Source of the DNA: a virus | Taxonomy: Duplodnaviria; Caudoviricetes | Reading direction: 5' to 3' (one strand) | DNA: 64,000 bases | IMG/VR virus record: IMGVR_UViG_3300041964_000148 | Shown: positions 1 through 64,000 of the stretch, one piece after another | Position numbering within the stretch: position 1 is the first letter of the stretch | Layout of the letters: the number at the start of each line of letters is the position of its first letter | Notes under the pieces: generated by a model | What the model was told of the DNA's origin: nothing | The model's input: the letters and a program-made list of their open reading frames with translations, nothing else | Database searches by the model: none | Position numbers and translations under genes: made by a program

Positions 1-95
1 TTGCTCCAAGCAATGGAAAACTAAATATTGAATCCGTAGGAAGCAAAACTAGTGTAGGCTATACCTCAGATTGGCTAGAAGACGTTCATATACAA

Positions 96-1556
96 ATGTC
101 ATGCCTGTTCATGAACTTCTCTGATCAATTCATGAGAAAGAAGCGCAAGCTACACGTATATACCTACCTTGACAAACTTGTTTGGAAAGCCGAAGAAACC
201 TTAGAAGCATTAGAAGATCTCTTCTTCGATGAAGAGGAATTTGAAGCCTATCACGAAGTTGCGATCTCTGGAGGCTACTGGTTTCACCTACAAGGAGCCG
301 CGCTTGTTGCACGGCAGAACGAAGTCCGTAAAAAAGCTAAATATCCCGTCCTTTGTGGGATTAACATCTCTGCCGTAAACAACAACCTGGAGATATCGGC
401 AATGTGTCCGACCTCCACAACTTTCCGATTGCTCTGGGAGGATGTTCCCTATTGGGAACACTTCAGTTTCACAATCCCATCGGAATTGGTTGATCAAATC
501 AGCCAAGCCGTTGACACATCCATGATCGACTCAGTAGTGTTTTTCGTCAACCCCGAACTTATCAAAGTAAAGGTGTTGTACACAAAGCGCATTGTCGATA
601 ATGGACAAGCTGCCCTGATGGGTGCAGCCTACTTCTTCGTAAAACCTGTCAAGGGGCGATACTTTTACCCTAAGGTACCCGTTAATCAAATGACCGAGAA
701 ATCGGTTGCAGTGAGCAAGCTACTTCTAGAGGAGGCGATCTCATCCGCTGGGAAAGGATCGCGAGATCCTCAATGCAATGAAGTGATAATTCAAGTCCAA
801 GACGAAAAGTTGCTCGTCCACGGACGCAAAAATAGTTTCCAGGTCGATGCAGCCGACTGCATTGGAGTCGCAGACGCGGAAATCCGCATCTGCGGAGTAA
901 AGTTCCTGGATCTGCTCAAATACACCCAAAAGCAGGATGCTGTCCTCCTCCTGGACTTCCCAGCGAAGCTTACCCAAGCCTTAATGGTAAGGACTTTCTC
1001 CGACACTCAATACCTAGTGTTCGGACTGGTGAAGGGCGATCGCGTTATTTCATCAGAAATGGACATAAAGGAGCAACTACTAACTATCCCTGGAATATGT
1101 CCAGGGGAGCCAGACGTAGTGCTGCAACTATTCGAGGAACTTATCCTCGAACCGCCCTTGCCTGAAGCTGATCGGCTCTATTCAAAGGAAAATCTGCTCC
1201 AAATCCATTCGCGATTTGGAAAAGACAGGGAATTTACGATGGCTATCGATGAGATGTACGAGAGTCTCATTGATGCCAGAAATATCTTAGAAGAATGCCC
1301 TCCCTGTCCGGAGATGGACGCTTTAATTCAATCACTCAGGTCGTTGCTCGACGACCACGAGGGCAACCTCGCCGATTACGAGGCGGGTCATACCGAAGAC
1401 CTATACTGTCACGGGGGACTCAATAAAGAAGCCCTAGAAGTCGAGGTTGAGCTAAAGAGAGACATTGCAAACCTTGCCAAACTACTGGCAGGACGAGTAC
1501 AAGAAGTTGTGTTCTTAGTTGAAAAAACATACAGCGTCCGCATGACGTTTGTTTAA
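96..1556 (+). CDS. Hypothetical protein, divergent beta-sliding-clamp-like region plus acidic coiled-coil C-terminus
   Basis: 486-aa ORF. Clamp-like segments (GINISAVNNNLEISA; LLLEEAIS..VIIQVQDEKLLVHG; IRICGVKFLDLLK). C-terminus resembles that of 2365-4593. Start codon uncertain. Confidence 0.4.
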   Translation: MSCLFMNFSDQFMRKKRKLHVYTYLDKLVWKAEETLEALEDLFFDEEEFEAYHEVAISGGYWFHLQGAALVARQNEVRKKAKYPVLCGINISAVNNNLEISAMCPTSTTFRLLWEDVPYWEHFSFTIPSELVDQISQAVDTSMIDSVVFFVNPELIKVKVLYTKRIVDNGQAALMGAAYFFVKPVKGRYFYPKVPVNQMTEKSVAVSKLLLEEAISSAGKGSRDPQCNEVIIQVQDEKLLVHGRKNSFQVDAADCIGVADAEIRICGVKFLDLLKYTQKQDAVLLLDFPAKLTQALMVRTFSDTQYLVFGLVKGDRVISSEMDIKEQLLTIPGICPGEPDVVLQLFEELILEPPLPEADRLYSKENLLQIHSRFGKDREFTMAIDEMYESLIDARNILEECPPCPEMDALIQSLRSLLDDHEGNLADYEAGHTEDLYCHGGLNKEALEVEVELKRDIANLAKLLAGRVQEVVFLVEKTYSVRMTFV

Positions 1557-1594
1557 AAAAAGCCCCATCACATAAGCTTGTGATGGGGCTTTTT
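1555..1594 (+). terminator. Intrinsic (bidirectional) terminator
   Basis: AGCCCCATCACA/TGTGATGGGGCT stem flanked by A and T runs, right after the stop codon. Confidence 0.8.
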
Positions 1595-1651
1595 AATTTA
1601 AAGTAACGTATATTGTTACAATATAAGAATATCAGTCACTAAGCAAAAATA

Positions 1652-1867
1652 ATGAGCAACAGTTCTCACAAGGTAGAAGTAATAGTAGGACTCAATACCC
1701 TCCTAAGTGTTAACGTTGAAGTCCCAGGTGTTCAAGGAGAACCAGACTGGGATGAAGCAAAGAAGCTTGCTTTGCAGAAGGTAAGGAAGCTATTCCTTGA
1801 TTGGCTACAGAACCCAGAAAATGAAGTATCTTTCGACATTTCTGATTGCAATGAGATAAAAGACTAA
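1652..1867 (+). CDS. Small hypothetical protein
   Basis: 71 aa, preceded by TGTTACAAT and AAGCAAAA, followed by a hairpin at 1871-1902 resembling 1555-1594. Confidence 0.7.
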   Translation: MSNSSHKVEVIVGLNTLLSVNVEVPGVQGEPDWDEAKKLALQKVRKLFLDWLQNPENEVSFDISDCNEIKD

Positions 1868-1938
1868 TCTAGCCCCATCACAGACCCCTGTGGTGGGGTT
1901 TTCGCTTGCACTTGTGATAAATTTGTTACAATGAAGGT

Positions 1939-2341
1939 AGGACCATGCTTTTACAAAGCAATTAAGGCAAAGCAAATAGCCTTCGAGAGAGTGATTTCCC
2001 CGCCTCTTGTTCACAGTCTCGGAACAGATCAAGAACCACTAAATCGTGTCGAAACTGTGGACAGGACGAGGGGAAACCCTTGTCAGATGCCAGTGGTAAG
2101 CCTACAACTAACTCCACTGGCACTGGCTCACAAACACAGTCAGGAGCTATTTAATGCTATCAGCATCAGCCGCTTTCATTGCTAGCGCATTTTTTTTGTT
2201 GGGAATGCCCTTATGCGGCTTCTCTGTTTCCGATCTCACGGAGTGCGAACTCCATCCTGATCGGAAAGGGTGCAACCGAGTCATATAGTGCGTTAAGCAA
2301 ATAGAAATGAACAAACCCGCAGATCAAATCCTGCGGGTTTC
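1939..2341 (+). ncRNA. Candidate large structured non-coding RNA (about 400 nt)
   Basis: Extended -10 TGTTACAAT at 1924-1932. Helices 2006-2021/2050-2065, 2065-2084 (GAAA loop), 2088-2096/2114-2122, and 2227-2235/2259-2267 enclosing 2240-2253 (GCGA loop). Terminator at 2313-2341. Confidence 0.6.
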
Positions 2342-2364
2342 CTATTGTCCTTAAAGAGAAAAAA

Positions 2365-4593
2365 ATGAAGTCTCAAATTCAGTCTTCTTGGTTAGAATAT
2401 CACACTTGGGAAACCTCCCGGTGGAGATCGGCGATAAAAAGACATAAGATGTCAGCGCCGATGCGAGTCGCATTGAAGCATCGCATCATTACGACTGACA
2501 CAAGCGTGTTGGATTTCGGATGTGGGTATAACACCGATGCGATCGCCCTTAAAGAGATGGGGATTAAAGCAGAGGGCTTCGACCCTTACTATCGGAATGA
2601 CCCATCTTTATTGCAACCCGCCGACGTGGTGAGTTGCATCTACGTTCTCAACACAATTGAACGAGCCTGGGAAATCCCAGAAGTAGTTCAGTTCTGTTGG
2701 GAATTAGCCCGCGAGTCAGTTTTCCTGGCAGTTCGCCCAGGTCACGACAAGGACGAATACACAAAGCTGGACACGCACCAGCATTACTGGAAGCCCAGCA
2801 GTTGGCAAAAGTTCATTCAAGAAGACCTCGGCTACGATGCCGAATTTCCTGAATTATGTATCGCGCTGATACAAAAACCCTTAACAATTTGTTACAATGG
2901 AAATGTACACGACAATATTTCAACCACAAGCAATATGAACATGAACGTTAAAGACTTGAGAAAGTTCTTGTCAGTTGTGCCTGACAAAGAGCAAGACGGT
3001 ACAACCCCCATCACATTGGAGTACGAGCATGGGATGCTCCATCTGACGTATCGAAAGAATGGGATGCTCATCAAATTGCCCTATGCCCTGAATGGGGCAG
3101 ATGATAAATGGTCAACAATTGTTGACCATGCCGCCTTATTTAAGGCGATCTCATCGATCAAAAGCACAGAGGGTATAAGCCTCTCGATCGACAAGGGTGA
3201 CTTAATTGTCACCGTTGGCAAAGATAACAGGAAAGTCTCGGTCAGTCCGTGGGGAAAACAACTCCACGATTTTGATCCAGAGGAGATGGAACTTGATAGC
3301 CAATCTATCGTTTGTTTAGAAAAGCATTGGGCTGACCTTGTAGCTGCGGCAAAGGTAGCAAGATCAAATAAAAAGGGAGTAAATCCCGAAATTGTGGGAA
3401 AGGCAGTACAAATTGAAGCTTCTGGCGAGTTCCTTTCCGTCTCAGCTTGGTCTGAGTCGGTCACGACTCACAGGACGTTTCCTCTTCAAGGGAAACTCAC
3501 TGAGAACAGAAGCTTTGTTCTCCCGCTAGAGGCTATCGAAGCCATAAGCGCAATGAAGTCATCACAAATTACGATGACTCTCAACTATACCTTCGATCAA
3601 TTAATGATTGAAACCGATATTGGATATGTCCTTGTAGACATACCACAAACTAAGTATCCCTTAACGGACGGGATAGGAAAAGGTGGCTTCCACGAAGCCA
3701 CCGTAGAGGTGAAGAAGAAAGACCTCTTGGCGGCGATCAAAGCTGCCGTTGAGGCAGGAGCCAAGAATGTCACCCTGGTATTCGACAACGAGATAATTGT
3801 TGTGGAAGCCGCAAAAACGAAGAAGCAGGAAATCCCTGCCGAAATTGCCGAAGGCAAGAAGAAATTCACTGCCAGCGTCAAAATCGCAGCGGGCGCCCTC
3901 TTAGACGCGCTAAAAGTTATCGGCGCGGCAAAAGTGTTCCTGCATTTCCCATCCGCTGGAAACGCAACCAGCTTTTTAATGAACACCGTAACGGGTGCTA
4001 TGTATGTATTTGCCGCCACTGTCAAGGTGGCAGCTTGCGTAATAGAAACAGCAGCAGATGTGCTGCAAAATCCTGAACCGAAGCGAGAAGTTATCGTGGC
4101 AGGGAAAAATAGTGACGGCTCCGGTTTTGTGCTAGAAGCCGTCGAAGCTTCCCCCCTCCAGAAGGATCTCACTCCTGAAGAGGTGGAAGAAAACCGCGCC
4201 AAACTTGAGCAAAAGTATGGCAGCAAAAGTATGGCTGATGTCGCAGAAGCCGCACTGGAAGTCGCTGATCTCCGCGAAAAGGTTCGCGGAATCACCGAAG
4301 ATATCAATACGGAAATTGAGAAACTGCGATCGCTTCCTCAGGATGTCGCAACAGTTCAGCGTATCGCCGAGTTGCTAGTTCTCTACAAGAGGCTATCAAG
4401 TATAGTCTCGGACGCAGAGAACGCTGAGGCGGCTCTCGACCTAGATACATATGTCTCAGAGTTCTCCTTGGAGGGATTAAAGGAAATCTCTTTCAAGTTG
4501 ACTTGGTGGGGTGGTCGCACCGTAACCTTCCTCTTTGCGGAGGAAGCCCAATGGTTGCCTCGAATGAGGTTCACTGAGCCAGTCGCCCACTAA
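2365..4593 (+). CDS. Class I SAM methyltransferase domain (resembles phosphorothioation-associated putative MTases) in frame with a beta-clamp-like protein; possibly two genes
   Basis: VLDFGCG, GFDPYY and ADVVSCIYVLNTIE motifs in aa 1-170. Clamp-like repeats and a coiled coil follow. Internal promoter and ATG at 2935. Confidence 0.6.
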   Translation: MKSQIQSSWLEYHTWETSRWRSAIKRHKMSAPMRVALKHRIITTDTSVLDFGCGYNTDAIALKEMGIKAEGFDPYYRNDPSLLQPADVVSCIYVLNTIERAWEIPEVVQFCWELARESVFLAVRPGHDKDEYTKLDTHQHYWKPSSWQKFIQEDLGYDAEFPELCIALIQKPLTICYNGNVHDNISTTSNMNMNVKDLRKFLSVVPDKEQDGTTPITLEYEHGMLHLTYRKNGMLIKLPYALNGADDKWSTIVDHAALFKAISSIKSTEGISLSIDKGDLIVTVGKDNRKVSVSPWGKQLHDFDPEEMELDSQSIVCLEKHWADLVAAAKVARSNKKGVNPEIVGKAVQIEASGEFLSVSAWSESVTTHRTFPLQGKLTENRSFVLPLEAIEAISAMKSSQITMTLNYTFDQLMIETDIGYVLVDIPQTKYPLTDGIGKGGFHEATVEVKKKDLLAAIKAAVEAGAKNVTLVFDNEIIVVEAAKTKKQEIPAEIAEGKKKFTASVKIAAGALLDALKVIGAAKVFLHFPSAGNATSFLMNTVTGAMYVFAATVKVAACVIETAADVLQNPEPKREVIVAGKNSDGSGFVLEAVEASPLQKDLTPEEVEENRAKLEQKYGSKSMADVAEAALEVADLREKVRGITEDINTEIEKLRSLPQDVATVQRIAELLVLYKRLSSIVSDAENAEAALDLDTYVSEFSLEGLKEISFKLTWWGGRTVTFLFAEEAQWLPRMRFTEPVAH

Positions 4594-4601
4594 AAAAACT
4601 C

Positions 4602-4619
4602 ATCACGGTTCTCCGTGAT
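4602..4619. repeat. Dispersed site ATCACGG-TTCT-CCGTGAT, copy 1 of 9
   Basis: Other copies at 10272, 24395, 30682, 38410, 45832, 48373, 57276, 61123. Confidence 0.95.
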
Positions 4620-4623
4620 GAGT

Positions 4624-4662
4624 AAAAACCCCCTTAGATCTAGAAAGATCTAAGGGGGTTTT
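4624..4662. terminator. Bidirectional terminator between convergent genes
   Basis: AAAACCCCCTTAGATCT/AGATCTAAGGGGGTTTT inverted repeat. Confidence 0.8.
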
Positions 4663-4682
4663 GCTTTGGGAACGCAAATCAC

Positions 4683-5321
4683 CTAAAACTTATCCGTCTC
4701 ACAGCCCCAAACATCCCATCCAGGACGTTCTTGCCTTGCGAATAAGTCAATTTTGGAGCCACCTAACGCTTCAGATACGCGATCGCACAATTGATAGAAT
4801 TCTTCAGGTTTCTGGCTATGCTCCCTGCGAGGAGACAGAATGGCGTTGGGTACATTGCGGATTCCTAATGACATAAATGTCTTAGGCTTCCCTTTTGTTG
4901 CTACGAGGAAATGCTCAGTACAATTCCTCCCGTAGTGACCGATGCCGATCCGAATCTTCGGGTCTTCTTCTGTTGATGCCTTGGTTGTCTTCAGCCAGGT
5001 ATAGATTTGCTTGTAGGCAAATCCCCAGGATTCTATACACCGAAATCCTAATGGCAAGTGCTGGTTAGTAACCCAGAGGAATAAATACGCATTGTCAGCA
5101 GCGATCGCACCTACTGGCATTTTCACAATATCCTCATCACTTAAGTTTGGATAAGGTGTCCGCCCTCTGTGAGACTCATCAGTCTCTCGAAGATTAAATT
5201 GCCAGGGAGGATCAATCGAAATGATTGAGTATTCTCCAGATGGCAACGAAGGGAAAGGAGTCAGCAAATTTACAGCTATATTAAGCTTGAGCTGACCCCT
5301 GGCATCGGTTGGTAGGTACAT
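4683..5321 (-). CDS. MT-A70 family N6-adenine methyltransferase
   Basis: IDPPW, LFLWVTN, WGF, RNCTEHFLVA, REHSQKP and KIDLFAR..GWDVWG motifs. Confidence 0.93.
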   Translation of the reverse strand: MYLPTDARGQLKLNIAVNLLTPFPSLPSGEYSIISIDPPWQFNLRETDESHRGRTPYPNLSDEDIVKMPVGAIAADNAYLFLWVTNQHLPLGFRCIESWGFAYKQIYTWLKTTKASTEEDPKIRIGIGHYGRNCTEHFLVATKGKPKTFMSLGIRNVPNAILSPRREHSQKPEEFYQLCDRVSEALGGSKIDLFARQERPGWDVWGCETDKF

Positions 5322-5406
5322 ATTTTATTTGCGAATTTATAGCAATTGTAACATAATACGCTACTCTGTTTTTACTCTGTTTTTATATAAGTCATTGTTG
5401 ACGTAG

Positions 5407-5721
5407 ATGAAGGAAAATAGGCGAGACTGGCGGACGTGGAAAGGCGATCGCACAATCAAGGAATTCTGGAGAGGCGTTCTACGCTCGGTTTCTGATCAAC
5501 AAGAGGATATCCTGGTGGCGATCGCGGACAAGCTTCTTCAACCAAAAGAAATTGCCAACAAAGTGAATACTTCCCAGCAAACGGTAAGTAGCCAGCTTGG
5601 CAAGCTCTATGAGCTGGAACTGGTGGATAATATCCAATTTGGGCGTAATACCTACTATCACGTCAAGGAAGATGCATTGATTGAGATACTCATTGAGAAG
5701 TGTGCCGAGCGTGAGCAGTGA
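5407..5721 (+). CDS. ArsR-type winged-helix transcriptional regulator
   Basis: PKEIANKVNTSQQTVSSQLGKLYELELV..GRNTYY. Confidence 0.85.
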   Translation: MKENRRDWRTWKGDRTIKEFWRGVLRSVSDQQEDILVAIADKLLQPKEIANKVNTSQQTVSSQLGKLYELELVDNIQFGRNTYYHVKEDALIEILIEKCAEREQ

Positions 5722-5742
5722 ACACGAACCTCTGTGTTACGC

Positions 5743-5781
5743 AAAAAGGCAGACTCATCAACATGATGAATCTGCCTTTTG
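5743..5781. terminator. Bidirectional terminator
   Basis: AAAAGGCAGACTCATCA/TGATGAATCTGCCTTTT stem between convergent genes. Confidence 0.75.
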
Positions 5782-5851
5782 CTACCTATAGCGGAATTGC
5801 ACCGCCCTCTTCTTCAGTTTGAAGACTCGCACTTGCGTTCGGGTGTTTTTT

Positions 5852-6868
5852 CTATGCAATTGATGCATAGAACGATTTAATCTTGGCTACGACCAGCTCT
5901 TTATCGGTCGCATTTTTGTACTCGGCAATGCTTTTCGCTTCAACTTTGTTGATGCGATCGCAATGACCAATCGCTTCCTTTATCGTCCATTTTTGCATGG
6001 CTCGATTCGAGGGTTTGCGCGGGAATTTCTTCTTATCTTTGGCTTTGACCAAGGGTGATTCCAGCGTAGCGGATGCAGGTGTTGCATCCAAGATTACTGG
6101 AAACGGAGATACAGTCTCGCGGACTGCATACCCTTGGGCAACCTCAATCGCTAAATCGGGGTTAATTTCACACTGAGGATAAGTCAGCATGGTTTCCTGT
6201 CCCTGCTCGGTGACAGGGACAGGGAGGTTGCGGAGGATGTATTCCTCCAGTGTTTGGCGGGACTTAGCAGCAAATTGCCGCTCTAAGCCCTGCCGGAACG
6301 TTTTGAGGTCGAGTTGCTCGACTTCGCTTTCTTTCTGCACTACAGCAGGAATGTAGCTAGGAGTCCAGTCATCTATTGCTGGCTCCAGCTCCATTTCAAT
6401 CCCTGTCATCGCCATGAGCGTGAAAGCGCCCATTGCAATAACAGAAGATGAGATTGCAGTGGCAGGTTCTAGAACTTCTACTTCGGGGAAGTAGTTGATG
6501 GACTCTTGAGGCTTACTAAATGCCTCTTTAACACTTTCATAAAAGACCCAGACATAGGTCATGGGTACTGCGATTGTGTGAGTGATCACACCTAGGATTG
6601 CAAGCAACGTGCCTGCGACCCATAACAACGGAATCGCTGCTACAGTCACCACTAGGGTGGTAGACGCGCATAGCATCCCGGTCACACCTTCAACCAGATC
6701 CTCTGTGCCTCGGTAGACACGATTGGAGGACAGGTTGAAATTGTCGATGCAGTGGTTGATCCTTACTTTAATCTGGTTTGCAACTTCTTCCCCTTTAACG
6801 AGAAAGAAATCGCAAGCTGCTCCTACGGACTTCCGTAGGGATTTAATCGCACAAGTGATTGCGTTCAT
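5852..6868 (-). CDS. Hypothetical membrane protein
   Basis: 338 aa, hydrophobic stretch at about aa 65-110, AAGGA ribosome-binding site upstream. Confidence 0.7.
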   Translation of the reverse strand: MNAITCAIKSLRKSVGAACDFFLVKGEEVANQIKVRINHCIDNFNLSSNRVYRGTEDLVEGVTGMLCASTTLVVTVAAIPLLWVAGTLLAILGVITHTIAVPMTYVWVFYESVKEAFSKPQESINYFPEVEVLEPATAISSSVIAMGAFTLMAMTGIEMELEPAIDDWTPSYIPAVVQKESEVEQLDLKTFRQGLERQFAAKSRQTLEEYILRNLPVPVTEQGQETMLTYPQCEINPDLAIEVAQGYAVRETVSPFPVILDATPASATLESPLVKAKDKKKFPRKPSNRAMQKWTIKEAIGHCDRINKVEAKSIAEYKNATDKELVVAKIKSFYASIA

Positions 6869-7025
6869 GGTTATTCCTTAGTTAAGTATTTGAGGCGCTT
6901 TGAAGAGAACTGCCTCGTTATCCTTCAATTATAACAATAAATACGTCAATCTGTCTATGCCTATTGCTATTTAATACAAAGTACGTCATAATAGTATATA
7001 GAGAGTAATAAAGCTTAAGCAAATC

Positions 7026-7316
7026 ATGCCCAAAATAATTGAAAGCGCCATTGATGCCGTGCATCACTGGAAAGTTCTTTATGTTATCGCTTGCGGCTTA
7101 ACCGCATTAGCGATATGCGAAACCATTAGTAGCTTGCATTACAGCAAGCCAGGGCGGCTAATCTGCAACACAGAACCCATCTGGGAGCTAGCCCTAAGTA
7201 ACGTGTCTTGGTGCGTATTCTCACTGCTTTTCCAAGTTTTTATGCCGCAATCGTTGGCATGGATTCTAGGAGAACTCGCATCGGAAGCTTTCCTTCTTTG
7301 GTTGCGATCATTCTAA
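7026..7316 (+). CDS. Small membrane protein
   Basis: 96 aa with 2-3 hydrophobic helices, AAGCAAATC-ATG start, terminator at 7318-7354. Confidence 0.65.
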   Translation: MPKIIESAIDAVHHWKVLYVIACGLTALAICETISSLHYSKPGRLICNTEPIWELALSNVSWCVFSLLFQVFMPQSLAWILGELASEAFLLWLRSF

Positions 7317-7397
7317 AGCAAAGCCCTCATTGATGTATTTCAATGAGGGCTTTGTGCTTTTGTTACAATGGAAGAGGAAGTTTAGCAAAATAAATAA

Positions 7398-8399
7398 TTG
7401 AAATTAATTAATCACAAGGATTATGACCAAGTGGTCATTTCGTTTTGTGGGAAGGATTCTCTCAGTTCCCTGCTAACGTGCTTGGAACTAGGCTTCCCAC
7501 CTGAGAAGATTGAACTCTGGCATCATTTGGTGGACGGAAACGGACCATCATTCATTGACTGGCCTTGTTCTGGTGGCTATGCGAAATCTGTCGGCAAAGC
7601 GTTTGGCATCCCAACTTATCTCAGTTATAGGGACGGGGGTTTTAAAGCTGAACTCCTAAGGGAAAACCGCAAGAGTGCCGCCACCTACTTTGAGACCCCA
7701 GAAGGTATGATCAAAGTAGGTGGAGATCGCGGTAAAGTCCTTACTCGACGACAATTCCCTCAGGTTGCACAGATAAAGTCGGGCCGTTGGTGCAGCGCTT
7801 TAGAGAAGATTGACGTTGGACGCACAGCACTTAATAATCAAGAGAGGTTCAAGGGTTCTCGTACGCTATTTGTAAGCGGCGAGAGGGCTGCTGAGTCCAA
7901 ACAACGAGCATCGTATCATGAGTTTGAAATTCATGAGTGCGATGCTCGGACAAAATGTGGTCGTTATATCGATCACTGGAGACCAGTCCACAAGTTGTCT
8001 ACAGAAGACGTGTGGCGCATTATTGGTCGCCACAAAGTCAACCCGCATCCGTGCTACAGAGCGGGTTTTGGAAGATGTTCCTGTGCGATCTGTATATTTT
8101 CTGACTGTGATCAACTTGCATCGGCAAGGCTAATAATGCCGGAGCAGTTTGCTGAGATGGTTTCTCTTGAGCGAGAGTTCAATAAAAGCATCCAGTATAA
8201 AGAGAGAACGCGAAAAGGTCATGAGCCAGAGATTATCAATATCTGGCTAGAAGAACGCGCAAATAGGGGAGTCCCTTACTCAGGGATCAACCTGCTCACA
8301 ATAATGGAACTTCGGGACGAGAATTGGGATTATCCCATCTTTCTCAACCACTGGCAGATGCCGCTAGGGGCATCTGCCAGTCAGAACGGACCTAGTTGA
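7398..8399 (+). CDS. PAPS reductase family (PP-loop) protein
   Basis: SFCGKDS PP-loop, RWCSALEKI, GERAAES..RA, WRPV, HPCYRAGFGRCSCAICIF; TTG start. Confidence 0.88.
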   Translation: MKLINHKDYDQVVISFCGKDSLSSLLTCLELGFPPEKIELWHHLVDGNGPSFIDWPCSGGYAKSVGKAFGIPTYLSYRDGGFKAELLRENRKSAATYFETPEGMIKVGGDRGKVLTRRQFPQVAQIKSGRWCSALEKIDVGRTALNNQERFKGSRTLFVSGERAAESKQRASYHEFEIHECDARTKCGRYIDHWRPVHKLSTEDVWRIIGRHKVNPHPCYRAGFGRCSCAICIFSDCDQLASARLIMPEQFAEMVSLEREFNKSIQYKERTRKGHEPEIINIWLEERANRGVPYSGINLLTIMELRDENWDYPIFLNHWQMPLGASASQNGPS

Positions 8400-8401
8400 C
8401 A

Positions 8402-8441
8402 AAAAAGGGGAAAGGTAAATGCATTTACCTTTCCCCTTTTT
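8402..8441. repeat. Perfect 40-bp palindrome, probably also a terminator
   Basis: AAAAAGGGGAAAGGTAAATG|CATTTACCTTTCCCCTTTTT with no spacer. Confidence 0.9.
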
Positions 8442-8672
8442 CTATTTGTAGATGTAACGAGAATAAATATGGAAACCGCAGGAGTCGCGCAGTTAGTCTA
8501 AATTTAGATAGTCGGGTCGTTACTTAGGTTGAAGACGCGCCCGATCATATCAACATAATCGCAGGAATCTTCTGCCTCAATCGGGGCGATTTCCGCTCTT
8601 CCTCAGCCGAGGATGATCCATGATAGGAGAAGAGGGAGAGCAGGATACGGGGGTACGGAAGTGTCCAAGCAC

Positions 8673-9833
8673 TTATGCAACACACAATCCATTACTTCTC
8701 CTTAATAACTTCACTTTACTTGGTGCAAATTGACCAATTCGTTTCCACGAATAGTCGTAAATTGAGACATTTTTGGACTTATCTGTATTCGTAAATCCTC
8801 CAATATATCCAACAAATACCTCCTTAGATTTAGTAGCTTTAACCAAATCACCCACCCTGAAACCAAAGGGTGTAACTGTCCCGCCTTTACGCTTTCTAGT
8901 TCCTGACTTGTCAGGAACCTCGAAGTGCAATTGACGACGGAAGAATCCATATTCTTTCCCACGCTTTACAGCGCCAAAGCGGATAATGATTTTGAACGGC
9001 GAACCAGTAACATCCACCTTGCCTTTCCAGAGATATCCCTGAGTGTTTGAAGTAATGTGGCGACTATATTGAGTAAAGTAACCGCAGGCTAGTGCAACAC
9101 CATCCACTGCATGAGTTTCTGGTTTGGCTTCGCTCTTGTTTTTCTTGTCCTTAACTAGTCCTAATTGCTTCCTGATTTGGGATGTTCCATTACCGTCTTC
9201 CTGCCATCCTTCGCGGATGAATACAGGGGCAACAGTTTCCATTTGGGAAATTGCCCAAAGTTGACCCGACATTACAGGAGAGAAACCTTTTCCCGATTTA
9301 GCGTTTTTCCTCCCACTAGTCCTATCCACATCAGCTTTGACTCGTTCGTAGCCAATAGCTGTTAGAGGGAATATCTTAGACAGTTCTTTGACTACTCTTA
9401 GTTCTAACTGTCTGGAAGCTTTGATTGATGGAGGAACTTTTGATTGTTTGCGGTTGTTAAACCTAGCTTGTCGGTGGTTTCTGAGTGTAAAAACAACCTT
9501 GCGATTAATCCTCCTAGAACGTCTTGAACGCCGAAGCATTCTGCGTTGTTCTATTCGAGATCTTACCCGTCCGAATGGCAGGATAAGGTGAAATCTGGCT
9601 AGAGTAAATTTGGCAGATTGTACGCCTATTCCGGCATAGCTTTTGCCAGGATCTACGCCAACTACAACGCTTTGAGTTTCCTCACCTGATGGGTTCGTAA
9701 GTTGAACATAATAAATGCCAACATCTGACCACTTACCTGTGGCTTTACCTTGTTTTACCCACTTCCTTGCTCTTGAGCTTTTGGTGGGCATTAAGGGCTT
9801 GTTGTCGCAACTTACTACTGGAACACGATTCAT
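8673..9833 (-). CDS. isrB: IsrB OMEGA nickase (RRXRR/PLMP, split RuvC, no HNH)
   Basis: KPLMPT, RuvC-I GVDPG, Arg-rich bridge helix RRSRRSRR, RuvC-II YE, RuvC-III HAVDG; no CxxC/HNH insertion; 386 aa. Confidence 0.85.
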   Translation of the reverse strand: MNRVPVVSCDNKPLMPTKSSRARKWVKQGKATGKWSDVGIYYVQLTNPSGEETQSVVVGVDPGKSYAGIGVQSAKFTLARFHLILPFGRVRSRIEQRRMLRRSRRSRRINRKVVFTLRNHRQARFNNRKQSKVPPSIKASRQLELRVVKELSKIFPLTAIGYERVKADVDRTSGRKNAKSGKGFSPVMSGQLWAISQMETVAPVFIREGWQEDGNGTSQIRKQLGLVKDKKNKSEAKPETHAVDGVALACGYFTQYSRHITSNTQGYLWKGKVDVTGSPFKIIIRFGAVKRGKEYGFFRRQLHFEVPDKSGTRKRKGGTVTPFGFRVGDLVKATKSKEVFVGYIGGFTNTDKSKNVSIYDYSWKRIGQFAPSKVKLLRRSNGLCVA

Positions 9834-10060
9834 TTGGAGATAATCCTCTCGTGTAAAAGTTTAAGTCCCTTCCGGCATTGGTGCGATTGTTGCTGAACCC
9901 ATGTCCACTCTCTGAGATTCCAGAGCCTTACAAGCTGTCCGAATTAGGGAAGCGTTCGGAAGTGTTTATCTCGCACCAACTCATTGCCGTATTCACGACT
10001 TGCGTTGTAGGGTTTCCTCCTACAATCCCCGACTTGCCTCGCGTAAGTCGGGGTGCGTGA
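9834..10060 (-). ncRNA. omegaRNA (HEARO-like) scaffold of IsrB
   Basis: Directly upstream of isrB. 5' hairpin CCCCGACTT..AAGTCGGGG, GTAGG-AGGAAAC-CCTAC, CTTCCCTAAT and GAAGGGACT segments typical of HEARO/omegaRNAs. Confidence 0.8.
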
Positions 10061-10288
10061 AGGGCTGGTACTCATGTAGGGTATTGTATCATAAGCAGTC
10101 GCTGGGGTAATTAAATGATTGGAACTGTGGGCAAGATGCGCCTATTTTTATTGGTTGCCTCTGTCCCTACAGCAATTCGCCTTACATCCCGACGCTTGGC
10201 GGCGATTTTGCCAAAGTACTTAGTTGAAACAAGGGGCGAAGACTAATGATAGATCTTCGCCCCTTGTGTTCATCACGGTTCTCCGTGA

Positions 10289-10498
10289 TCAAACATTAAT
10301 GACTTCGGCAAAAACTTGCGATCGCAGCCTCAATGGCAAACTTTCAACAAACGCCTCCAGAGAATCTGTCTTATCAGTTTTCCTCAGGCTAGCGATTAAT
10401 TGCTCGATTCGTTGTCCTCCTTCAATTTTGAGCTGCCCCTCCTGGACATATACAGCCCCAATCTGTTCGTCGAGCTTATGAATTATCGCTTTTCGCAT
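10289..10498 (-). CDS. Small protein coupled to the kinase gene; candidate immunity/partner protein
   Basis: 69 aa; ATG overlaps the kinase stop (TAATG). Confidence 0.65.
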   Translation of the reverse strand: MRKAIIHKLDEQIGAVYVQEGQLKIEGGQRIEQLIASLRKTDKTDSLEAFVESLPLRLRSQVFAEVINV

Positions 10499-11385
10499 TA
10501 CATCAATGTATTTATGGCTTTTCCAATATCAGGCGAAGATGCGATCGCTTTCAAGGTGTCAAGCCGTGATTCAACGACTTGGCTATACATCTTCACAAGA
10601 TCTGGGTCTTTTACAATTTTGGGAATAGCAGCGAGGATATCCTTCTCTGAAGCCACTACAGCTTGAATATCTTCTTTCTTTATCTTGGCACTGATTCCCC
10701 GAAAGGCGTCGGCAAGTTCGCCATCAAAGTCACTCATGTTGGAGAACGTAGCCTCGTGATCGGCAAGCTTTAGTCCCTGCTTGGTGATGTGGAAATTGCC
10801 CTCGTTGCGATCGCCATTGGCAATTACGTAGTCAAATAGCCCTAGCTTCGTTATCTCTTTCTCGTTAATTAGCTCTGTGAGGGGCGTGTCTACCTCAAAT
10901 AGATTTTCCCCTTCAACGAACGGACTTGCTGAATAGTCGCGCCTCTTGATTTCTACATACTTTGAGGGGATAACGTATTTTTCTATCCCCATCACTTTCG
11001 AGATTTCCGTAGCTAATTCCTCTTTAGCTGCCGCATCTTTAAACAAAGAGCTATCTCGCCGCTTTAAGAAGTATTTTTGATTGTCTATTTCTGTTGTAAA
11101 GTACCTACTTGACCCTGCTGCTGTTGTAATGGGGGTCAGTACTGCTTCTTCAAATTGATTAACGGTTGGAAATCCACCTGTTTTTAGGGTGCGAACTCTA
11201 GCACTTGGCGGACTTCCTGTTATACGTGCTACCCGCTTACTACTCTCGGAGGCAAATTGACCAGACTGATCCCGTAGTACAGACTTCTGCGCGGTTTTAT
11301 ACCAAAGCGCAGGGTAGCGAACTAATGCAGCCTGTAGTAGAGCAAGTTGACACTGAGCCTGCATTAGGTCATAGGGATTAATCAT
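10498..11385 (-). CDS. Leader-family protein with HipA/PI3-PI4-kinase-like domain
   Basis: YFLK, KEELA, LFDYVIANGDRNEGNF and LADHE kinase motifs; leader ending in RDQSGQFAS. Confidence 0.8.
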   Translation of the reverse strand: MINPYDLMQAQCQLALLQAALVRYPALWYKTAQKSVLRDQSGQFASESSKRVARITGSPPSARVRTLKTGGFPTVNQFEEAVLTPITTAAGSSRYFTTEIDNQKYFLKRRDSSLFKDAAAKEELATEISKVMGIEKYVIPSKYVEIKRRDYSASPFVEGENLFEVDTPLTELINEKEITKLGLFDYVIANGDRNEGNFHITKQGLKLADHEATFSNMSDFDGELADAFRGISAKIKKEDIQAVVASEKDILAAIPKIVKDPDLVKMYSQVVESRLDTLKAIASSPDIGKAINTLM

Positions 11386-11416
11386 GGCATTGCAGATGAG
11401 CTGTATGATTGAACGA

Positions 11417-11944
11417 TCAACTAAGTTCTCGCAAGATTTCTCTCCACATCATTTTATCCTGGGGTTCAAACAAGGTTTCTCCAAAGTCATCGAGCAGGGT
11501 ATTCAAGGGTTGATCGTCTCCGGTGGCATTTGCGATGGCTTTTTGACTAAATGCGATCGCCGCCATTATCGGAATTGGGCTTTCTTTCAACTGTGTACTT
11601 TGAGCCAAAGCGCGAACTTGGAGGTCGTAGTCGCCTGACTTTAGCGCCTCGTACAGTTTATCAGTGGTTTCTTGAAACACCGCTCTCCCCTCACTAAGTC
11701 GATTCTTGACTTGCTCCTTTGCGGAGGATTGCCCAGGCGATCGCAAGATTCGAGCTGCCTGCTCCTGGGCGTCACTATCTAACCCTCGGTTCTTATTAAT
11801 AATGTCGCGGCGGGCGGTTGCTCCTTTAAGTTTCTCTGCGGTTGTAGAAGTAAATTGCCCCAATTTGTCCCGCTGATATACCCGCTCTAGTTGAAGAAGT
11901 GTAGTGAGTAACTGGGATTTGAGGTGTGCGATTACTATTTGCAT
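11417..11944 (-). CDS. Leader-family protein with a short leader, helical
   Basis: Probable start MQIVIAH at 11944 (avoids overlap with the divergent gene); RDKLGQFTS motif. Confidence 0.6.
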   Translation of the reverse strand: MQIVIAHLKSQLLTTLLQLERVYQRDKLGQFTSTTAEKLKGATARRDIINKNRGLDSDAQEQAARILRSPGQSSAKEQVKNRLSEGRAVFQETTDKLYEALKSGDYDLQVRALAQSTQLKESPIPIMAAIAFSQKAIANATGDDQPLNTLLDDFGETLFEPQDKMMWREILRELS

Positions 11945-11990
11945 ATCTGTTACAATGTCCAACAGTGTATCCAACAATTTAGTCTTAGAA

Positions 11991-12311
11991 ATGAACGCAA
12001 GTAATAAAGTCAATGTTTCCCTCATTAAGGAGGGATACAATGACTTCTGGTTTGTCAATAACTGCTCCTTTTGCTCGAAAAGTGTTCATCTAAACGGTTC
12101 TTGCGAAATCCAAGCAGGATTAGAATCGGGCTATATTTCCCAGGATATTGCTAATCGATTGGGATTGGATGAATCAAGCGATCGCATACCTTCATGTCCT
12201 GAAAAAAGAGTCGTGTTTCAAGGAGAGCATGAACGAGAGCCTGGATTGACGGCAGAGAAAATAATGCAGAGGGCAGAGGAATATAAACGTCGTGAAGGTG
12301 AAATCATATGA
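11991..12311 (+). CDS. Hypothetical Cys-containing protein
   Basis: TGTTACAAT at 11948-11956; CxxC; first gene of an ATGA-coupled operon. Confidence 0.6.
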   Translation: MNASNKVNVSLIKEGYNDFWFVNNCSFCSKSVHLNGSCEIQAGLESGYISQDIANRLGLDESSDRIPSCPEKRVVFQGEHEREPGLTAEKIMQRAEEYKRREGEII

Positions 12312-12664
12312 AATTTTTTGTCTCGATTAAGCCAGAGCTACTGGACGGGAATTTTTCTGTGTTTCGCTCTATCTTCCCTGACAATAAAATCCCCGTTACA
12401 GCGCCTGTCCCAACTTTCGATATCCCGCCCATAGTCGCCATCGCAAATAGACTTTGCCCAGAAGATCATTTGGGATTTAAGCTAGACGCCTCTCGCCTGA
12501 CCCTAGAGCAATATTTGGCTATGTACAAAATATTTTTCAAAGACAGGGGTGAAGTAGAACTAGGCTCAGAGTTCGTTGATCAGTGCAACCCTTTGCGAAT
12601 TATACGTGTTAATTATCGACACGTAATTGCTGTTTTTACTGAAGAGGAGAGCGATCGCATATGA
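12308..12664 (+). CDS. Hypothetical protein
   Basis: ATGA overlaps on both sides. Confidence 0.65.
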   Translation: MKFFVSIKPELLDGNFSVFRSIFPDNKIPVTAPVPTFDIPPIVAIANRLCPEDHLGFKLDASRLTLEQYLAMYKIFFKDRGEVELGSEFVDQCNPLRIIRVNYRHVIAVFTEEESDRI

Positions 12665-13056
12665 CAGATATACCAGACCAACAACCCTTTATTGCCTCAT
12701 TAAAAGTTGATAATGAAATCGCTTTTGGGAGGTATTATTATCGCGGAACCAAAGCAGAGCCATCTTTTAAGTTTTCCAAAGTGTCCAAGGTTACGCCATC
12801 AGGTCAAATCAAGACAACCTGCGGCAACGTATTTAACCGCGATGGAACCATGAGAGGTTCTTCATCCAACGGCGAAATACTGGTAAATCCTGAACTCGCT
12901 AGGGATTTAATACTTAAGCACAAAGAAGAGCAGAAAGCCCAGACAGAATTAGTGAGAAAAGATCTTCACGAATGGGTCGATAAAGTTGATCGCCTCTCTC
13001 TTTTGGAGTATTACATTCGTTCTATCCAATCGGATCTGCGGAAAGATCGAGACTAA
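12661..13056 (+). CDS. Hypothetical phage protein
   Basis: 131 aa; KVTPSGQI..FNRDG beta-rich motif; GAGGAG ribosome-binding site. Confidence 0.7.
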   Translation: MTDIPDQQPFIASLKVDNEIAFGRYYYRGTKAEPSFKFSKVSKVTPSGQIKTTCGNVFNRDGTMRGSSSNGEILVNPELARDLILKHKEEQKAQTELVRKDLHEWVDKVDRLSLLEYYIRSIQSDLRKDRD

Positions 13057-13087
13057 TTAAAACAACCGATACACAAGAGGAAGCAAC

Positions 13088-13276
13088 GTGGAGAAAACTC
13101 TTAAAGTCAGATTTTGGATTGAATTTGGATCTGAATATGTTGAACAAATCCTTGATATTAAGGTGCCAGAAAACTACACCGAAGAAGACGTTAAGGCAGC
13201 ATACAAAGAGTGGTTTTGGGAGATTTTATCGGGGGCATGGGACGTAGTTAAAGAAGAAAGCCAAAAGCTAGGTTAA
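13088..13276 (+). CDS. Small acidic phage protein
   Basis: 62 aa; GAGG ribosome-binding site; AYKEW..W motif. Confidence 0.65.
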   Translation: MEKTLKVRFWIEFGSEYVEQILDIKVPENYTEEDVKAAYKEWFWEILSGAWDVVKEESQKLG

Positions 13277-13332
13277 GTCTGATCTGCCCACATTAGGCGA
13301 TCGCACACGTAATTTACAACAAAAGCAAAACC

Positions 13333-14361
13333 ATGAGCATGAAAAGCGCCCATTCCTGTGAGGAGATTAGGGCAGCACTAGAGGCGGAAGGATATAAGGT
13401 GACTCAGTATCCCTTTAGGGACTTTGCTTCTATCCCCGCTATTTGTTCTAATTCTCATTCTTGTTTAGTGAACTGGTATAGTTTCAAAAAAGGTTGTAGA
13501 TGTCAAGAATGCCGCAGAGAAAGGGTGCGACGACAGGAAGGAGTGCTACCAGGTAAGAAGATGATTCCGTTTGAGGTAGTAAAAGAAGAAATTGAGAGGA
13601 CAGATTACAGGCTAATTACTACGCTGTCCCAGTATAGAGGTGTAGGCAATTACATTGAAATAAAATGTCCGCAAAATCACTTCTATAAGACCAAGTTTGG
13701 AGAATTCCGAAAAGGCAAGCGTTGCAGAAAATGCCGAGTTCTAAATACTCGCGGAGAGAATCACCCTATGTGGAACAAGGATCTTTCTGATGAAGAACGC
13801 TTTCTTCGACGAGATAGTAGGCAGCATGAAGAGTGGCGAAACAAGGTCTTAGAACGAGATAGATGGGTTTGTATTTGCTGTCAAGGACGTACCTCAAAAG
13901 ATAATCCTCTTTGCGCTCATCACCTAGAAAACTACAAAGGCTTCCCGGAGTTGAGGTTTGAGGTTGAAAACGGAGTCACCTTATGCAAAGAATGCCATAA
14001 ACGCTTTCATGGAGTTTATGGTTTAAGAGGAACGAGGTTAACGCAGTTCATAGAATTCAGCCAAACAGAGGGTTTCGACTTTGACCCAGAAAATGCCCTA
14101 ACTTTCAAGGAATACGTTCCTACTTCCCAGCCAGCTCAAACGAAAAGAAGCAAGGTTCTTGAGATTGTCAAAAACAGTGATCGCCCACTTACGGTGAGGC
14201 AGGTAAATGCTGCACTGGGTTTAGATGACAAGGAGATGCTGTACACCAGGCAGATACTTACCGAAGCTTGCCAGTCTGGTTTATTAAATAGATGCCGCCT
14301 CCCTCTAGAAACGTGCAAAGATCGAAAATTTCACTTTTTTCTGAGGGATGTCACCTTATAA
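13333..14361 (+). CDS. HNH endonuclease with N-terminal Zn-ribbon repeats and C-terminal HTH
   Basis: WRNKVLERD..CICC..AHHL..NGVTLCKECHKRFH; C-x3-H..CxxC repeats. Confidence 0.9.
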   Translation: MSMKSAHSCEEIRAALEAEGYKVTQYPFRDFASIPAICSNSHSCLVNWYSFKKGCRCQECRRERVRRQEGVLPGKKMIPFEVVKEEIERTDYRLITTLSQYRGVGNYIEIKCPQNHFYKTKFGEFRKGKRCRKCRVLNTRGENHPMWNKDLSDEERFLRRDSRQHEEWRNKVLERDRWVCICCQGRTSKDNPLCAHHLENYKGFPELRFEVENGVTLCKECHKRFHGVYGLRGTRLTQFIEFSQTEGFDFDPENALTFKEYVPTSQPAQTKRSKVLEIVKNSDRPLTVRQVNAALGLDDKEMLYTRQILTEACQSGLLNRCRLPLETCKDRKFHFFLRDVTL

Positions 14362-14430
14362 TCAACTAAGGAAAAAATTTACTAAAGGTCCAAAGCCGCT
14401 CACATATTCTGTGAGCGGCTTTTTTGCGTT

Positions 14431-17400
14431 ATGGATGAACATTATGGACTCTATGCACAATTTTCTCTTCAGATCGACCCCCAAACCAAGACAAATATGG
14501 GGTGGGTCAAGTCGCAACTCGGCGGGATCGAGACTGCCGTAGAGTCGTTATCCAGTAGTCTAGAACGCAATAACATCGCATCCCAGTTTAAAGCGGATGC
14601 CACCCAGACGCAAAGCGCCGCCCGACGCATGACAGGCGCTGTTGATCAGATGGGTGACAAAATGAAGGCGGCAGCGAAACGGATTGACCCCTTGAAGAAG
14701 GAGTTCCGAGCATTACGAGCCGAGGTCAAATTAATAGATTTTGGGGACATTACCAATGATCGCCAATTTAAGAAGGCGAATAATGAAGCCCGGAAATATA
14801 TCACGACCCTCCAGCATTTAGAAACTCAGATTCGGGGGGATACGACGGCTGAACGCGAATTTACCGCCCAACTCAAGCAACAGCAACGGGTGATGGCGAC
14901 ACGCATGGAAATGCAGGAGCATCAACGAGTTGCCGCAAAAGCTGCTGCGCGTGTGGGAGAGTTTCAAGTTGTCCAACAGGCAGGGCAACTTCTGGTAAAC
15001 GACAAACTAGTCGGACAGGCAAAGGATGCGATCAATGTCTTTGCCACCTTTGACGACAAGATGGCTGGGGTCGCCGCTATTACGACAGCGACGGGAGATA
15101 GCCTAGATGCCCTGCGGGAAAAGGCTAAATACTTAGGTGCGACAACCCGTTTCACGGCATCAGAAGCCGCCGATGCGATGTCTTTCTTGGGGATGGCAGG
15201 CTTTAAAACAGAAGCTATCCTTTCTGGGACTCAATCCACCCTCGACTTAGCTTCCGCAGGACAACTAGGATTAGCGGAATCAGCCGATATCGCCTCTAAT
15301 GTCCTAAGTGGTATGCAACTCAAGGTTGAAGACTTGGGTCACGTCACAGACGTAATGGCAAGGACAGCAACTAGCGCCAATACCAACATTCAACAAATGG
15401 GCGTGGCGATGTCTTATGCCGCTCCCAACGCGGCTCTATTTGGGGCGACGCTCGAAGAGACATCGGCTTTGATCGGTGTGATGAGTAACGCTGGTGTACA
15501 AGCAGATAAGGCAGGTACAGCTACCCGTGGTGCCTTCTTGAAGTTAGCTTCTCCCGTAAAGGAAGGGAAAATTGCTCTAGCAGAAATGGGCATGACCCTG
15601 GTTGATTCCTCTGGGAACATGAGGAACGTTATTGAGATATTCAACGAACTCAACGACAAACTCAAAATTAGCCCTGACACCTTAAAGTCTATCCAAGACG
15701 CGGGCGAAGATATTGACTCATTGGGAGAAGTGTCTCAGTCCAAACAAATCCAAGCCTTAAAAGGCATCTTTGGAACAACTGGGATATCCGGTGCATCGGC
15801 GGCACTAGGTCAAATCAAAGAATTAAATCGACTGGCGATCGCAACTCGTGCCAGTTCCACCAACACTGAGCAACTTACTCAATACTTTACAGAACTTCGT
15901 GATATAAAAATGAAGCCGGGGCAGGATATTTTTGCTGCAATTATCGAGCAAACCCCCAACTATACAGAGGCTGTTCGCCAGATTGACGAGGCAAACCTCG
16001 CACTGATGCAGGTAAACCTCAAAACACTTAATAGCTTGGATAGTAGTCGTCTAACAGACTACTTCCAACAAGTTAAAGGGATTAGTACTGCGCCTGGGCA
16101 AAGTCTACTTGCTGCGGTTGTAGAAAATGCTCCTGATACTCAAAGCGCCCTCAACCAAGTCTCAATTGCAATGGAGCAATTGGGGATTCAGGTTAAAGGG
16201 CAAGTTGGATCAGCCCGGTTGATGGCTCAGGTAATGGAAAATAGTCTTCCAGGAAGCTTCCGCGCACTTGAGTCAGCACTAGAGGCAGTAAAGGTTAACT
16301 TTATTGAACCCTTGGTTCCATTAATCAGAGGGATAACAGACACAGCCACTAGGTTTGCTCTATTCCTCGCCAACCTTCCTGCCCCCATCCGTACAACCAT
16401 CAGTGTTGGGGCGGCGCTAACAGTGGGCATGGGAGCGTTGGCGATCGCAATTGGGGCAGCGGGCGTCACACTTTTTGGTTTTCAACAAGCTATGGCAGTA
16501 ACGAACCTGGCGTCTTCCTCACTCGCGGCAGGTTTGATACCCCTTACTGGTTTCTTTGATACAGCACAAAAAGCTATTATTGCAACAAATCCATTAGAAA
16601 CTTTCTTCAAGCGTAACACTCAACTTGCCTGGAGATTTTGAGAAAGCGGCAGCCGGCACATTTGACGAAACCATAGCAGGGATGAAGCTATTAGGACGGC
16701 AGGCAATCCAAACCGGAAAGCCTTCCTCGTCATGTCGAGATCCCTAATGCTCTCCCCGATTGGTTGGGTATTGGTGGATTCTTGCTCCTGAATACAGTGC
16801 TAGAGCAGGTTGTCCCAGGTTTCAACTTGCTGGGAACTGTCCTCGGTGCGATCGCTGCTCCTTTCGGTTTTATATACGGCTTACTTAAGGGCATCATCCA
16901 CTCTTTCCTTGATCTTCTAGGCTTAACTGGATCTGGGGCGATGGGTACGATAGCCCCTGTATTTGGCACCATTACTAATGCAATTGAACTTGCAGCTAAG
17001 TCATTTTCCCTGTTTGCCGAATCAGGGGAGCGGATTGGAGAGCGACTGGGAAAGGCAATTACACTCCCATTTGAATTAGCTGGGCAAGCTATTGGCTCCT
17101 CTTGGGATCGAACAATTAGCTTTATCCGAGGAATTCTACGTCCCTTTGCTGACTTTGTTCAGGGCATTGGGCAAATGTTAGTTGGGTTCCTCGCCGAAGC
17201 CTCACCAGGTCCCACTTTCTGGATACGAAAGAAGTGGGCGATGACAGTACACTTCTTGCAAGGACTATTTGAGCGCCTCAAGGTAGGTGCGATCGCCGTG
17301 GGACAGCAGTTATTAAATGCTTTTACTACTGTTCTCCCTCAACTCTCCAGTGCAATTTCCATTGCGACGGTATTTGCAGAACTATCAGGGATTATTAACC

Positions 17401-20400
17401 CTGTACAAGGGTTAGCGATCGCAATTGGGAACACAATTTTTGGTGGCATTGTGGAGTCGATGGGTAAGTCACTAGATGAAGTGATCCCCATCTTTATTCG
17501 CCGCTTCTCCCTTGTTGCCGCGTTTGGTGGGTTCCTTGCTCAACGATTGAACTTCCTCCAGCCCCTGCAAGCTCAAATTATTGCCGGACTTGCGATTATT
17601 ACAGGGCTTTCGACGTTTTACCTAAAAACGTTCAGTTTCGACATTGCAAGTATCTGGCATACTACTGTTCAAATTATCCAAGGGGACTTACAGGCATTGG
17701 CTGGGGTCGCTAAAAATGTTGGGCTTCTTTTAATTAGTTTTCTCGCCGAAGCCTCACCGGGACCTACCTATTGGATTCGCCGGAAGTGGGCGATGACGAT
17801 AGAATTCCTCTCAAGCTTGTTTAAAAAAATTCGCTCCGCCGCAGTTCTTGTCAACCAAGCTTTCTTAGGGATTGGCGATGTCTCATCAGATCAAGGAATT
17901 GTTGCCCGCCAACAAATCCTTGAAGGTGTCGTTCTTAGCCTAGTCTCAGGCGTCAAGCTATTAGGCTCAGTTGCCACTGGAGTAGATTGGGCAATTACTC
18001 AGATTAACCAGTCGGTGGCTTCAGCCATTGACAATCTTGATCTCTTGGGATTTACCCTCCTCACCCTTTCTTCCCTGCCAATGACCCTTATTGGGCAACT
18101 AGCTCAAGGATTTGAGGCGGTACTTCCCGAACTTGCCCTTTTTGTAGGAGTCGGACTCCCGCGAGCGATCGCCTACGCATTGCCAGGAGCAGTCGCGATT
18201 GCAATGAGTACAGGACTCATTCAAGGGCTAGAGAAGGGCTTTGCCACTTTTGTTGCTGGGATGACGGAACGCTCCAAAGTTGCGTCACAACAATTGTCTC
18301 AGATGTTCGATGCCAACTTGAAGCAGGCAATCAACCGAGGACTATCAGAAGGCGTGACAACGTTTGTCCGAAATCTTCCTAGTGTCTTTCCCGGCATGGA
18401 AGATTACCAGTTTACGTTTGATTTTGATCAAGCGTATGCCGATTATGAAAGTCAACGAGAAGCGCGAGTTCAGGCAATTACCTCTTATTTACAGGAAGTA
18501 GGAGTTGTAGCCAACCAGGTAGGGCAACAGCTTCAAGCAGCACTAGCTCCCTTGCTCTCATTTCGGATTGGGGACATATTCCCCGCTCTTAGCTTCCTTC
18601 CTCCCTTAATCCCCCTAGTTACCGCCATTGTCCCTGCTTTTCAATCTCTATCGCAGGTTGTCCAGTCCCCGGCTGTACAGGGAATTGTTAATTTCTTAAC
18701 CGGAACTGTCCTCCCAACGGCATTACAAACATTGCGTGCGATCGCTTCGACGGTTGGTTTGGTTTTTAATGCTTTTATTTCACTCCCCCTAACTGCTGCA
18801 CTGATCGTAATTACTCGTCCCATTGTTTCTGCCTACCGAGAACTCCTGGCATTTCTCCCGCAGATTCCTGGGATACTCGGACGAGCGATTGTTCAACTTG
18901 CCCGAACAGCCGCTACAGCCGTGGCTAATTTACTTGCGCGAATTCCCTATATTGGGGAGACCGTCTCTCGTGCATTCTTGGGAACCGTAGAATTCTTGAT
19001 TGCAGTCACTCCGGTATATTTCCGACTACTGAGAGGACTATTTGAACGCTATTTCTTGAAGACAATTCGCCCATTACTTACTAGGTTCCAGCAACTATTT
19101 GGTCAAGTTGCCCAAGGGATTGTTTACGCCTTAGAAAGGGGATTTAAACCATTAGGTACACTGCTATTCCGAGCGCTTAATCCAATGAGCGCTTTCAAGC
19201 TAATTGGGACATACATCCGTACCAAGGGCTTCGCCGGACTGTTTAAACCTGGGTTGTTCATGCTCAACCCATTTGACTTATTCTTTGGGGGAATTCCAGG
19301 GATCTCTTGGGCAGTTAGAACAGCCGCGACAGCGTTCTATCGCATACCCTTCCCCGCCGGAATAATCGATAAGAAATCGCGAGAATTATTTCAAATCTTT
19401 GCAGGCTCAGAAGCCTTCCTGGAAGCAGAGCTTAAATCCCGACGACTAGGGCGAACCATGCTCGTCTCGATAGAAGATATCTTGAAAACTCAGCCAGCGA
19501 TTGGTCGCTTCCTAATACAAATCCTCCGAGGGGTGTTAATGATCAACCCTCTCGTCCAAATCATTGGTCGTATTGCCCTAACTACAATGTTTTGGTACTC
19601 GGCATTGAAGCCGATTACACCGGAGATGTTTGAGGCGATCGCTGCGACAAAGATGCTGGGGCTTTCCCTTTCTCCAGTCGCAAGTATCCTCAAGGGAATG
19701 CGCTTCGTGTTTGTTGACATGAACGAAGCCTTTATGAGGTTTGCTCGTGGCATTATCCCTTTCATGCGCGGAGTACAGAACTTCTTTAATGTCTTAGGAA
19801 CAATTACAGGCGTAGTTGTCCACGAGACTGCCGGAATTACAAGTATCCTCTTAAACTTATTTAAAGCCACATTCGGAAACCTAGGCTTACTTGTCGCTAT
19901 TGGTTTTGCTGGCGCGATTGATGCAACGTTAATTGGATTCCGAGCGATCGCCCAACTAGCACGTCTTAAAACTGAGCAGTATGGGGATGCTTTAGTTGCC
20001 CTATTTCAGGGAAATATTGGTCCACTACTTGGACAGATTGCTAGCGACGTAATGGGTGTCGTTGGGTTTATATTCGAGCAAACTATTGTGCGGGTTACGA
20101 AGGTAGCACTTAGCCTTGCCTCTACTGTGGGCGGTGCGATTCGAGCGACATTCCAAGAAATTGTCCGATTTATCCGTGACCCGTGGAATGAAAGTATCCG
20201 CCTCCTTAACTTGCTTGATGCTGCGGTAGATCGCGTACTAGGGAATATTGCAAGGACGATTAACGTCTACATCCAGCAACTTCAGCTCGACAGGCTTGCC
20301 CGTTTCCTCTCTCATTACTGGGTACAGATTGCGGCGATCGCAGACGTTCTCCTCGCCGTATATGGGGTGCTTAATCCCATGCAGGCGGCAATCTCTGGAC

Positions 20401-23400
20401 TGATTGGGTTAGGGTTATTTCTAATTCAGGAGTACCGGACAGGCTTCCAAAACCTAGATGCGTTGATTCAAGGATTGGCGCATCCCATTGAGCTTATTAC
20501 CAATGCCATTAAAGCAATGGTGGCGGCGCTGGGCATCTATATCCCACCGGATCTAACCAACATCATTGCTAATGTTACAGAGCAATTTATTAAATCCCTT
20601 CCGATTATTACAGGGGGAGTATTCCTGATTGCCCTGCTCATCAAACGCAACATCGGCGAGGCATTTAGCACTGTGACAGGTGGGGTAATGAAGATCGTCG
20701 GGGGACTGATGCAGGCGGTAGATGCGACACGAGTTTTTGGGGGTGCAATTTCCGACGTAGCACAAAGTCCTAAGGTACAAGCAAAGGTTGGCTCTCAAGT
20801 CCACAAAGTCCGTCGGCAAGAATCTGTGTTGGGCGTCCGCAATCCATTCGCCTATTCCCAAAATGAAGATCAACAGAGAAGAGCCGTTGCGCTTGGGGAT
20901 GAGCGGGTGGCAAAGAGTCGGGCAGCCCTACGGTATCAGGATGAGATCAACAAGAGCCTACAGAAGATTGTTAAGGAGGAAGAGGAAGAAATTAAGCGGT
21001 TGGCGCGATCGCGCAATGCTCGTGACCAAATCATGGCATTTGGAGGAAAGCTCCAGCGCCCCGATGGCTTCTCTTATGAAGTAGCGCCCTTACTAGAGAA
21101 GAAGAAGGGGCTGCTTGGATTAAATCGGCTGGAGTTGAGCGAGACAGGCAAAGCTGCGGTTGCAGATCAAGCAAGGAGAAGAATTACGTCTCCAGACTCC
21201 GAGTCTGCTATGGGGACTCGAATGCAGGCAGCAAGAAGATCTGGATTAAGAGCCGCATTTGAAAGACACAGTGGAGAGCCTATTCCAGATGACGTTCTCA
21301 GGAAACTAGCGCAGCAGGGAGATTACGGCATCACCAATCTCATGGGAGCCTTCCAGAAGGCGATGGAAAATCTTCATGTTAAAGATTTCCAAGTTAACAA
21401 GTTGTACGTTGCCGAATTTAATCGACCCCAAAATTTCCCAACCCAAACACCTATCGACTCAAACGCTTTTGATATCCAACTCAATAGGTTTCGATCGAAT
21501 CCTATTCATGCCAACAAAGAAATTATCAAAAAAGCTAAAACTGCTTCAGAAATTCAAATTGAGATTGACCAAGCTACTACCACTGGGGATACAAGCTATG
21601 CAAATTTGATTGGCAAGTTTAAACAAAGACTTGAAAAGATGTTTGAGGTTCCTGCTGGGAATTCGGCTATTGTAAGCTCTAATGTTATTGAGGAACACGC
21701 AAAGACGCTATCCGCTAAATTCAATTTAAGTGAAGAGGAATACCAAAAAGCAAGAAAAGCTGTTATCACTGACTTGCTTCAGAGACAGGCAAAATCTATT
21801 GGCAAGACTGTAACTGACTTCAATGATTTTGAAGAGGCGAATATTGAAGCCCTGAAGCAAGCTAACCGAAGAGTTGAAGGTTTTCATCCCATCGCGACAA
21901 ATACTGATGTCTTAGCTCAAGCGGTTCGCAATATAGCAGGGCAAACGCAAGCAGAAGTAGATCAACTTAATCAAACTAGGCGCTCCTTTTTTAGTAGCCT
22001 ATTTGGCTTCACTGGAGTTCCTCAACTCATTGAAAATTTCCAGTACAATCGTCGCCTCTTCCGTCGTAGTCAACAAATTTCGCGACGGGTTGAGGAAATG
22101 GCGAGGCAAGAGTCAAAAGACAAAGCATCAGCACAGGCAGCGCGGCAAAGGGGACTAGAGGCGCTGATGTCTAGATCTGGTTCTGGCTATGACTTCCACA
22201 CTCAATCCGCACAATTTTATGCCTCCAAACAAATCAACGCCCAAGAACAGGCATTCATTGAATCTTGGGTAAAAAATCGTAGCTTCAAAGTTGACATTAC
22301 TCAACACCAAGCTTTCCGCCCAGAAGTTGACAAGATAATTGATAGATTTAAGCAACTTTCAACCAATTTAACTTTAAATACTGTTGATGACGTTAAAAAG
22401 TTCCGACAGACACTTAATGATGTATCTACACAGATACAAACACAACTATCAAAAGACGAACAAACTGCTCTTAAAAAGCTAGAGCAATACCTCCTACACG
22501 GAGCATCTGAAGCTCCGAAAGGAGGTCAACTATCTTTTGGTGAGCGAGATTCTATCCTCGCGGCAATTAACAAAAGTATTGCCAATAATAAAGGAGCCTT
22601 CGGCATAACAGGAGATCACAAGGATATCTCCAAGGCAAGTTTCAAGAAGTTATATGACCAAAATGAGGTCGCCATAAACCGCATCATTTCACAGTTCGCA
22701 GCAACGGGTGAATTCGTTGCCAAAATTGGGGGCAAAAATGAGTATATCGAAGGGGCGTATAAAGAGATAGAGAGAAAGCTTGGACTAGGAGGAGGTGGAA
22801 AGGGAAGTTCACTACGACGGATTCAAGACATTAAGTTCAGTAATACGATTCGTCAACTAGGCATTAATTTTGGACTCTTTGTTCAAAGCATCGAAGAGAA
22901 TGTTGCAGAGTTTCGGGAGCGGATTTATAGAGGACTGGATAGCTTTGAAGGTTGGCTTGAATCCCATCTCCGTTTCCCCAGCCTAGCTACTGGAATTGTT
23001 GATCTCATTCGTCGTCCATTTGAGTTCCTCTCAAACAATATAGAAGCTATCTATACAGCACAGAAGATAAATATCCAAAATATGGCAAATCAGATTAGGG
23101 CTGATTTTGTCGGGTCTAATGTTGTCAGCCGAATTAATAACCTTAATCAGAAATATAAAGAAGCAAGAGAAGCCTCACTTCAGACTATCCTGCAATCCTC
23201 CAGGGATGAACGAATAGCTAAACTGGGTCGAAAGAATGCTTTCCAAGGGGCACAGCTAGGTCCTGTGTGGGAAGAGTTAAAGAAACGGCAACTTAGTCAA
23301 GCTCAGTCCGGTCAAACTGTAAGCGCATTGATGCGTGGGGGAATGAGCGAACAAGCTGTTCGTTCCATGTTAGACAGGGAACTGCGACGACAGGGACTTT

Positions 23401-26400
23401 CTAGGGATCAGGTTACAACCGAGATAGATAAGGTTCTTGCTAGCCTTGGGAATCAAGCTCGCTATTCAGTGGGCGACATCTTGAAGATGCGAGGCATTGA
23501 TGCAACTAAGGTCTCCAAGGCGCTTGAGTCTGCTCTTTCACTAGAAGCTAAGGCAGTAGAGCAAATCCTCAAGAACCCAAACTATACGGCGCGAGCTGTG
23601 GGTCCATTCCAGCTCTTTATGGTTCGTGACATAGTTGGCATTCTAGGCGACACCTTCCGAGGAATTGGAGGTACGATGGTGCGTCTTGTTCGCCCTGTTG
23701 CAAAAGATGTAACAGCGGCATTTGGTAGTAATGTGTTGACTCGTATCGCTAATGTGACCCGTGAAATTAATAAATTCTTAGAGATTGGAGCATCTCGATT
23801 AGAAGTAGGAATTATTAAAGTTGTTGGGCGAAACCCGTTAAGTCGGGCAATTAATCGCTTTGCGAGTAGCCTTGGTGGACAGACAGATCTACTAGCTCGG
23901 TTTTTTGACAAACAAGCTGGTATTGTTGCCGATCAAGCTCCTAAAACCTTTACGGTTCGGATTGTTAATGCCGTTCAGTCCATCTACAAAGCTGTTTCAG
24001 ATAATCTTACAAAAGCTTATAACTACGTTCAAGCTCAAAAAGGCATCCTTCCTGCGATCGCACGGCTTATGGGAGGCGTTCGAGATTTCTTCAAGGGATT
24101 GTTCCGTAACAAAGAACTTGAAAAAGTTCAACAACAGATTAGTCAACAACGAAGGGCGTTTGAATCTAACGATCCAAGAAAGTTCAAGGGTGAAGAGCAG
24201 CAAGCAAGAGCAGCTTCCCGTCGTCGAAGGATAGCCGAACAACTTCCGGCATTAGAAGAGAAACGCAGGCTCTTAGCACGTAATCCAGTCCAGAAAATGG
24301 CTGATTATGTAAGCTCTAAAAAGCTTCCAGAGAGAGGATTTAATCGGATAGGACAAACCTTTGAAGGGATGAGTAGTCGCCTCTCTGAGTTCGCCACGGT
24401 TCTCCGTGATAAGCGAGTAAAAGCAGAGGAAAAGCGCCGAGGCGGGGTTTACGATCCAGACTTATATGATCGCGTTTCGCCAAGAGGTCAAAGACGCGGG
24501 GCAAGTGGGCTGGGACAAACGATGTCGCCCCAAAACAACGACCAAATGGGAGGCGTCCGACCAAGAGAAGGGATGCGATACATAGGGCGAGGGATTGTAG
24601 GTGCAACACAAGACATCCTGCCCTTGACCACCAAGATATTTTCCGACTTGCTCTCGGCTGGAGCTAAAACAAGCGATCGCCTGGGACAATTCTTCCGAGG
24701 AGCGGCGCTAAAAGTTCAAGGGGCATGGTGGCAATCGGCGACCGACATCATGGGACGTAGTTGGCGAGCAATGGTTACAGCAGCAAAAGGAGTCGGAAGC
24801 TTCATTATTGCCCGATTAAATCATGGAAGTGCCGACGTAACGGCAGCAGCCTGGGATCGCACTCAGCATTCAGTTTCCCAGGATATGCAACAGATGGCTG
24901 AAACTGCTCAAGCCACTGGACAACATATTAGCGGAAGCATGGAGCAATCGGCAACCCGCTCCGTTGGGTTCTTTTCTCAACTAGGAAACAGCATTGGCAG
25001 AGTCGGCAAAGCCGGGATGGCGATTGGAGGAGCAGTTACAGGCATAGGTTTCGGAGCGCAGACAGCCGTATACTCCCTCTCTACAATGGGATTTGTTAGC
25101 GAGGATACATCCGAGAAACTTCGCAAATTCTTTGAAATCTTCACTCTTTTTGGTGCCGTAGGCGGAATAGTTACTCCGCTCTTTGCCGCAGTAGCATCTT
25201 CTTTGGGAGCCATTGGCGCGATCGCCGGAACAGTCGGCACAGCAATTGTCGGGGTTGGCGGTGCGATCGCTTCTGTTGTTGGACTAGGAAGTGTCGCCTT
25301 CGCCCCAATTATTTTAGGTATTGCAGCCGTTGGGCTTGCATTTGCTGGATTGTACTTAGCGATTAAATCCAACTTCCTCGGAATTGGCAATATACTTACT
25401 ACCCCTATCCATTGGATCGAGGCAGCATGGCAGGGATTCGTAGATCGATTTGGGGCAAGGTTGATGCCAATCATTCAACCTGCATTGAATGTCGCACAGG
25501 GTTTAATCAACGCATTGAACCATAACCCCACCCTCCGCATTCCAGAAGCTTGGGAGGCTATGAAGGAAAGAATCGGGGCTGTATTTAACTGGATGTCTTC
25601 AACAGCCGGGGCAATTGGCAATGCGATCGTTGGATTCTTTAGCCCTATCGGTAAATTATTCTCACACGGCGGAGTACGCGAACAGCCAGTAATTCAACCC
25701 CGCGAAAATAGCATTCAACAACTTGGACATAAAGTTCAAGAATCAACCTCAGTAGTCACTGAAAGAGCAAGTGGCTTAGGTCGTGCGGTTAATGATCTAG
25801 CTGCCAAAACCCTTGTTGATATCCTGGCAAAAATAACATTACTTGTCGGAGGAATAGTTCTATTTCGCCAACAAGTTGGGAAAGATATTGCCAATCTGGG
25901 CGCTCAGGTCGTATCGAGCCGCAGTATGCCTTCTTCTTTGATTAATGCGATTGGCGTAAGTGTTTTGGCTAAAACTTTTGCTACCTCACTTGGTATAGCC
26001 AAGATCGTTAGGGGCGTCACATCTCTAGGTAAAATATCCGAAGATCTGCTTAAGCCAATCCAGAAGTTAGCTTCAAACATAGGACTGAAAGCTAATACGA
26101 CAGGAAGACGACCCCAAACCGCACTAGAGTTAACATCCGGAACACTCAAGGGACTAGGAAAACTAGGGGACAAACTTCGACCTATTGCTGGATACATACC
26201 AGCGATTGCACTCGCTGCACCTGATGTAGCAATGTTAGGAAGCGGACTTATTGGATTAAGCTATGCCTTTAGCGAATTTCCTGTCTTCCTGTTAAAGTTC
26301 AAGTCACTTCTTATGTTGGCTGGTGGCTTTGCCTCTGCGATCTCTGGGGTTGTGCTCTTACTGGAATTGGCAACCAAACAGACAAATGTACTAGGAGTGC

Positions 26401-29400
26401 TTGTTGGTAGTCTAGTATTCGTTGTTAAAGCTTTTGCCGGAGTATTCAAGGGCTTTCAGAAAGCTTTTGCTGAAATTTCAAACCCCCTGAAAGCCTACTA
26501 CGATGACTTTATCGCCACAGTCCAAAGGATGGGTAAAGCGGGCGATGATTTTGGACAAAAACTTGGATACGGGCTAGCTCAAGCTCTAATTTATCCTTTA
26601 AACTTTATTTACCAAGCTTGGCAGGGTTTAGTAGACTGGTTCGCACGACTCCCTTTGGTATCACACGCACTAAATATAGGGCAAGGGTTGGTAAATGCTC
26701 TGAACCACGGCGCGGCGGACGTTACAGCCGATGCTTGGGAGTCTACTGAGCAGCGAGTAGGAGGAGTTTTTGGTTCCTTGGCGTCAGCCGCAAGTGGTAT
26801 CGGCAATACAATCGCTGGGGCTTTCAAGCCAAGACCTCAAAAGAATAAAGTATTGCAACCCCAAAGTCAAGTAGAAGAGAACCCGGAGTCTCTTGGCTCT
26901 GGAATCATTAAGAATGCAACAGTAGCCATAGCATTTCTGCGCGACAAAATTACAGCTCTTATTAAGTCAATCGGGCTATTAAATACAAAGGTTGACTATC
27001 AGTCTCAATTGCTAAAACATCAGCTTCGACTACAACAAGTCAATTTAGTTCGTTCTAGTTGGGGTATTTTAACGAATCGAGAGAGGAATAGTAACTTATC
27101 TGGACGCGCCTCCAATTTGCCGTGGGTGCAAAGGCGTCAAGCTCAAGTGCGAGGAATTGGTGGGCTTAAAGAGGCGGCAGAAAACCCGCGTCTGCGGCGA
27201 CTTAAGCAGTTAGGAGGACTGGTTGGGGAGTTAACTGGACTAAAAGGGGGAGCGATCGCTTCCTTGCTAACAGGTATTACCTCGATCAGTGGGGCGTTAG
27301 GTTTACTTGTCCTAGCATTCTCTACTGACTTTTTAGAAATCCGAACTAAGACCGTTAAGCTTGCCCAATCTATGCAGGGTGCATTCAAGGGGGCAATTGA
27401 CTGGATTACAGGAGCTTGGACTGGCTTTAGCAATTGGTTTGGAAAGATGCCTTTAGTTCGCCAAGCCCTTGCAATTGCTCAAGGTTTAATCAACTCATTG
27501 AACCATTTCCCAACGGTCAAGATTCCAGAAGCGTGGGAAGAAGCAGGCAGGCGGATTGTCGGACAATTCCATTATTGGCTAAATGTTGCTAAATGGGTAG
27601 GGGTTGCCATTGCGGGCACCCTGATTACGGCATTAACTGCAATTGCTGCGGCGACAAATCCGGTAATGGCTGCAATCACGGGATTTACTTTAGGAATAAG
27701 CGCACTAGCTTTCTTTTCCTCAAAGATACTAGCAGGATTTGGTGCTGTTCTTGACTGGTTTGGGAATCGCATTCTTGCCTTAGATGTCAAGTTTGCTTCG
27801 GTAAACATAGGTGCTATAGCAGGACCATTGTTTGGCTTAAGCACCATATTCGCCACCGTAACTACCGCAGGAACCCTACTGGCAGCGGTTCTAACAGCAC
27901 CTGTATTTGCCCCTTGGATTGCTGGAGCTACAGCACTAGGAGGAGCGATCGCCGGAGCCTTGTTCTTGTGGCAGCGTTTCAGAAAGCAATCTGAGATACC
28001 TCCGTCCGTAGAACAACCGACTCCCACCCCAGGATTTAGAGAACGAGTGGGGCAGAAGGCTCAGGGAGTCCGAGATGCGATTGTTGAGCAAGGTGTAAGG
28101 GCTAAAAATGCTGGAATAGGTGCGGCTAATGCAGTTGTGGAGCAAGCTACGAAGGTTAAAGATGCTGGAGTAGGTGCGGCTAATACAGTGGCTCAACAAT
28201 ACCAGTTGTTCGCTTCGGCTGCGGCTGACGTAAGCTCTATTCGTCAAAGCTTACAGGCGAGTTCTTCTCTAGGAGATCTAAACAGCAGCTATCTGTCTAA
28301 AATTGTTGATTTAATTCAAAATCTTGTTGATTTTAACAAGCCGAAACCTAGTCCGGAGCCACCTCCAATGGTTACAGGACAGTCGCTTATCGTTGGCTCC
28401 GGAGAAGTTAATAACCCGAATGCTATCCAGAACAAAGTAGGGGGGATCGGTGCGGCTATTCAAGATACTGTTTTGGGTCAAAACGCTTTTGGAAAACTTC
28501 TTTTAAGTCCTATTGCCAGAGCGCCGTTAGATGCAATGGGATTAAAAGATACCCAGAAACGGATCACAAAGGAAAGAGAGCGTGAGCGAATCAGGCAATC
28601 ATTAGGACAACAGAAAACTGGTGTCCAATCCTCACTACCTGGTCCCCTGGGATTATTTAGCAAAAAGGATGAGTTTCAAGAAGCAATTCAATCCCAACTT
28701 CAGGGGCAAGAACTGAAATTAGCCGAAAAAGTAATTAGTGGAGCGCAAAGCTCTAGCGCCCTTGTCCGAGATCAATACAAGGGTTTGGTCACGACGATCA
28801 CTCAAAACGGACAAGAGCAAGTTGTCCTAAATGAAAAAGGGCAAAATTACTTAGAAGGACAACTTGCAGGACTCATTAAGCAGCAAACAGGATCGTTCTC
28901 TGAAAAAGAATTGGCAGTTACGGCTCAGAAAGCGGGATTCAAAGGAACTCCCGAACAATTAAGGCAAGCTGCCTTGGAGGGACTAAGAGGGAAAGATAAG
29001 GATCAGTTGTCCGCTCTAGAGCAAGCCGCAGGCACACTTCCTGGGACGAAGGTTGATTACCAGGAACTTGCTAGCGACAGTTTGTCACGGTTAGTTGAAA
29101 TCGCCCAGAACATCTTCACTTGTGTTGACTACATCGCTGCCCTTCTACAACCAAAATCCAAGGTTCCTAAGTCTCTAGCTTCAGGGGCATCAATTCCCGT
29201 TGATTTCCAACCTACTCCACCTTCTCCTCCAGCAGAGCCAAGTCTTGTATCTAAGGCGGGAGATGCAATCAATAACACGTTATCCTCTCTCGGTGTCCAC
29301 GCCAAGACGCCACTCAGTACCGGGGCAGCAGGAGCTGAATCAATAACAGAGGTTCTAACTCGACTTCGTAATTCTCTGTCAACGACCAAAGAGCCAGTAG

Positions 29401-32400
29401 AATACACCTCTATTCAAAAACGTATTGGGCAGTTGTTCGCTGGCAAGTTTGAGCAACCCAAAGGAGTCCAGGCTCGCCTTTCAGATCAAGTAGGCAAGCC
29501 CCAGCCCACTGCCCAAGGCATAGATGCTGACCCATCAAAGGCATTGGCGTTTGCCGCTCAAAATACGACACAAGCTTGGAATAATACCACTACGGCGATC
29601 GCGTCCAACATTGATTCCTTAGTTAGTACGTCTGCCGACCAAGGTTACGAATTACAAAAAGCAGTATCCGAGGGTTCTCCAGGACCTACTTATTGGATTC
29701 GAGAACACTGGAGTAAAACAGTCGAGGCGATTAAGGGATGGATGCATGGATTAGGCAGTACATCCCAGAAGGTTGGGGAAGCAGTAACCCAATCCCTAAC
29801 CCCCCAGGAGATGGTTCAAAAGGCGAAAGAAGGTATCCAACAAGTCGGGAAAAGTTTGCTTATTTTGGGGGGAGACATTGGAGACTTTATTCGTAGGGCA
29901 ACAGTCGCGACACTGACTCTTAACTTCTTCGAGCTAGGAGATGCCGTTGGCGACCTTGGTGGAAATTTTGGCTACTTTGCTCAAGGAGTAATGACTGGCT
30001 TTGGGCAGATGGGCAAGAGTGCGATCGCCTTCTGGTTGATGGCAATGAGTTGGGCAACGCCCTTCTTTGTAATCCTAGGAGGAGTTACTTTTGTCACTGC
30101 CGTCTTGGTTGCGAACTTCTTGGGGCTACGGACTATTCTTGGTGGAGTGATCCGGATTGGAATTGGGGCAGGACAAATCCTGATTGCGGTCTTGGGAGGC
30201 TTGGGGAATACGGTTAAGTCCCTTGGCAAGATTGCCCTTGGTGTATTTAAAGCACTCAGGGGAGACTTCTCACTACTTGACGAGGGAATTGCTCAACTAA
30301 AAGCCAGTTTCACCCAAATGAAAGCGGGCGTAGTTCGGGGGCTTAAGACGATTGGGCGAGGCATTCGGCAGATCTTTACTGGGATTGATCAAGGAATCCA
30401 GCAGGTATTCCCCTCGTTTAAGGGTGTTATCCACTACGTTCAGGCTATTTCCTCGGCATTAAAAAATCCAGAAGCTGCCGCACGGATGCTGGCGCAAGGG
30501 ATTGTCCGAGTTGCGCGACAAATTGGAGACACCATCCAAACTATTCCTGGATTCGTAGCGCGTGGGGTACAGAAGGCGTTTAAGTGGGTGAAGGACGGTG
30601 CTAATGCCGTACTCAAAAAAGGACAGCAGGTTGTTGCTTACTTCAGCGGGTTGTCGTTTTCAGAGGTAGGCGATCGCTTCGTCACGGTTCTCCGTGATGT
30701 GGGAAATGCCATTGTTCGCCTACCTGGAACATTGACGGGGGCGGTGGAGCGGATGATACCCGCCCTCAAGGCTCCTTTCAACTATCTACGAAGATTTATT
30801 GGGACTTTTATCAATGAGATGAAAGCCTTGCTCCCACCGGGAATAGCTGCATCGATAGTGCTGGGATTTGAACGTGCGGCTGGGTGGATCAAGGCAATCT
30901 TTAGCCGGATTAAATCAGGATTGCGCGGCTTTGTAACTCAGCTTGGCTTTGAAGAGCAGTTTAATGCTGTCACCCAAGGTATCCGAACACGATGGCAGCA
31001 GTTAGTTGATTTTGCAACTAAGACCAATTTATTTGGTTCTATTCCAAAAGATATCAAGCAGTTTTCTGCTGCTTTTGTAAGGGGCGTAGACTTAGCTCAA
31101 GCCATTTGGACTCGATTTACAAATTGGCTGGCATCTACGACCTTATTCCCTAAGATTTGGACGCAACTTGAGACGTTGGGAAGTCGATTCACTCAATTTG
31201 CCGAGAAATTGGGCGAAAAATGGGAGGGGGTTAAAGGGGAATTTGCGACTGGGAATATGTTCGCTGGCTTCTTTGAGAGGATGAGGCGTCTAGGGACTCG
31301 TTTTCAGGAATTCGTTATCAAGCTAGAAGAGAATTGGCGTGGATTTGCTCGAATTATTCCAGGTATCCCCATCTTCCAATCTCTATTCACCGAGCTTTAT
31401 GTGTTTGGCGATCGCTTTAGTGGGCTTGCCAACTTCCTGGAGCAGCAATGGCGAAAGTTGGCGCAGTTTTTAGGTACAACGTCACTAGTTGGAGGTGCGA
31501 TCTCGACCATTGAGTTTTTGGGGCGAAAGTTCACTGAGGTTATTGGGTTTGTCAAGGGAGCCTGGGAACCTTTCACCGAGTTTTTAAACAGCAGTGACTT
31601 CTTCTCAAAGGCATTCGAGCAGCTTCGCAAATTTGGGAATTTTATCCCTCAACTAGGTGAAACGACGAGGCAGGAATTCTCTAAAGCCAGGGAATTTATT
31701 GAAAATGTATTCCAGGATGTCCCTGGAGCAGTTAATCGCGCAGTTGAGCGCATTAGCAATGCTTGGCGAGGATTTACAGACCAATTCCAGTCTATTTTGT
31801 CCCCGATTGTTGATTTTGCAAAGAAAGTTGCTCAGTGGCTAATAGACGCATTGAACCATTCACCAACGGTCCGCATCCCAGAGGCGTGGGAAAAGGCAGT
31901 TGCTTGGATTCGAGGGACTATAGAATCTTTGGTTGCCCCAGCTCAAGGGGTAGCTGAAAAACTAACTGGAATATTCCAGTCTACAACAAATCGTATCTCT
32001 GACTATTGGGCTGGATTTAGCCAAACGTTTGAGACTCACGTTGTCCCTGCCCTGAACGCACTAAAACCTCACCTAGACGAGTTGAGAGAGGGCTTCCAAG
32101 GATTTACAGAGCGACTACAGGCCGCGCTTTCTCCCTTAATAGAGAGATTTGGTCAAATCACATCTCAAGTTCAAGATTTTATTCAAAGGATTCGAGCGGC
32201 AAGGGAACCTATAGACGCAACAGCAAATTCCGCTGTCAATTTAGGTGATTTGCTAGCACGGGGATTAGCCGGTGCCATATCGACAATCGAGCGAATGTCC
32301 CCCGCTATTTCAGTTGTTCTTAAGATATTAGGAAACTTAACGATTGGCTTTTTGGAATTAAGCGATCGCATACTTGCTGGGCTTAGTCCGGCTCTATCCA

Positions 32401-35400
32401 CCATTAAAGAGCTTGCCGATAAGGTATGGCGATTTGGCAACGCCTTTACAGAGGTATTTGGAGCTGCCGTTGCTCCGGCAGCCAAGGAACTACTTCCGGT
32501 TCTTAAGAAGCTACTAGCTATTTATGGGCGAGTGCTTGCGTTATCTGCTGCCCTTCCCTTTGGAATGATCGCTGGTGGCTTGGCTGGAGTCGTGGTTTCC
32601 ATGAAGGCGCTACTGAATTTATTTGAGCCAATGAATCAACGCACGAAGGAACTCTTAACTTCCTTCAGTAGCGCACAAGATATGGGGAAGGCATTTGGGG
32701 AGATTGTCGGCAATTCCATTTCGGGAGTAATTAATACCTTAAAAATTCTCCTGGAAGTGGCGGCTACGGTGGGTGATACCTTGACGGCACCACTAAAGTT
32801 CATTGATGCCGCATGGGAGAAAACGGGAAATGCGATCGGGGGAGTTTTAGGGCGATTAAAGCGACAAGCAAAGGGCGCTGGGAAAGGATTTCAGGGGGAT
32901 CTCTCTGAGGCGTCTCCTGGTCCCACCTACTGGATACGCCAAAACTGGGCGAAGACAGGGGACTTTGTGAGCAATCAGATAAAAGAGATGGCATCGACAG
33001 CCAAGACCCAGGGGAATGGCATGAGGCAATCGCTAGAAAATGTCATGGGAGGGGGCGACGCATCTACAAATATATTTCGATTTGCCCAGCAAAATGGAAA
33101 CAAGGCACAGCTCGTATCTATTTATGAACAAATGGAGGCAATGAGGCGAGCCGGCGCACTTGAGCAGCAAATCCGAGAAAAGCACCAAGCTGGCTTATTG
33201 TCTGACGCTAGGGCTGAAAAGCAAATAATGAAACAGAGGCAGCTAGGGCAAAAAGCACACCTAGCAATGATTAACACTGTTAGGGAGATCCAGACTTCGG
33301 CTAGGGAGAGAGAAGCTTCGGCTGCCGGAGCAACTCAGGAGCGAAATCAAAAGTTAGCCAACAGCTCAAGGGGGCTTTTCCTCAGTATGGGTTCTGCCCT
33401 ATCTAACTTCGCTCCACAACTTGCAACACCTCTATTCATGCTCAACGACTTTGTAGATCTTTTCATAGATCTCAAAGATGTACTTCCCCAAATCCGAGCA
33501 TTGTTTGGAGCGACAGAAGCGGCAACAGCCGCTAATGCAGCGACAACGAGTGCTGCTAATGGAGTAATTGCAGCGTCAGAAGGAACCGTGACGGCGGCAG
33601 CCGCGAGTTCAGCAGCAGCCCAAGTCCAGGGCTCTGCGGCATCTAGTGGAGCAGCAATAGGGGAAGCTGCCGTTGTTGGGGGAGCTAATAGCTTTATGGC
33701 AACGACTTACGGACTCCTAGGGAGGGCAGCTCAATCGGCTTACGCCAACATGATTAAACCCCTGATTCCTCTACTTCCCTGGATATTAGGTGTGTCTGCT
33801 GCACTATTCATTCTCTATCAAGGTTTCAAAAATAATTTCTTAGGCATAGGGGAGGCGATCAAAGGAGTTGGCGGCTTTATTAAAGAGTTTTTCGATTTAC
33901 TGCTTGGTGGAGTATGGCAAACAATTGCCTCGATCTTTCTCAATATTGAGGTTCAAATCAGTGCTATCGGTCGCACACTTGGTCGGGTCGGTCATATTTT
34001 AATGGAACCGTTCCGCCCACTCTTGGCGGCATTTGGTGTTTCTGGACAACGCTCTCTGTTGGGGAATGCAATGGTCGTGACGGTCAATTTGATCCTCCTT
34101 CCTTTAAAACTAGTTGCAGGAGCAATTAATCTCATCATTAGCCTCCTCAGTGGCTTTATTCAAGGCGTAATTCTAGTTGGGGGAATCATCCTCAATTTCA
34201 TCCTGCTCCCTATTCGGTTGATCAACGCCGCGATTTACGGCGTCATGATGGGCTTCAATTCTGTGATGCTCGGTGTCAACCAAGCGGTCAACTTATTACT
34301 TCTTGCCCCTCTAAATATCGCCACGGCTGTTGCCTACAAGATTGCCAACGTAATCGCAAAAATAGGGCGAGTAATTACTGCCTTCATTCTTTCTCCCTTC
34401 TTTGCCGTCCAAAATGCCATCATGAGGGCGATCAGCCCTGTGGTGGATTTTGTCTTTAAAGCAATTGGATTGATCGCAGGGGCAGCAGCTCTAATTTTCA
34501 CCATCTTAAATCCAGGGATGGTAATTGGGACGTTCTTTGCCTTCGTCACTGGGGCAACATTAGCGGCAAAAGCAATTCGATTCACATTAGGGATTCCACT
34601 TAAAGCTATCGGTTTCCTGTGGCGAAACACGTTAGGAAAGATGGCTGCTGCGGCAGTGACAGATTCGACAGTGGTAGGTGGAGCCAATACGTTCATGGCG
34701 ACAACGTATGGGTTATTGGCAAACGCTGCACGATGGGCATATAAACAAATCTTGATGCCATTAATGCCTTTGCTCCCACTAATCCTAGCCGTCGTGGCAG
34801 TTCTCGGTCTTCTTTACTTGGGATTTAAGACCAATTTCTTGGGCATTGGTGATGTGATAAAGGGGTTTATAGGAGGGTTCTTACTGGTATTTGATGTTGT
34901 TTGGGGCGTAATTAAAGGAATAGGGGATGCGATCTCCCAGGTATTTGGTAGCCTGATAACTTCGGTTGGAGAAATCTTTGGGGCATTAAAAGAACTAGCC
35001 GGGGCTATTCTTGCTCCCTTCGACGCTTTATTCGGACTGTTTGGAGGAAATGGTGCCGGGGGTGGGGGATCACTTGGAGAGGCAATCAGTGCTACTGTCG
35101 GTTTTATTCTAATTCCCACTAAGTTTGTTGCCGATGCCCTTTCGTTAGTGATTCGGGGGATAACATCCCTGATTGTGGGAGTTATTAGGCTAGGAACAGC
35201 AATCATCAATAGCATTTTCCGACCCATCACCAGTACGTTAGGATTCCTTTCTCCTGTAATGGGAGTAATTCGGACAATTATTGGGGCGATCGGAGGGGTG
35301 GCATTAGGGATTGCGGCTCTAATCGGCTTGATTGGTTTTCTCGCTACTACCCTGATTCCGTTAATAATGACCGGAACCGCTATGCTATTTGGGATGATCG

Positions 35401-36362
35401 TATCGGGCATGACGTTCCTGATCTCTGCTGCCCTGCCTGCGTTAATCAGCGGCTTATTAACAGTTGCAACGGTTGTCATTCCCTTGCTGGTCAGCGCATT
35501 CTTGTTTGTCTCAACTGTAGCTATCCCAGGCATTATTAGTGGATTAACTGCGATCGCTACAACAGCTATCCCACTGGTAATGACTGGCTTGTCTGCTGCC
35601 ATTCCCTTTATCATCGCTGGGTTTGGCTTCATTGCGGCGACAGTTATTCCCGCCATAGTTGCTGGAGTAATGTTCATTGCAACCGTCGCCATTCCCGCTA
35701 TGATTGCAGGAATTGCCGGACTTGTAACTGCCGCCATTCCACTACTCATAACCTTTTCTCCAATAATCCTGATGGTTCTCGCAGTTGTCGCTGCGGTTGT
35801 CCTCGTTAAATTAGCTTTCGATGCTGTCGTTGGGGCAATACAGAAAGTCATTCAGGGAATAGCGAGTGCAATCAGCTCAGTTGGGCAATTTTTCCAAGCT
35901 CTGCCCTTGATCGGAGGATTATTTGGAGGACAAAAAAATAATGCGGGCGATGGTTCCAACATTCAGGAATTCGCCGGTGGAGGTTTAGTCCTAGGGCAAT
36001 CCGCTCAAGCTGTCCCGGTGATTGCTCACGCGGGGGAATTTGTCATGACCGAATCGGCAACCCAGGCTAACCTAGGAATACTGCAATATCTTAACGCCGG
36101 AGGGAAATTAGCATTACCTGCCCCTAACGTTGGGGTAATGCCACCCATGCCCTTAAGGTTGCCGACTCCAGCCGCAGCCCCAGCGCAGGGGGCAGGAAGT
36201 GGGGCTGTGGTGATCGAAAATGTCAACATCAACTTCGAGGTACAAATTAATGCCAACAATGGAGTCGAGGCAGGGGATGAATTCTTGAGATATATCGAAG
36301 ATCCAAGGTTTAAAAAAGCAGTAAGACAAGTGTTAAGAGAATCAGTTGAAAGGATGAAGTAA
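14431..36362 (+). CDS. Giant phage tail tape measure protein (about 7,300 aa), interrupted here by three small indels at about 16610-16763
   Basis: TP901-type core (LREKAKYLGATTRFTASEAADAM..AGTATR), long amphipathic repeats, C-terminal FAGGGLV..AHAGEFVM. The gap between the two track ORFs reads as continuous protein-like sequence after three frame changes. Confidence 0.88.
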
Positions 36363-36364
36363 TA

Positions 36365-37507
36365 ATGGACAACTATCGGTTAACTCAGGCTCGGATACAA
36401 TGCAATGCCATCCAAGTTCTATTGCTTGCAGAAACCAAGGAATATGATGCTGGTTGGCTACCCCAGGCTAAATCAGTACTAAGAGACGAAAGTGGAAGAT
36501 TCGCTAGTAAAGAGGGTAGCTTCAAAGAAAAAGCAGAAGCTCTCTACAAAGAAGATGTTAAGCGCCATAATCGCGAATTTTCCAAGAAAGAATTTGCTAA
36601 ATATCTAAACTCTGTTCCTGCACATTTAGAAGCAGCCAAAGATTATGTTTTTGGGACTAGTTACAAGCAGAAAGTTGACGATTTAAGCAAGAAGTTAGGA
36701 GAGCTTGGGGTCGAACTGAAGAAAATCGCAACAAAGAAGTACAAAGAATTTGAACCCAAGTTAAAGGAGATGAAAGGGGAAGAGTTTGAACAGGCTGTTC
36801 AGGATGAATTAATTAAACTCAAACTTATAAACGAACGAACGTTCAAGGAAGACTTAAGGGAAGCTAAAACTGCCGAAGACATCAAAAAAATAATAAACCA
36901 ACATCAGGCAGAAATCATGAATGCTGCCATTATTGTTGGACGGGCAGTCGCGCTATCCGCTGGCGGATTAGCCGGATGGACTTTAGGAATTGTAGCTGGA
37001 GAAGTCCTGGTATCTGCAATATTTGGAGGGACAATACCAGCCTTTGCTACCATGTTCAATCAGGCGTTAATTGTTTGGGGAATTGAGGAAACAGCCCAGC
37101 CTGTTGCTGCTTATTTAATTGACAAGAAAGTTACTGACAAAAAATTAAACAAAGAGTACAAAAAATGGGCAGAGTTTGGGGTTGATGTGCTTGCTATTGT
37201 GATGGGTCAAAACCTCGCACAGATCATAAAAGTAGCAGAAGAAAAAGCTACGTTCAAAAAGGGTATGCAAATAGCTCAAAAGGTTATGGAAGATAACGCC
37301 AAATTGATGGCAGAACACGAAAAAAGTATCCTAACGAAGGTAGGATTAGACAAACTGCCAAAAGACTTTGATACCTTAGAAAGTGCTTATAAATCAGCAA
37401 TGAAAAAGGCGGCGGAACAGGGCAATTCCTTAGAGAAAGAGCTGTCAGAAATTAATAAGATCAAGCAAGCATACAACGACATTCGTAGAAGGCTGTTGGA
37501 ACAGTAA
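36365..37507 (+). CDS. Leader-family protein with hydrophobic hairpin
   Basis: Leader KEYDAGWL..SVLRDESGRFASK; Lys/Glu-rich helices; hydrophobic segment at about aa 185-240. Confidence 0.75.
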   Translation: MDNYRLTQARIQCNAIQVLLLAETKEYDAGWLPQAKSVLRDESGRFASKEGSFKEKAEALYKEDVKRHNREFSKKEFAKYLNSVPAHLEAAKDYVFGTSYKQKVDDLSKKLGELGVELKKIATKKYKEFEPKLKEMKGEEFEQAVQDELIKLKLINERTFKEDLREAKTAEDIKKIINQHQAEIMNAAIIVGRAVALSAGGLAGWTLGIVAGEVLVSAIFGGTIPAFATMFNQALIVWGIEETAQPVAAYLIDKKVTDKKLNKEYKKWAEFGVDVLAIVMGQNLAQIIKVAEEKATFKKGMQIAQKVMEDNAKLMAEHEKSILTKVGLDKLPKDFDTLESAYKSAMKKAAEQGNSLEKELSEINKIKQAYNDIRRRLLEQ

Positions 37508-37508
37508 T

Positions 37509-38409
37509 ATGTCAAATCAATATGAATTAGCTCAAGCTCGAATTCAAACACTTCAGATTCTTGTGGTTGCCGAAGCCAAGGAATACGATGCTGGTTGGCT
37601 AGACGGAGCAAAAACAATCTACCGAGAGGGAGGGCGTTTTGCTTCCAAGGGTTCTGGGGAAACCCAGGACAACCCTATTATTAGCAAAATCTCTGAGTCA
37701 ATAAGGCAAAATGCCGAGAAACAATTTGCCTCTCTCACGCCAGAGAAGCAGAAAAAGGCAAAAGAGGAGCTTAAGACTATTAATGATGGTTTTAATGAAC
37801 TTGCCGATGGCATTGACAAGATGTCGCCAGAGGAGCAGGAGGAGTTACGGAAGTTCCTCGCTTCTCCGGATGTTAAACAGGTGCGAGAAGAAGTGGCGAA
37901 GTTGTTCGACTCAGTTGACAAAAAGGCGGGAAAAGCATTCCGGCAGGTAGACGCGAAGATTGATAAGGAACTCAAGGGACCTGGAACTCTTGGTAAGGCG
38001 ATGAAGCGTATTCAGGCGATCGCCAATGATGTTATGGAAGGGGTGAAGGAGAATCCAGAGATTGTCGTAGGCGCCGCTATCAGTGCAGCGTGTCTTGTCG
38101 CTGGGGGAGCGGGAGCTGTTGCCCTTTTTAGCTTGCCGAATCTATTTTCCGTGGGGGGCGTATGGGGTGGACTAATAGCAATAACTGAGGGAGCAACGGG
38201 AAGCGCGAATCGCACAAGCGTTTGCGGCTGGTGGCTTGTCTCAGCTTGGATTTTCTGCCTCCGCTTATCTTGTTTCTTCTGGGCTTAGTAATCTTGTTCT
38301 GGATGCGACGATGCTCCTTAATAAGGATATTCGCGAGGAAATAAATCAGATAAAGGTTGAAAATGAACGCATAGCGAAAGAAAGTTTAGCAAAGCAATTT
38401 TCATTTTAA
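37509..38409 (+). CDS. Leader-family protein with hydrophobic C-terminus; frameshift at about 38208
   Basis: Leader KEYDAGWL..REGGRFASK; the alternative frame continues IAQAFAAGGLSQLG..KQFSF to TAA at 38409. Confidence 0.7.
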
Positions 38410-38433
38410 ATCACGGAGAACCGTGACATAGAA

Positions 38434-39855
38434 ATGCTCAATCCATATGCGATCGCCGAAGCCCAATCTACATCCATTCTCTTAGAGTCTGCACTTAAGG
38501 AGTATGCAGCCGATTGGCTCAAGAACACTGAGAGCGTGATGCGGGATGAAACCGGGAAGTTTGCCAAGAAGGCGGCTTCCGTGGGTCAAAGTGCGTCCCA
38601 GGCTAAAGAATCTATTGAAGAGGCAGTTAAGAACCCCCAGGAAGCGAAGCGGAAGGTAAACAGTGAGTTACTTAAACTCACGGCAAGGGGTTTGGATAAA
38701 CTTGTTCAGAAGTACCCAGAATTTACTGACCAACTCCTAGACAAGATGCTTGGGCTTGACGCTCAAGAGGCACGGGACAGGTTGGCAGATGAGTACGGAC
38801 GCATTAACCCAGGATTGCCCAACGCCATCAGACCAGACCCATTGCCCGTACCCCTGAAGGAGACCCTAGCAGACATCCTCAAGAAGATAGCAGCAGACAA
38901 GGGAAACCCCAAGGAGTTGGCTAAAGACCTCCAAAAAGCATTTGAGCTATTGGGGGAAAACTACAACGATTTAATTGACGACCTCAACAATGTGGAGAGT
39001 GAGTCAGAGGCGGTTAAGCTCCTAGGGAAGATTGCGGCTACTTCTATTCCTATTACTGCCTATCTTGCTATCGCCCTTACTCCTGAAGTTGCAATCGGAC
39101 TTCTACTTGGGGATAGTTTATCAACCATCCTTGTATCGACAGTAGCTAGCGAGGCTGTTAGTTTTGCTGCCAACAAGGGAATGGACAAGATGGATGTGAA
39201 CAACCCTTGGGTGAGAATAGGGGTTGAATTGGCAATCGGGATTGGGGTTGGAGGGGCTGTTAGTACTGGGGCAAAACAGCTAGAAAATGCCAAAACAGCA
39301 GAAAAAATTGGCGCATTTGCGGACAAGAAGGTTAAGTTACTTCGTCGCAAAGCCGAAGCGACATTTAAAAAGGTCAAATCCGGCGGCAAATCTTCTATGG
39401 AGATTCCAGATTTCCCTCCTATTCTTAAGCAGAAACCAAAAGGAATTCCTGATGACATCGAGTTTGACCAAACACCTTATGGCACAGGCTTGAGATTTGA
39501 GATAGAGGGCAATAAAGTATTACTAGGTCTTGGTGATGATGGGGTAGTAGGCTTCAAGATCAATGACAAGTTTGACATGGATGAATCTCTCGCCGACAAC
39601 GTAAAAAGACGGGCGGCTGTTAAGTTAACTAAGTTATTTAAGTCATCTGTTGCAGAGATGGAAGAAGGGAAGATTCTGTGGTGCAATATCCATGACAAAG
39701 ATGGAGTAAAAGCAGCAGATCGTAGATTTAAAGCTTATAAGCTTATGGGTTTTGGAGACAAAGTTGAAAACTCTGTATACGGTATAATTAAGGAAGGTAA
39801 ACTTGTACCTTACAAACCTTCTGCGGAGGATTTAAACAAACTACATGGTGACTAA
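38434..39855 (+). CDS. Leader-family protein with conserved N-half, hydrophobic helices and a unique C-terminal domain
   Basis: RDETGKFAKK; first about 270 aa paralogous to 40073-42061. Confidence 0.78.
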   Translation: MLNPYAIAEAQSTSILLESALKEYAADWLKNTESVMRDETGKFAKKAASVGQSASQAKESIEEAVKNPQEAKRKVNSELLKLTARGLDKLVQKYPEFTDQLLDKMLGLDAQEARDRLADEYGRINPGLPNAIRPDPLPVPLKETLADILKKIAADKGNPKELAKDLQKAFELLGENYNDLIDDLNNVESESEAVKLLGKIAATSIPITAYLAIALTPEVAIGLLLGDSLSTILVSTVASEAVSFAANKGMDKMDVNNPWVRIGVELAIGIGVGGAVSTGAKQLENAKTAEKIGAFADKKVKLLRRKAEATFKKVKSGGKSSMEIPDFPPILKQKPKGIPDDIEFDQTPYGTGLRFEIEGNKVLLGLGDDGVVGFKINDKFDMDESLADNVKRRAAVKLTKLFKSSVAEMEEGKILWCNIHDKDGVKAADRRFKAYKLMGFGDKVENSVYGIIKEGKLVPYKPSAEDLNKLHGD

Positions 39856-40024
39856 AACAGATGCCTATTCTTTATCAGGAGAAGAGGAGGACTACTGGCT
39901 TGAAGCTGTAGTCAACAAGTCAGAAGAGGAAGTAGAATCATTAATCAACGCTCTCCCTCCTGACAAGCAGAAAGCGGTTAACGCACTAATAGCCGAAACA
40001 TTTTTTCCTAAAACAAAAGATTAA
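39845..40024 (+). CDS. 59-aa acidic protein overlapping the upstream stop; candidate immunity protein (not in the ORF track)
   Basis: MVTKTDAYSLSGEEEDYWLEAVVNKSEEEVESLINALPPDKQKAVNALIAETFFPKTKD. Confidence 0.65.
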   Translation: MVTKTDAYSLSGEEEDYWLEAVVNKSEEEVESLINALPPDKQKAVNALIAETFFPKTKD

Positions 40025-40072
40025 AATCTCCGCTTCAACAGCGATAATGCTAGTTGAAGCGGAGATTTTTTT

Positions 40073-42061
40073 ATGCTTAATTTTTATACATTTGCTCAAG
40101 CTCAATGTGTCTCAATACTTTTAGAGGCAGCACTTAAGGAATACACGGCGGATTGGCTCAAGAATGCCGAAAGTGTTGTGCGGGACGAAACGGGTCGATT
40201 TGCTAAGAAAGCAGCTTCCGTCGGTCAGAACGTCTCTCAGGTCAAGGAATCTATTGAAGAGGCGATCAAGAACCCCCAGGAAGCCAAACGGAAGATTAGT
40301 AGCAAATTGCTTAAACTTATGGCAAAGGGGTTGGATAAATTAGTCCAAAAATACCCAGAATTTACTGAAAAGCTCCTAGACAAAATGTTTGGCTTGGATG
40401 CTCAAAAAGCACGAGACAGGCTAGCAGATGAGTACGGACGGATTAACCCAGGACTTCCCAATGCCATCAGACCTGACCCCCTGCCCGAACCTCTAAAGGA
40501 GACTCTGGCAGACATTCTCAAGCAAATGAAGGCACACAAGGGAGATCCCAAAGCACTAGCCAAAGACCTTCAAAGGGCATTTGAGCTTGCTGGGGAAAAC
40601 TACAACGAATTAATAGATCAACTCAATAACAACCTGAGCAACAACGATCGCGTACAAGACTTCATTAAAACACTGGGAAAAATAGCCTCTGCATCTATTC
40701 CCCTTTCCACCTTCCTCGCATTCACACTAGGACCAGAAATCGCGCTCGGACTACTGATGGAAGAAGGATTGGCTACGATCATAACGAACACTGGTGTTGG
40801 CGTAACGTGGAATTTTGTTGCGGATAAAGCATTGGAAGCGGCAGATATCGAAGATCCGTGGGTGCAAGGGGGAGTTCATTTAGCTGTTTCTGTAGGTGCG
40901 ACCACAGGGATGATGGACTGGCGAGGATTCTATCGTGCAGGGGTTCCAAAGTCAGCCAAGTTAGCCAAGGAGGCGGCAAAACAGGTTGATGTTCCGTCCG
41001 ATCTGCTGGGGGCAGAAGCCGTTACCTTTGTTACTGGAGGTATTGGGGACGTAACAGGAGATACGGCAACTACGATTGCGTCCGGACTGGAACAACTAAA
41101 AAAAGATCCCAAGATACTTGGGTTTAAGTCCCAATACTTCGTTCCAAATACTAAGAGGGAGTTTGTAACTCAGAACCCTGGAGCAATCCCAAATCTAGCC
41201 ACATTTACTAAAACCCTTGTTCAGAAAGGACGTAATCCTGATGCTGTCTCACTTGCAGCTCAAATAGCGGCTTGGCGTCAGAAACATCCCCTCATTCCAA
41301 TCACTTCAACTGGATATTCGGGTGGAGGGCTAATTAATCGAGAATGTGACGCAATCTTAAAAGAGATGGGCATAAATGACGTTAAGTTCGTTAATGTAGG
41401 AACCCCGGATCTGGGAATGTTCCCAACTAACAAAGCAATTCATATTAGTAGTCCTAACGATGAACTCAATGTCTTTAGTCCTAAAAATGCTCAACTTGTT
41501 CCTTCTGTTAAGAGCCATAAAAGCTATTACGAAGACCCTGAATTCTTTTTGACCCTTGATCGAGCTTTACTAGATAAATCAAGCCATGACTTGCTTAAAC
41601 GAACAGAGGTATTATCTGGGTCAGAAGAGTACCACGCATTTAGGAAAGCAATAAAATCCGATCAAGTTAATTTTGATCGGATTCTTGCCAAAGGAGAAGA
41701 ATTGTCAGAGGATGTCTCTAATAAATTCATATCTACGATGGGGGAATTTATAGATAAATTCAACCTTCCACTTGCTCAATTAGAAAAAGATATTACAACC
41801 AGTACAACTTCTAAAATTAACAAGGATTACCTAAGCCGAGGAGTAGGCGATCGCTTCAATGATCTAGAAAATGCTGCATCTAGACTTGTGGATATCCTAG
41901 AAGCCAACCTTAGTCTTCAGCCTCAAGAAGCTGGGGTTGTTTCCTCTAAAGTGCAAGCAATTGTCAGCCAACTCAATGAAATCGCCCAAAATATCAAAAA
42001 GATTGATGGAAATCCCCAGATTATCGAACAAATTGAAGGAATATTAGAAGATATTGTTTAA
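40073..42061 (+). CDS. Leader-family protein with alpha/beta-hydrolase (lipase-like) domain
   Basis: RDETGRFAKK; GYSGGG nucleophile elbow, VNVGTP, SPND, KSH (putative Ser-Asp-His triad). Confidence 0.78.
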   Translation: MLNFYTFAQAQCVSILLEAALKEYTADWLKNAESVVRDETGRFAKKAASVGQNVSQVKESIEEAIKNPQEAKRKISSKLLKLMAKGLDKLVQKYPEFTEKLLDKMFGLDAQKARDRLADEYGRINPGLPNAIRPDPLPEPLKETLADILKQMKAHKGDPKALAKDLQRAFELAGENYNELIDQLNNNLSNNDRVQDFIKTLGKIASASIPLSTFLAFTLGPEIALGLLMEEGLATIITNTGVGVTWNFVADKALEAADIEDPWVQGGVHLAVSVGATTGMMDWRGFYRAGVPKSAKLAKEAAKQVDVPSDLLGAEAVTFVTGGIGDVTGDTATTIASGLEQLKKDPKILGFKSQYFVPNTKREFVTQNPGAIPNLATFTKTLVQKGRNPDAVSLAAQIAAWRQKHPLIPITSTGYSGGGLINRECDAILKEMGINDVKFVNVGTPDLGMFPTNKAIHISSPNDELNVFSPKNAQLVPSVKSHKSYYEDPEFFLTLDRALLDKSSHDLLKRTEVLSGSEEYHAFRKAIKSDQVNFDRILAKGEELSEDVSNKFISTMGEFIDKFNLPLAQLEKDITTSTTSKINKDYLSRGVGDRFNDLENAASRLVDILEANLSLQPQEAGVVSSKVQAIVSQLNEIAQNIKKIDGNPQIIEQIEGILEDIV

Positions 42062-42066
42062 ATACA

Positions 42067-42096
42067 TTGACATTGTGATAACAAGTAACTTATAAT
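42067..42096 (+). promoter_or_regulatory. Sigma70-type promoter
   Basis: TTGACA-18 bp-TATAAT upstream of 42139. Confidence 0.8.
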
Positions 42097-42138
42097 AGTA
42101 GAGTAAAGGTAAATAAAGCAAAACCAAACCAAACCACC

Positions 42139-42714
42139 ATGTTTAACTACATCAAAAATCTCCTCAACACTACTTCCGAAAACGTTGTTGTCGTTCGCGA
42201 CTTAAGTGTTGCAGCGGTAAAAGAGGTAGCTCCCGCTACATCCACATTCCTGGAAATCCAGAGTGGCAACAGCGCGAACTTCAACTCTGACACGCTGCTA
42301 CAAATGACATTGCAAGAGGTCGGTAGCAGCATCAAGAAAACGTCCGAGGAGGCGTGGTACGCCATTGTGGCGGACACACGAAAGGTTGACCGCCAGATTA
42401 CCAAGTTACTCGAAATGAATAACCTTGGCGGTCAGGAAATGAAAATGTTCCTCTACTTTGGCGGTGGCGCGATCGCGACCTACCACTTGTCCTTATGGGC
42501 AGCGTGGGTAATCGCGATCTTGTCCCTGCTAGGTTTCCTGGCAGGGCTGATCTTGTCATCCCTAGTGCAACTAGGCGGACAAGTAGCCGCATACCTCCTA
42601 ATTGGAGGCTTGTTTGCGGTTAGTCTCAACGCAATAATTGACGATATCATCCAGTTTGTTTCTTGGATCAGTGATTCCAATGAAACTAAAGATCATGAGT
42701 TGATCGTCGCATAA
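42139..42714 (+). CDS. Hypothetical membrane protein (moron-like)
   Basis: Own promoter and terminator; 2-3 C-terminal transmembrane helices. Confidence 0.7.
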   Translation: MFNYIKNLLNTTSENVVVVRDLSVAAVKEVAPATSTFLEIQSGNSANFNSDTLLQMTLQEVGSSIKKTSEEAWYAIVADTRKVDRQITKLLEMNNLGGQEMKMFLYFGGGAIATYHLSLWAAWVIAILSLLGFLAGLILSSLVQLGGQVAAYLLIGGLFAVSLNAIIDDIIQFVSWISDSNETKDHELIVA

Positions 42715-42930
42715 ATCGAATCCCGCTCCGGGTATCTGGAGCGGGATTTTGCGTTTCAGGATCACAGATCTCTGATCTGAAGGAAGTAATAGAGGGCAAT
42801 CACACTAAATCCACAAATAAACCCAGAAATTAGCCCAAAATCCCAAAATATATCCATTTTGCGTCGAATTTACTTGACTTTAGTGTTATAACATGACATT
42901 ATAGATATAGAACAAATATTTACAAAAAAT

Positions 42931-43311
42931 ATGAATATCAAGCAGTCGCTGGTTCGTGCCAGCTTTTTTCTTGGCGTAATGAGCGCAATTGCACTCCGTA
43001 TCGGAGTGTGGCTTTTACGACGAAGGACAGATGCAACGATTGCAATCATCCAAACAAAGACCATCTGTGCCCTCTTGCTGGGCGGGATAGCCCTCTACTG
43101 GCATCTCGACACCCTTGGGGTGCGGGTGCAGTCGTGGTTCGATGTTACTTGGCTCCGCCTTCAGTGGTGGAACCAAATAGAGAACCTCCAATACGAAATT
43201 GGATGGAAGTCATTCCTAAGTTACTGGGACGGCTTCTCTACCGGAGCCGGATGGGGACTACTTCTCGGCGCAGGACTAATGTTTGTCCTGATGCGCCGCC
43301 AAAACACCTAA
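42931..43311 (+). CDS. Small Trp-rich membrane protein
   Basis: 126 aa with three hydrophobic segments. Confidence 0.6.
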   Translation: MNIKQSLVRASFFLGVMSAIALRIGVWLLRRRTDATIAIIQTKTICALLLGGIALYWHLDTLGVRVQSWFDVTWLRLQWWNQIENLQYEIGWKSFLSYWDGFSTGAGWGLLLGAGLMFVLMRRQNT

Positions 43312-43406
43312 AAACTCCGTTTCAACAGCGATAATACTGTTGAAACGGAGTTTTTTTATGCTTAATTTTTATCCGTTCCCTTAATCGCAATTAGTTAGAT
43401 ATATAA

Positions 43407-45179
43407 ATGCCCAATACAACCAACCCGATCGCACCCACCAACCCGACGCCCACCAATCCGACATCGACCAGTAGTACACCCGCGACAAACTCTAGTACAA
43501 CTGCGATCACACCCGTAAAACCGAAGGCACCCCCACCCCAAAAGCAACCTATTGAAACCCTTCCAACTAAGAAAGCGACTTTAACCAAGCAGGTTTTTGA
43601 CCCTAGATTTGGGGCAAGTTATGCTCCACTAGAGATCAGATTTCTAACCGGAGCCTGTGCAGATCAACTATTAGATTTAGGGTTTAATATCCAAGACTTT
43701 TCCATGTCCCAAGCCCAAAACTGGGAAAAAGGGAAAGGGCAAACAATTCAGGTAGGGCATAATTTTGATAACGTCTCACCGTGGACGTTTAACCTTAATT
43801 GGCAATATTGGGGCTTGTGGGAGGACGTTCATCAATTGGCAGCCCTCTGCCAACATATGGGAACGATTGACCCTAAATTATCTACACCACCCAAACTACA
43901 GTTTACCTTCGGCGAAGCCATAATTGACCCTGTTGTTTGCACCAACATAGATATTAAATTTGATGCCCCGCATCCAGGAAGTAAAGGGATGCGCCATGCA
44001 ACTGTGACGGCAACCTTTGAACTTGAAGCTGGGAAAGGGACAAAGCATCAGCTTTCTCCACCTTTAGCCCCGAATGCCCTAAGCGATCGCATCCGAACCC
44101 TGACTGAAACAGAGCGAGAGCGTCAAGGGCTAATCGGAGTTACCCGCACCTCACTAGCCCCTTGCCTGGGTAAGAAGGGAAGCGAGAATGTCGCAAAGCT
44201 GCTGAAGGACAACAAGCTTGGGGATGAGGCGACCTTGCAGGCATTAGATGCCAACACATTCGTCCAATTGGCAGTAGCGGGAACGATTCCTAAAGAAACC
44301 TTGGCTAAACCACAGTTCCAGGAGAAGCTTAAGCGTGATCTAGCGTTCCGTATGGCGAAAACTGAAAACGGAACAACTCCAGCCACCTCAGAGCAGCTTG
44401 CTCGCGCACTAGAAAGTGGCGATCCATTTGGTCTTCCCGAACAGTTCACGTCTACGCAACAGGACAGGCGCGTGGACGAGAAGGGAGTAGAAACGACTAA
44501 AGAAAACACCTTGTTTGGAAGGATATCAGGAGATTACCAAGCCGCTCTCACCGCCATCAAAGACCAAAAACTAGCTGCCAACGATGACGTATTTAATCCC
44601 GTAAAAAATCCCACAGCCCAAGGGCGACTTACCGCCGCAGCAGGATGTGGGTTGGACTTAAGGAATAACGGAGCGCCTAAGATCGCTAAAACTGAAGGGA
44701 AAGATGCCGTATTAATTTCAGGAATTAACCAGGCGATCGCAGGCACAAAGTCTGATGAAGAGTTGAAAAAGTTGTTCAACCTGCCCGAAAACACCCCAGA
44801 TACCGTACTTCGGAAGATTAAAAATGGGGTACCTTATCAATCTAAGGATGAGTTCCTCGCCAGGTCATCGTATAACCAAATGGGCATTACGGGTCATTCG
44901 CTTTGGAGCAGTTTTGACGCGCATGAGTCGGCACAGCTCACTGAGGTCAACAAGTTTTTAACTCAAGAGAATCTTAGTGATGACGACCTAAAAAAAAGAT
45001 TTGGGGTAGGGGATGATATTGCCAAAAAACTCCGCAATAATGGCAAACCGTTTGCTTCTAAAGAGGAGTTTTTGAAGGCGTCATCCCCTAATTCAACTGG
45101 AATAGATGGGAAGGGGAACCAGGTATGGCTCGACTTTGAACGGAATGTTGATAAAGTCAAGACGGCAGAACAGCCCTAG
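43407..45179 (+). CDS. Putative tail tube-initiator-like protein with C-terminal helix-hairpin-helix-like repeats
   Basis: P/T-rich N-terminus; PPKLQFTFG..VVCTNIDIKF..HATVTATFE resembles contractile-tail tube/initiator domains; two KNGxP(Y/F)xSK(D/E)EFL repeats. Confidence 0.5.
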   Translation: MPNTTNPIAPTNPTPTNPTSTSSTPATNSSTTAITPVKPKAPPPQKQPIETLPTKKATLTKQVFDPRFGASYAPLEIRFLTGACADQLLDLGFNIQDFSMSQAQNWEKGKGQTIQVGHNFDNVSPWTFNLNWQYWGLWEDVHQLAALCQHMGTIDPKLSTPPKLQFTFGEAIIDPVVCTNIDIKFDAPHPGSKGMRHATVTATFELEAGKGTKHQLSPPLAPNALSDRIRTLTETERERQGLIGVTRTSLAPCLGKKGSENVAKLLKDNKLGDEATLQALDANTFVQLAVAGTIPKETLAKPQFQEKLKRDLAFRMAKTENGTTPATSEQLARALESGDPFGLPEQFTSTQQDRRVDEKGVETTKENTLFGRISGDYQAALTAIKDQKLAANDDVFNPVKNPTAQGRLTAAAGCGLDLRNNGAPKIAKTEGKDAVLISGINQAIAGTKSDEELKKLFNLPENTPDTVLRKIKNGVPYQSKDEFLARSSYNQMGITGHSLWSSFDAHESAQLTEVNKFLTQENLSDDDLKKRFGVGDDIAKKLRNNGKPFASKEEFLKASSPNSTGIDGKGNQVWLDFERNVDKVKTAEQP

Positions 45180-45646
45180 GCACACAAGCTACCAAACATT
45201 TGGTTCCACATTTCGCCCATATCCAATTTAGACACAGAACTAACCTGAGGAAGAGGCACAGGAGTTGGTTGTTTTAGACTGGCAACAATTGCAAAGGGAG
45301 CTTCTTCCCGCAAAATATCTTCCACGGCTTCCCGAAGGAAGTCGGACATAGTTGTCCCCTGGAGGAAGCATACGAGCTTAAACCTTTCCTTTGTTTCCTT
45401 ATCAATCAAAAACCGAATATATCCATCGGCTTTTTGCAGATTATTCTGGTAGTATTTCGTGCGAACACCTGCCCCAGCCGTCAACTTTGCCGGAGGCTTC
45501 TTTGCTATTTTACTAAGGCTCACTCCTTCGAGAGAAGCAATAACAATTCCCTTGAGCAAGTCGGTCATCTTCCCGTTGGGGACTAGATCTTTGAACCTTT
45601 GCTTGAGATCTTCGGGAATCCGGATTCGGATATCATCGTCTAGCAT
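45176..45646 (-). CDS. Tandem ribbon-helix-helix (CopG/ParG-like) DNA-binding protein
   Basis: IRIRIPEDLKQRFK..MTDLL and IRFLIDKETKERFK..TMSDFLREAV. Confidence 0.75.
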   Translation of the reverse strand: MLDDDIRIRIPEDLKQRFKDLVPNGKMTDLLKGIVIASLEGVSLSKIAKKPPAKLTAGAGVRTKYYQNNLQKADGYIRFLIDKETKERFKLVCFLQGTTMSDFLREAVEDILREEAPFAIVASLKQPTPVPLPQVSSVSKLDMGEMWNQMFGSLCA

Positions 45647-45905
45647 TGTCGTGAGCTTGGTGTGTTACATATGTTGTTATATTGTAACCTTTCAAAGTGT
45701 GTGTGAACACAATTGCTCATCATCATCTTCATGTTGTCGTATATCGTAGGCGATCGCATAGCTGAAGCCGATTAATGACAAAATCCAAAAGAAACAAACC
45801 CCTTTGGGTATATGCCGGGGTTTTTTGCTTGATCACGGTTCTCCGTGACGAAGGTCTACACGTCATCCTTTGTTACAATGAGGTTATATAGCACAAAGCA
45901 AAGCC

Positions 45906-47132
45906 ATGTCACAACCGAAAGAAGGTGATGCTGTACTAGGAGGAACACCCCCTTTGCAGCCCAACTCAACAAGCCTTGTCCTGGGCGGATTCTATGCCGT
46001 GCAGCGAAAAATCAAGGCGCAGGAAGAAGACTTAACCGAAGGCGATATCAAGACAGTGATCGCACATAAGTGCCGCAACTATGATGAGCTTCTGGTAAAA
46101 ATCAAATTTTGGCAGGAGTATTACGAGTTTGAGGGATTAGACCTGGACGAGTCATGCTTAACCGAAAAGGAAGTAGCGATCGCAATTGCCAATGGGGCAA
46201 GGAAATCGTTCTACCTTAATGTTGAATTCCTGACCCATGATCGGGAGTTGGTCAAAAAACAAGAACAGCGACGGGTTAAGAAGTTAAAGGACTTCACATT
46301 CTCCCGTTACTGTCGCCGAGACTTGATCCAAAAAGCAGTCCTTGAACTTGCTGACAAAAACATAAGCAGAGGAGAGGTGCGCCAAAAGGTGACGGAAAGT
46401 CATTGCTCTTGGCAATCCCATTATTGGATGATAAATGATACGCGCTCAGTTGTATTTGATTGGAAAGGCACTGATGATTTACAGAAGGTTATCTCGACAA
46501 GCCTAGGAAAAATTTCCCGAAAGTACGGATTGCCAATTAGCTTAGTTTTTGGCTACAGCCAACTACTAAGGGACTTGGCAACAATTGATACCTCTCGGAC
46601 ACTTTTGAGGAGATTTACTTTGCTAGATTCTCTGTTGTGTTTAACAACAACTATCCTCTACCCCTCCGACTTAGAGCCATTTGACCCAAGGGTATTAAAT
46701 ATACCAAGGTCATTGCTTTGGAAAAGTTGGATTTTGAATGAAAAGGGACACGAGGTGCAAGTGTCTTTGGATGTAAGAATTCCTCTGAATAGTGTGTATT
46801 TTGGTGGGGCTATACCTAGCGTAATCATTTTTGAGGTGTTCAAAAAAGCGATGGCATATGCGATCGCACTCCACGCTGCCCACCGAGACACGGCTACCTA
46901 CAGTCTTAAAAATCTGGAGCAGAAACTAGGTATCTGGAACCTGCACAAGGCGAAGGAACCCCTAGCTGCACAGGTAGCAGCCGTCCTGCCAGCATTGCGA
47001 GACATTATTGATCTGATAATCGCTGATTTCAAGAAGCAGGTTGAGGATGGCGACGACTCGCCAGCAATCCCTGTTGATCAAATTGAGAGAGTCGAACAAG
47101 ACTTGGGGTTTGTTAAACTAACATTAATCTAA
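45906..47132 (+). CDS. Hypothetical protein with N-terminal DAVLGG motif
   Basis: 408 aa; TGTTACAAT promoter and AAGCAAAGCC-ATG start. Confidence 0.7.
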   Translation: MSQPKEGDAVLGGTPPLQPNSTSLVLGGFYAVQRKIKAQEEDLTEGDIKTVIAHKCRNYDELLVKIKFWQEYYEFEGLDLDESCLTEKEVAIAIANGARKSFYLNVEFLTHDRELVKKQEQRRVKKLKDFTFSRYCRRDLIQKAVLELADKNISRGEVRQKVTESHCSWQSHYWMINDTRSVVFDWKGTDDLQKVISTSLGKISRKYGLPISLVFGYSQLLRDLATIDTSRTLLRRFTLLDSLLCLTTTILYPSDLEPFDPRVLNIPRSLLWKSWILNEKGHEVQVSLDVRIPLNSVYFGGAIPSVIIFEVFKKAMAYAIALHAAHRDTATYSLKNLEQKLGIWNLHKAKEPLAAQVAAVLPALRDIIDLIIADFKKQVEDGDDSPAIPVDQIERVEQDLGFVKLTLI

Positions 47133-47270
47133 CCAAGCGTGAAAAAGCCCCTCCGGGTATTAAACCGGAGGGGCTTTTTTGTGAACATAAAGGCGTATGA
47201 GCAACAAAAAACCCTCGACAGAAATGTCGAGGGTTTTTTGTTGCCTAATCAACGATCAGGCGGGGGAGAT

Positions 47271-48275
47271 TTATCGGAACGCGCTAACGATTTGCTTCAG
47301 CGCTTGTTCAGACTTGTTTCGCTTAGAGCCAAGCCACAGGGAATTTATATGCCCTGCGTTGCCACCTCGTTGGGTACTGTGGTGACTTTGATACTCTGTG
47401 ACGGCTTGGGCTAGCCCCCAAGCCGTGTGGTACGCGCTTAACATCTCAGATCCCTTCCCCTTACCTTGGTAAAGTTCTAAGACTTGTTGTACAGCGCGTG
47501 GTTGCTCATCCAAGGACTTATCCTTGTCCCCCAAGATCTTAATGATCAGGGCGTGGGCTTCCTCGTCCTTAACGGGTGTTGAGGCAAGGAATTCAGCATC
47601 CTCTTTGAATTTCTCGAAGCCAGTTTTGGCTTCCTCCAGTACCAGCATTACGCGGGCACTAGAGTAGGCAGAGGTGTGGGAAATTACCTGTCCCGCCAAC
47701 CTTACGGGTAGCACCATTTGGTTTGTGCATACCATCCTTGGCGCCATCAGGTCAACTTTTGCTCCACGTCCGCTTTCGTGGGAGTTCGTGAAAAGGAGCT
47801 TCCCTTCTACTACGTCACCTCCCGCAAGCGTGAAGCTTTCGTTAGTTTTGGCAACACAGAAAACTGTGCGCCCTTGGTTTAAGAATCCCAATCGTTCCAT
47901 GACCAACTGCGATTTCTCGCAGAAGGTCACGAAACTTTTTACGATATCTCGGTTCTGGAACGGTTTCCAGCGAAGGGAAACCGTATCCAGGTGAATCACT
48001 TCACCTGGCTTGTTGGGGTTGTCACGGTAGACAACGCGATCCCGGCTTGACTGGAATTGGTAATTTTCGCCAAATTTAATTCCATCGGTGGTGTGGACTT
48101 CCCAGTCTAGCTTCGCCTTTTGGAGAAGCCCATCTATATCGTCTTCGCTGACAACAGCATCGACTGCTGCGCCAATCCCACGATATAGCTTTTTATTGGT
48201 TTCACTGGTTTCACTCAGGTTTTGGGTCCACTGAGTTTCTTGACCGTTTCTTCTGATGGTATTTGCTAAAGACAT
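47271..48275 (-). CDS. DUF932 family phage/plasmid protein
   Basis: LDWEV, KPFQN, LLFTNSHESG, PRMVCTN, TAWGLAQAVTEY..H, SLWLG motifs. Confidence 0.9.
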   Translation of the reverse strand: MSLANTIRRNGQETQWTQNLSETSETNKKLYRGIGAAVDAVVSEDDIDGLLQKAKLDWEVHTTDGIKFGENYQFQSSRDRVVYRDNPNKPGEVIHLDTVSLRWKPFQNRDIVKSFVTFCEKSQLVMERLGFLNQGRTVFCVAKTNESFTLAGGDVVEGKLLFTNSHESGRGAKVDLMAPRMVCTNQMVLPVRLAGQVISHTSAYSSARVMLVLEEAKTGFEKFKEDAEFLASTPVKDEEAHALIIKILGDKDKSLDEQPRAVQQVLELYQGKGKGSEMLSAYHTAWGLAQAVTEYQSHHSTQRGGNAGHINSLWLGSKRNKSEQALKQIVSAFR

Positions 48276-48373
48276 GGTTTTTGCTTATGTAGTGAATACT
48301 GGTGTGATTTGTTATCACATCTGTATTGTAGCACAATGTAAAAAGTATTACGGAAGCAATAAAAAAACCTTTA

Positions 48374-48589
48374 TCACGGAGAACCGTGACAAGGTTGTTT
48401 CCCATCATCACCATCATCAAGACGGCAGTCCTTGTGGCTATAACCGACTATGCGATCGTCCACAAGTATCTGCAAGCACTCAGAAATCGGCGAAACCACT
48501 ATCCGTCTCCGGCAAAGCAAGCAACGGTTCCCTGGTGGGCGAGTTAGAAATTCATCCGAGAATGGCTGATTATTAAATCGACTAGGCAT
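48374..48589 (-). CDS. Small putative Zn-binding protein
   Basis: ATG overlaps the upstream stop; CLLC..HKDC; stop codon supplied by the dispersed 16-bp site. Confidence 0.5.
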   Translation of the reverse strand: MPSRFNNQPFSDEFLTRPPGNRCLLCRRRIVVSPISECLQILVDDRIVGYSHKDCRLDDGDDGKQPCHGSP

Positions 48590-48911
48590 CAATATCCGGC
48601 ATTTCGACTGTTTCTCCTGCCAGTGAGTGAGTGCAGTCATCGAGGAAGCGAATCATGCCGTTCTCAACAAAACTGTGGCAGCGCAAAGTAACCTGCCCCT
48701 TATCGTTCGTAACTGTGGCATTGAGCGAGGGATGGAAGGTTGGCTTTTCAGGATTGCCCGTGAAAGACCAGCTAGCTCCAGACGAATTCTTGTGAGGTCG
48801 GATGTAGACCTCATGGCTCATCTTACAGCCGGGGCAATCAAACATATATCCAACCGTTTGAAGACGCCCCTTCTCTTCGTCTGGTTCTTTAATCGACAAC
48901 AGCTTAACCAC
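48582..48911 (-). CDS. DUF6527-like phage protein
   Basis: CPGC..H, WSFTGNPEKPTFHPSL, RCHSFVENGMIRFLDDCTHSLAG. Confidence 0.8.
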   Translation of the reverse strand: MVKLLSIKEPDEEKGRLQTVGYMFDCPGCKMSHEVYIRPHKNSSGASWSFTGNPEKPTFHPSLNATVTNDKGQVTLRCHSFVENGMIRFLDDCTHSLAGETVEMPDIDA

Positions 48912-49134
48912 GATCGCCTAGTCTCCGTATAAGATCCTGTACCATTGCGTCGCGCCGATTGCGGCTCAACCTCTCCTCCCGTTCCCGCTCTTGATAATTA
49001 CGAAGGAATTGCCGCATCTGGCGATCAATTGCCTCCTTCAGTTCCTTTTCTTTGCCTTGATCTGAGGAGTAGATGGTAATGTTAATTGTCAGATTGAGCG
49101 GGTGGTTCTGCCTGCGGCGCAAGAATTTGAACAT
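48904..49134 (-). CDS. Hypothetical protein
   Basis: 76 aa, overlaps the next gene. Confidence 0.55.
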   Translation of the reverse strand: MFKFLRRRQNHPLNLTINITIYSSDQGKEKELKEAIDRQMRQFLRNYQEREREERLSRNRRDAMVQDLIRRLGDRG

Positions 49135-49184
49135 ACTAAAATCCCGTCATTGCGGTACTTAGCTAAGTTTAGTCTGAGTACAGA

Positions 49185-49478
49185 CTAATCAGAATGCGAT
49201 CTCCTTTCTTCCTTCAGCGCTGTCAAAGCCTCGGCAGCATACCCTCTCTCGCTAAAGGCGTGACGGCAAATACCATAAAAACTTAAAGTTTCTTGAGCCT
49301 TGTACAACTCCACCAACTTGGCTCTTGTGGTCATGTAGTCCAGATCATATTTAAAGGCGATCGCTGATACTGCTCGATACAGTTCATGGCAAGCGATCAC
49401 ATCCATTACCGGACTAAAGGCGGGTTCTTGATCGGGTAAGTCTAAAAGTTTTGGAGGGGTAACAAAGAATTCAAACAT
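49185..49478 (-). CDS. Hypothetical protein
   Basis: 97 aa between phased-repeat intergenic arrays. Confidence 0.6.
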   Translation of the reverse strand: MFEFFVTPPKLLDLPDQEPAFSPVMDVIACHELYRAVSAIAFKYDLDYMTTRAKLVELYKAQETLSFYGICRHAFSERGYAAEALTALKEERRSHSD

Positions 49479-49492
49479 TTTCCAACAGTTCG

Positions 49493-49558
49493 GTTTAGCT
49501 CAGGTTTAGATCATGTTTAGGCTGTATCTAGCCTAAGTTTAGGCTAGATACAGCCTAA
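49493..49558. repeat. 11-bp-phased array (GTTTAG-type), six units
   Basis: gtttagctcag gtttagatcat gtttaggctgt atctagcctaa gtttaggctag atacagcctaa; related arrays at 49157, 50514 and 51143. Confidence 0.8.
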
Positions 49559-49998
49559 GCCACAGCAGTGGCAAACGCGATCGCCATTCGTTTGCAATCT
49601 TCGAGTGTCGCTGCCTTAAAACCAATAGGGAGGTCGAGTTCCGTTTGCTGTCGAAAAGACTGATTTTCGTCTGCTTCGGTCAAAGCCATGCAATCACCTT
49701 CAGCAACAACAGCGCCAATACCGAATCCACAGTATGCCCTGTGACTCCAACCATACCACTTCTGCTCTTTCTCACAGAAGCCTATCGAGCAGACTGTTTT
49801 ACCAGGAAGACATTCAGGTTTAATTCCCAAGGTATAGAGAAAGATAGCCGTATTGATGTCGCCAATATATTCCCCTGACTGGGCATATACTGAATTCAAA
49901 ATCACTGGTTCATTACCTTCGACGGTAGTCAACTCTTTCCTAAGTTCAAACCCTCTTCGGTCTTTAAAAACATGAAGCGTTTCTTTTTGTATTAGCAT
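49555..49998 (-). CDS. Conserved phage hypothetical protein
   Basis: SIGFCEKEQKWYGWSHRA..GFGIG..TLEDCKRMAIAFA. Confidence 0.75.
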   Translation of the reverse strand: MLIQKETLHVFKDRRGFELRKELTTVEGNEPVILNSVYAQSGEYIGDINTAIFLYTLGIKPECLPGKTVCSIGFCEKEQKWYGWSHRAYCGFGIGAVVAEGDCMALTEADENQSFRQQTELDLPIGFKAATLEDCKRMAIAFATAVA

Positions 49999-50058
49999 TA
50001 GTCTTTTTTATTACCCTCTTGTGATAGCTCCTCGACAGAATCGCGGGAATCTTTTTCC

Positions 50059-50430
50059 TCAATCGGGGAGATTTCCTTCATCCCGTAACTGCTTGAATTC
50101 TTCCTGCAATTCCTCAGCTACGTTGTCGGCTTTCTCCTCCAGCGCAATTACGGTGTTCCGAGCCTTGGCGCTAGATCGTATGATTTCATTTAACTTTAGC
50201 TGCATAGCGAGGGAGTCACGGTTTTGGGTATTTTGGTTTAAAACTAGCATCACAGTGTTTAGCAGGGTTGTGATCGTATTTGCGGATAATTGCCAAAAAT
50301 CACTAAAATTAACAAAAAATCCCCAAACTCCCCATATCAGTATTAACAGTATTGTTACGACAAAACTGATGGGGCTGCCGATAACTTTAGCTGACTTACG
50401 AGCAAACTTGGGAAAGGTATCTTTTCTCAT
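50059..50430 (-). CDS. Low-affinity iron permease (Fet4-like) family small membrane protein
   Basis: FSDFWQLSANTITT..QNTQNRDSLAMQLKLNEII..ARN..LEE. Confidence 0.85.
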   Translation of the reverse strand: MRKDTFPKFARKSAKVIGSPISFVVTILLILIWGVWGFFVNFSDFWQLSANTITTLLNTVMLVLNQNTQNRDSLAMQLKLNEIIRSSAKARNTVIALEEKADNVAEELQEEFKQLRDEGNLPD

Positions 50431-50586
50431 GGGAAGCTTTACTTTATTTTGGTTGACTCAAGGCATCACGCGATCGCCTTAAAGTATGGCGGAGGTTGTG
50501 GCAAGAAGGCGCTGTGTAGTCCGTGTTTAGATCAAGTCTATATATAAACTAGACACAGGTTAGACTTACAGCAAACAGAGGCACAA

Positions 50587-50841
50587 ATGATTAAAGTTCT
50601 CCAGGTAGAGATTGACGAAAAGCTTGACAACGCTCAAGTCGAGGAACGTATCTTCTTTGACAATAAGTTGCTGGTTGTTGCCTACCTTTTGACCAATGGT
50701 TTTGTTGTCCTCGGTAAAGCGGGGGTGATTCACCGCAATAACTTTGATTTAGAGAGGGGACGGGAGATCGCACGGAAAGATGCCTCAGATCAGTTGTGGT
50801 TGCTAGAAGGGTACAAAAGGCATGGTGATGCTTTACAGTAA
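50587..50841 (+). CDS. Phage Gp49-family protein
   Basis: LTNGFVVLG..NFDLERGREIARKDA..LWLLEGY. Confidence 0.8.
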   Translation: MIKVLQVEIDEKLDNAQVEERIFFDNKLLVVAYLLTNGFVVLGKAGVIHRNNFDLERGREIARKDASDQLWLLEGYKRHGDALQ

Positions 50842-51129
50842 GCCTGCCTTGTACAATTCCTCTTGCCGCATAAAACCCATGTAACTATGTAATTTCTGAA
50901 TCGCAGCAAGCCTACATCGCCTCAACCCCTCGTCCAGGTTGAATCCTTTAGGGTCAATCATTGCCGATCTCCCTGGTATTGTGTACCCGTTTCTAAGTTC
51001 GTACTCAACGACAACAACTTTCCGCTTACACAAAACTGCGTACTCAAAACTTCCCTGCTTAATCGCTTCATCAATGATCGCTTCCACCTCTTCGAGGGTA
51101 ACCCTGTAATGTTCTACTGGTTCATTCAT
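50833..51129 (-). CDS. Phage Gp49-family protein (paralogue)
   Basis: LRNGYTIPGRSAMIDPKGFNLDEG..AIQKL..MGF; GAGGAG ribosome-binding site before ATG 51129. Confidence 0.75.
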   Translation of the reverse strand: MNEPVEHYRVTLEEVEAIIDEAIKQGSFEYAVLCKRKVVVVEYELRNGYTIPGRSAMIDPKGFNLDEGLRRCRLAAIQKLHSYMGFMRQEELYKAGLL

Positions 51130-51311
51130 GTGATCGCTCCTCATATAGGTCTTGTTTACCCTAAACACAGCCTGTGTTTACCCTAAGTTTAGTCTGCACT
51201 GCGCTCGAAACTACGCTCGAAACCGTATCTCGCTTTTGCTAGAATGAGATAGTAGACTTCAGTAGACTATGGTAGACTAAAGTCTCAGTAAAGCAAAACC
51301 AGAGAATTACA

Positions 51312-52252
51312 ATGACTGAATTTTCCAAATATGAAACGGCCGCAAGGTTCGTTCGCAATCTGCTAGGCGTAAAGAAATTAACGCCTGCCCAGAAACTAGA
51401 GGTTGAGCAAGCTGTAGAACGACACCGACAACGCAAGAGCAATCGGGATCAGCTAGTTCCGATCAAGGAACATCCAAAAAGTCGGCTGCGTTCGGAGGTT
51501 ACAAAAGTGATCAGACCGAAAGTCAAAGAACTCTACAACACAGCCAAAGGTACATGGGCTGGTGGAGAAACCTTCCTATGGGTCCACATTAGTAAGGAGC
51601 CATTCGCTAGTGGAAAGTCCATTGAGGTTCATTACGGCAGGTATTCGGGTCGTAACGCCCACCTAGAAATCAATGTGCAACCAGCATGGCGAAAATACAT
51701 CGGCAGTGTGCCGGAATTGGCGACTGCTGGGGGATGCTTACAACTCACGCCGTGCAGGTCAAGCCAGATTGCTGGCAGGCCTCTTGGGTATGCCAAGGAC
51801 GAGGGTTTAAACTTTATGTCCAATCTGGCTACATAGTTCAGATTGGCAATCAGTTCTTTCATGGAAAAACTGAAGCAATAACCCGTGCAGTTGCAAGAAA
51901 AAAGGCGGCATTTGAAAAAATGTCTCAACGACTGAAAGGCATCACAACTGTAGATCAATTAATTCTAGAGTTTGGCGCACTTCAAGTACGGCGATCTGAC
52001 TCGCTTCGCTCCGGCAATTGCCAAGAAGGAACGGATAACTGGATAGAACGGTATTTTCCCGACCAGGAGTACGCCACTATTAAGCAGTTGTTAACGGCAG
52101 ACAGTAGTGTTCCCGTCGTGGCTGCTTGTAAGGCTGCAATCTTACGGCAAAACCGTCAAAGCAATCTTCCCGGTGAAAACGATGCGGTACTCGGCGGTAG
52201 TCGCAAGTCCCCTCGAACAACGGATGCAGTACTTGGCGGTGTTTCAAGATAA
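51312..52252 (+). CDS. Hypothetical protein; single gene with a frameshift in a G run at about 51730; C-terminal DAVLGG repeats
   Basis: Adding one G joins ..ELATAGG to MLTTHAV..; SLRSGNCQEGTDNW motif. Confidence 0.65.
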
Positions 52253-52311
52253 ACCGATGGTAGCCAGCCCTGAGTTTTCAGGGCTGGCTACCACATTCAA
52301 AGGAATTAATA

Positions 52312-52758
52312 GTGGATACAAACAGCACCAGAATACAACTCAAAAACGCTCAACTCGCGCAAAAGCTCAAAGAGCGACATGACTCGGTATCGGAAGCCGC
52401 CAAGGTTGCACTGTACCGATACTTTCATCTACTTGAGGATGCAGTGCGACGATTGGGTCTGACCAAACAAGAAGCCTCCCTCATTGCTGATGCGCTTAAC
52501 GGTTGGTGGGTAAATGCCGAACCCCCAAGCCTGATCCGTGCAGGACTTTATATGACTGTCTCGGACGCGATCGAGCTTAATCAATTGGATAAAAAATGGG
52601 GCGTCAATGGCTCAGAAATACTTGAAAAACTCAAGGCATTATCTGAGCTAGAGGCGATCGCCTTAGTAGATGCAATTCAAAGATTTTGGTACGAACCAGA
52701 CTCTAGTGAGATATCAGATGTTTCTGAAAAGCTCAAGAAAGTGGGATTGATTAGTTAG
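52312..52758 (+). CDS. Conserved hypothetical protein
   Basis: RYFHLL..EASLIADALNG..LDKKWGV..LVDAIQRFW. Confidence 0.7.
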   Translation: MDTNSTRIQLKNAQLAQKLKERHDSVSEAAKVALYRYFHLLEDAVRRLGLTKQEASLIADALNGWWVNAEPPSLIRAGLYMTVSDAIELNQLDKKWGVNGSEILEKLKALSELEAIALVDAIQRFWYEPDSSEISDVSEKLKKVGLIS

Positions 52759-52778
52759 TAGTGGACGAGGGATAACTC

Positions 52779-54305
52779 ATGAAATACGCTTCATCCATGC
52801 GGTATGCCGGAATGCTGGTAGACGCCCAAGAGGCGGACTATACCAGCTACAAAAAATTAGGGCTACTCTGCCCTATCTGTCATGCCCCTGTTTTCTTAGT
52901 ATCGTCATCTGAACGTGAAAGTCATACCCGTTTAGTGACAAACAAAACTACGGGGATAAAAAAGGAAGTCCAAGTAGCGGCATCTTTTGCTGAGAAGCAC
53001 TTCAGCCACTTCCAGGATGTTAGTGAGGAGCAAGTCAATCAGTGCGAACTACGGATCAGGAACCTCACTCCTGCAGAGGTTCACCGATACTCTCGTGGCG
53101 CTCACAACCAAAGAGAGCGATTCTTCAGATCGCATTTCTGGAGGCTACTGGAAATGAGCTACAAAATGGAGACATGGGAGGAAGACGCCGCTTTTGCTAA
53201 ATCTGGATTCCTCTCCAACTGCCCAGCCAAAGACCCTGACAATTATCGACAACTGAAGTGGGTAAAGTTCAGCGATCGCTTTGTTAGTGCCTTCAAATCC
53301 AAACGAGAATTCATGGTATCAGTCGCCAAGGCTGCGATCGCCGACATATCTTCAATGGACATTGAAGGACTTGAAGAAGTTGGATTCAGACCAGAGGTAA
53401 TTGCCTACCTTAAACAATGGCAACAAGCCATCGATGGCAGGATGCAGCTAGAAATCACCCAGGAAGCAATTGACTTCCTCGGTCACAAGCGCAATCGAGA
53501 CATGGTTGAACACCTGTTTGCAAAGGCGCTAGCCGACTACGCACTTAATGGTCAAGATGAAGTCCTGCCACTCGATTTGATGGCTCCTTGTGCGATCGAC
53601 CAAGAATTCTTGGCGGCGCACATAAGCCACTACACAAAAAACTTCGAGGCAATTCATTCTTGGAACCCCAAGAAACTTGACTCTGCACTTCACTGGATAT
53701 TCGCGTGTGTCGCGACAATTCTTGCCACAACCCCTTGGGCGGATGGTTTTGAGAAACTGGAGGAAAAAGCCGACAGTTTATCCCTCAGAACACACCTGAT
53801 AACCAGCTCCAAAGGAGTGTGGCACTACACCGTCAATACGGGAAATACACATTTCCAGCCATTCAGCAAAGTTACGGGTAGACCTTTTGCTGATGCCCCA
53901 GACTGGATTAGTGGGATCAAAAACGGAGGTTCTGTCACAAGAGCCTTGCCCCAAAAAGACTACAGCTTAAAAATAACCATCGATCCAACCGTCCCTGGTG
54001 CCGCGTTGTTCGACATCGGCAAAGGTAAGGAACCTTCTGCTCCTGGCAACCTGATGATAACTGCCGCTGTAGCCTGGAAACAAGAAGGCGAAGAGGCACT
54101 AATGGAAATGCTGCCAACAATGTACGAATCAATATCTGAAGCTTGTGCATCTGCTGGATTGCCAGCAGCCGAACTAGTCAAACCCAAAAAACTACCTTGG
54201 CTGGCTATTTTCCTAATGCCTAATCCCGCGATAGGCTTGTGTCCTTGGTTAGCAAATGCCGAGTATGCAATAGCACACTTCTTGATCCAACTGGATGCCC
54301 AGTAA
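52779..54305 (+). CDS. Protein with CoiA-like N-terminal Zn finger
   Basis: LLCPICHAPVFL..HFSH..C. Confidence 0.65.
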   Translation: MKYASSMRYAGMLVDAQEADYTSYKKLGLLCPICHAPVFLVSSSERESHTRLVTNKTTGIKKEVQVAASFAEKHFSHFQDVSEEQVNQCELRIRNLTPAEVHRYSRGAHNQRERFFRSHFWRLLEMSYKMETWEEDAAFAKSGFLSNCPAKDPDNYRQLKWVKFSDRFVSAFKSKREFMVSVAKAAIADISSMDIEGLEEVGFRPEVIAYLKQWQQAIDGRMQLEITQEAIDFLGHKRNRDMVEHLFAKALADYALNGQDEVLPLDLMAPCAIDQEFLAAHISHYTKNFEAIHSWNPKKLDSALHWIFACVATILATTPWADGFEKLEEKADSLSLRTHLITSSKGVWHYTVNTGNTHFQPFSKVTGRPFADAPDWISGIKNGGSVTRALPQKDYSLKITIDPTVPGAALFDIGKGKEPSAPGNLMITAAVAWKQEGEEALMEMLPTMYESISEACASAGLPAAELVKPKKLPWLAIFLMPNPAIGLCPWLANAEYAIAHFLIQLDAQ

Positions 54306-54400
54306 TCTAGTATTTATCTTCTTAGTCATGTAGTAATGGCTAAGAAGATAAATGACTAGCCAAAACACAATGCCAACAACAACTAACAGAGCAAAAAACA

Positions 54401-54760
54401 GTGCTAGCAAAACTAAGAATTTCCAGTCGCGTAAGAATTTTCATTCGTGGCATTACTTTTCTACGCTCACTTCGCAGACCTTCCTATGCACATTTAGCAG
54501 AAGGCTTGCAATGGATGGCAATACGGCAAATGCTTTGTTTGACACAACCATCAGATATACCGAGATGGAAGGCATACAATGTCCTCTTGTCTTGCAAGAC
54601 ACCAGATATTGAATCGATATCTTCAGAAGAATTAAAAACACTTTTCCTATTCTCAAAGCACGGGAAAACTGTTTTAGAGAAACAGATTGGAGCTAAAGCC
54701 CAATCAGTATTAATTGCCAGATTGAGTCCCAAAGAAGAAAGTGACCCAACACACAATTAA
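54401..54760 (+). CDS. Hypothetical protein (start uncertain)
   Basis: Best frame between two hairpins. Confidence 0.4.
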   Translation: MLAKLRISSRVRIFIRGITFLRSLRRPSYAHLAEGLQWMAIRQMLCLTQPSDIPRWKAYNVLLSCKTPDIESISSEELKTLFLFSKHGKTVLEKQIGAKAQSVLIARLSPKEESDPTHN

Positions 54761-54844
54761 TAATCATCGTCAATGGTGATTTCTACAGCTAACCCCTCCA
54801 ATCTATTAGTTTGGAGGGGTTTTTGTATGGCAAGAGAGCGGAGA

Positions 54845-55237
54845 TTAAAAGTAAACGATGTTGGCAGGATCTCGAAGTGCGATCGCAACATCATCAGGTA
54901 CACCAAAGGCTCCGGCACTCGCATCAATCCTATTCCAGATGCTTTTGGTTGTAGGATCTACCCTCCCATTAGAGTCTTTAGGGGTGTATAGCGGGAGAAA
55001 TCCTCCCCCATAGGCGATCGGTGTTTTGTCCCGCCACAAGTTTTCTCCGGTAGCGTACTCGTCAATATCTTTGGGTCCCATTGCCCAGCCCACAAGATAG
55101 TAAATTCCCACGTTGGAATACTGCCGTATCCAAAACTTGGTATCCGGCGAAAGTGGGCGATCGTCAATGACTGCTCTGATGCCACCGATACCATCCGGCT
55201 CGTTGCGAAGGCGAGAAAAATATAGGTGGTTAAGCAT
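54845..55237 (-). CDS. Hypothetical protein co-transcribed with the tail lysin, possibly baseplate
   Basis: Starts 6 bp after the lysin stop. Confidence 0.6.
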   Translation of the reverse strand: MLNHLYFSRLRNEPDGIGGIRAVIDDRPLSPDTKFWIRQYSNVGIYYLVGWAMGPKDIDEYATGENLWRDKTPIAYGGGFLPLYTPKDSNGRVDPTTKSIWNRIDASAGAFGVPDDVAIALRDPANIVYF

Positions 55238-55243
55238 TTTATT

Positions 55244-56758
55244 TCAATTAAGGACACGATATAAAAACTCAGTTCCGCCCCCATAGTAGCGGTTCATCGA
55301 ATCCAGGCTACCCCTCCACTTGAATTTAGCTTTACTTGAAGAGTTTGAAAGGACTTCCGAGCAGCCAGATGTCAAACAAACGCCTACATGAGCCTCATTT
55401 GGTGCGAACCAAATGTCCCCCGGCTGTGCCTCAGCTCGACTTACCTTTTTGCCGCGACCTTTTTGGAAAGCCTCAATCATTGAAGGGCAGTATACCCAGT
55501 TACTCCCCACCTTTTTAAGTCCTGCCGGCTCTATTGCGAACAAATTAACTGCCCACGCACACGCCTGATTGCCGCCCTCTGGACCCGCCGAAGTATCTTT
55601 GAATTCTGCGGCAAGGGCGGCTTTTAAAATTCGTTGATTAATATCTCCGGCTGCGGGAGCTGATCCTGCGGCTGGTGTTGTCCCGGCAGCTTGGGCTTGC
55701 TGTCCGGCAGCGATTTGACCTGCATCACCAACTCCAAAGATCTGGGGCTTAGGTGCGTTTGGATCTGGTTTGTACGCAACCAAGTCGGCTTCTAGGGTAC
55801 GACCAAAGTAGAAGGTGACTTCATCTACTGTGTAGCTACCATCCAAATCCTCCCCAAATCCTTTGCCCTCAAATGTCATTTGGGCATCTAATTTAAGGAT
55901 GTCCGGTTGGGAAGATACATCAAGCTCACACCTTAATATGTGCGATCGCTGGTTATCCAAGGCGTGGATACCCAGAGCATAAGATAGGGCATCAAGTGGT
56001 GCGGTGGCACCGGTTCCGTTGAGGGTACGAGTAGCAGCACCGCCTGTATCGACACAACCTAGTCCGTAATTGGAGGGCATGGCGGCGGCTCCAACGGCAT
56101 TGGGGTCTAGTCCAGACTTAAAATAGGCGTCAGCTTTCTCGCAAAACTCAAGTATTTCTCTCGTTCCAGGCTGAGTCGTGCTACCGATGCGTCCAGGATG
56201 ACCGGCATTAATAATACTTCGACAGTTTGCCCAGTCCCCTCTTTCGGCATAGGGGCGGATATCTGCATTGCCCATGCCGCCACACCAATACCAACAAGCA
56301 ATATCAGCAGATAATTCAGTATTTTGAAGAATGAGATCTGGATTGGCAACTAGATCTAGCTTGAAGTGTTTACCGGCTGCCCTGTAGCCATCATCGTTAG
56401 TAAGTTGGATAAAACCCCTACCCCTAAAGGGGTCGTAACGAAAAGGACCTCCTTGCTCTTTTATATTCCTCATATTGCACTCTGCCATCACATTTGACAG
56501 GAACCCAACAACCTGTCTCTTGCTGGTCATTCCAGCCTTCACCATCGATTTAGCAACAATAGGCCAGTTCTTTTCTGCATCTTTACGGTTGACTTTGCTT
56601 CTGTAAATATGCATGATGTCATCCACACTGGGGTACAGCGCGGGAGCGGCTTTAGTTGGCGTCGTTCCACTGGCTGCATCAGGGGTAGCAGGGGTTGTTC
56701 CGGTTGCGGGGGTTGCGGGGGTGGTAGCAGTGGGAGTTAGGGGTTTAGTTTCAGGCAT
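55244..56758 (-). CDS. Tail-associated lysin: GH19 glycosidase, hub-like region and NlpC/P60-CHAP-like peptidase
   Basis: FRGRGFIQLT..Y..LVANPDL..ACWYW..IN; GEDLDGSYTVDEVTF; ACAWAV..QPGDI..HVG. Confidence 0.82.
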   Translation of the reverse strand: MPETKPLTPTATTPATPATGTTPATPDAASGTTPTKAAPALYPSVDDIMHIYRSKVNRKDAEKNWPIVAKSMVKAGMTSKRQVVGFLSNVMAECNMRNIKEQGGPFRYDPFRGRGFIQLTNDDGYRAAGKHFKLDLVANPDLILQNTELSADIACWYWCGGMGNADIRPYAERGDWANCRSIINAGHPGRIGSTTQPGTREILEFCEKADAYFKSGLDPNAVGAAAMPSNYGLGCVDTGGAATRTLNGTGATAPLDALSYALGIHALDNQRSHILRCELDVSSQPDILKLDAQMTFEGKGFGEDLDGSYTVDEVTFYFGRTLEADLVAYKPDPNAPKPQIFGVGDAGQIAAGQQAQAAGTTPAAGSAPAAGDINQRILKAALAAEFKDTSAGPEGGNQACAWAVNLFAIEPAGLKKVGSNWVYCPSMIEAFQKGRGKKVSRAEAQPGDIWFAPNEAHVGVCLTSGCSEVLSNSSSKAKFKWRGSLDSMNRYYGGGTEFLYRVLN

Positions 56759-56983
56759 ATGAACAAAAAAAATGGCGCATTGTTAGTGCGCCCCGGTGTA
56801 GGTTGTTTGTTTTTAGCTGTCAATGAAATTGTGCCATAGTGCTGGAAAAAAATCTAACACCCCCACAAACAGAAACTCCCCAGACTTGTTAAAGTCCAGG
56901 GAGTTTCTGTGTCCACCTTGCAAATTTAAAATTACGCTTTTGCTGTCAATAAAAGTGCGCCATTTCTCTACGGTGTGCTTCTC

Positions 56984-57082
56984 TTAGTTTTTCAAAGTCC
57001 ATTGCTCGAACCCAGGTGGTTTGGGATAAAGGCGTCTCTTTTCGGCATCTAATTTTGATATTTGCCAGCATTCCGCAAACAT
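56984..57082 (-). CDS. 32-aa peptide
   Basis: MFAECWQISKLDAEKRRLYPKPPGFEQWTLKN; upstream GTTACAAT, AAGCAAT and AAGGA/AGGT. Confidence 0.4.
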   Translation of the reverse strand: MFAECWQISKLDAEKRRLYPKPPGFEQWTLKN

Positions 57083-57425
57083 TAAATACCTATTTCTTTC
57101 CTTTTATTGCTTAATCCCATTGTAACTTAATAGTAATGTATATGCAAGTATATTGAGGTAATCTGACACAAAATACAATCTCGCTACACATCCAAAACAA
57201 AAGCCACTGACATAAAGTCAATGGCTTTTCATTTAAGCTAGCTACCTATTACCTATTATCCCCCACTTCGTACTCATCACGGTTCTCCGTGATGAAGTCC
57301 AAAACAAGTTTCGTACTAGCAAAAACACTCATTACAGAACCCATTGTTGCGAAATACACTCAGAAAGGTGGAGTTTCCTCTGCCCAGTGATAGGCAAAAT
57401 AAGAGAAATCTATCTTTGTTGAAAC

Positions 57426-57623
57426 ATGGATCATTGCCCAGAATTCAAAAAAGTAATTTCGTTAGTTGGGAAGATGGCACAGACTCTCAGGTTATATGCC
57501 GATGGGCATGAGGAGCCAGGAGTAGCTCAACGAATGCTAAGAGAATACGATCGCACAATTGAGCAGTTAAGACATCCGCAAGAACATGATCGTGCTAGTC
57601 CAGTAGGACGCGATCGCTGTTAG
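57426..57623 (+). CDS. Small hypothetical protein
   Basis: 65 aa; upstream motif shared with 57640. Confidence 0.55.
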   Translation: MDHCPEFKKVISLVGKMAQTLRLYADGHEEPGVAQRMLREYDRTIEQLRHPQEHDRASPVGRDRC

Positions 57624-57691
57624 GGCTTCCGTATTTTCTCAGTGATAGGCGAGAATAGGGAAAACTATTCGCCTCAAAATGCTCGACCGCT

Positions 57692-58255
57692 AGTACTAAC
57701 GGAAAGAATGGGCATCTAAGTATTACCAATTTAGGTAAAATTCAGATGCGTGGTCAAGCAAGAACTTGGGGGACACCAACAACTTGTACGATTCTTTTTC
57801 GTAACGGGAAGTGGTTTACTTCTATTACGGTTCAGTGTGTTCCAGTACGAAGTACAAGCACGGATTCAGTTGGCATTGATTTAGGTTGCAAAGAGGCAAT
57901 TACCTTATCAACTGGAGAGAAGATAGCCAAACCTGACTTTATCAAAGAAGGTCGGGTCAAGGTAAAGGTTGCGTCCAAAAATCTACGCCGTAAGCGCTCA
58001 CCTAACTGGAAAAAGAAGGTCAAGGCTTCACGCAGATGGAAGAAAGAACGCAACAAAGTTTCTCAATTACAGAGGAAGGTAACTCGCCAGAGAGAGGATT
58101 GGTTGCATAAAACCACTAGCAATATAGTGAGCAGTAATAGCCTAGTTGCTGGGGAAGAGTTGAACGTTAAGGGCATGACCGCCAAAGCCAAGAAGGGTAA
58201 ACGCAAAAAGCAGAAAGCTGGTTTAAATCGTTCTATCCTAGATGTTGGCTTCGGA
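57692..58255 (+). pseudogene. tnpB: Internal fragment of tnpB
   Basis: NGKNGHL..MRGQARTWG, RuvC-I GIDLG, QREDWLHK, RuvC-II EELNVKGM, GLNRSILDVGFG; lacks N-terminus, Zn finger and RuvC-III. Confidence 0.9.
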
Positions 58256-58478
58256 GCAAGCCTACTACCAACAGGAAATAAACGATCTAAAAACTTACAA
58301 TCGACAGTATTCTGAACTAATAGAGAAATTTCAAGAGAAGGCAGCTCAAGCGGAAGATTGTTTTCAAAGGTTGGCGCAAGAAAACACACACCTTCGCGCC
58401 CATTTAGAACAATCTCAGGCAATGTATGCTCAACTTCTGAAGGTCGTCGAAGGTGCGATCACGGCAAAAGAAACTTAA
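58242..58478 (+). CDS. Coiled-coil protein, probably the remainder of the gene hit by the tnpB fragment
   Basis: Gln/Glu-rich heptads; terminator at 58502-58545. Confidence 0.5.
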   Translation: MLASEQAYYQQEINDLKTYNRQYSELIEKFQEKAAQAEDCFQRLAQENTHLRAHLEQSQAMYAQLLKVVEGAITAKET

Positions 58479-58563
58479 CAAAGTCGTCCCAGCTAAACAA
58501 TAAGAAAAGCCGCAAGACAATTGAATTGTCTTGCGGCTTTTCTTGTTACTGTTAATATTTAAC

Positions 58564-60141
58564 TTATCCTACGCTTAAGAAAAGTGGAGTTTCAATCGCT
58601 CTTTTTTGTAGCTCCTTCAACTTCTCAACCCCCTTAACCGTTATCCGAATCCGATGAGTTTTCCTCTTCTTTATATCGTCGCCCTCACCCTCAGCAGGAG
58701 AATACTCTAAAAGCCCTTCTCGAATTGACTCATTAACATTATGGCTAAATGCTGCTTTCCATTTAGGATTAGAGTTGTTGCCTGTATTCTCAATCAATTC
58801 TTTGTCTTGTTCAGTGAACGATAAACTCTTCTCTGCCTCCTCATACAATTCCCGTCGAGTCATAGCTTTAGTACTGAACAGAGCTAAAACTTGAGATAGC
58901 AATCTCTCAACATACCCTTTAGACAGGGAAATGGGATGTGACTGAGTTTTTGATTTCTTCAGACCAGGGAATGAGAGAGACTTGGCGGTTTTAGGTACTT
59001 CCTTGAAAGGAAGTGTTTCCAGCTTGCTGGTTGCTTCTCTGGCTTTTTCTCGACCCAGTACAGTAAGTTGATAAACCACTTCGCAACTACCTAAATTAGA
59101 GGGTTCCTCATAAGCCTCTACCAATCCATCTTCGGTCAATAACTCCAAGCAAAGATTGTATCCAACTATCCAACTCCACACACATATAGAAGTGTCAGGA
59201 GCCTGGAAAATCACTGAAGAACCCGCTACAGACCAGCCCCGCTCATCGAAATGGAAGGTTTCACTACCTTTCCGAGCAATAAAGGTTTCTGATTTTGGCT
59301 CATCAAATTGGAACAGTATGTAGAGTATTTGATCGCGAAATTGCTTGTAATACTCCCCAGCATCGAAGATGTTGATCCTAGCTTGTCGAGCTTTTTTCTT
59401 TCTTAGTTCATTCCATGTTGTCGAGATTTTAAATGCCTCCTCAGCATTCCCTTCCGTAACAGCTTGTTGTAAATTTGCCTGAAGCAATTCGTCTACCTTT
59501 TCTATGGTCAGGCAATCAATAATCGCATCATTCAAGAAAATATTATTACCCATCGGTCTTTCCTCTTTTAAACTAACTTGATCTGCTACTATATATCCTT
59601 CTAATCGCACCTGTGGATGCTCAATAACCTCCCACGTCCCTTTCCCCCCATAAAACTCTACGCACCAGTTGCGAATGGTTGCCGTAAGAGATCGCGCACC
59701 AAACCACCACGAAACAGGAATGCCTGCTTTGAGATAATCATTAGTTCGCGACTGCAATCCATTCTTGCCGCGCACGATGATTGGGGAAAGTTGGCATTCG
59801 TAGGCGGCAAGGATTGTTTCCCCCCTAATCGCCGCCACATCGGCAATGCGCTGCCTCTTCTCCAATCCCTTCTCAAGTTGAATTCGAGCATCCGGGAAAA
59901 GGGACAGGAGTCGCTCACCCAACAATTTCTTTCCCAGTTCATGTTCGGGGGAAACTTGGCTAATAGAAGCTAATTTTGTGTAGCACTGGGAGTTGGGTTT
60001 GTGACAGAAATGATCTACCCACCCAGCCCGCTGCCGAAGGTAAACTTGGCAATGGCAATCCGGGCATTCCCATTGGTCATCATCGCCCGGATTAGAGGCA
60101 GCGATCGGCTCCTTAAATCCTGTAACAATAGCTCGTTGCAT
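58564..60141 (-). CDS. CoiA-like Zn-finger/PD-(D/E)xK nuclease with C-terminal winged-helix (Mrr_N-like) domains
   Basis: CPDC..HFCH, SPEHELGK, IADV..YECQLSPI, RTNDY..VSWW; probable ATG at 60141. Confidence 0.78.
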   Translation of the reverse strand: MQRAIVTGFKEPIAASNPGDDDQWECPDCHCQVYLRQRAGWVDHFCHKPNSQCYTKLASISQVSPEHELGKKLLGERLLSLFPDARIQLEKGLEKRQRIADVAAIRGETILAAYECQLSPIIVRGKNGLQSRTNDYLKAGIPVSWWFGARSLTATIRNWCVEFYGGKGTWEVIEHPQVRLEGYIVADQVSLKEERPMGNNIFLNDAIIDCLTIEKVDELLQANLQQAVTEGNAEEAFKISTTWNELRKKKARQARINIFDAGEYYKQFRDQILYILFQFDEPKSETFIARKGSETFHFDERGWSVAGSSVIFQAPDTSICVWSWIVGYNLCLELLTEDGLVEAYEEPSNLGSCEVVYQLTVLGREKAREATSKLETLPFKEVPKTAKSLSFPGLKKSKTQSHPISLSKGYVERLLSQVLALFSTKAMTRRELYEEAEKSLSFTEQDKELIENTGNNSNPKWKAAFSHNVNESIREGLLEYSPAEGEGDDIKKRKTHRIRITVKGVEKLKELQKRAIETPLFLSVG

Positions 60142-60264
60142 TGCGCTTGTTTTTTTGCGTCCAATTAGATATTCGCACAAATATTAAAAGTGTGATCGTA
60201 TTTTTGTGATTAATTGCCGAACACGGGGAAGCAATTAAACTAGGAATAAATTATATGAGTTAAT

Positions 60265-61116
60265 TTGATGCCTCGTTCCTACCGAGATATCGTAGCCTAC
60301 GGCGATTTTAGTTTGCCGATGCTCACAGAAGGTCTATTTCTCCGAATAGGGAAAGACCATAAAGTAGAAGGAATTTTATTGGGTAGTGCTTCATTGAGGG
60401 CTGCTACAGACTTTGAGGCAGCAGGAACCGTAAAGGCTCACGAGACTTCAACCAATCATCCCTTGGCTACACCCTCAACGCCAGGATTAATGGCTGCCAC
60501 CGACAAAGCTAAACTCAACGGCTTACCCTTATCAGCCGACGTACTCACTAAAACGGGAAACTTGTCCGATGTTTCCGATAAACCTACTGCGAGGTCTAAC
60601 TTGGGACTAGGTAGTGCGGCGATCGCCAACGCAACCGAATTTGAACCGCGTGGTATTACGGCAGCTCACGCAGCAGGTTCTGGTCCCGGTTCACACTTGC
60701 CAAGCGGAGGAATTTCTAACAGCGAAATAGCAGGAAATGCGGCGATCGCAGACTCTAAAATCAACTTTGCGATACCGGCTCGAATTTCCGCAACTTACGC
60801 AACCGGATGGAACACCCCAGCAGGCAATGACGGGGTATCTTTTCGGAAATTTGCCAACAAAATGGTTCAGCTTTCCGGCGTAGCGGCAAAGAGTACTTCT
60901 CCCAACAACAATGATTTGATCTGCACCCTTCCCGCTATCTGTCATCCCGACAGCATAGTTCGCTTCGTAATTTACGGCTCTAGTTCCCTTGGTATGTTGG
61001 TTCCGGCATTTTTAACAGTAGGGACAAATGGCGAAGTAAGACTTCTGCTAGGAGGAACGACACCCGCTCAATTCATAGCAATTCCAAACAACTCCATATT
61101 CTTCGCGGCGCCTTGA
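60265..61116 (+). CDS. Tail fibre-like protein
   Basis: ATPSTPGLMAATDKAKLNG, NLSDVSDKPTARSNLGLGSAA, AAIADSKI, VQLSG..ICTLP..P. Confidence 0.8.
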   Translation: MMPRSYRDIVAYGDFSLPMLTEGLFLRIGKDHKVEGILLGSASLRAATDFEAAGTVKAHETSTNHPLATPSTPGLMAATDKAKLNGLPLSADVLTKTGNLSDVSDKPTARSNLGLGSAAIANATEFEPRGITAAHAAGSGPGSHLPSGGISNSEIAGNAAIADSKINFAIPARISATYATGWNTPAGNDGVSFRKFANKMVQLSGVAAKSTSPNNNDLICTLPAICHPDSIVRFVIYGSSSLGMLVPAFLTVGTNGEVRLLLGGTTPAQFIAIPNNSIFFAAP

Positions 61117-61184
61117 TTCTTCGTCACGGAGAACCGTGATAGACAGTTCGTGCATCGTAACACCTCAAGGTAAAATGCTATGTG

Positions 61185-63467
61185 TTATCTCACGGGAACT
61201 CCCGTAAAAGAAATACCACCCATGCCTGGTTCTCTCTGATAGATTGCCGCGCTTACTAGCGAAAAACAAAGTGAATGGAACAGGTGATCAGGAGCACCTG
61301 GGGGTTCCAACCAAGTACCATCCGGCAATCTATCTGAACTCAATAAGTGTACAAATAAATTTGCATTATCCTTTGGGTTGTATGTAGTCCCAGCCGGAAG
61401 ATGCATTAGTCTTCGATAAATTTTGTCTCGCACCGCATCCAGCCCATAGGTTCTATCTAATACATAAACCGGAGCCAGATTTTCGCTGCCTTTAACTCGG
61501 CTACTATTTTTGGTACTTTTAATTTTCCTTAGGGTTCTGCGCCATTGATCACCCTTTAGCTTCATCTGATCAAATAAGTAAACCTGGAAGCGGTGTCCAT
61601 GCTTAACCTGCCCTGGTTGCCAATACTCATCCTCTGTCTCAAAAACAATAGATCCAGGTAGTTTTGACTGGAAGAAACGATCCACCTCCTTGATATCTAA
61701 GCTTCTTCCTGAAGCGGGGAAAAGCTTATATTCTGCACAATAAGTGCTTCCTGGTAAAATCCTATCTCCCTTCTCACTAAAAGCAGCCACCTTCCATCCA
61801 TATCTTTGTAGGTAAGGTTCAAAGATGGGGATAGCTTTGGGATTAGTAACCTTAGCTGTACAAAACTGTGAATACAAAGGGCGCTGCCCTGGCAAATGCT
61901 TCAAGGCAAAGTCAACAGCATTGTTCCACTCCGGCTCAGAATCCATACCAATGACATCAATATTAAATTTCTGAGCAAGGTATTCCAATTCATCAAAATC
62001 ACCAATCTGCCGCCAATCTACAACCTCCATTCGCCCATCCAGCCATTTAAAGTCTGGGTCTTGTGCATCAGAGAACCAGTACTTCGCTATAGTGAGCCAG
62101 TGAGAATATTTTCCAACATCTAACCCAGCGACAACAATGTCAGCTTCCCGTTCAAGAGGCACAGGTAAGCCCACACACGCCTGGAGTTGGGAGAGGGCAA
62201 TCTTTCCTCCACCAAGGCTGATTGCCTTGCCCAGCATCTCTTGGATTCCAAGGGCGGGGCGCTTTGTAGTCCACATAAACCTGATGCGTTCTACTGGATC
62301 AAACGTCCAACTAGCCAGCTTTGGTAGGTGCATGGCGACAGCTTCTCGCACCGCCTCTTGGTTCTCCAAAGTATGGCGATTAAGATCCTTCAGTGTCATT
62401 CCTGTGTTGGTACAGACGAACTCCCCTGCATCTAACGCTTCCTTTTCCAGTTCAATCTCACAATCTTGGCATCCAATGTATGCCGTTGCGATCGCCTCAT
62501 CTTTAGCGTGATCTTGTAACTGCCAATCCTCTACTTCTGGTGGATTATCCGAGTAATGGAACCACCTGAGAGGTCGTCCCATACGGTCTACATACCGTAT
62601 CTCAGTGATTCCATCCTCGGTCACTTCCACAGCCTTAAGAAAATTGCCGAAAGCATCTAGGAATTGGGTGCAGTTGCAGGTAGGACAGGTAACCTGCCAC
62701 TGGAAGATGTATTTAGCCTTCCGCACCTCGGTATCAACTAGCCCCCCTTCCATCGCGGGCGTACTACCTGCTCGTATCACTTTGGTTGCCCACCGAGATT
62801 GCCCGAATCGGGGAGCCAAGGCGTCTAGAATTCCGTTCCCGCATAAACCAAATTCATCCACGCAGGCAATACGAGTGGTAAACGAACGCAGTCCAGAGGC
62901 AGCCTGCTCGTCATCTTTGGAGGCTTCAACTTTGGAGTAGAAGAGTTCCAGCGGGACACCTGCCACAGTAATAGACTGCTTGGCGTCAATATCTTGGCGC
63001 TTGTAGATTCGTTGACTCTCTCTAGATAAGGCTTTGAGGGGTTCGCACTTATCAAATGCCACCTGGATGCGCTCACCTGCCATCTTGGTCATCTTGCGTT
63101 GTGCTTCAAATCCGAGGGCAATAGGCGATCGGAGGTAGGACAGAGAGAAGGCGCAGAGGGCGATCAAGATCTCACTGTAGCCGCATTGTGCTTGCTTCGA
63201 TATTATTAAGCGCTCTAGCCAAGGATTCGCGAAAACGAGCGCAAACTGATAATAAAAAGCCTCATCCCAACTTAATTTTTCCCCTGAATGGGTTCGGTAA
63301 TTCTTGCTAACCCAAGCAATAAACAGCTCTCCCCCCTTCTCGTACCACTCTTGAACGGCTAAGTCGCGCTTGGATGAGGTTTCTTCAATAAACTTGTCAC
63401 TCTCACTTTTATTACTCGTCTTGGCATTTTGAGCAACTTTGGTAACTGAACTAACTTTGTAAGCCAA
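61185..63467 (-). CDS. terL: Terminase large subunit, gpA-like
   Basis: KQAQCGYSE Walker A variant, ACVDEF Walker B, GSTP, CPTC..CQDC Zn finger, AGLDVG nuclease, PDHLFHS. Confidence 0.88.
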   Translation of the reverse strand: MAYKVSSVTKVAQNAKTSNKSESDKFIEETSSKRDLAVQEWYEKGGELFIAWVSKNYRTHSGEKLSWDEAFYYQFALVFANPWLERLIISKQAQCGYSEILIALCAFSLSYLRSPIALGFEAQRKMTKMAGERIQVAFDKCEPLKALSRESQRIYKRQDIDAKQSITVAGVPLELFYSKVEASKDDEQAASGLRSFTTRIACVDEFGLCGNGILDALAPRFGQSRWATKVIRAGSTPAMEGGLVDTEVRKAKYIFQWQVTCPTCNCTQFLDAFGNFLKAVEVTEDGITEIRYVDRMGRPLRWFHYSDNPPEVEDWQLQDHAKDEAIATAYIGCQDCEIELEKEALDAGEFVCTNTGMTLKDLNRHTLENQEAVREAVAMHLPKLASWTFDPVERIRFMWTTKRPALGIQEMLGKAISLGGGKIALSQLQACVGLPVPLEREADIVVAGLDVGKYSHWLTIAKYWFSDAQDPDFKWLDGRMEVVDWRQIGDFDELEYLAQKFNIDVIGMDSEPEWNNAVDFALKHLPGQRPLYSQFCTAKVTNPKAIPIFEPYLQRYGWKVAAFSEKGDRILPGSTYCAEYKLFPASGRSLDIKEVDRFFQSKLPGSIVFETEDEYWQPGQVKHGHRFQVYLFDQMKLKGDQWRRTLRKIKSTKNSSRVKGSENLAPVYVLDRTYGLDAVRDKIYRRLMHLPAGTTYNPKDNANLFVHLLSSDRLPDGTWLEPPGAPDHLFHSLCFSLVSAAIYQREPGMGGISFTGVPVR

Positions 63468-63575
63468 CGTCTACAGCCTTTATAGCACAAGGATTCTACG
63501 GTACAATACTAAGATACCCCCAGTTCTACTTTCGACGGGAAAACTGAGGGCAACCACCAAAAAGAAAGGCAGTAT

Positions 63576-64000
63576 ATGGCTATTTTAGATTGGGAACGCT
63601 TTCATGCGCTACCTCCCCGCTCTGGGTTAACCGTGGTGTGCCAGTGCGATCAGTGTGGTCAGGAAATAAACGTACAAAAGTATAAGCTTTACAGTTTCTA
63701 CAAAGATGGCAGGATGAATTTCTACAAATCTGGGGAAGAGCCGCCAGAATTCTGTCCTAACTACAAAAGCTGCAAAGAATGCGCTAAGGGGCTCAATAAA
63801 GGTAGCAAAAGGAAACCTTTATCATCTGAAGCCAAGGAAGTACTAAGGAAGTACTGGACAGGGAGAAGAGTGGGTTCTAATCACCCGTCATGGAACCCTG
63901 ATCGTGAGGCAGTTGAGCGCAAGGCTAGAACCAAGAAGACAGCCAAGAATCTTATCTGGAACGCAATTATTCGTTGCAAACAGAAGAAAACTGATCGCAC
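63576..64000 (+). CDS. Probable homing/HNH-type endonuclease, N-terminal part (runs off the window)
   Basis: CQCDQCG..KSCKEC, GSNHPSWNPDRE (similar to GENHPMWNKD in 13333-14361). Confidence 0.6.
   Translation, partial: MAILDWERFHALPPRSGLTVVCQCDQCGQEINVQKYKLYSFYKDGRMNFYKSGEEPPEFCPNYKSCKECAKGLNKGSKRKPLSSEAKEVLRKYWTGRRVGSNHPSWNPDREAVERKARTKKTAKNLIWNAIIRCKQKKTDR

What the first reader, a model, noticed from the sequence alone, without database searches (positions are those of the whole stretch)
4602..61140. Nine dispersed copies of a quasi-palindromic site with an invariant asymmetric core (CACGG-TTCT-CCGTGA)
Seen: copies at 4602, 10272, 24395, 30682, 45832 and 57276 (TTCT on plus) and at 38410, 48373 and 61123 (AGAA on plus), spaced 2.5-14 kb apart. 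Two lie inside the tape measure gene, both encoding TVLRD. Five sit at or within 10 bp of a stop codon, and one of these supplies the TGA. Orientation does not follow transcription, so it is likely a DNA-level signal. A given 15-mer is expected about 1e-4 times in both strands of 64 kb. Inference: a genome-wide protein-binding site such as a parS-like partition or occlusion site, a stoperator-like repressor site, or a recombinase/packaging signal. It is not canonical parS (TGTTTCACGTGAAACA).
Basis: partly seen in the sequence, partly recalled or inferred. Interest (0 to 1): 0.8.

Follow-up and report, generated by a model that had tools for sequence, protein, structure and literature searches.

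The report
Phage-private 16-bp dyad scattered genome-wide
An uncultured, roughly 245-kb virus of cyanobacteria carries dozens of letter-perfect copies of one 16-base mirror-like DNA word about every 6 kb, its relatives carry differently spelled versions, and the word is most likely the docking site of a still unidentified virus protein.

Summary
The window holds nine exact CACGGTTCTCCGTGA. Eight of them are the 16-mer TCACGG-TTCT-CCGTGA. No copy has 1-2 mismatches.

The DNA is a HIP1-rich cyanophage-like genome of about 245 kb with a roughly 7,200-aa tape measure. It is not a chromosome. I verified five more copies to the right of the window. The scan's own notes, which are unchecked, list at least 14 more.

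- **Not a host repeat.** The core occurred once in 401 cyanobacterial genomes, which is chance level.
- **Placement.** Copies favour intergenic DNA (9 of 14) and often sit just after stop codons or next to terminators. Spacing is more even than random. Orientation ignores transcription.
- **Not insertions.** The two tape-measure copies align with homologues without any gap.
- **Relatives.** One sister phage has TCCCAG-GATA-CTGGGA four times in 21 kb. The Nostoc plasmid pC052_F is a cultured relative. It has TTA-CGG-AATT-CCG 14 times.
- **Probably not parS.** pC052_F has ParAB, but its parB holds a separate, unique palindrome.

Best reading (about 0.4): a lineage-specific site for an unidentified phage DNA-binding protein, comparable to stoperators or KorB operators. 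A self-copying HIP/REP-like mini-repeat is the main rival. The scan noted this motif before on overlapping windows of this genome.

The parts
4603..4618 (+). Dyad copy TCACGG-TTCT-CCGTGA. The arms extend to 11 bp. An A7/T7 run makes it a minus-strand terminator-like hairpin. It lies 9 nt after the stop of gene 2365-4593.
4625..4665 (.). 17-bp-stem terminator hairpin directly next to copy 4603. The same order, stop codon then dyad then terminator, recurs in the sister contig L158/L227.
10273..10288 (+). Dyad copy between two minus-strand genes: 8673-9833 (RRXRR/HNH) and 10498-11385.
24394..24409 (+). Dyad copy inside the tape measure ORF. Its outer T is replaced by C. It encodes TVLRD and is not an insertion, because homologue P0140 reads TELRD there with no gap.
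30682..30697 (+). Dyad copy inside the tape measure ORF. It encodes TVLRD. Homologues read TEFRD (P0140), TEVRV (P0141), AELKP (pC052_F) and VEIGG (L230), all without a gap.
38411..38426 (-). Dyad copy in a 25-nt spacer between two plus-strand genes. In relative L231 the same two genes overlap by 8 nt and have no spacer or dyad.
45833..45848 (+). Dyad copy in the divergent intergenic region between the RelB-like gene 45176-45646(-) and gene 45906-47132(+). It lies just after a terminator-like hairpin.
48374..48389 (-). Dyad copy whose flanks extend the stem. A T7 run follows on the minus strand, so it looks like a terminator. It supplies the TGA of a small ORF.
57277..57292 (+). Dyad copy between the GH19 gene (55244-56758, -) and the TnpB fragment (57746-58315, +). 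It shares a 24-nt identical block with copy 4603.
61124..61139 (-). Dyad copy between convergent genes. It lies 7 nt after the stop of gene 60265-61116 and 46 nt after the terminase stop. Sister contig L159 has CCACGG-AACT-CCGTGG right after its terminase stop.
14431..36362 (+). Giant tape measure. It appears as two ORFs in different frames in this window and carries two of the copies.
5407..5721 (+). ArsR/SmtB-type winged-helix gene. It is a DNA-binding candidate only, and its own promoter lacks the dyad.

Best explanation
The 16-bp dyad is most likely the recognition site of a phage-encoded, probably dimeric, sequence-specific DNA-binding protein. That protein would act along the whole roughly 245-kb genome. 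It may work as a global operator or transcription roadblock, or as an architectural mark.

Shown:
- The copies are exact.
- The motif is private to the phage.
- Copies prefer gene ends.
- Spacing is even.
- Orientation is free.
- The in-gene copies arose without indels.
- Relatives carry differently spelled sites built on the same CGG-N4-CCG frame.

Inferred:
- A protein reads the site.
- Site and protein co-evolve.
- Sites are added by copying short patches of 24-26 nt and are then kept by selection.

The protein is not identified.
For: - **Exactness.** In 102.6 kb there are 12 exact 16-mers, 2 with one outermost mismatch, none with 2-3 mismatches, and 7 with 4 mismatches, which is the chance number. 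So there are no decaying copies.
- **Phage-private.** The 14-mer core occurred once in 401 cyanobacterial genomes of the order that holds the closest named TnpB hosts. The reversed control occurred twice. That one hit is unrelated DNA.
- **Placement.** 9 of 14 copies are intergenic although about 93% of the DNA is coding.
- **Spacing.** Spacing is more even than random, with CV 0.54 and P about 0.01. The two tape-measure copies break what would otherwise be a 28-kb gap.
- **No insertion in genes.** The in-gene copies replace existing codons with no indel.
- **P0140 peptides.** P0140 reads TELRD and TEFRD at the same two tape-measure places. These are exactly the two orientations of the L159-type dyad CACGG-AACT-CCGTG read in that frame. 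This is an inference from peptides, because the DNA was not obtainable.
- **Dialects in relatives.**
  - Contig L158/L227 has TCCCAG-GATA-CTGGGA four times plus one CCACGG-AGAT-CCGTGG.
  - L159 has CCACGG-AACT-CCGTGG.
  - pC052_F has TTA-CGG-AATT-CCG 14 times, against about 0.2 expected.
  - None of these is common in sampled host genomes.
- **Flanks.** Flanks extend the dyad symmetry, with 45 complementary pairs against 24 expected.
Against: - No binding protein was found. The ArsR-type gene's own promoter lacks the site.
- Ordinary operator sets vary more than this one does.
- Pairs of copies share 24-26-nt identical blocks. This points to copying, which a selfish repeat would also show.
- Some copies have copy-specific stem extensions of 11 and 14 bp. 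That fits hairpin structure better than duplex reading.
- More distant relatives G403 and G406 have no such motif.
- Only about 40% of the genome was readable here.
Confidence: 0.4

Rival explanations
1. A self-propagating mini-palindrome, comparable to HIP1, to cyanobacterial small dispersed repeats, or to REP elements. It would spread by short-patch copying or biased repair. Its effects, such as serving as the top of a terminator stem, would be incidental.
For: - Pairs of copies share 24-26-nt identical blocks.
- There are no near-miss copies.
- Copies lie after stops and beside terminators.
- One junction has an extra 25-nt spacer with the dyad where a relative has overlapping genes.
- Contig L227 holds two different hairpin species.
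- The genome is already HIP1-rich and encodes several orphan methylases.
Against: - There are no decayed copies at all.
- The in-gene copies are not insertions.
- Spacing is even.
- There is no GTAG/CGTC tag and no conserved asymmetric flank (tag definition from the abstract of PMC3733652).
- No RAYT or TnpA gene was seen in the 102.6 kb read.
- Host-type TnpB loci lack the motif.
Confidence: 0.28
2. Dispersed centromere (parS-like) sites of a phage-plasmid partition system, as in the N15 prophage.
For: - The cultured relative pC052_F is a circular 223-kb plasmid with ParA/ParB.
- 5 of its 14 dyads lie within about 22 kb around parAB.
- The site is a 16-bp dyad.
Against: - The parB gene of pC052_F contains a unique, perfect 12-2-12 palindrome that is the likelier parS.
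- No ParA/ParB relative was found in the 102.6 kb of this phage.
- The site is unlike canonical parS.
Confidence: 0.1
3. An RNA-level hairpin: a 3'-end stabiliser, a processing site or a terminator core in a phage that punctuates its operons with RNA elements.
For: - The hairpin is stable in either orientation.
- Three or four copies carry T-runs.
- 8-9 of 14 copies read UUCU in the likely mRNA.
- Unchecked scan notes report ribozymes at gene junctions elsewhere in this genome.
Against: - Both orientations occur.
- Most copies lack a U-tract.
- An invariant stem and loop sequence is not needed for structure alone.
- The copies in the middle of the tape measure gene have no obvious RNA role.
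- There is no Rfam match.
Confidence: 0.1
4. A cleavage, nicking or recombination site for a phage nuclease (HNH, Rep_1 HUH or terminase), such as T5-style nicks or module-exchange hot spots.
For: - Several HNH/RRXRR genes and a Rep_1 gene are present.
- Sites lie at gene junctions.
- HUH enzymes read hairpins (own knowledge).
Against: - No site is linked to any nuclease gene.
- There is no strand bias.
- Metagenome copies from several samples are collinear and 99.99% identical, with no rearrangement at the sites.
Confidence: 0.08

Closest known systems
Stoperators of Cluster A mycobacteriophages (PMC9283540, PMC6550527)
   Same: Both have many near-identical short sites spread across a phage genome. 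Both sets often lie in short intergenic gaps near stops and starts. In both, the spelling differs between related lineages.
   Different: Stoperators are asymmetric 13-mers read by a monomeric repressor. Their orientation follows transcription (the last point is from my own knowledge). Here the site is a 16-bp dyad, orientation is free, and no repressor is known.
KorB operators (OB) of IncP-1 plasmid RK2 (own knowledge)
   Same: Both are about a dozen or more identical palindromic sites, roughly every 5-6 kb on one replicon. Some lie near promoters and some lie inside genes.
   Different: OB is a perfect 13-bp palindrome read by a ParB-family protein. No such protein was found here, and the spacer here is asymmetric.
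Dispersed centromere sites of the N15 linear plasmid prophage (own knowledge)
   Same: Both are 16-bp inverted repeats scattered in a phage-plasmid genome.
   Different: N15 has only four sites, and they are bound by SopB. In the relative pC052_F the ParB gene has its own separate palindrome.
HIP1 and the small dispersed repeats of cyanobacteria (Elhai et al. 2008, reference seen; content from own knowledge)
   Same: Both are very short, exact, highly iterated palindromic words in cyanobacterial-type DNA, including inside genes.
   Different: Those belong to host chromosomes. This word is absent from the sampled hosts, is longer than HIP1, and is far rarer per kb.
REP/REPIN elements with RAYT (PMC3116915, PMC3733652)
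   Same: Both are hairpin repeats after genes, in either orientation, with lineage-specific families.
   Different: This motif has no GTAG/CGTC tag and no RAYT was seen. It is shorter, has no degenerate copies, and sits on a phage.

Membership tests
Stoperator/immunity-repressor system | Asymmetric site read by a monomeric repressor | tested here: not met
   The site is a 6-4-6 dyad whose flanks extend the symmetry. Definition from the abstract of PMC9283540.
Stoperator/immunity-repressor system | Site orientation follows the direction of transcription | tested here: not met
   Both orientations occur relative to flanking genes: 8-9 against 4-5 of 14.
Stoperator/immunity-repressor system | Cognate repressor gene on the phage | tested here: inconclusive
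   Only an ArsR-type and a RelB-like gene were found in the window. Neither is linked to the site, and most of the genome was not readable.
ParABS partition | ParB-family gene on the replicon | tested here: inconclusive
   No tblastn match to pC052_F ParA or ParB in 102.6 kb. The remaining roughly 140 kb is not held.
ParABS partition | The site is the palindrome associated with parAB | tested here: not met
   In relative pC052_F a unique 12-2-12 palindrome lies inside parB and differs from the dispersed dyad.
REP/REPIN | GTAG or CGTC tag at one end of an imperfect 20-40-bp palindrome | tested here: not met
   No conserved asymmetric flank was found. Definition from the abstract of PMC3733652.
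REP/REPIN | Chromosome-wide family with a RAYT gene | tested here: not met
   The core occurred once in 401 cyanobacterial genomes. No Y1 transposase appears among the called genes of the loci.
In-frame inserted palindromes (Rickettsia RPE type) | The copy adds residues relative to homologues | tested here: not met
   Alignments at both tape-measure copies are gap-free.
Intrinsic terminators | GC-rich hairpin followed by a T-run | tested here: not met
   Only copies 4604, 48374 and 83705 carry a T-run, and copy 45834 merely follows another terminator.
HIP1-type host palindromes | Over-represented in the host chromosome too | tested here: not met
   The true host is unknown, so this is 'not found in those searched'.

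The most novel reading that the evidence does not exclude
Each lineage of these giant cyanophage-plasmids marks its own DNA with a private 16-bp dyad that a matching lineage-specific protein reads. This would be a self-identity code used to silence, replicate, package or exclude genomes when relatives co-infect. Sites would be kept at fixed places, even inside the 20-kb tape measure gene, while their spelling switches (TTCT, AACT, AGAT, AATT spacers; CACGG or CCCAG arms).
Probability: 0.15. Interest if true: 0.85.

Novelty: new variant of a known kind. Interest (0 to 1): 0.58.

Why it matters
If a protein reads this site, it would be a genome-wide control or organising system in an undescribed family of 220-245-kb cyanobacterial phage-plasmids with micrometre-scale tails. 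One member of that family sits in a cultured Nostoc.

The lineage-specific spellings would give a natural series for studying how a site and its reader co-evolve, as stoperators did for mycobacteriophages. The exact word is also a handy marker for binning these phages in metagenomes.

If it is instead a self-copying 16-26-nt palindrome, it would be among the smallest such elements known, and it would be on a virus.

Tried and rejected
- **Collection scans.** IMG/VR scans of three 16-mers gave singletons only.
- **Known phages and plasmids.** Nucleotide searches against INPHARED and PLSDB found no match. The terminase has no protein match in INPHARED.
- **Literature.** A full-text search for the sequence found nothing.
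- **Genome access.** No whole genome is held, and metagenome records are not searchable.
- **A false lead.** The motif AATAAACCTTTA in relatives G404/G405 first looked like a dialect. It sits 0-70 nt upstream of start codons and follows gene direction, so it is a start-associated/RBS motif. I rejected it as an analogue.
- **Distant relatives.** G403, G406, L230 and L231 have no comparable dyad.
- **P0140 DNA.** The relative tape measure P0140 could not be fetched. It is over the 5,000-aa limit and is not in IMG/VR.
- **IS-end origin.** Rejected, because host TnpB loci lack the motif.
- **RNA annotation.** No Rfam families and no tRNAs in the window.
- **ArsR-type gene.** No relatives in the other contigs, and no dyad in its promoter.
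Full report
**Observation.** The 15-mer CACGGTTCTCCGTGA occurs nine times in the window at the stated places, against none in shuffles. No copy has 1-2 mismatches. Eight copies are the 16-bp 6-4-6 dyad TCACGG-TTCT-CCGTGA, and copy 24395 starts with C.

**What the DNA is.**
- The window has 60 HIP1 octamers, so it is cyanobacterial-type DNA, but its genes are phage genes.
- These include a GpA-type terminase (61185-63467), a PhageMin_Tail ORF followed by a 6,532-aa ORF, HNH/RRXRR nucleases, an MT-A70 methylase, DUF932 and GH19.
- The same sequence, 99.99% identical, is assembled from several metagenomes in contigs of up to 245 kb.
- It has no nucleotide match in PLSDB or INPHARED, and its terminase has no protein match in INPHARED.

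**More copies.**
- Walking right through metagenome loci gave a contiguous 102.6 kb.
- It holds further copies at window-scale positions 73563, 74342, 83705, 95359 and 99862. Copy 74342 has an outer base changed.
- These match an earlier unchecked note, e1-5710702. That note lists seven more copies beyond this stretch, and note e1-5691677 implies about seven to the left.
- Over the 102.6 kb the mismatch spectrum is bimodal: 12 exact, 2 with one mismatch, 0 with two or three, and 7 with four, which is the chance number.

**Host test.**
- The TnpB fragment points to Microcoleus- or Coleofasciculus-like hosts.
- The 14-mer core was absent from a Coleofasciculus genome.
- It occurred once in 401 genomes sampled across that order, while the reversed control occurred twice. 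The single hit is unrelated DNA.
- The true host is unknown, so the result is 'not found in those searched'.

**Anatomy.**
- Nine of 14 copies are intergenic although about 93% of the DNA is coding.
- Four copies begin within 10 nt after a stop or supply a stop. Two genic copies end within 21 nt of a stop.
- Orientation relative to the flanking genes is mixed.
- Spacing is more even than random, with CV 0.54 and P about 0.01.
- Flanks extend the symmetry towards TTCATCACGG-TTCT-CCGTGATGAA, with 45 complementary pairs against 24 expected. Copy 73563 has 14-bp arms.
- Three copies carry T-runs and look like terminators. Copy 4603 abuts a second, 17-bp-stem terminator.
- Pairs of copies share 24-26-nt identical blocks, which suggests copying of a slightly longer unit.

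**Insertion or not.**
- Homologous giant tape measures (P0140, P0141, L230, pC052_F) align across both in-gene copies without gaps. So these copies overwrote existing codons.
- P0140 reads TELRD and TEFRD at the two places. These are what CACGG-AACT-CCGTG and its reverse complement encode in that frame, and that is the dyad seen after the terminase of sister contig L159. This is an inference from peptides, because the DNA could not be fetched.
- At one junction the situation differs. This phage has a 25-nt spacer with the dyad where relative L231 has overlapping genes.

**Relatives.**

| Relative | Terminase identity | Dyad found |
|---|---|---|
| Contig L158/L227 | 76% | TCCCAG-GATA-CTGGGA, four exact copies in 20.9 kb, after stops, before terminators and in a divergent spacer; plus one CCACGG-AGAT-CCGTGG |
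| L159 | 80% | CCACGG-AACT-CCGTGG directly after the terminase stop |
| Nostoc sp. C052 plasmid pC052_F (223 kb, circular) | 53% | TTA-CGG-AATT-CCG, 14 copies against about 0.2 expected, three of them inside its 8,170-aa tape measure at other positions |

- pC052_F is syntenic with this phage over the tape measure, terminase and nrdJ.
- Neither variant is common in sampled cyanobacterial genomes.
- More distant relatives lack such a motif.
- An AT-rich motif in G404/G405 is start-associated and is a different thing.

**Partition.**
- pC052_F encodes ParA and ParB.
- Following a lead from note e1-3349874, I found a unique perfect 12-2-12 palindrome inside its parB. That is the likelier centromere, so the dispersed dyads are probably not parS.
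- No ParA/ParB relative lies in the 102.6 kb read here.

**Verdict.**
- The motif is real and phage-private. It is under strong constraint or active homogenisation.
- It belongs to a family of lineage-specific dyads built on CGG-N4-CCG.
- A site for an unidentified DNA-binding protein fits best, at about 0.4.
- A self-copying HIP/REP-like mini-palindrome is the main rival, at about 0.28.
- The parS, RNA-hairpin and nuclease-site readings are less likely.
- No described family's defining features are met.

Noticed in passing
window 14431-36362: The tape measure is split into two ORFs in different frames here. Other assemblies call one gene of 7,196-7,312 aa. Relatives have tape measures of 5,977-8,170 aa, some with a DnaJ domain. 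By the usual length rule this implies a tail of about 1 micrometre.
   Followed up: partly
whole window: There are 60 HIP1 octamers (GCGATCGC) in 64 kb of phage DNA, about one per kb, as in host chromosomes.
   Followed up: partly
NZ_CP040278.1 (L234, L244): The 'plasmid' pC052_F of Nostoc sp. C052 is a 223-kb relative of this phage. It has a terminase, an 8,170-aa tape measure, nrdJ and ParAB, so it is a likely phage-plasmid in a cultured strain. A unique 26-bp palindrome lies inside its parB.
   Followed up: partly
G405 (IMG/VR 3300035685_000002), L178: AATAAACCTTTA occurs 49 times in 103 kb. It sits 0-70 nt upstream of start codons and follows gene direction, so it is a start-associated motif.
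   Followed up: partly
window 37509-38408: This gene is a 259-aa ORF in the window but a 299-aa gene in other assemblies. The difference is one indel. Gene 51312-52252 is likewise split here.
   Followed up: no
L229:13400-14653 and window 57746-58315: An intact TnpB has a dyad copy 28 nt after its stop, and a TnpB fragment has one 468 nt upstream. This may reflect IS insertion next to hairpins.
   Followed up: partly
L229:14854-17207; L160:4195-5638: The phage carries two adjacent C5 DNA methylase genes. It also carries a Rep_1 rolling-circle initiator next to a YoeB toxin gene.
   Followed up: no
L227:7199-15255: The sister phage contig carries a cluster of heptosyl- and glycosyltransferases, PfkB and SIS-domain genes next to its terminase.
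   Followed up: no
window 49518-49557: An 18-bp palindrome, TAGGCTAGATACAGCCTA, is present twice, 22 nt apart. It lies in a region that another note flags for 11-bp phased repeats.
   Followed up: no
L184:5727 (window scale 78056): CACGG-TGTA-CCGTG, with the same arms but another spacer, lies inside the ribonucleotide reductase gene. It could be chance or a second species.
   Followed up: no

Follow-up and report, generated by a model that had tools for sequence, protein, structure and literature searches.

A conserved N-terminal leader on diverse proteins encoded beside phage virion genes, a candidate address domain for phage effectors

Leader genes around a giant tape measure gene

The viral sequence IMGVR_UViG_3300041964_000148, a stretch of 64,000 nucleotides referred to here as the window, carries a giant tape measure gene and five ORFs whose products begin with a common leader (Table 1). 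The tape measure is broken in two in this assembly, while in relatives a single uninterrupted frame of about 7312 aa encodes it. Its larger part is homologous to giant ORFs that adjoin leader genes in four other lineages. In sister phages, precomputed Pfam marks for DnaJ and Phospholipase-like domains fall on the tape measures (the DnaJ mark in L027 is faint); both are domain types that are also found behind the leader.

Table 1. Features of the leader-gene loci in the window
Feature	Coordinates	Strand	Description
69-aa ORF	10289..10498	-	Candidate partner/inhibitor; 1-nt overlap with the stop of the kinase gene
P0001	10498..11385	-	HipA/PI3K-like kinase domain immediately behind the leader (residues 1-50)
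175-aa ORF	11417..11944	-	RDKLGQF motif only; not a demonstrable family member
Tape measure, N-terminal part	14431..16641	+	PF10145 PhageMin_Tail, E 9e-45; tblastn to annotated phage tape measure genes
Tape measure, remainder (6532 aa)	16764..36362	+	Homologous to giant ORFs in four other lineages
P0003	36365..37507	+	Leader, charged helical linker, hydrophobic segment (201-227), helical C-terminus
P0004	37509..38409	+	Leader, linker, Gly/Ala-rich hydrophobic hairpin; frameshifted in this assembly
P0005	38434..39855	+	Leader, module 2 (to about residue 275), GNAT-like C-terminal domain (about 345-470)
59-aa acidic ORF	39845..40024	+	Predicted inhibitor of the GNAT-like domain; homologues in relatives
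P0006	40073..42061	+	Leader, module 2, alpha/beta-hydrolase-like domain (GYSGG elbow), helical tail
Two small island genes	42139..43311	+	191 aa and 126 aa, the latter hydrophobic and Trp-rich
590-aa gene	43407..45179	+	Conserved, closing boundary of the island; 77-82% identity in L011 and L075

As the initial annotation had stated, an array of leader genes starts 2 bp after the tape measure, whose stop ends at 36362 with the next ATG at 36365; the second junction of the array has a 1-bp spacer. All four tandem leader genes that it had listed are present, the second (P0004) being shortened by a frameshift. The P0004 ORF ends at 38288, its C-terminus resumes in 38236-38409, and its counterparts in relatives have 299 aa (P0018). 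The ORF at 38236-38409 was rejected as a partner gene, since it matches the C-terminus of P0018 and is the displaced C-terminus of P0004.

The leader is approximately 50 residues long and stands at the start of each of the five ORFs, all of which match a leader HMM significantly (E 1e-20 to 1e-24, with 5e-20 for P0001 in one comparison), in agreement with the five that had been proposed. Residues W28, R37, G41, F43 and A44 are invariant, and the general pattern is KEYxAxWL-x8-RDxxG(R/K/Q)FA, with VRY in place of KEY in the kinase subfamily. The predicted fold is an N-terminal helix and then a small beta-hairpin formed by KEYxAxWL and V-x-RDxxGRFA (pLDDT about 75 for the hairpin); a flexible Gly/Ser/Lys-rich linker follows the leader. 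In a scan of open frames in all six frames of the 64 kb, RDxxGxF was confined to the five leader ORFs and the ORF beginning at 11944 on the minus strand. The latter had been put forward as a sixth, shortened leader, a claim that did not hold: only RDKLGQF is kept, and the HMM gives E 7.6, or 0.04 in a tiny database. That ORF is conserved in the sister phage L027, where it heads the same array.

Searched against 1.84e9 protein representatives, the leader HMM matched 152 clusters (E<=1e-3), of which 53 also passed the stricter cut-off of E<=1e-10. The match begins within the first ~30 residues in ~145 of the 150 clusters listed, and on metagenome contigs the leader stands at the start of the open frame in all 57 leader ORFs (46 contigs). 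One giant protein, P0062 (3149 aa), has nine copies of the motif IVRDxxGRFATKG, spaced ~250-490 residues apart between Gly/Ala-rich linkers, and a weak PHROG match to 'minor head protein' (E 2e-5). The leader itself matched nothing in Pfam or the PDB, and no prior description of it was found in these databases or in the literature searched. It also bears no likeness to any known packaging signal, which counts against reading it as a virion tag.

Payloads, partner genes and cassette turnover

Behind the leader the proteins differ widely, and the modular design of one leader with interchangeable payloads is borne out by C-termini that represent at least 10 Pfam families and numerous unknown domains. 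In a Pfam scan of 138 family members (E<=1e-3), of whose 31 families the best 25 were listed, the domains included ADPrib_exo_Tox (4), EndoU_bacteria, Pkinase, HipA_2, DnaJ, GNAT, Lipase_3 and TPR. The catalogue of C-terminal domains comprises two kinase types, DnaJ, GNAT, lipase, EndoU, ADP-ribosyltransferase (ART) and many unknowns; a thioesterase-like payload is also present. Recognised toxin families are among them (EndoU_bacteria, E 5e-18; ADPrib_exo_Tox, E 1e-20).

In about half of the members the leader is followed by a common second module of ~210 residues (module 2), composed of a helical bundle and a hydrophobic hairpin; most leader proteins have hydrophobic segments. P0005 and P0006 share ~270 residues and then diverge completely. 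The module 2 model had no significant fold match (the AF2 model of P0006 covered residues 1-295). Module 2 may resemble tape measure proteins, given its hydrophobic hairpins and a weak match of P0006 to phrog_167 (tape measure; E 4.3e-4). Hydrophobic hairpins would fit equally well in proteins that merely reside in the membrane of the infected cell, a point that counts against a virion tag.

The kinase and hydrolase payloads named in the initial annotation were both recovered in outline. P0001 contains the catalytic loop GDRNEGN (motif GDRNxGN) and matches phrog_3162 (E 8e-9), while its matches to HipA_2 (E 4.6e-4; 20 bits, where Pfam requires 27) and to PI3_PI4 (E 0.0056) do not reach the Pfam cut-off. 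HipA_2 is present in relatives, among them P0010, a long kinase form with a DRHIGN loop and a precomputed PF20613 match. A comparison of the P0001 kinase with PDB sequences gave no match. For the hydrolase, P0006 has the GYSGG elbow, a relative (P0017) has PF00975, and Lipase_3 occurs in other family members.

The payload of P0005, previously described as an unknown basic domain, appears from the structure matches of its AF2 model (pLDDT 86) to have a GNAT-like fold. All of the 50 best VIA rows were GNAT acetyltransferases, with rmsd 2.6-3.9 A over about 100 residues; the Z scores were 6.3-7.5, so that the assignment rests on Z<8, with a best Foldseek E of 0.018. Pfam had no match to this payload.

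Both small overlapping partner ORFs that had been noted exist, of 59 aa at 39845-40024 and of 69 aa at 10289-10498 on the minus strand. The 59-aa acidic ORF overlaps the P0005 stop by 11 nt, and homologues of 58-63 aa accompany the GNAT-like domain at four loci (the window, L011, L017 and L075). A complex model of the GNAT-like domain with its acidic partner reached an ipSAE of 0.70 against 0.01 for the best control; in calibration, 58 of 80 solved complexes attained this mark, as did 2 of 110 mismatched pairs. At least 95% of contacts were common to the three runs, the partner had a pLDDT of at least 75, and the predicted interface covers invariant residues of the GNAT-like domain. The small acidic protein is predicted to be an inhibitor that covers the conserved face of the payload. 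A co-encoded inhibitor would imply that the payload acts elsewhere than in the producing cell. Other small ORFs are associated with payload genes by adjacency alone (EndoU with 87 aa, kinase with 69 aa, ART with 56 aa). The 69-aa ORF occupies the same position in L027, with about 80% identity, and no counterpart follows the long kinase form P0010.

The link of the leader to phage structural loci was upheld, with leader genes in the virion modules of at least six divergent lineages. In the window, L011 and L075, 2 bp separate the tape measure from the leader gene that directly follows it; in L009 a leader gene directly precedes the tape measure, there downstream of the major head protein and head-tail adaptor. 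Leader genes are divergent from the tape measure in L026, L027, L063, L069 and the kinase locus of the window. In L006 and L025 they adjoin a Tail_P2_I baseplate gene, and in L007 a leader gene directly follows a major-head-protein homologue. At L017 and L018, no recognised structural gene lies within 10 kb of the leader genes, which counts against a virion tag.

Payloads also differ among close relatives, array content being different in the window, L011, L075 and L027. Flanked by two conserved genes, the tape measure and the 590-aa gene, the array forms a hypervariable island, and its genes (in aa) are 380/299/473+59/662 in the window, 286/389-DnaJ/469+58 in L011 and 434+60/557-kinase in L075. 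The L011 homologue of P0003 has a DnaJ domain, and counterparts of the 191-aa and 126-aa genes lie between leader genes in L075 (E 1e-9 and 5e-30). The kinase locus of L027 has an extra leader-EndoU gene with its 87-aa neighbour and a 374-aa member. The initial annotation had named four findings that would speak against its proposal; three were examined, and structural linkage, payload variation and the search for a prior characterisation all left the proposal standing. The 590-aa gene, which also lies near a leader-ART gene in L018, is possibly tube-initiator-like, a weak lead from an atlas feature search in which its scores against clusters of CIS tube and tube-initiator proteins were no higher than 0.79-0.84.

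A putative address domain and its alternatives

The presence of the same tag on different enzymes, encoded beside virion genes, suggests an undescribed tag for proteins injected into the host. On balance we lean towards the leader being the N-terminal address domain of undescribed polymorphic phage effectors, that is, a modular virion-incorporation tag for proteins that are ejected. Leader proteins would be made late, alongside virion proteins; late co-expression of the kinase array is not assured, because that array is divergent from the tail operon. The leader would dock the proteins onto a conserved virion component and so bring about their assembly into the virion. Their place there could be the head, or else the tail lumen or baseplate hub, next to the giant tape measure; the neighbouring major head protein and tape measure genes are compatible with either destination. 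At infection the proteins would be ejected together with the tape measure and DNA, the hydrophobic hairpin would insert into or cross the host membrane, and the C-terminal domain would then act on the new host. Payloads that would be harmful to the cell in which they are made (GNAT-like, EndoU) may be kept inactive by the small co-encoded protein, which would remain behind. Packaging, docking partner, ejection and membrane insertion are steps that we infer. A cyanobacterial host is plausible for the source phage.

A rather unlikely alternative, which nevertheless deserves attention, is that these are unpackaged host-takeover or membrane-remodelling proteins used in the same infection, the leader being a common interaction, regulation or membrane-delivery domain. 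The leader might, for example, bind a single host or phage factor while the hairpin anchors in the cell or thylakoid membrane. Hydrophobic segments in most members would suit such proteins, kinase, DnaJ, GNAT and ART payloads are typical of intracellular takeover, and both the loci without nearby structural genes and the divergent orientation of the kinase array point the same way. However, if the enzyme were to serve the producing cell, there would be little reason for its own operon to encode an inhibitor predicted to lie over the payload's conserved face. The strict N-terminal position in ~150 clusters and the translational coupling to the tape measure are more typical of trafficking tags, and residence in structural modules of at least six divergent lineages also argues against this alternative.

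The proteins might also be paralogous minor tail or baseplate proteins, held by the leader on the tail exterior or at the tail tip, with variable parts acting on the envelope from without; the leader would then be likened to the conserved N-termini of tail fibres. The three leader genes of L006 occupy the slot after a P2 gpI-like baseplate gene, which is the P2 fibre gene slot, a leader gene of L025 abuts such a gene, and lipase- or hydrolase-type payloads could target the envelope. We consider this improbable, as kinase, DnaJ, GNAT-like, ART and EndoU payloads require cytoplasmic substrates, hydrophobic hairpins are unlikely to be exposed on a virion surface, and Pfam and PHROG revealed no fibre-like repeats or beta-helix domains. 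Least probable of all is that RDxxGRFA is mainly a processing site, the leader being a propeptide cut by a phage protease and the motif marking polyprotein junctions. T4 internal proteins and phiKZ inner-body proteins are precedents for propeptides; the nine motif copies of P0062 between Gly/Ala-rich linkers do resemble such junctions, KE/Y may resemble the Glu-specific sites of T4-type prohead proteases, and a flexible linker follows the leader. Yet the conserved element, a modelled beta-hairpin of ~25 residues in which W, R, G and F never vary, is far larger than known protease sites, and the kinase subfamily has no Glu (VRY, not KEY). No protease gene was found near any array, the C39-like genes of L009 looking like endolysins. 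Processing is compatible with the address-domain reading and does not exclude it.

The address-domain reading has a stronger form, which we put forward tentatively and regard as possible but doubtful. The leader would be a transferable, sequence-defined loading tag by which a true tailed phage loads changeable enzymes, ejected before the DNA, into the lumen of its tail or the hub of its baseplate, beside a tape measure of 7300 residues; module 2, with its hairpin, would ferry them across the membrane, and inhibitors would be stripped at loading. If true, phages would have an equivalent of the cargo loading known from eCIS and T6SS, and the tag would provide a recognisable consensus for finding phage effectors and for loading foreign proteins into phage particles.

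Comparison with known systems

The capsid-targeting tag of T4 has ~10 residues, is cut after Glu by gp21 and acts via the scaffolding core. T4 internal proteins and Alt are like the leader proteins in having a short N-terminal tag on unrelated proteins, including an ADP-ribosyltransferase; in T4 this tag sends them into the particle for injection, as is proposed for the leader. However, the leader has no sequence likeness to the capsid-targeting sequence. MuF (PF04233) is a head-morphogenesis domain of >100 residues, and MuF polymorphic toxins of temperate phages were reportedly described by Jamet et al. in 2017. Like polymorphic toxins of this kind, the leader proteins combine a conserved N-terminal domain associated with virions or trafficking with recombining C-terminal toxins (EndoU, ART), and have small downstream genes as candidate immunity genes; they differ in lying mainly with tail genes, several per genome, and in their extra membrane-hairpin module. 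Phage_Mu_F (PF04233) was found neither in the window proteins (Pfam, PHROG) nor in the Pfam families listed for members.

Loading signals of eCIS are poorly conserved, disordered and defined by charge, and loading depends on a Pvc15-type AAA+ ATPase. The payloads (PVC Pnf and Pdp1, Afp18 NtSP) share with the leader proteins an N-terminal tag of ~20-50 residues on unrelated proteins encoded beside a tail-like machine; the five invariant residues and predicted hairpin of the leader set it apart from eCIS signals. No gene for a Pvc15-type AAA+ ATPase was seen in the 20-kb neighbourhoods examined. The eCIS tag is sufficient for tube loading (PMC9054023, PMC11495950, bioRxiv 10.1101/2023.11.13.566157).

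A parallel in gene setting is offered by tape-measure-related effectors of actinobacterial CIS, Tme of Streptomyces davawensis (PMC11126660) and Sle1/Sle2 of S. lividans (PMC13277306), which were demonstrated to be loaded inside contractile injection particles and of which one relative is a toxin-antitoxin pair (PMC11126660, PMC13277306). These too are modular, have their genes next to those for the tape measure and baseplate, and join predicted transmembrane helices and helical or disordered regions to an exchangeable C-terminal functional domain. They belong to headless bacterial machines and carry a DUF4157 'CIS effector core', whereas the setting here is a true phage with terminase and major head protein, and the leader is unrelated, has 50 residues and no Pfam match, and tags several genes in arrays. 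DUF4157 (PF13699) was absent from six window proteins (E<=0.1) and from the families listed for 138 members (E<=1e-3). T6SS effectors with N-terminal markers (prePAAR-TMD with Eag chaperones; MIX, FIX, WHIX, PMC12135965) are also polymorphic, with N-proximal transmembrane segments thought to aid toxin entry and small cognate partners (PMC12135965), but they serve another machine, and the leader has neither a PAAR/VgrG context nor a sequence relation to them.

The locus had been proposed as a candidate new system, a description that goes too far. The tag and its true-phage setting are new; the logic, which joins an N-terminal trafficking tag to a variable toxin and a small inhibitor, is that of known polymorphic effector systems. 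As is general in polymorphic toxin systems (Zhang et al. 2012, PMC3482391), a conserved N-terminal region, here in 152 clusters, is joined to recombining, unrelated C-termini, with recognised toxin families (EndoU_bacteria, ADPrib_exo_Tox) at the C-terminus.

The N-terminal leader and its distribution

The initial annotation had proposed that five ORFs of the window share a common start, and this was confirmed for a stretch of approximately 50 residues. The pattern is KEYxAxWL-x8-(V/I)xRDxxG(R/K/Q)FA, behind which comes a linker rich in Gly, Ser and Lys. In an alignment of 21 leader sequences, distant relatives included, W28, R37, G41, F43 and A44 were invariant, with near-invariance at Y24, A26 and L29. 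Across all six frames of the 64-kb window, RDxxGxF was present in open frames only in these five ORFs and in the ORF starting at 11944 on the minus strand. The latter had been put forward as a sixth member with a shortened leader, a claim that did not hold up: only RDKLGQF is kept, and the ORF was not significant against the leader HMM.

A word-seeded search yielded 22 leader clusters, and the leader HMM, run against 1.84 billion representatives, returned 152 clusters at E ≤ 1e-3, of which 53 reached E ≤ 1e-10. For about 145 of the 150 clusters listed, it matched from within the first 30 or so residues, the exceptions being P0107, P0062 and two repeat-protein false positives, P0166 and P0167 (RCC1, LVIVD), which were rejected as family members. 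An IUPAC DNA pattern of the leader was also used; it demands KEY and the exact W-x8-R spacing and therefore undercounts the family. With this strict pattern, 57 leader ORFs were found on 46 metagenomic contigs, all 57 with the leader at the start of the open frame. Among approximately 186,000 species genomes the same pattern detected the leader in two, both metagenome bins, one of which held eight copies, on three contigs that also bear homologues of the window terminase, lysin and tape measure.

The leader matched no Pfam family, its profile gave only chance-level rows against PDB sequences, and the motif, spelled several ways, was not found in the published literature as far as this is searchable; the jumbo-phage and polyvalent-protein papers contain no description of it.

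In the 3149-aa protein P0062 (ENA ERZ28573517, a 34-kb contig) the leader core ASIDPxxIVRDxxGRFATKG is repeated nine times between Gly/Ala-rich linkers, which indicates that the motif can be a repeated internal element, a docking or processing site. The P0062 gene adjoins a 2122-aa ORF, a 735-aa ORF and a beta-helix protein.

Genomic setting and turnover of the arrays

The predicted linkage of leader genes to virion modules was borne out in divergent lineages. Leader genes lie directly 3' of the tape measure gene in the window (with a 2-bp spacer) and at the related loci L011 and L075, and are divergent from it at L026, L027, L063, L069 and the window kinase locus. At L009 the leader gene is directly 5' of a homologous giant tape measure and downstream of an endolysin gene and of genes for a major head protein (phrog_212) and a head-tail adaptor (phrog_442). 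Leader genes adjoin a Tail_P2_I baseplate gene at L006 and L025, and that of L007 is directly 3' of a major-head-protein homologue. When a single conserved neighbour was sought as docking partner, only the tape measure, shared by the largest number of lineages (five), and a gpI-like gene (three lineages) were found. At L017 and L018 no recognised structural gene lies within 10 kb of the leader gene. Most neighbours had no PHROG or Pfam match, among them the 590-aa gene and the genes of the L006 baseplate region.

Features of the window and of related loci
Feature	Sequence	Coordinates	Assignment
HNH gene, RRXRR-type	window	8673-9833(-)	
69-aa candidate partner ORF	window	10289-10498(-)	
P0001	window	10498-11385(-)	leader protein, HipA/PI3K-like kinase
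HNH endonuclease gene	window	13333-14361	phrog_559/119
Tape measure N-terminus	window	14431-16641	PF10145, E 9e-45
Tape measure remainder	window	16764-36362	6532-codon ORF
P0003	window	36365-37507	leader protein
P0004	window	37509-38409	leader protein
Displaced C-terminus of P0004	window	38236-38409	
P0005	window	38434-39855	leader protein, predicted GNAT-like fold
59-aa partner ORF	window	39845-40024	
P0006	window	40073-42061	leader protein, hydrolase-like
126-aa hydrophobic protein	window	42931-43311	Trp-rich
590-aa gene	window	43407-45179	
DUF932 gene	window	47271-48275(-)	
Tad6	window	49555-49998(-)	type I Thoeris inhibitor, E 1e-42
Transposase piece, 189 aa	window	57746-58315	IS605/OrfB-type; phrog_506, E 1e-36
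Large terminase subunit	window	61185-63467	phrog_675, E 2.5e-14
McdB-like and ParA/McdA-like genes	L008	55-1201	carboxysome positioning
Giant tape measure homologue	L008	19296-21002	
Giant tape measure homologue	L009	14111-20145	
Giant tape measure homologue	L027	1-1682	

Payloads had been expected to vary among relatives, and they do. The array, flanked by the tape measure and the 590-aa gene, both conserved, has different contents in every close relative compared, its products measuring 380, 299, 473+59 and 662 aa in the window, 286, 389 (DnaJ) and 469+58 aa in L011, and 434+60, 174, 118 and 557 (kinase) aa in L075. The kinase locus of the 242-kb sister phage L027 additionally holds a leader-EndoU gene with an 87-aa ORF and a 374-aa member. 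The 5' ends of the P0005 and P0006 genes have 300 nt in common at 75% identity. The 126-aa hydrophobic protein is kept inside the variable island and is 55% identical in L075.

In near-identical relatives the two tape measure pieces are a single gene of approximately 7312 codons (7312-7320 aa). Two reading-frame changes fall between 16639 and 16764 in the window: within 16600-16770, a stop at 16639 closes frame 1, whereas frame 2 stays open as far as about 16745 and frame 0 is open from 16695. The break is therefore either a pair of assembly indels or a real disruption. P0004, encoded by the second array gene, is cut by a frameshift (38200-38409) relative to its 299-aa relatives, and, taken with the interrupted tape measure, this suggests that the assembly contains indel errors. 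The giant tape measure homologues of L008, L009 and L027 bear precomputed Pfam marks for DnaJ (on homologues of 6023 aa and, faintly, 7320 aa) and Phospholipase-like (on one of >5473 aa), so the tape measure itself may contain domains of effector type. One HNH gene lies directly 5' of the tape measure and another close to the kinase array; each may be a homing element within the structural region.

Payloads, second module and partner ORFs

Pfam searches of 138 members identified ADPrib_exo_Tox (four), EndoU_bacteria, Pkinase (two), HipA_2, DnaJ, GNAT, Lipase_3 (two), TPR (two) and apolipoprotein-like helices, while the majority had no match. P0001 joins the leader to a HipA/PI3K-like kinase with a Pfam score under the cut-off and a catalytic loop present. 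The C-terminal part of P0006 resembles an alpha/beta-hydrolase and has a GYSGG elbow; PF00975 is present in the relative P0017. Sequence comparison of either region with the PDB gave chance-level rows only. P0003 and P0004 consist of leader, helical linker and hydrophobic segment.

The C-terminal domain of P0005 was modelled by AF2 at pLDDT 86. All 50 of its 50 best VIA-align neighbours are GNAT acetyltransferases (Z 6.3-7.5); the toxin TacT2 and the anti-CRISPR protein AcrVA5 are two of these. Foldseek gave nothing significant for this domain, and an atlas feature search returned, as a lead, unnamed clusters only (0.82-0.84). Since the GNAT reading comes from VIA-align alone, at Z below 8 and with Foldseek non-significant, the predicted GNAT-like assignment is one of fold only.

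The acidic 59-aa ORF comes after P0005 in the window, and in L011, L017 and L075 a homologue of it likewise stands behind the GNAT-like domain, which at L017 belongs to a 1179-aa member. A complex model of the two gave an ipSAE of 0.70 versus 0.01 for the best control, a mark that 58 of 80 solved complexes and two of 110 mismatched pairs attained. Contact agreement across runs was at least 95%, partner pLDDT was at least 75, and in the model the interface spans the domain's invariant residues. The model supports a putative inhibitor-like pair. The 69-aa ORF behind the kinase is conserved in L027.

Of about 165 proteins collected, 79 share a second module of approximately 210 residues behind the leader. 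When P0006 residues 1-295 were modelled by AF2 (mean pLDDT 71), the leader core (21-45) formed short beta strands (pLDDT ~75), residues 70-220 a confident helical bundle (~90), and the hydrophobic hairpin (224-281) was poorly defined. The module 2 model had no Foldseek match in PDB or BFVD at E ≤ 0.001.

Reading of the leader and its phage

An invariant N-terminal tag, C-termini of unrelated effector types, turnover of cassettes and small putative inhibitors are together the signature of a polymorphic effector system. With moderate confidence we infer that the leader is a virion-incorporation (cargo) tag, through which the proteins would be packaged by way of a docking partner; cleavage may also occur. 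This reading is the most economical one, since the genes lie in morphogenetic modules and are coupled to the tape measure, and a co-encoded inhibitor would fit an enzyme acting in the next cell rather than the producing cell. The main rival, that these are non-packaged, membrane-anchored takeover proteins, we judge rather unlikely. For an incorporated cargo, the head is a possible destination, because head genes as well as tail genes occur among the neighbours and P0062 has a weak PHROG match to 'minor head protein'.

Among the closest parallels on record are tape-measure-related effectors packed inside actinobacterial injection systems (PMC11126660, PMC13277306) and eCIS N-terminal signals (PMC9054023, PMC11495950). 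MuF toxins and T4 internal proteins are also among the closest parallels. The defining domains DUF4157 and MuF were not found in the window proteins or in the families listed for members, so the leader family belongs to neither group. The principle behind the leader-effector arrangement is already known; in the sources searched, the leader tag and the hairpin module, like their arrays in true phages, seem not to have been described.

Few phage-delivered proteins are recognisable from sequence. If the tag reading is true, some 150 clusters would show which host processes uncultured giant phages hit at infection, the catalogue so far comprising phosphorylation, ADP-ribosylation, acetylation, RNA cleavage, chaperone hijacking and lipid hydrolysis, and tape measure biology of phages would be tied to effector loading in contractile injection systems. 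The leader would offer a testable tag for loading proteins into phage particles. The tagged domains are mostly without a known family, which makes the list a source of new enzyme/inhibitor pairs.

The source of the window is an uncultured giant phage, and proteins identical to those of the window were found on contigs of up to 245 kb. Among isolated phages (50,697 records) the terminase had no match, and P0006 residues 1-280 gave one chance-level match and nothing else. The window also encodes a GH19 lysin-like gene, the Tad6 anti-Thoeris gene and DUF932; the latter two, with BubE nearby in relatives, make up a cluster of anti-defence genes that lies a few kb 3' of the array. Hints of a cyanobacterial host are confined to the Mcd genes of the related phage contig L008 and one match in a bin labelled 'uncultured cyanobacterium'. 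The window carries a piece of an IS605/OrfB-type transposase, and full-length OrfB/TnpB genes adjoin leader genes in L017 and L027.

Follow-up and report, generated by a model that had tools for sequence, protein, structure and literature searches.

The window analysed here is a stretch of 64,000 nucleotides from an uncultured phage, in which positions 14431-36362 of the + strand are filled by a coding span of 21.9 kb (21,932 nt). As written, this span consists of two ORFs in different frames. ORF A (14431-16641, + strand, frame 1, 736 aa) encodes the N-terminal part of a tape measure protein (TMP) and ends at a TGA stop that arises from a +1 base error. ORF B (+ strand, frame 3, 6,532 aa) extends from its first start codon at 16764 to 36362, is open from 16695, and encodes the remainder of the protein. 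A frame-2 bridge of 150 nt between them (16598-16747) also encodes homologous protein. Altogether, the junction region of the window as given contains three frameshifts and two in-frame stops. The preliminary description had reported a single 21.9-kb coding span for a protein of about 7,300 aa. The + strand is indeed coding throughout, but it holds two ORFs as written, not one. The 21,932 nt are not divisible by three, and a net +1 correction brings them to 7,311 codons, enough for 7,310 aa and a stop. The expected size thus stood: correcting for three consensus errors leaves 7,310 aa, and the intact genes of near-identical genomes encode 7,312 aa.

The three single-base errors were placed at 16629-16763 (+ strand) by comparison with two natural alleles. 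The window has one surplus base at 16629/16630 (GCCTGGA vs GCCGGA or GCTGGA), and is one base short at 16716 (GG-AAA vs GGGAAA or GGAAAA) and at 16763 (GG-TTG vs GGGTTG or GGATTG). Each indel (16630, 16716, 16763) coincides exactly with a single-base difference between the alleles of L021 and L022. The latter, an independent assembly, carries the window-type allele over 15661-17039, where it is identical to the window apart from three substitutions and the three indel sites, and is in frame through the junction (872 codons, no stop). An unbroken ORF of 7,312 aa is present in assemblies made independently from four or more samples (L020, L021, L023, L024). In the intact relative P0024, also of 7,312 aa, residues 780-7312 correspond to ORF B at the protein level: all 6,533 residues match after the frames rejoin, the two mismatches being frame-shifted junction residues. 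ORF A matches the same protein at 96%, and the consensus of 14 family members is continuous across the junction. The latter lies in a divergent tract (12504-16841), which also holds an insertion with an HNH endonuclease gene (13310..14344, + strand; ORF 13333-14361) that is missing from the 7,312-aa allele. Outside this tract the window shows no substitutions, yet single-base indels at 38208 and 51728 disrupt genes that two to four other assemblies have in unbroken form.

The indels sit on allele-polymorphic sites, the same allele is in frame in L022, the ORF is intact elsewhere, and indels occur in spite of zero substitutions. Hence, as judged from the comparison of assemblies, the split is a consensus artefact, with errors at sites where two co-occurring alleles differ, and the product has 7,310 aa. 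The earlier advice to polish the sequence was apt, and the case shows that mixed alleles in a metagenome can produce false frameshifts in a consensus sequence. The frameshifts and in-frame stops of the window as given could also be those of a truly broken gene, in a defective or decaying phage whose N-terminal fragment of 736 aa and protein of 6,532 aa are made separately. This is very improbable given the position of the indels and the in-frame allele of the independent assembly, to which one can add the two further one-base indels in a contig otherwise free of substitutions. Moreover, the 19.6 kb downstream of the junction contain no stop and encode a protein 100% identical to that of the intact relative, and neither split product has a second occurrence among about 15 billion proteins. 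True splitting or pseudogenisation, which the preliminary description had raised against its own reading, was therefore not what the in-frame and intact assemblies showed. Programmed ribosomal frameshifting is common in the tail-assembly chaperone genes that adjoin TMP genes, and might be thought to join ORF A and ORF B. It is barely conceivable here: three shifts of differing sign would be required within 140 nt where the relatives need none, the indel sites have no slippery heptamer, and no relative was found with a conserved frameshift site there. One sample yielded a product of 6,892 aa that suggested a second break point, but this is a contig-edge fragment.

The identity of the protein is supported at both ends. 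Residues 194-479 (15010..15867, + strand) match the TP901-type tape-measure core of TIGR01760 (E 1e-54), and residues 229-448 (15115-15774, + strand) match PF10145 (E 9e-45). The scores are far above the curated cut-offs (185 bits vs 28.8 for TIGR01760, 153 bits vs 33.2 for PF10145). The same core is matched by 17 PHROG tape-measure families and by the solved TMP chain 9g8s_w (E 1e-31). At the other end, the last 176 aa (35832..36359, + strand) match phrog_24 (E 1e-6) and phrog_25241 (E 5e-5), both C-termini of TMPs, and eight of the ten PHROG families that match the last 1,756 aa are tape measure families. Both the N-terminal core and the typical C-terminal motif of the preliminary description were in this way recovered by profile searches. 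The core and the C-terminal end are encoded as one polypeptide in at least four assemblies of near-identical genomes, and the window-type allele reads through the breaks of the window. By these matches, the 21.9-kb span is a real TMP gene, with a TP901-type core at the N-terminus and a TMP end at the C-terminus.

The body between these ends has three large hydrophobic blocks, and the 7,312 residues of the intact protein include 63 hydrophobic windows and one Cys. The first block, rich in Gly and Ala (16743..20648, + strand), has about 16 membrane-span-like segments. The C-terminal block (33750..35846, + strand) is very hydrophobic, with a mean Kyte-Doolittle value of 1.0-1.6 and about 20 overlapping span-like segments. 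The body is also partly built from nine copies of a module of about 130 aa, which is modelled as three helices and has a conserved motif at the helix break. Copies 1 and 2 are in the first block (16926-17333; 17430-17885), and the seven others, with the helix-break motif SPGPTxWIRxxW or NHxPTxRIPEAWE, are spread over 24588..33044 (24588-24950; 25314-25649; 26448-26834; 27270-27632; 29400-29807; 31596-31985; 32658-33044), all on the + strand. Hydrophobic and Pro/Gln-rich stretches lie between these seven. The AF2 model of a 142-aa module has three helices with a pLDDT of 80.

A survey of the lengths of homologues, which had been proposed at the outset, gave sixteen relatives with ORFs of 5,066-7,596 aa. 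These ORFs are colinear down to an identity of about 25-30%, which means that the giant open frame is not due to chance. Sequence comparison shows the full architecture to be conserved and colinear across this small uncultured family of 5.0-7.6 thousand aa. The TMP body and the terminase had no tblastn match among the 50,697 deposited phage records of INPHARED, and contig scans of viral, genome and metagenome contig collections returned no close relatives. Two of the relatives (P0005, P0007) have a weak match to a DnaJ domain, which is below the cut-off (26.1 bits vs 27.8) and absent from the TMP of the window.

The closest relatives lie on circular-mapping contigs of 242,079-242,772 bp, each opened at a different position. 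The window carries the ATPase domain of a terminase gpA and a GH19 endolysin. The TMP gene is preceded by small ORFs (118, 131 and 62 aa) and followed by large ones, and these neighbours had no matches to known families. We recognised no tube, sheath, capsid or portal genes in the about 82 kb inspected. The matches of the endolysin in the protein atlas gave no clue to the host, which is probably a cyanobacterium according to two mobile genes of the window. All 14 plasmid records that match the RRXRR gene are cyanobacterial, as are the six best matches of a TnpB fragment (48-70% identity). The cyanobacterial link made in the preliminary description thus gained circumstantial support as far as the host is concerned, whereas sheath crossing as the purpose of a long tail is pure speculation. 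Considering all this, we find it likely that one gene fills the locus and encodes a tail TMP of 7,310 residues, in an uncultured phage with a circular-mapping genome of ~242 kb that probably infects cyanobacteria. The ~242-kb contigs occur in many samples and flag an uncultured jumbo-phage lineage, probably with cyanobacterial hosts.

If this TMP works as described for gpH of lambda (Katsura 1987, as cited in PMC9022992) and for the TMPs of P23-45 and P74-26, an oligomer of the protein would be extended in the lumen of the tail tube during assembly. Polymerisation of the tube would end when it has grown along the whole TMP. Counting about 0.15-0.175 nm for each residue, the resulting tail would measure ~1.1-1.3 micrometres. 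At infection the TMP would be ejected, and its hydrophobic blocks might enter the envelope and line a conduit for DNA. The tail near 1.1 micrometres of the preliminary description would follow from the rule of 0.15 nm per residue, extrapolated from other phages. It is possible, if somewhat doubtful, that the whole TMP of 6.3-7.6 thousand residues acts as a ruler. The tails would then be the longest known of any virus (~1.1-1.3 micrometres), on a capsid for ~242 kb, and the nine modules might provide periodic register or contacts with the tube.

The central part of the body is a hydrophilic region (20871..24323, + strand) with 26-33% charged residues, specific to the family and predicted to be almost wholly alpha-helical. 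A giant polypeptide might be a ruler only in part, with this region, and perhaps the Pro/Gln-rich stretches, as cargo that is either folded or cleaved and is ejected into the host. The tail would in that case fall clearly short of 1.1 micrometres, e.g., at 0.7-0.9. There is a precedent in P23-45, where a functional domain is fused to the TMP: an RNA polymerase folds from part of its 5,002 aa (PMC10770324), which means that not every residue of a long TMP has to serve as ruler. The shortest relatives (P0017-P0019) lack the central region or have a reduced version of it, and the region could therefore be dispensable cargo. It is also confined to this TMP family, with 11 representatives among 1.84 billion proteins. 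At moderate confidence, the AF2 model of the central 1,151 aa consists of numerous short helices packed together, plus a small beta element, and not of one long rod (pTM 0.38). Yet the same model is ~80% helical, as are TMP bodies, and the region is colinear and conserved in every member of at least 6.3 thousand aa (6,306-7,596 aa). Both modelled stretches (1,151 aa and 142 aa) are almost all helix, although monomer models are silent on the extended oligomeric state. Outside the TMP core, searches of Pfam, NCBIfam and PDB sequences yielded no matches, neither an enzyme family nor a solved-structure relative. A Foldseek comparison of the central model with the PDB returned generic helical repeats only (E > 0.05), i.e., no fold match. 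An RNA-polymerase fusion like that of P23-45 was rejected on the strength of these sequence searches and of the fold comparison of the central region, which is all-helical in the model. A ruler restricted to part of the protein, with cargo in the rest, is in our view unlikely. The tape-measure rule has so far been tested up to about 5,000 residues and ~0.9 micrometres. Should it still hold, this enzyme-free, family-conserved ruler of 7,310 residues would be a concrete target in the search for the longest virus tail, and such a tail would open questions on the assembly of the tube, its straightness and its use.

The closest parallels in size are the TMPs of the Thermus phages P23-45 (gp96) and P74-26. 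They have 5,002 aa and are associated with the "longest known tails", from over 800 nm to nearly 1 micrometre (PMC10770324, PMC9022992, PMC10034513), which agrees with the comparison drawn in the preliminary description. Like them, the TMP of the window is a giant single polypeptide, several-fold beyond ordinary and implying an extreme tail length. It is 1.46 times longer and has no detectable sequence relationship to them. Our literature searches turned up no account of this phage, nor of any TMP longer than 5,002 aa. Whereas the TMP of P23-45 includes an RNA polymerase, that of the window has a TP901-type N-terminal core and no enzyme domain that we could find. The genomes of the Thermus phages have about 83 kb, whereas that of the window's phage would be of the jumbo class (~242 kb), from an uncultured lineage with a probably cyanobacterial host. 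The TMPs of the TP901-1 family (TIGR01760 / PF10145; 9g8s chain w, 1,424 aa) share the homologous N-terminal core, the hydrophobic and, where it was modelled here, helical body and the TMP-like C-terminal end. The TMP of the window is five to ten times longer than these proteins, to which it adds hydrophilic sequence of about 1,300 aa, predicted to be helical and specific to its own family. It also carries the nine copies of the ~130-aa module, of which we found no description for that family.

The 21.9-kb coding span claimed in the preliminary description is present, but as written in the window it holds two open reading frames instead of a single gene: ORF A (14431-16641, + strand, 736 aa) and ORF B (16764-36362, + strand, 6,532 aa), listed in different frames. 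Between stops, frame 1 closes at 16641, frame 3 is open from 16695, and frame 2 is open across 16598-16747. ORF A carries the TP901-type tape-measure core, with scores far over the curated cut-offs (PF10145, E 9e-45; TIGR01760, E 1e-54). It also matched 17 PHROG tape-measure families, and its core matched the solved tail tape measure 9g8s chain w (E 1e-31). ORF B matched no family of Pfam or NCBIfam, the sole exception being a sub-threshold apolipoprotein-like helical repeat. Of the ten PHROG families matched by its C-terminal third, eight are tape-measure families, and the last 176 aa of ORF B matched phrog_24 and phrog_25241 at their C-terminal ends. Hence, both ends of a tape measure protein (TMP) are present, one per ORF, which bears out the N-terminal core and the C-terminal motif described earlier.

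Judged from the comparison of assemblies, the split between the ORFs is a consensus artefact. Our database search retrieved a related TMP encoded by a single ORF (P0004; 7,196 aa at 97% identity). P0024 (7,312 aa), from the same cluster, is also a single ORF, and both carry PF10145. P0024 matches all 6,533 residues of ORF B after the frames rejoin, shares only 96% identity with ORF A, and follows window frames 1, 2, 1 and 3 across the junction (16629-16763). We retrieved the DNA of the intact allele using neighbouring small proteins as anchors, and found an unbroken 7,312-aa gene in four independent assemblies (L020, ERZ27286101; L021, JGI 3300018984; L023, ERZ27286128; L024, JGI 3300018906). 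The window differs from L021 by 192 substitutions, all within 12504-16841 and none elsewhere, and by three one-base indels near the right end of this tract. A further locus, L022 (JGI 3300018892), has the allele of the window type over 15661-17039, where only three substitutions and the three indel sites separate it from the window; it stays in frame for 872 codons with no stop. The sites read GCT in L021, GCC in L022 and GCCT in the window (16630), GGGAAA, GGAAAA and GG-AAA (16716), and GGGTTG, GGATTG and GG-TTG (16763). At all three, the window shows both variant bases or neither, the pattern expected from a consensus caller at mixed positions. The 736-aa and 6,532-aa products are singletons, seen only on the window's 245,281-bp contig. 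The net correction of +1 gives a gene of 21,933 nt, i.e., 7,310 aa and a stop, matching the predicted size of about 7,300 aa; the gene, whose integrity had been left to be checked, is not truly split.

Two similar irregularities occur downstream. The stretches 26365-47508 and 42780-64000 show no substitutions relative to two to four independent assemblies. An extra A at 38208 (AA, vs A in L008 and L011) shortens the product of the second gene after the TMP to 259 aa, from 299 aa, and five G at 51728 (six in L012-L015) break up a 313-aa gene, leaving two ORFs that overlap (51312-51836 and 51686-52252). Both the extra A and the missing G are probably consensus errors.

The divergent tract contains an HNH endonuclease gene (13333-14361) directly upstream of the TMP start. 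Relative to the HNH-less allele, this gene lies in an insertion of 1,035 nt (13310-14344) inside the ~4.3-kb tract (12504-16841). In sequence, the gene and its divergent flanks resemble the outcome of endonuclease homing in which the flanks were co-converted. HNH-bearing and HNH-less alleles were found together in the same samples, and L022 is a mosaic of both. Over 12363-15525, the window allele recurs at 100% identity (99.8% in L006) in five short contigs (L003-L007).

The TMP is a single giant protein that has TMP ends and no recognisable enzyme domain, is predicted to be helical in the parts modelled, and is conserved in its family. In P0024 numbering, a hydrophilic N-terminal region that holds the TP901 core (1-600) is followed by a hydrophobic, Gly/Ala-rich block (650-2075), a hydrophilic block with 26-33% charged residues (about 2100-3400), mixed hydrophobic and hydrophilic stretches (3400-6400), an extremely hydrophobic block (6443-7141), and the TMP-type end (last ~170 residues). 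The 7,312 residues include 63 Kyte-Doolittle windows above 1.6 and a single Cys. Comparing the TMP with itself, and searching it with a profile of the copies, revealed nine copies of a module of ~125-135 aa (4 to 11 in relatives). Every module bears the motif SPGPTxWIRxxW or the variant NHxPTxRIPEAWE, and two Trp positions are near-invariant in 100 copies. AF2, run on the alignment of copies, predicted three long helices (pLDDT 80), the motif falling at the break between helices 2 and 3. One might speculate that these repeated helix breaks reset the coiled-coil register or touch the tube. For the central 1,151 aa, AF2 with 13 sequences gave a mean pLDDT of 67, with ~80% helix and one small beta element. 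Foldseek matched this model to no fold in the PDB, and phmmer against PDB sequences found no match beyond the N-terminal core.

A survey of homologue lengths, as proposed earlier, gave 16 colinear relatives of 5,066-7,596 aa. Thirteen, those from about 5,800 aa upwards, align full-length at about 25-85% identity; in the three shortest, much of the central region is missing. This hydrophilic region occurs in 11 of 1.84 billion representative proteins, all full-length carriers having 6,306-7,596 aa. Among 50,697 deposited phage records, there was no match to the TMP body or to the terminase. Two relatives (P0010 and P0026) are present in NCBI sources too; P0010 was named only by JGI, as a generic 'phage-related protein'. 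A weak DnaJ (J-domain) match, at 26.1 bits for a cut-off of 27.8, lies in the TMPs of P0005 (about residues 6538-6585) and P0007 (about 6166-6213); none was detected in the window's own TMP.

The closest relatives' contigs span 242,079-242,772 bp with differing break points, consistent with a genome of ~242 kb that maps as a circle; the window's longer contig has the HNH insertion. Other genes in the window encode a terminase gpA-type ATPase, a GH19 endolysin, a clamp-like protein, methyltransferases and a PAPS-reductase-like protein. No capsid, portal, tube or sheath genes were recognised within the ~82 kb inspected. The eight ORFs after the TMP (36365-47132; 380, 259/299, 473, 662, 191, 126, 590 and 408 aa) matched no Pfam family, and a marginal match of the 662-aa ORF to phrog_167 was their single PHROG match. 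By sequence, none is recognisable as one of the expected distal-tail or tail-tip proteins. One genome variant, but not the window, has a 604-aa group II intron-type reverse transcriptase/maturase/HNH ORF directly upstream of the PAPS-reductase-like gene (L025 354-2168, ERZ27286124). About 5-6 kb past the window's right end (L028 4195-5638), YoeB-toxin-like and Rep_1 rolling-circle replication genes adjoin an RNA ligase gene, giving the ~242-kb element plasmid-like functions.

A clue to a possible cyanobacterial host comes from relatives of an RRXRR/HNH gene (8673-9833, - strand) and a TnpB (OrfB_IS605) fragment (57746-58315, + strand). All 14 plasmid records matching the former are cyanobacterial, as are the best six matches of the latter (48-70% identity, the following ones dropping to about 35%). 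The best plasmid-borne relatives come from Acaryochloris, Nostoc, Scytonema, Calothrix, Picosynechococcus and others. L017 has another RRXRR copy, a diverged one, ~3 kb ahead of the window start (4588-5748).

By established tape-measure biology, the TMP would be extended within the tube lumen, fixing tail length, and its hydrophobic blocks would enter the envelope once it is ejected. The main rival explanation is that part of the body, above all the central region, is cargo, and that the tail is then shorter. The lack of this region in the shortest relatives favours it, as does P23-45, where a folded enzyme can form part of the TMP length (PMC10770324); in the TMP studied here, no enzyme insert like that of P23-45 is recognisable. 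With the whole TMP extended, the tail predicted from the gene would reach ~1.10 micrometres at 0.15 nm per residue, or ~1.3 micrometres when scaled from P74-26. The latter pairs a 5,002-aa TMP with a tail whose length is given as over 800 nm to 'nearly 1 um' (PMC9022992, PMC10034513), in agreement with the figures on which the comparison with the Thermus phages P23-45/P74-26 had been based. Our literature search found no description of this phage or of a TMP longer than 5,002 aa. Set against that published record, the 7,310-aa TMP is record-class, yet not a new kind of protein.
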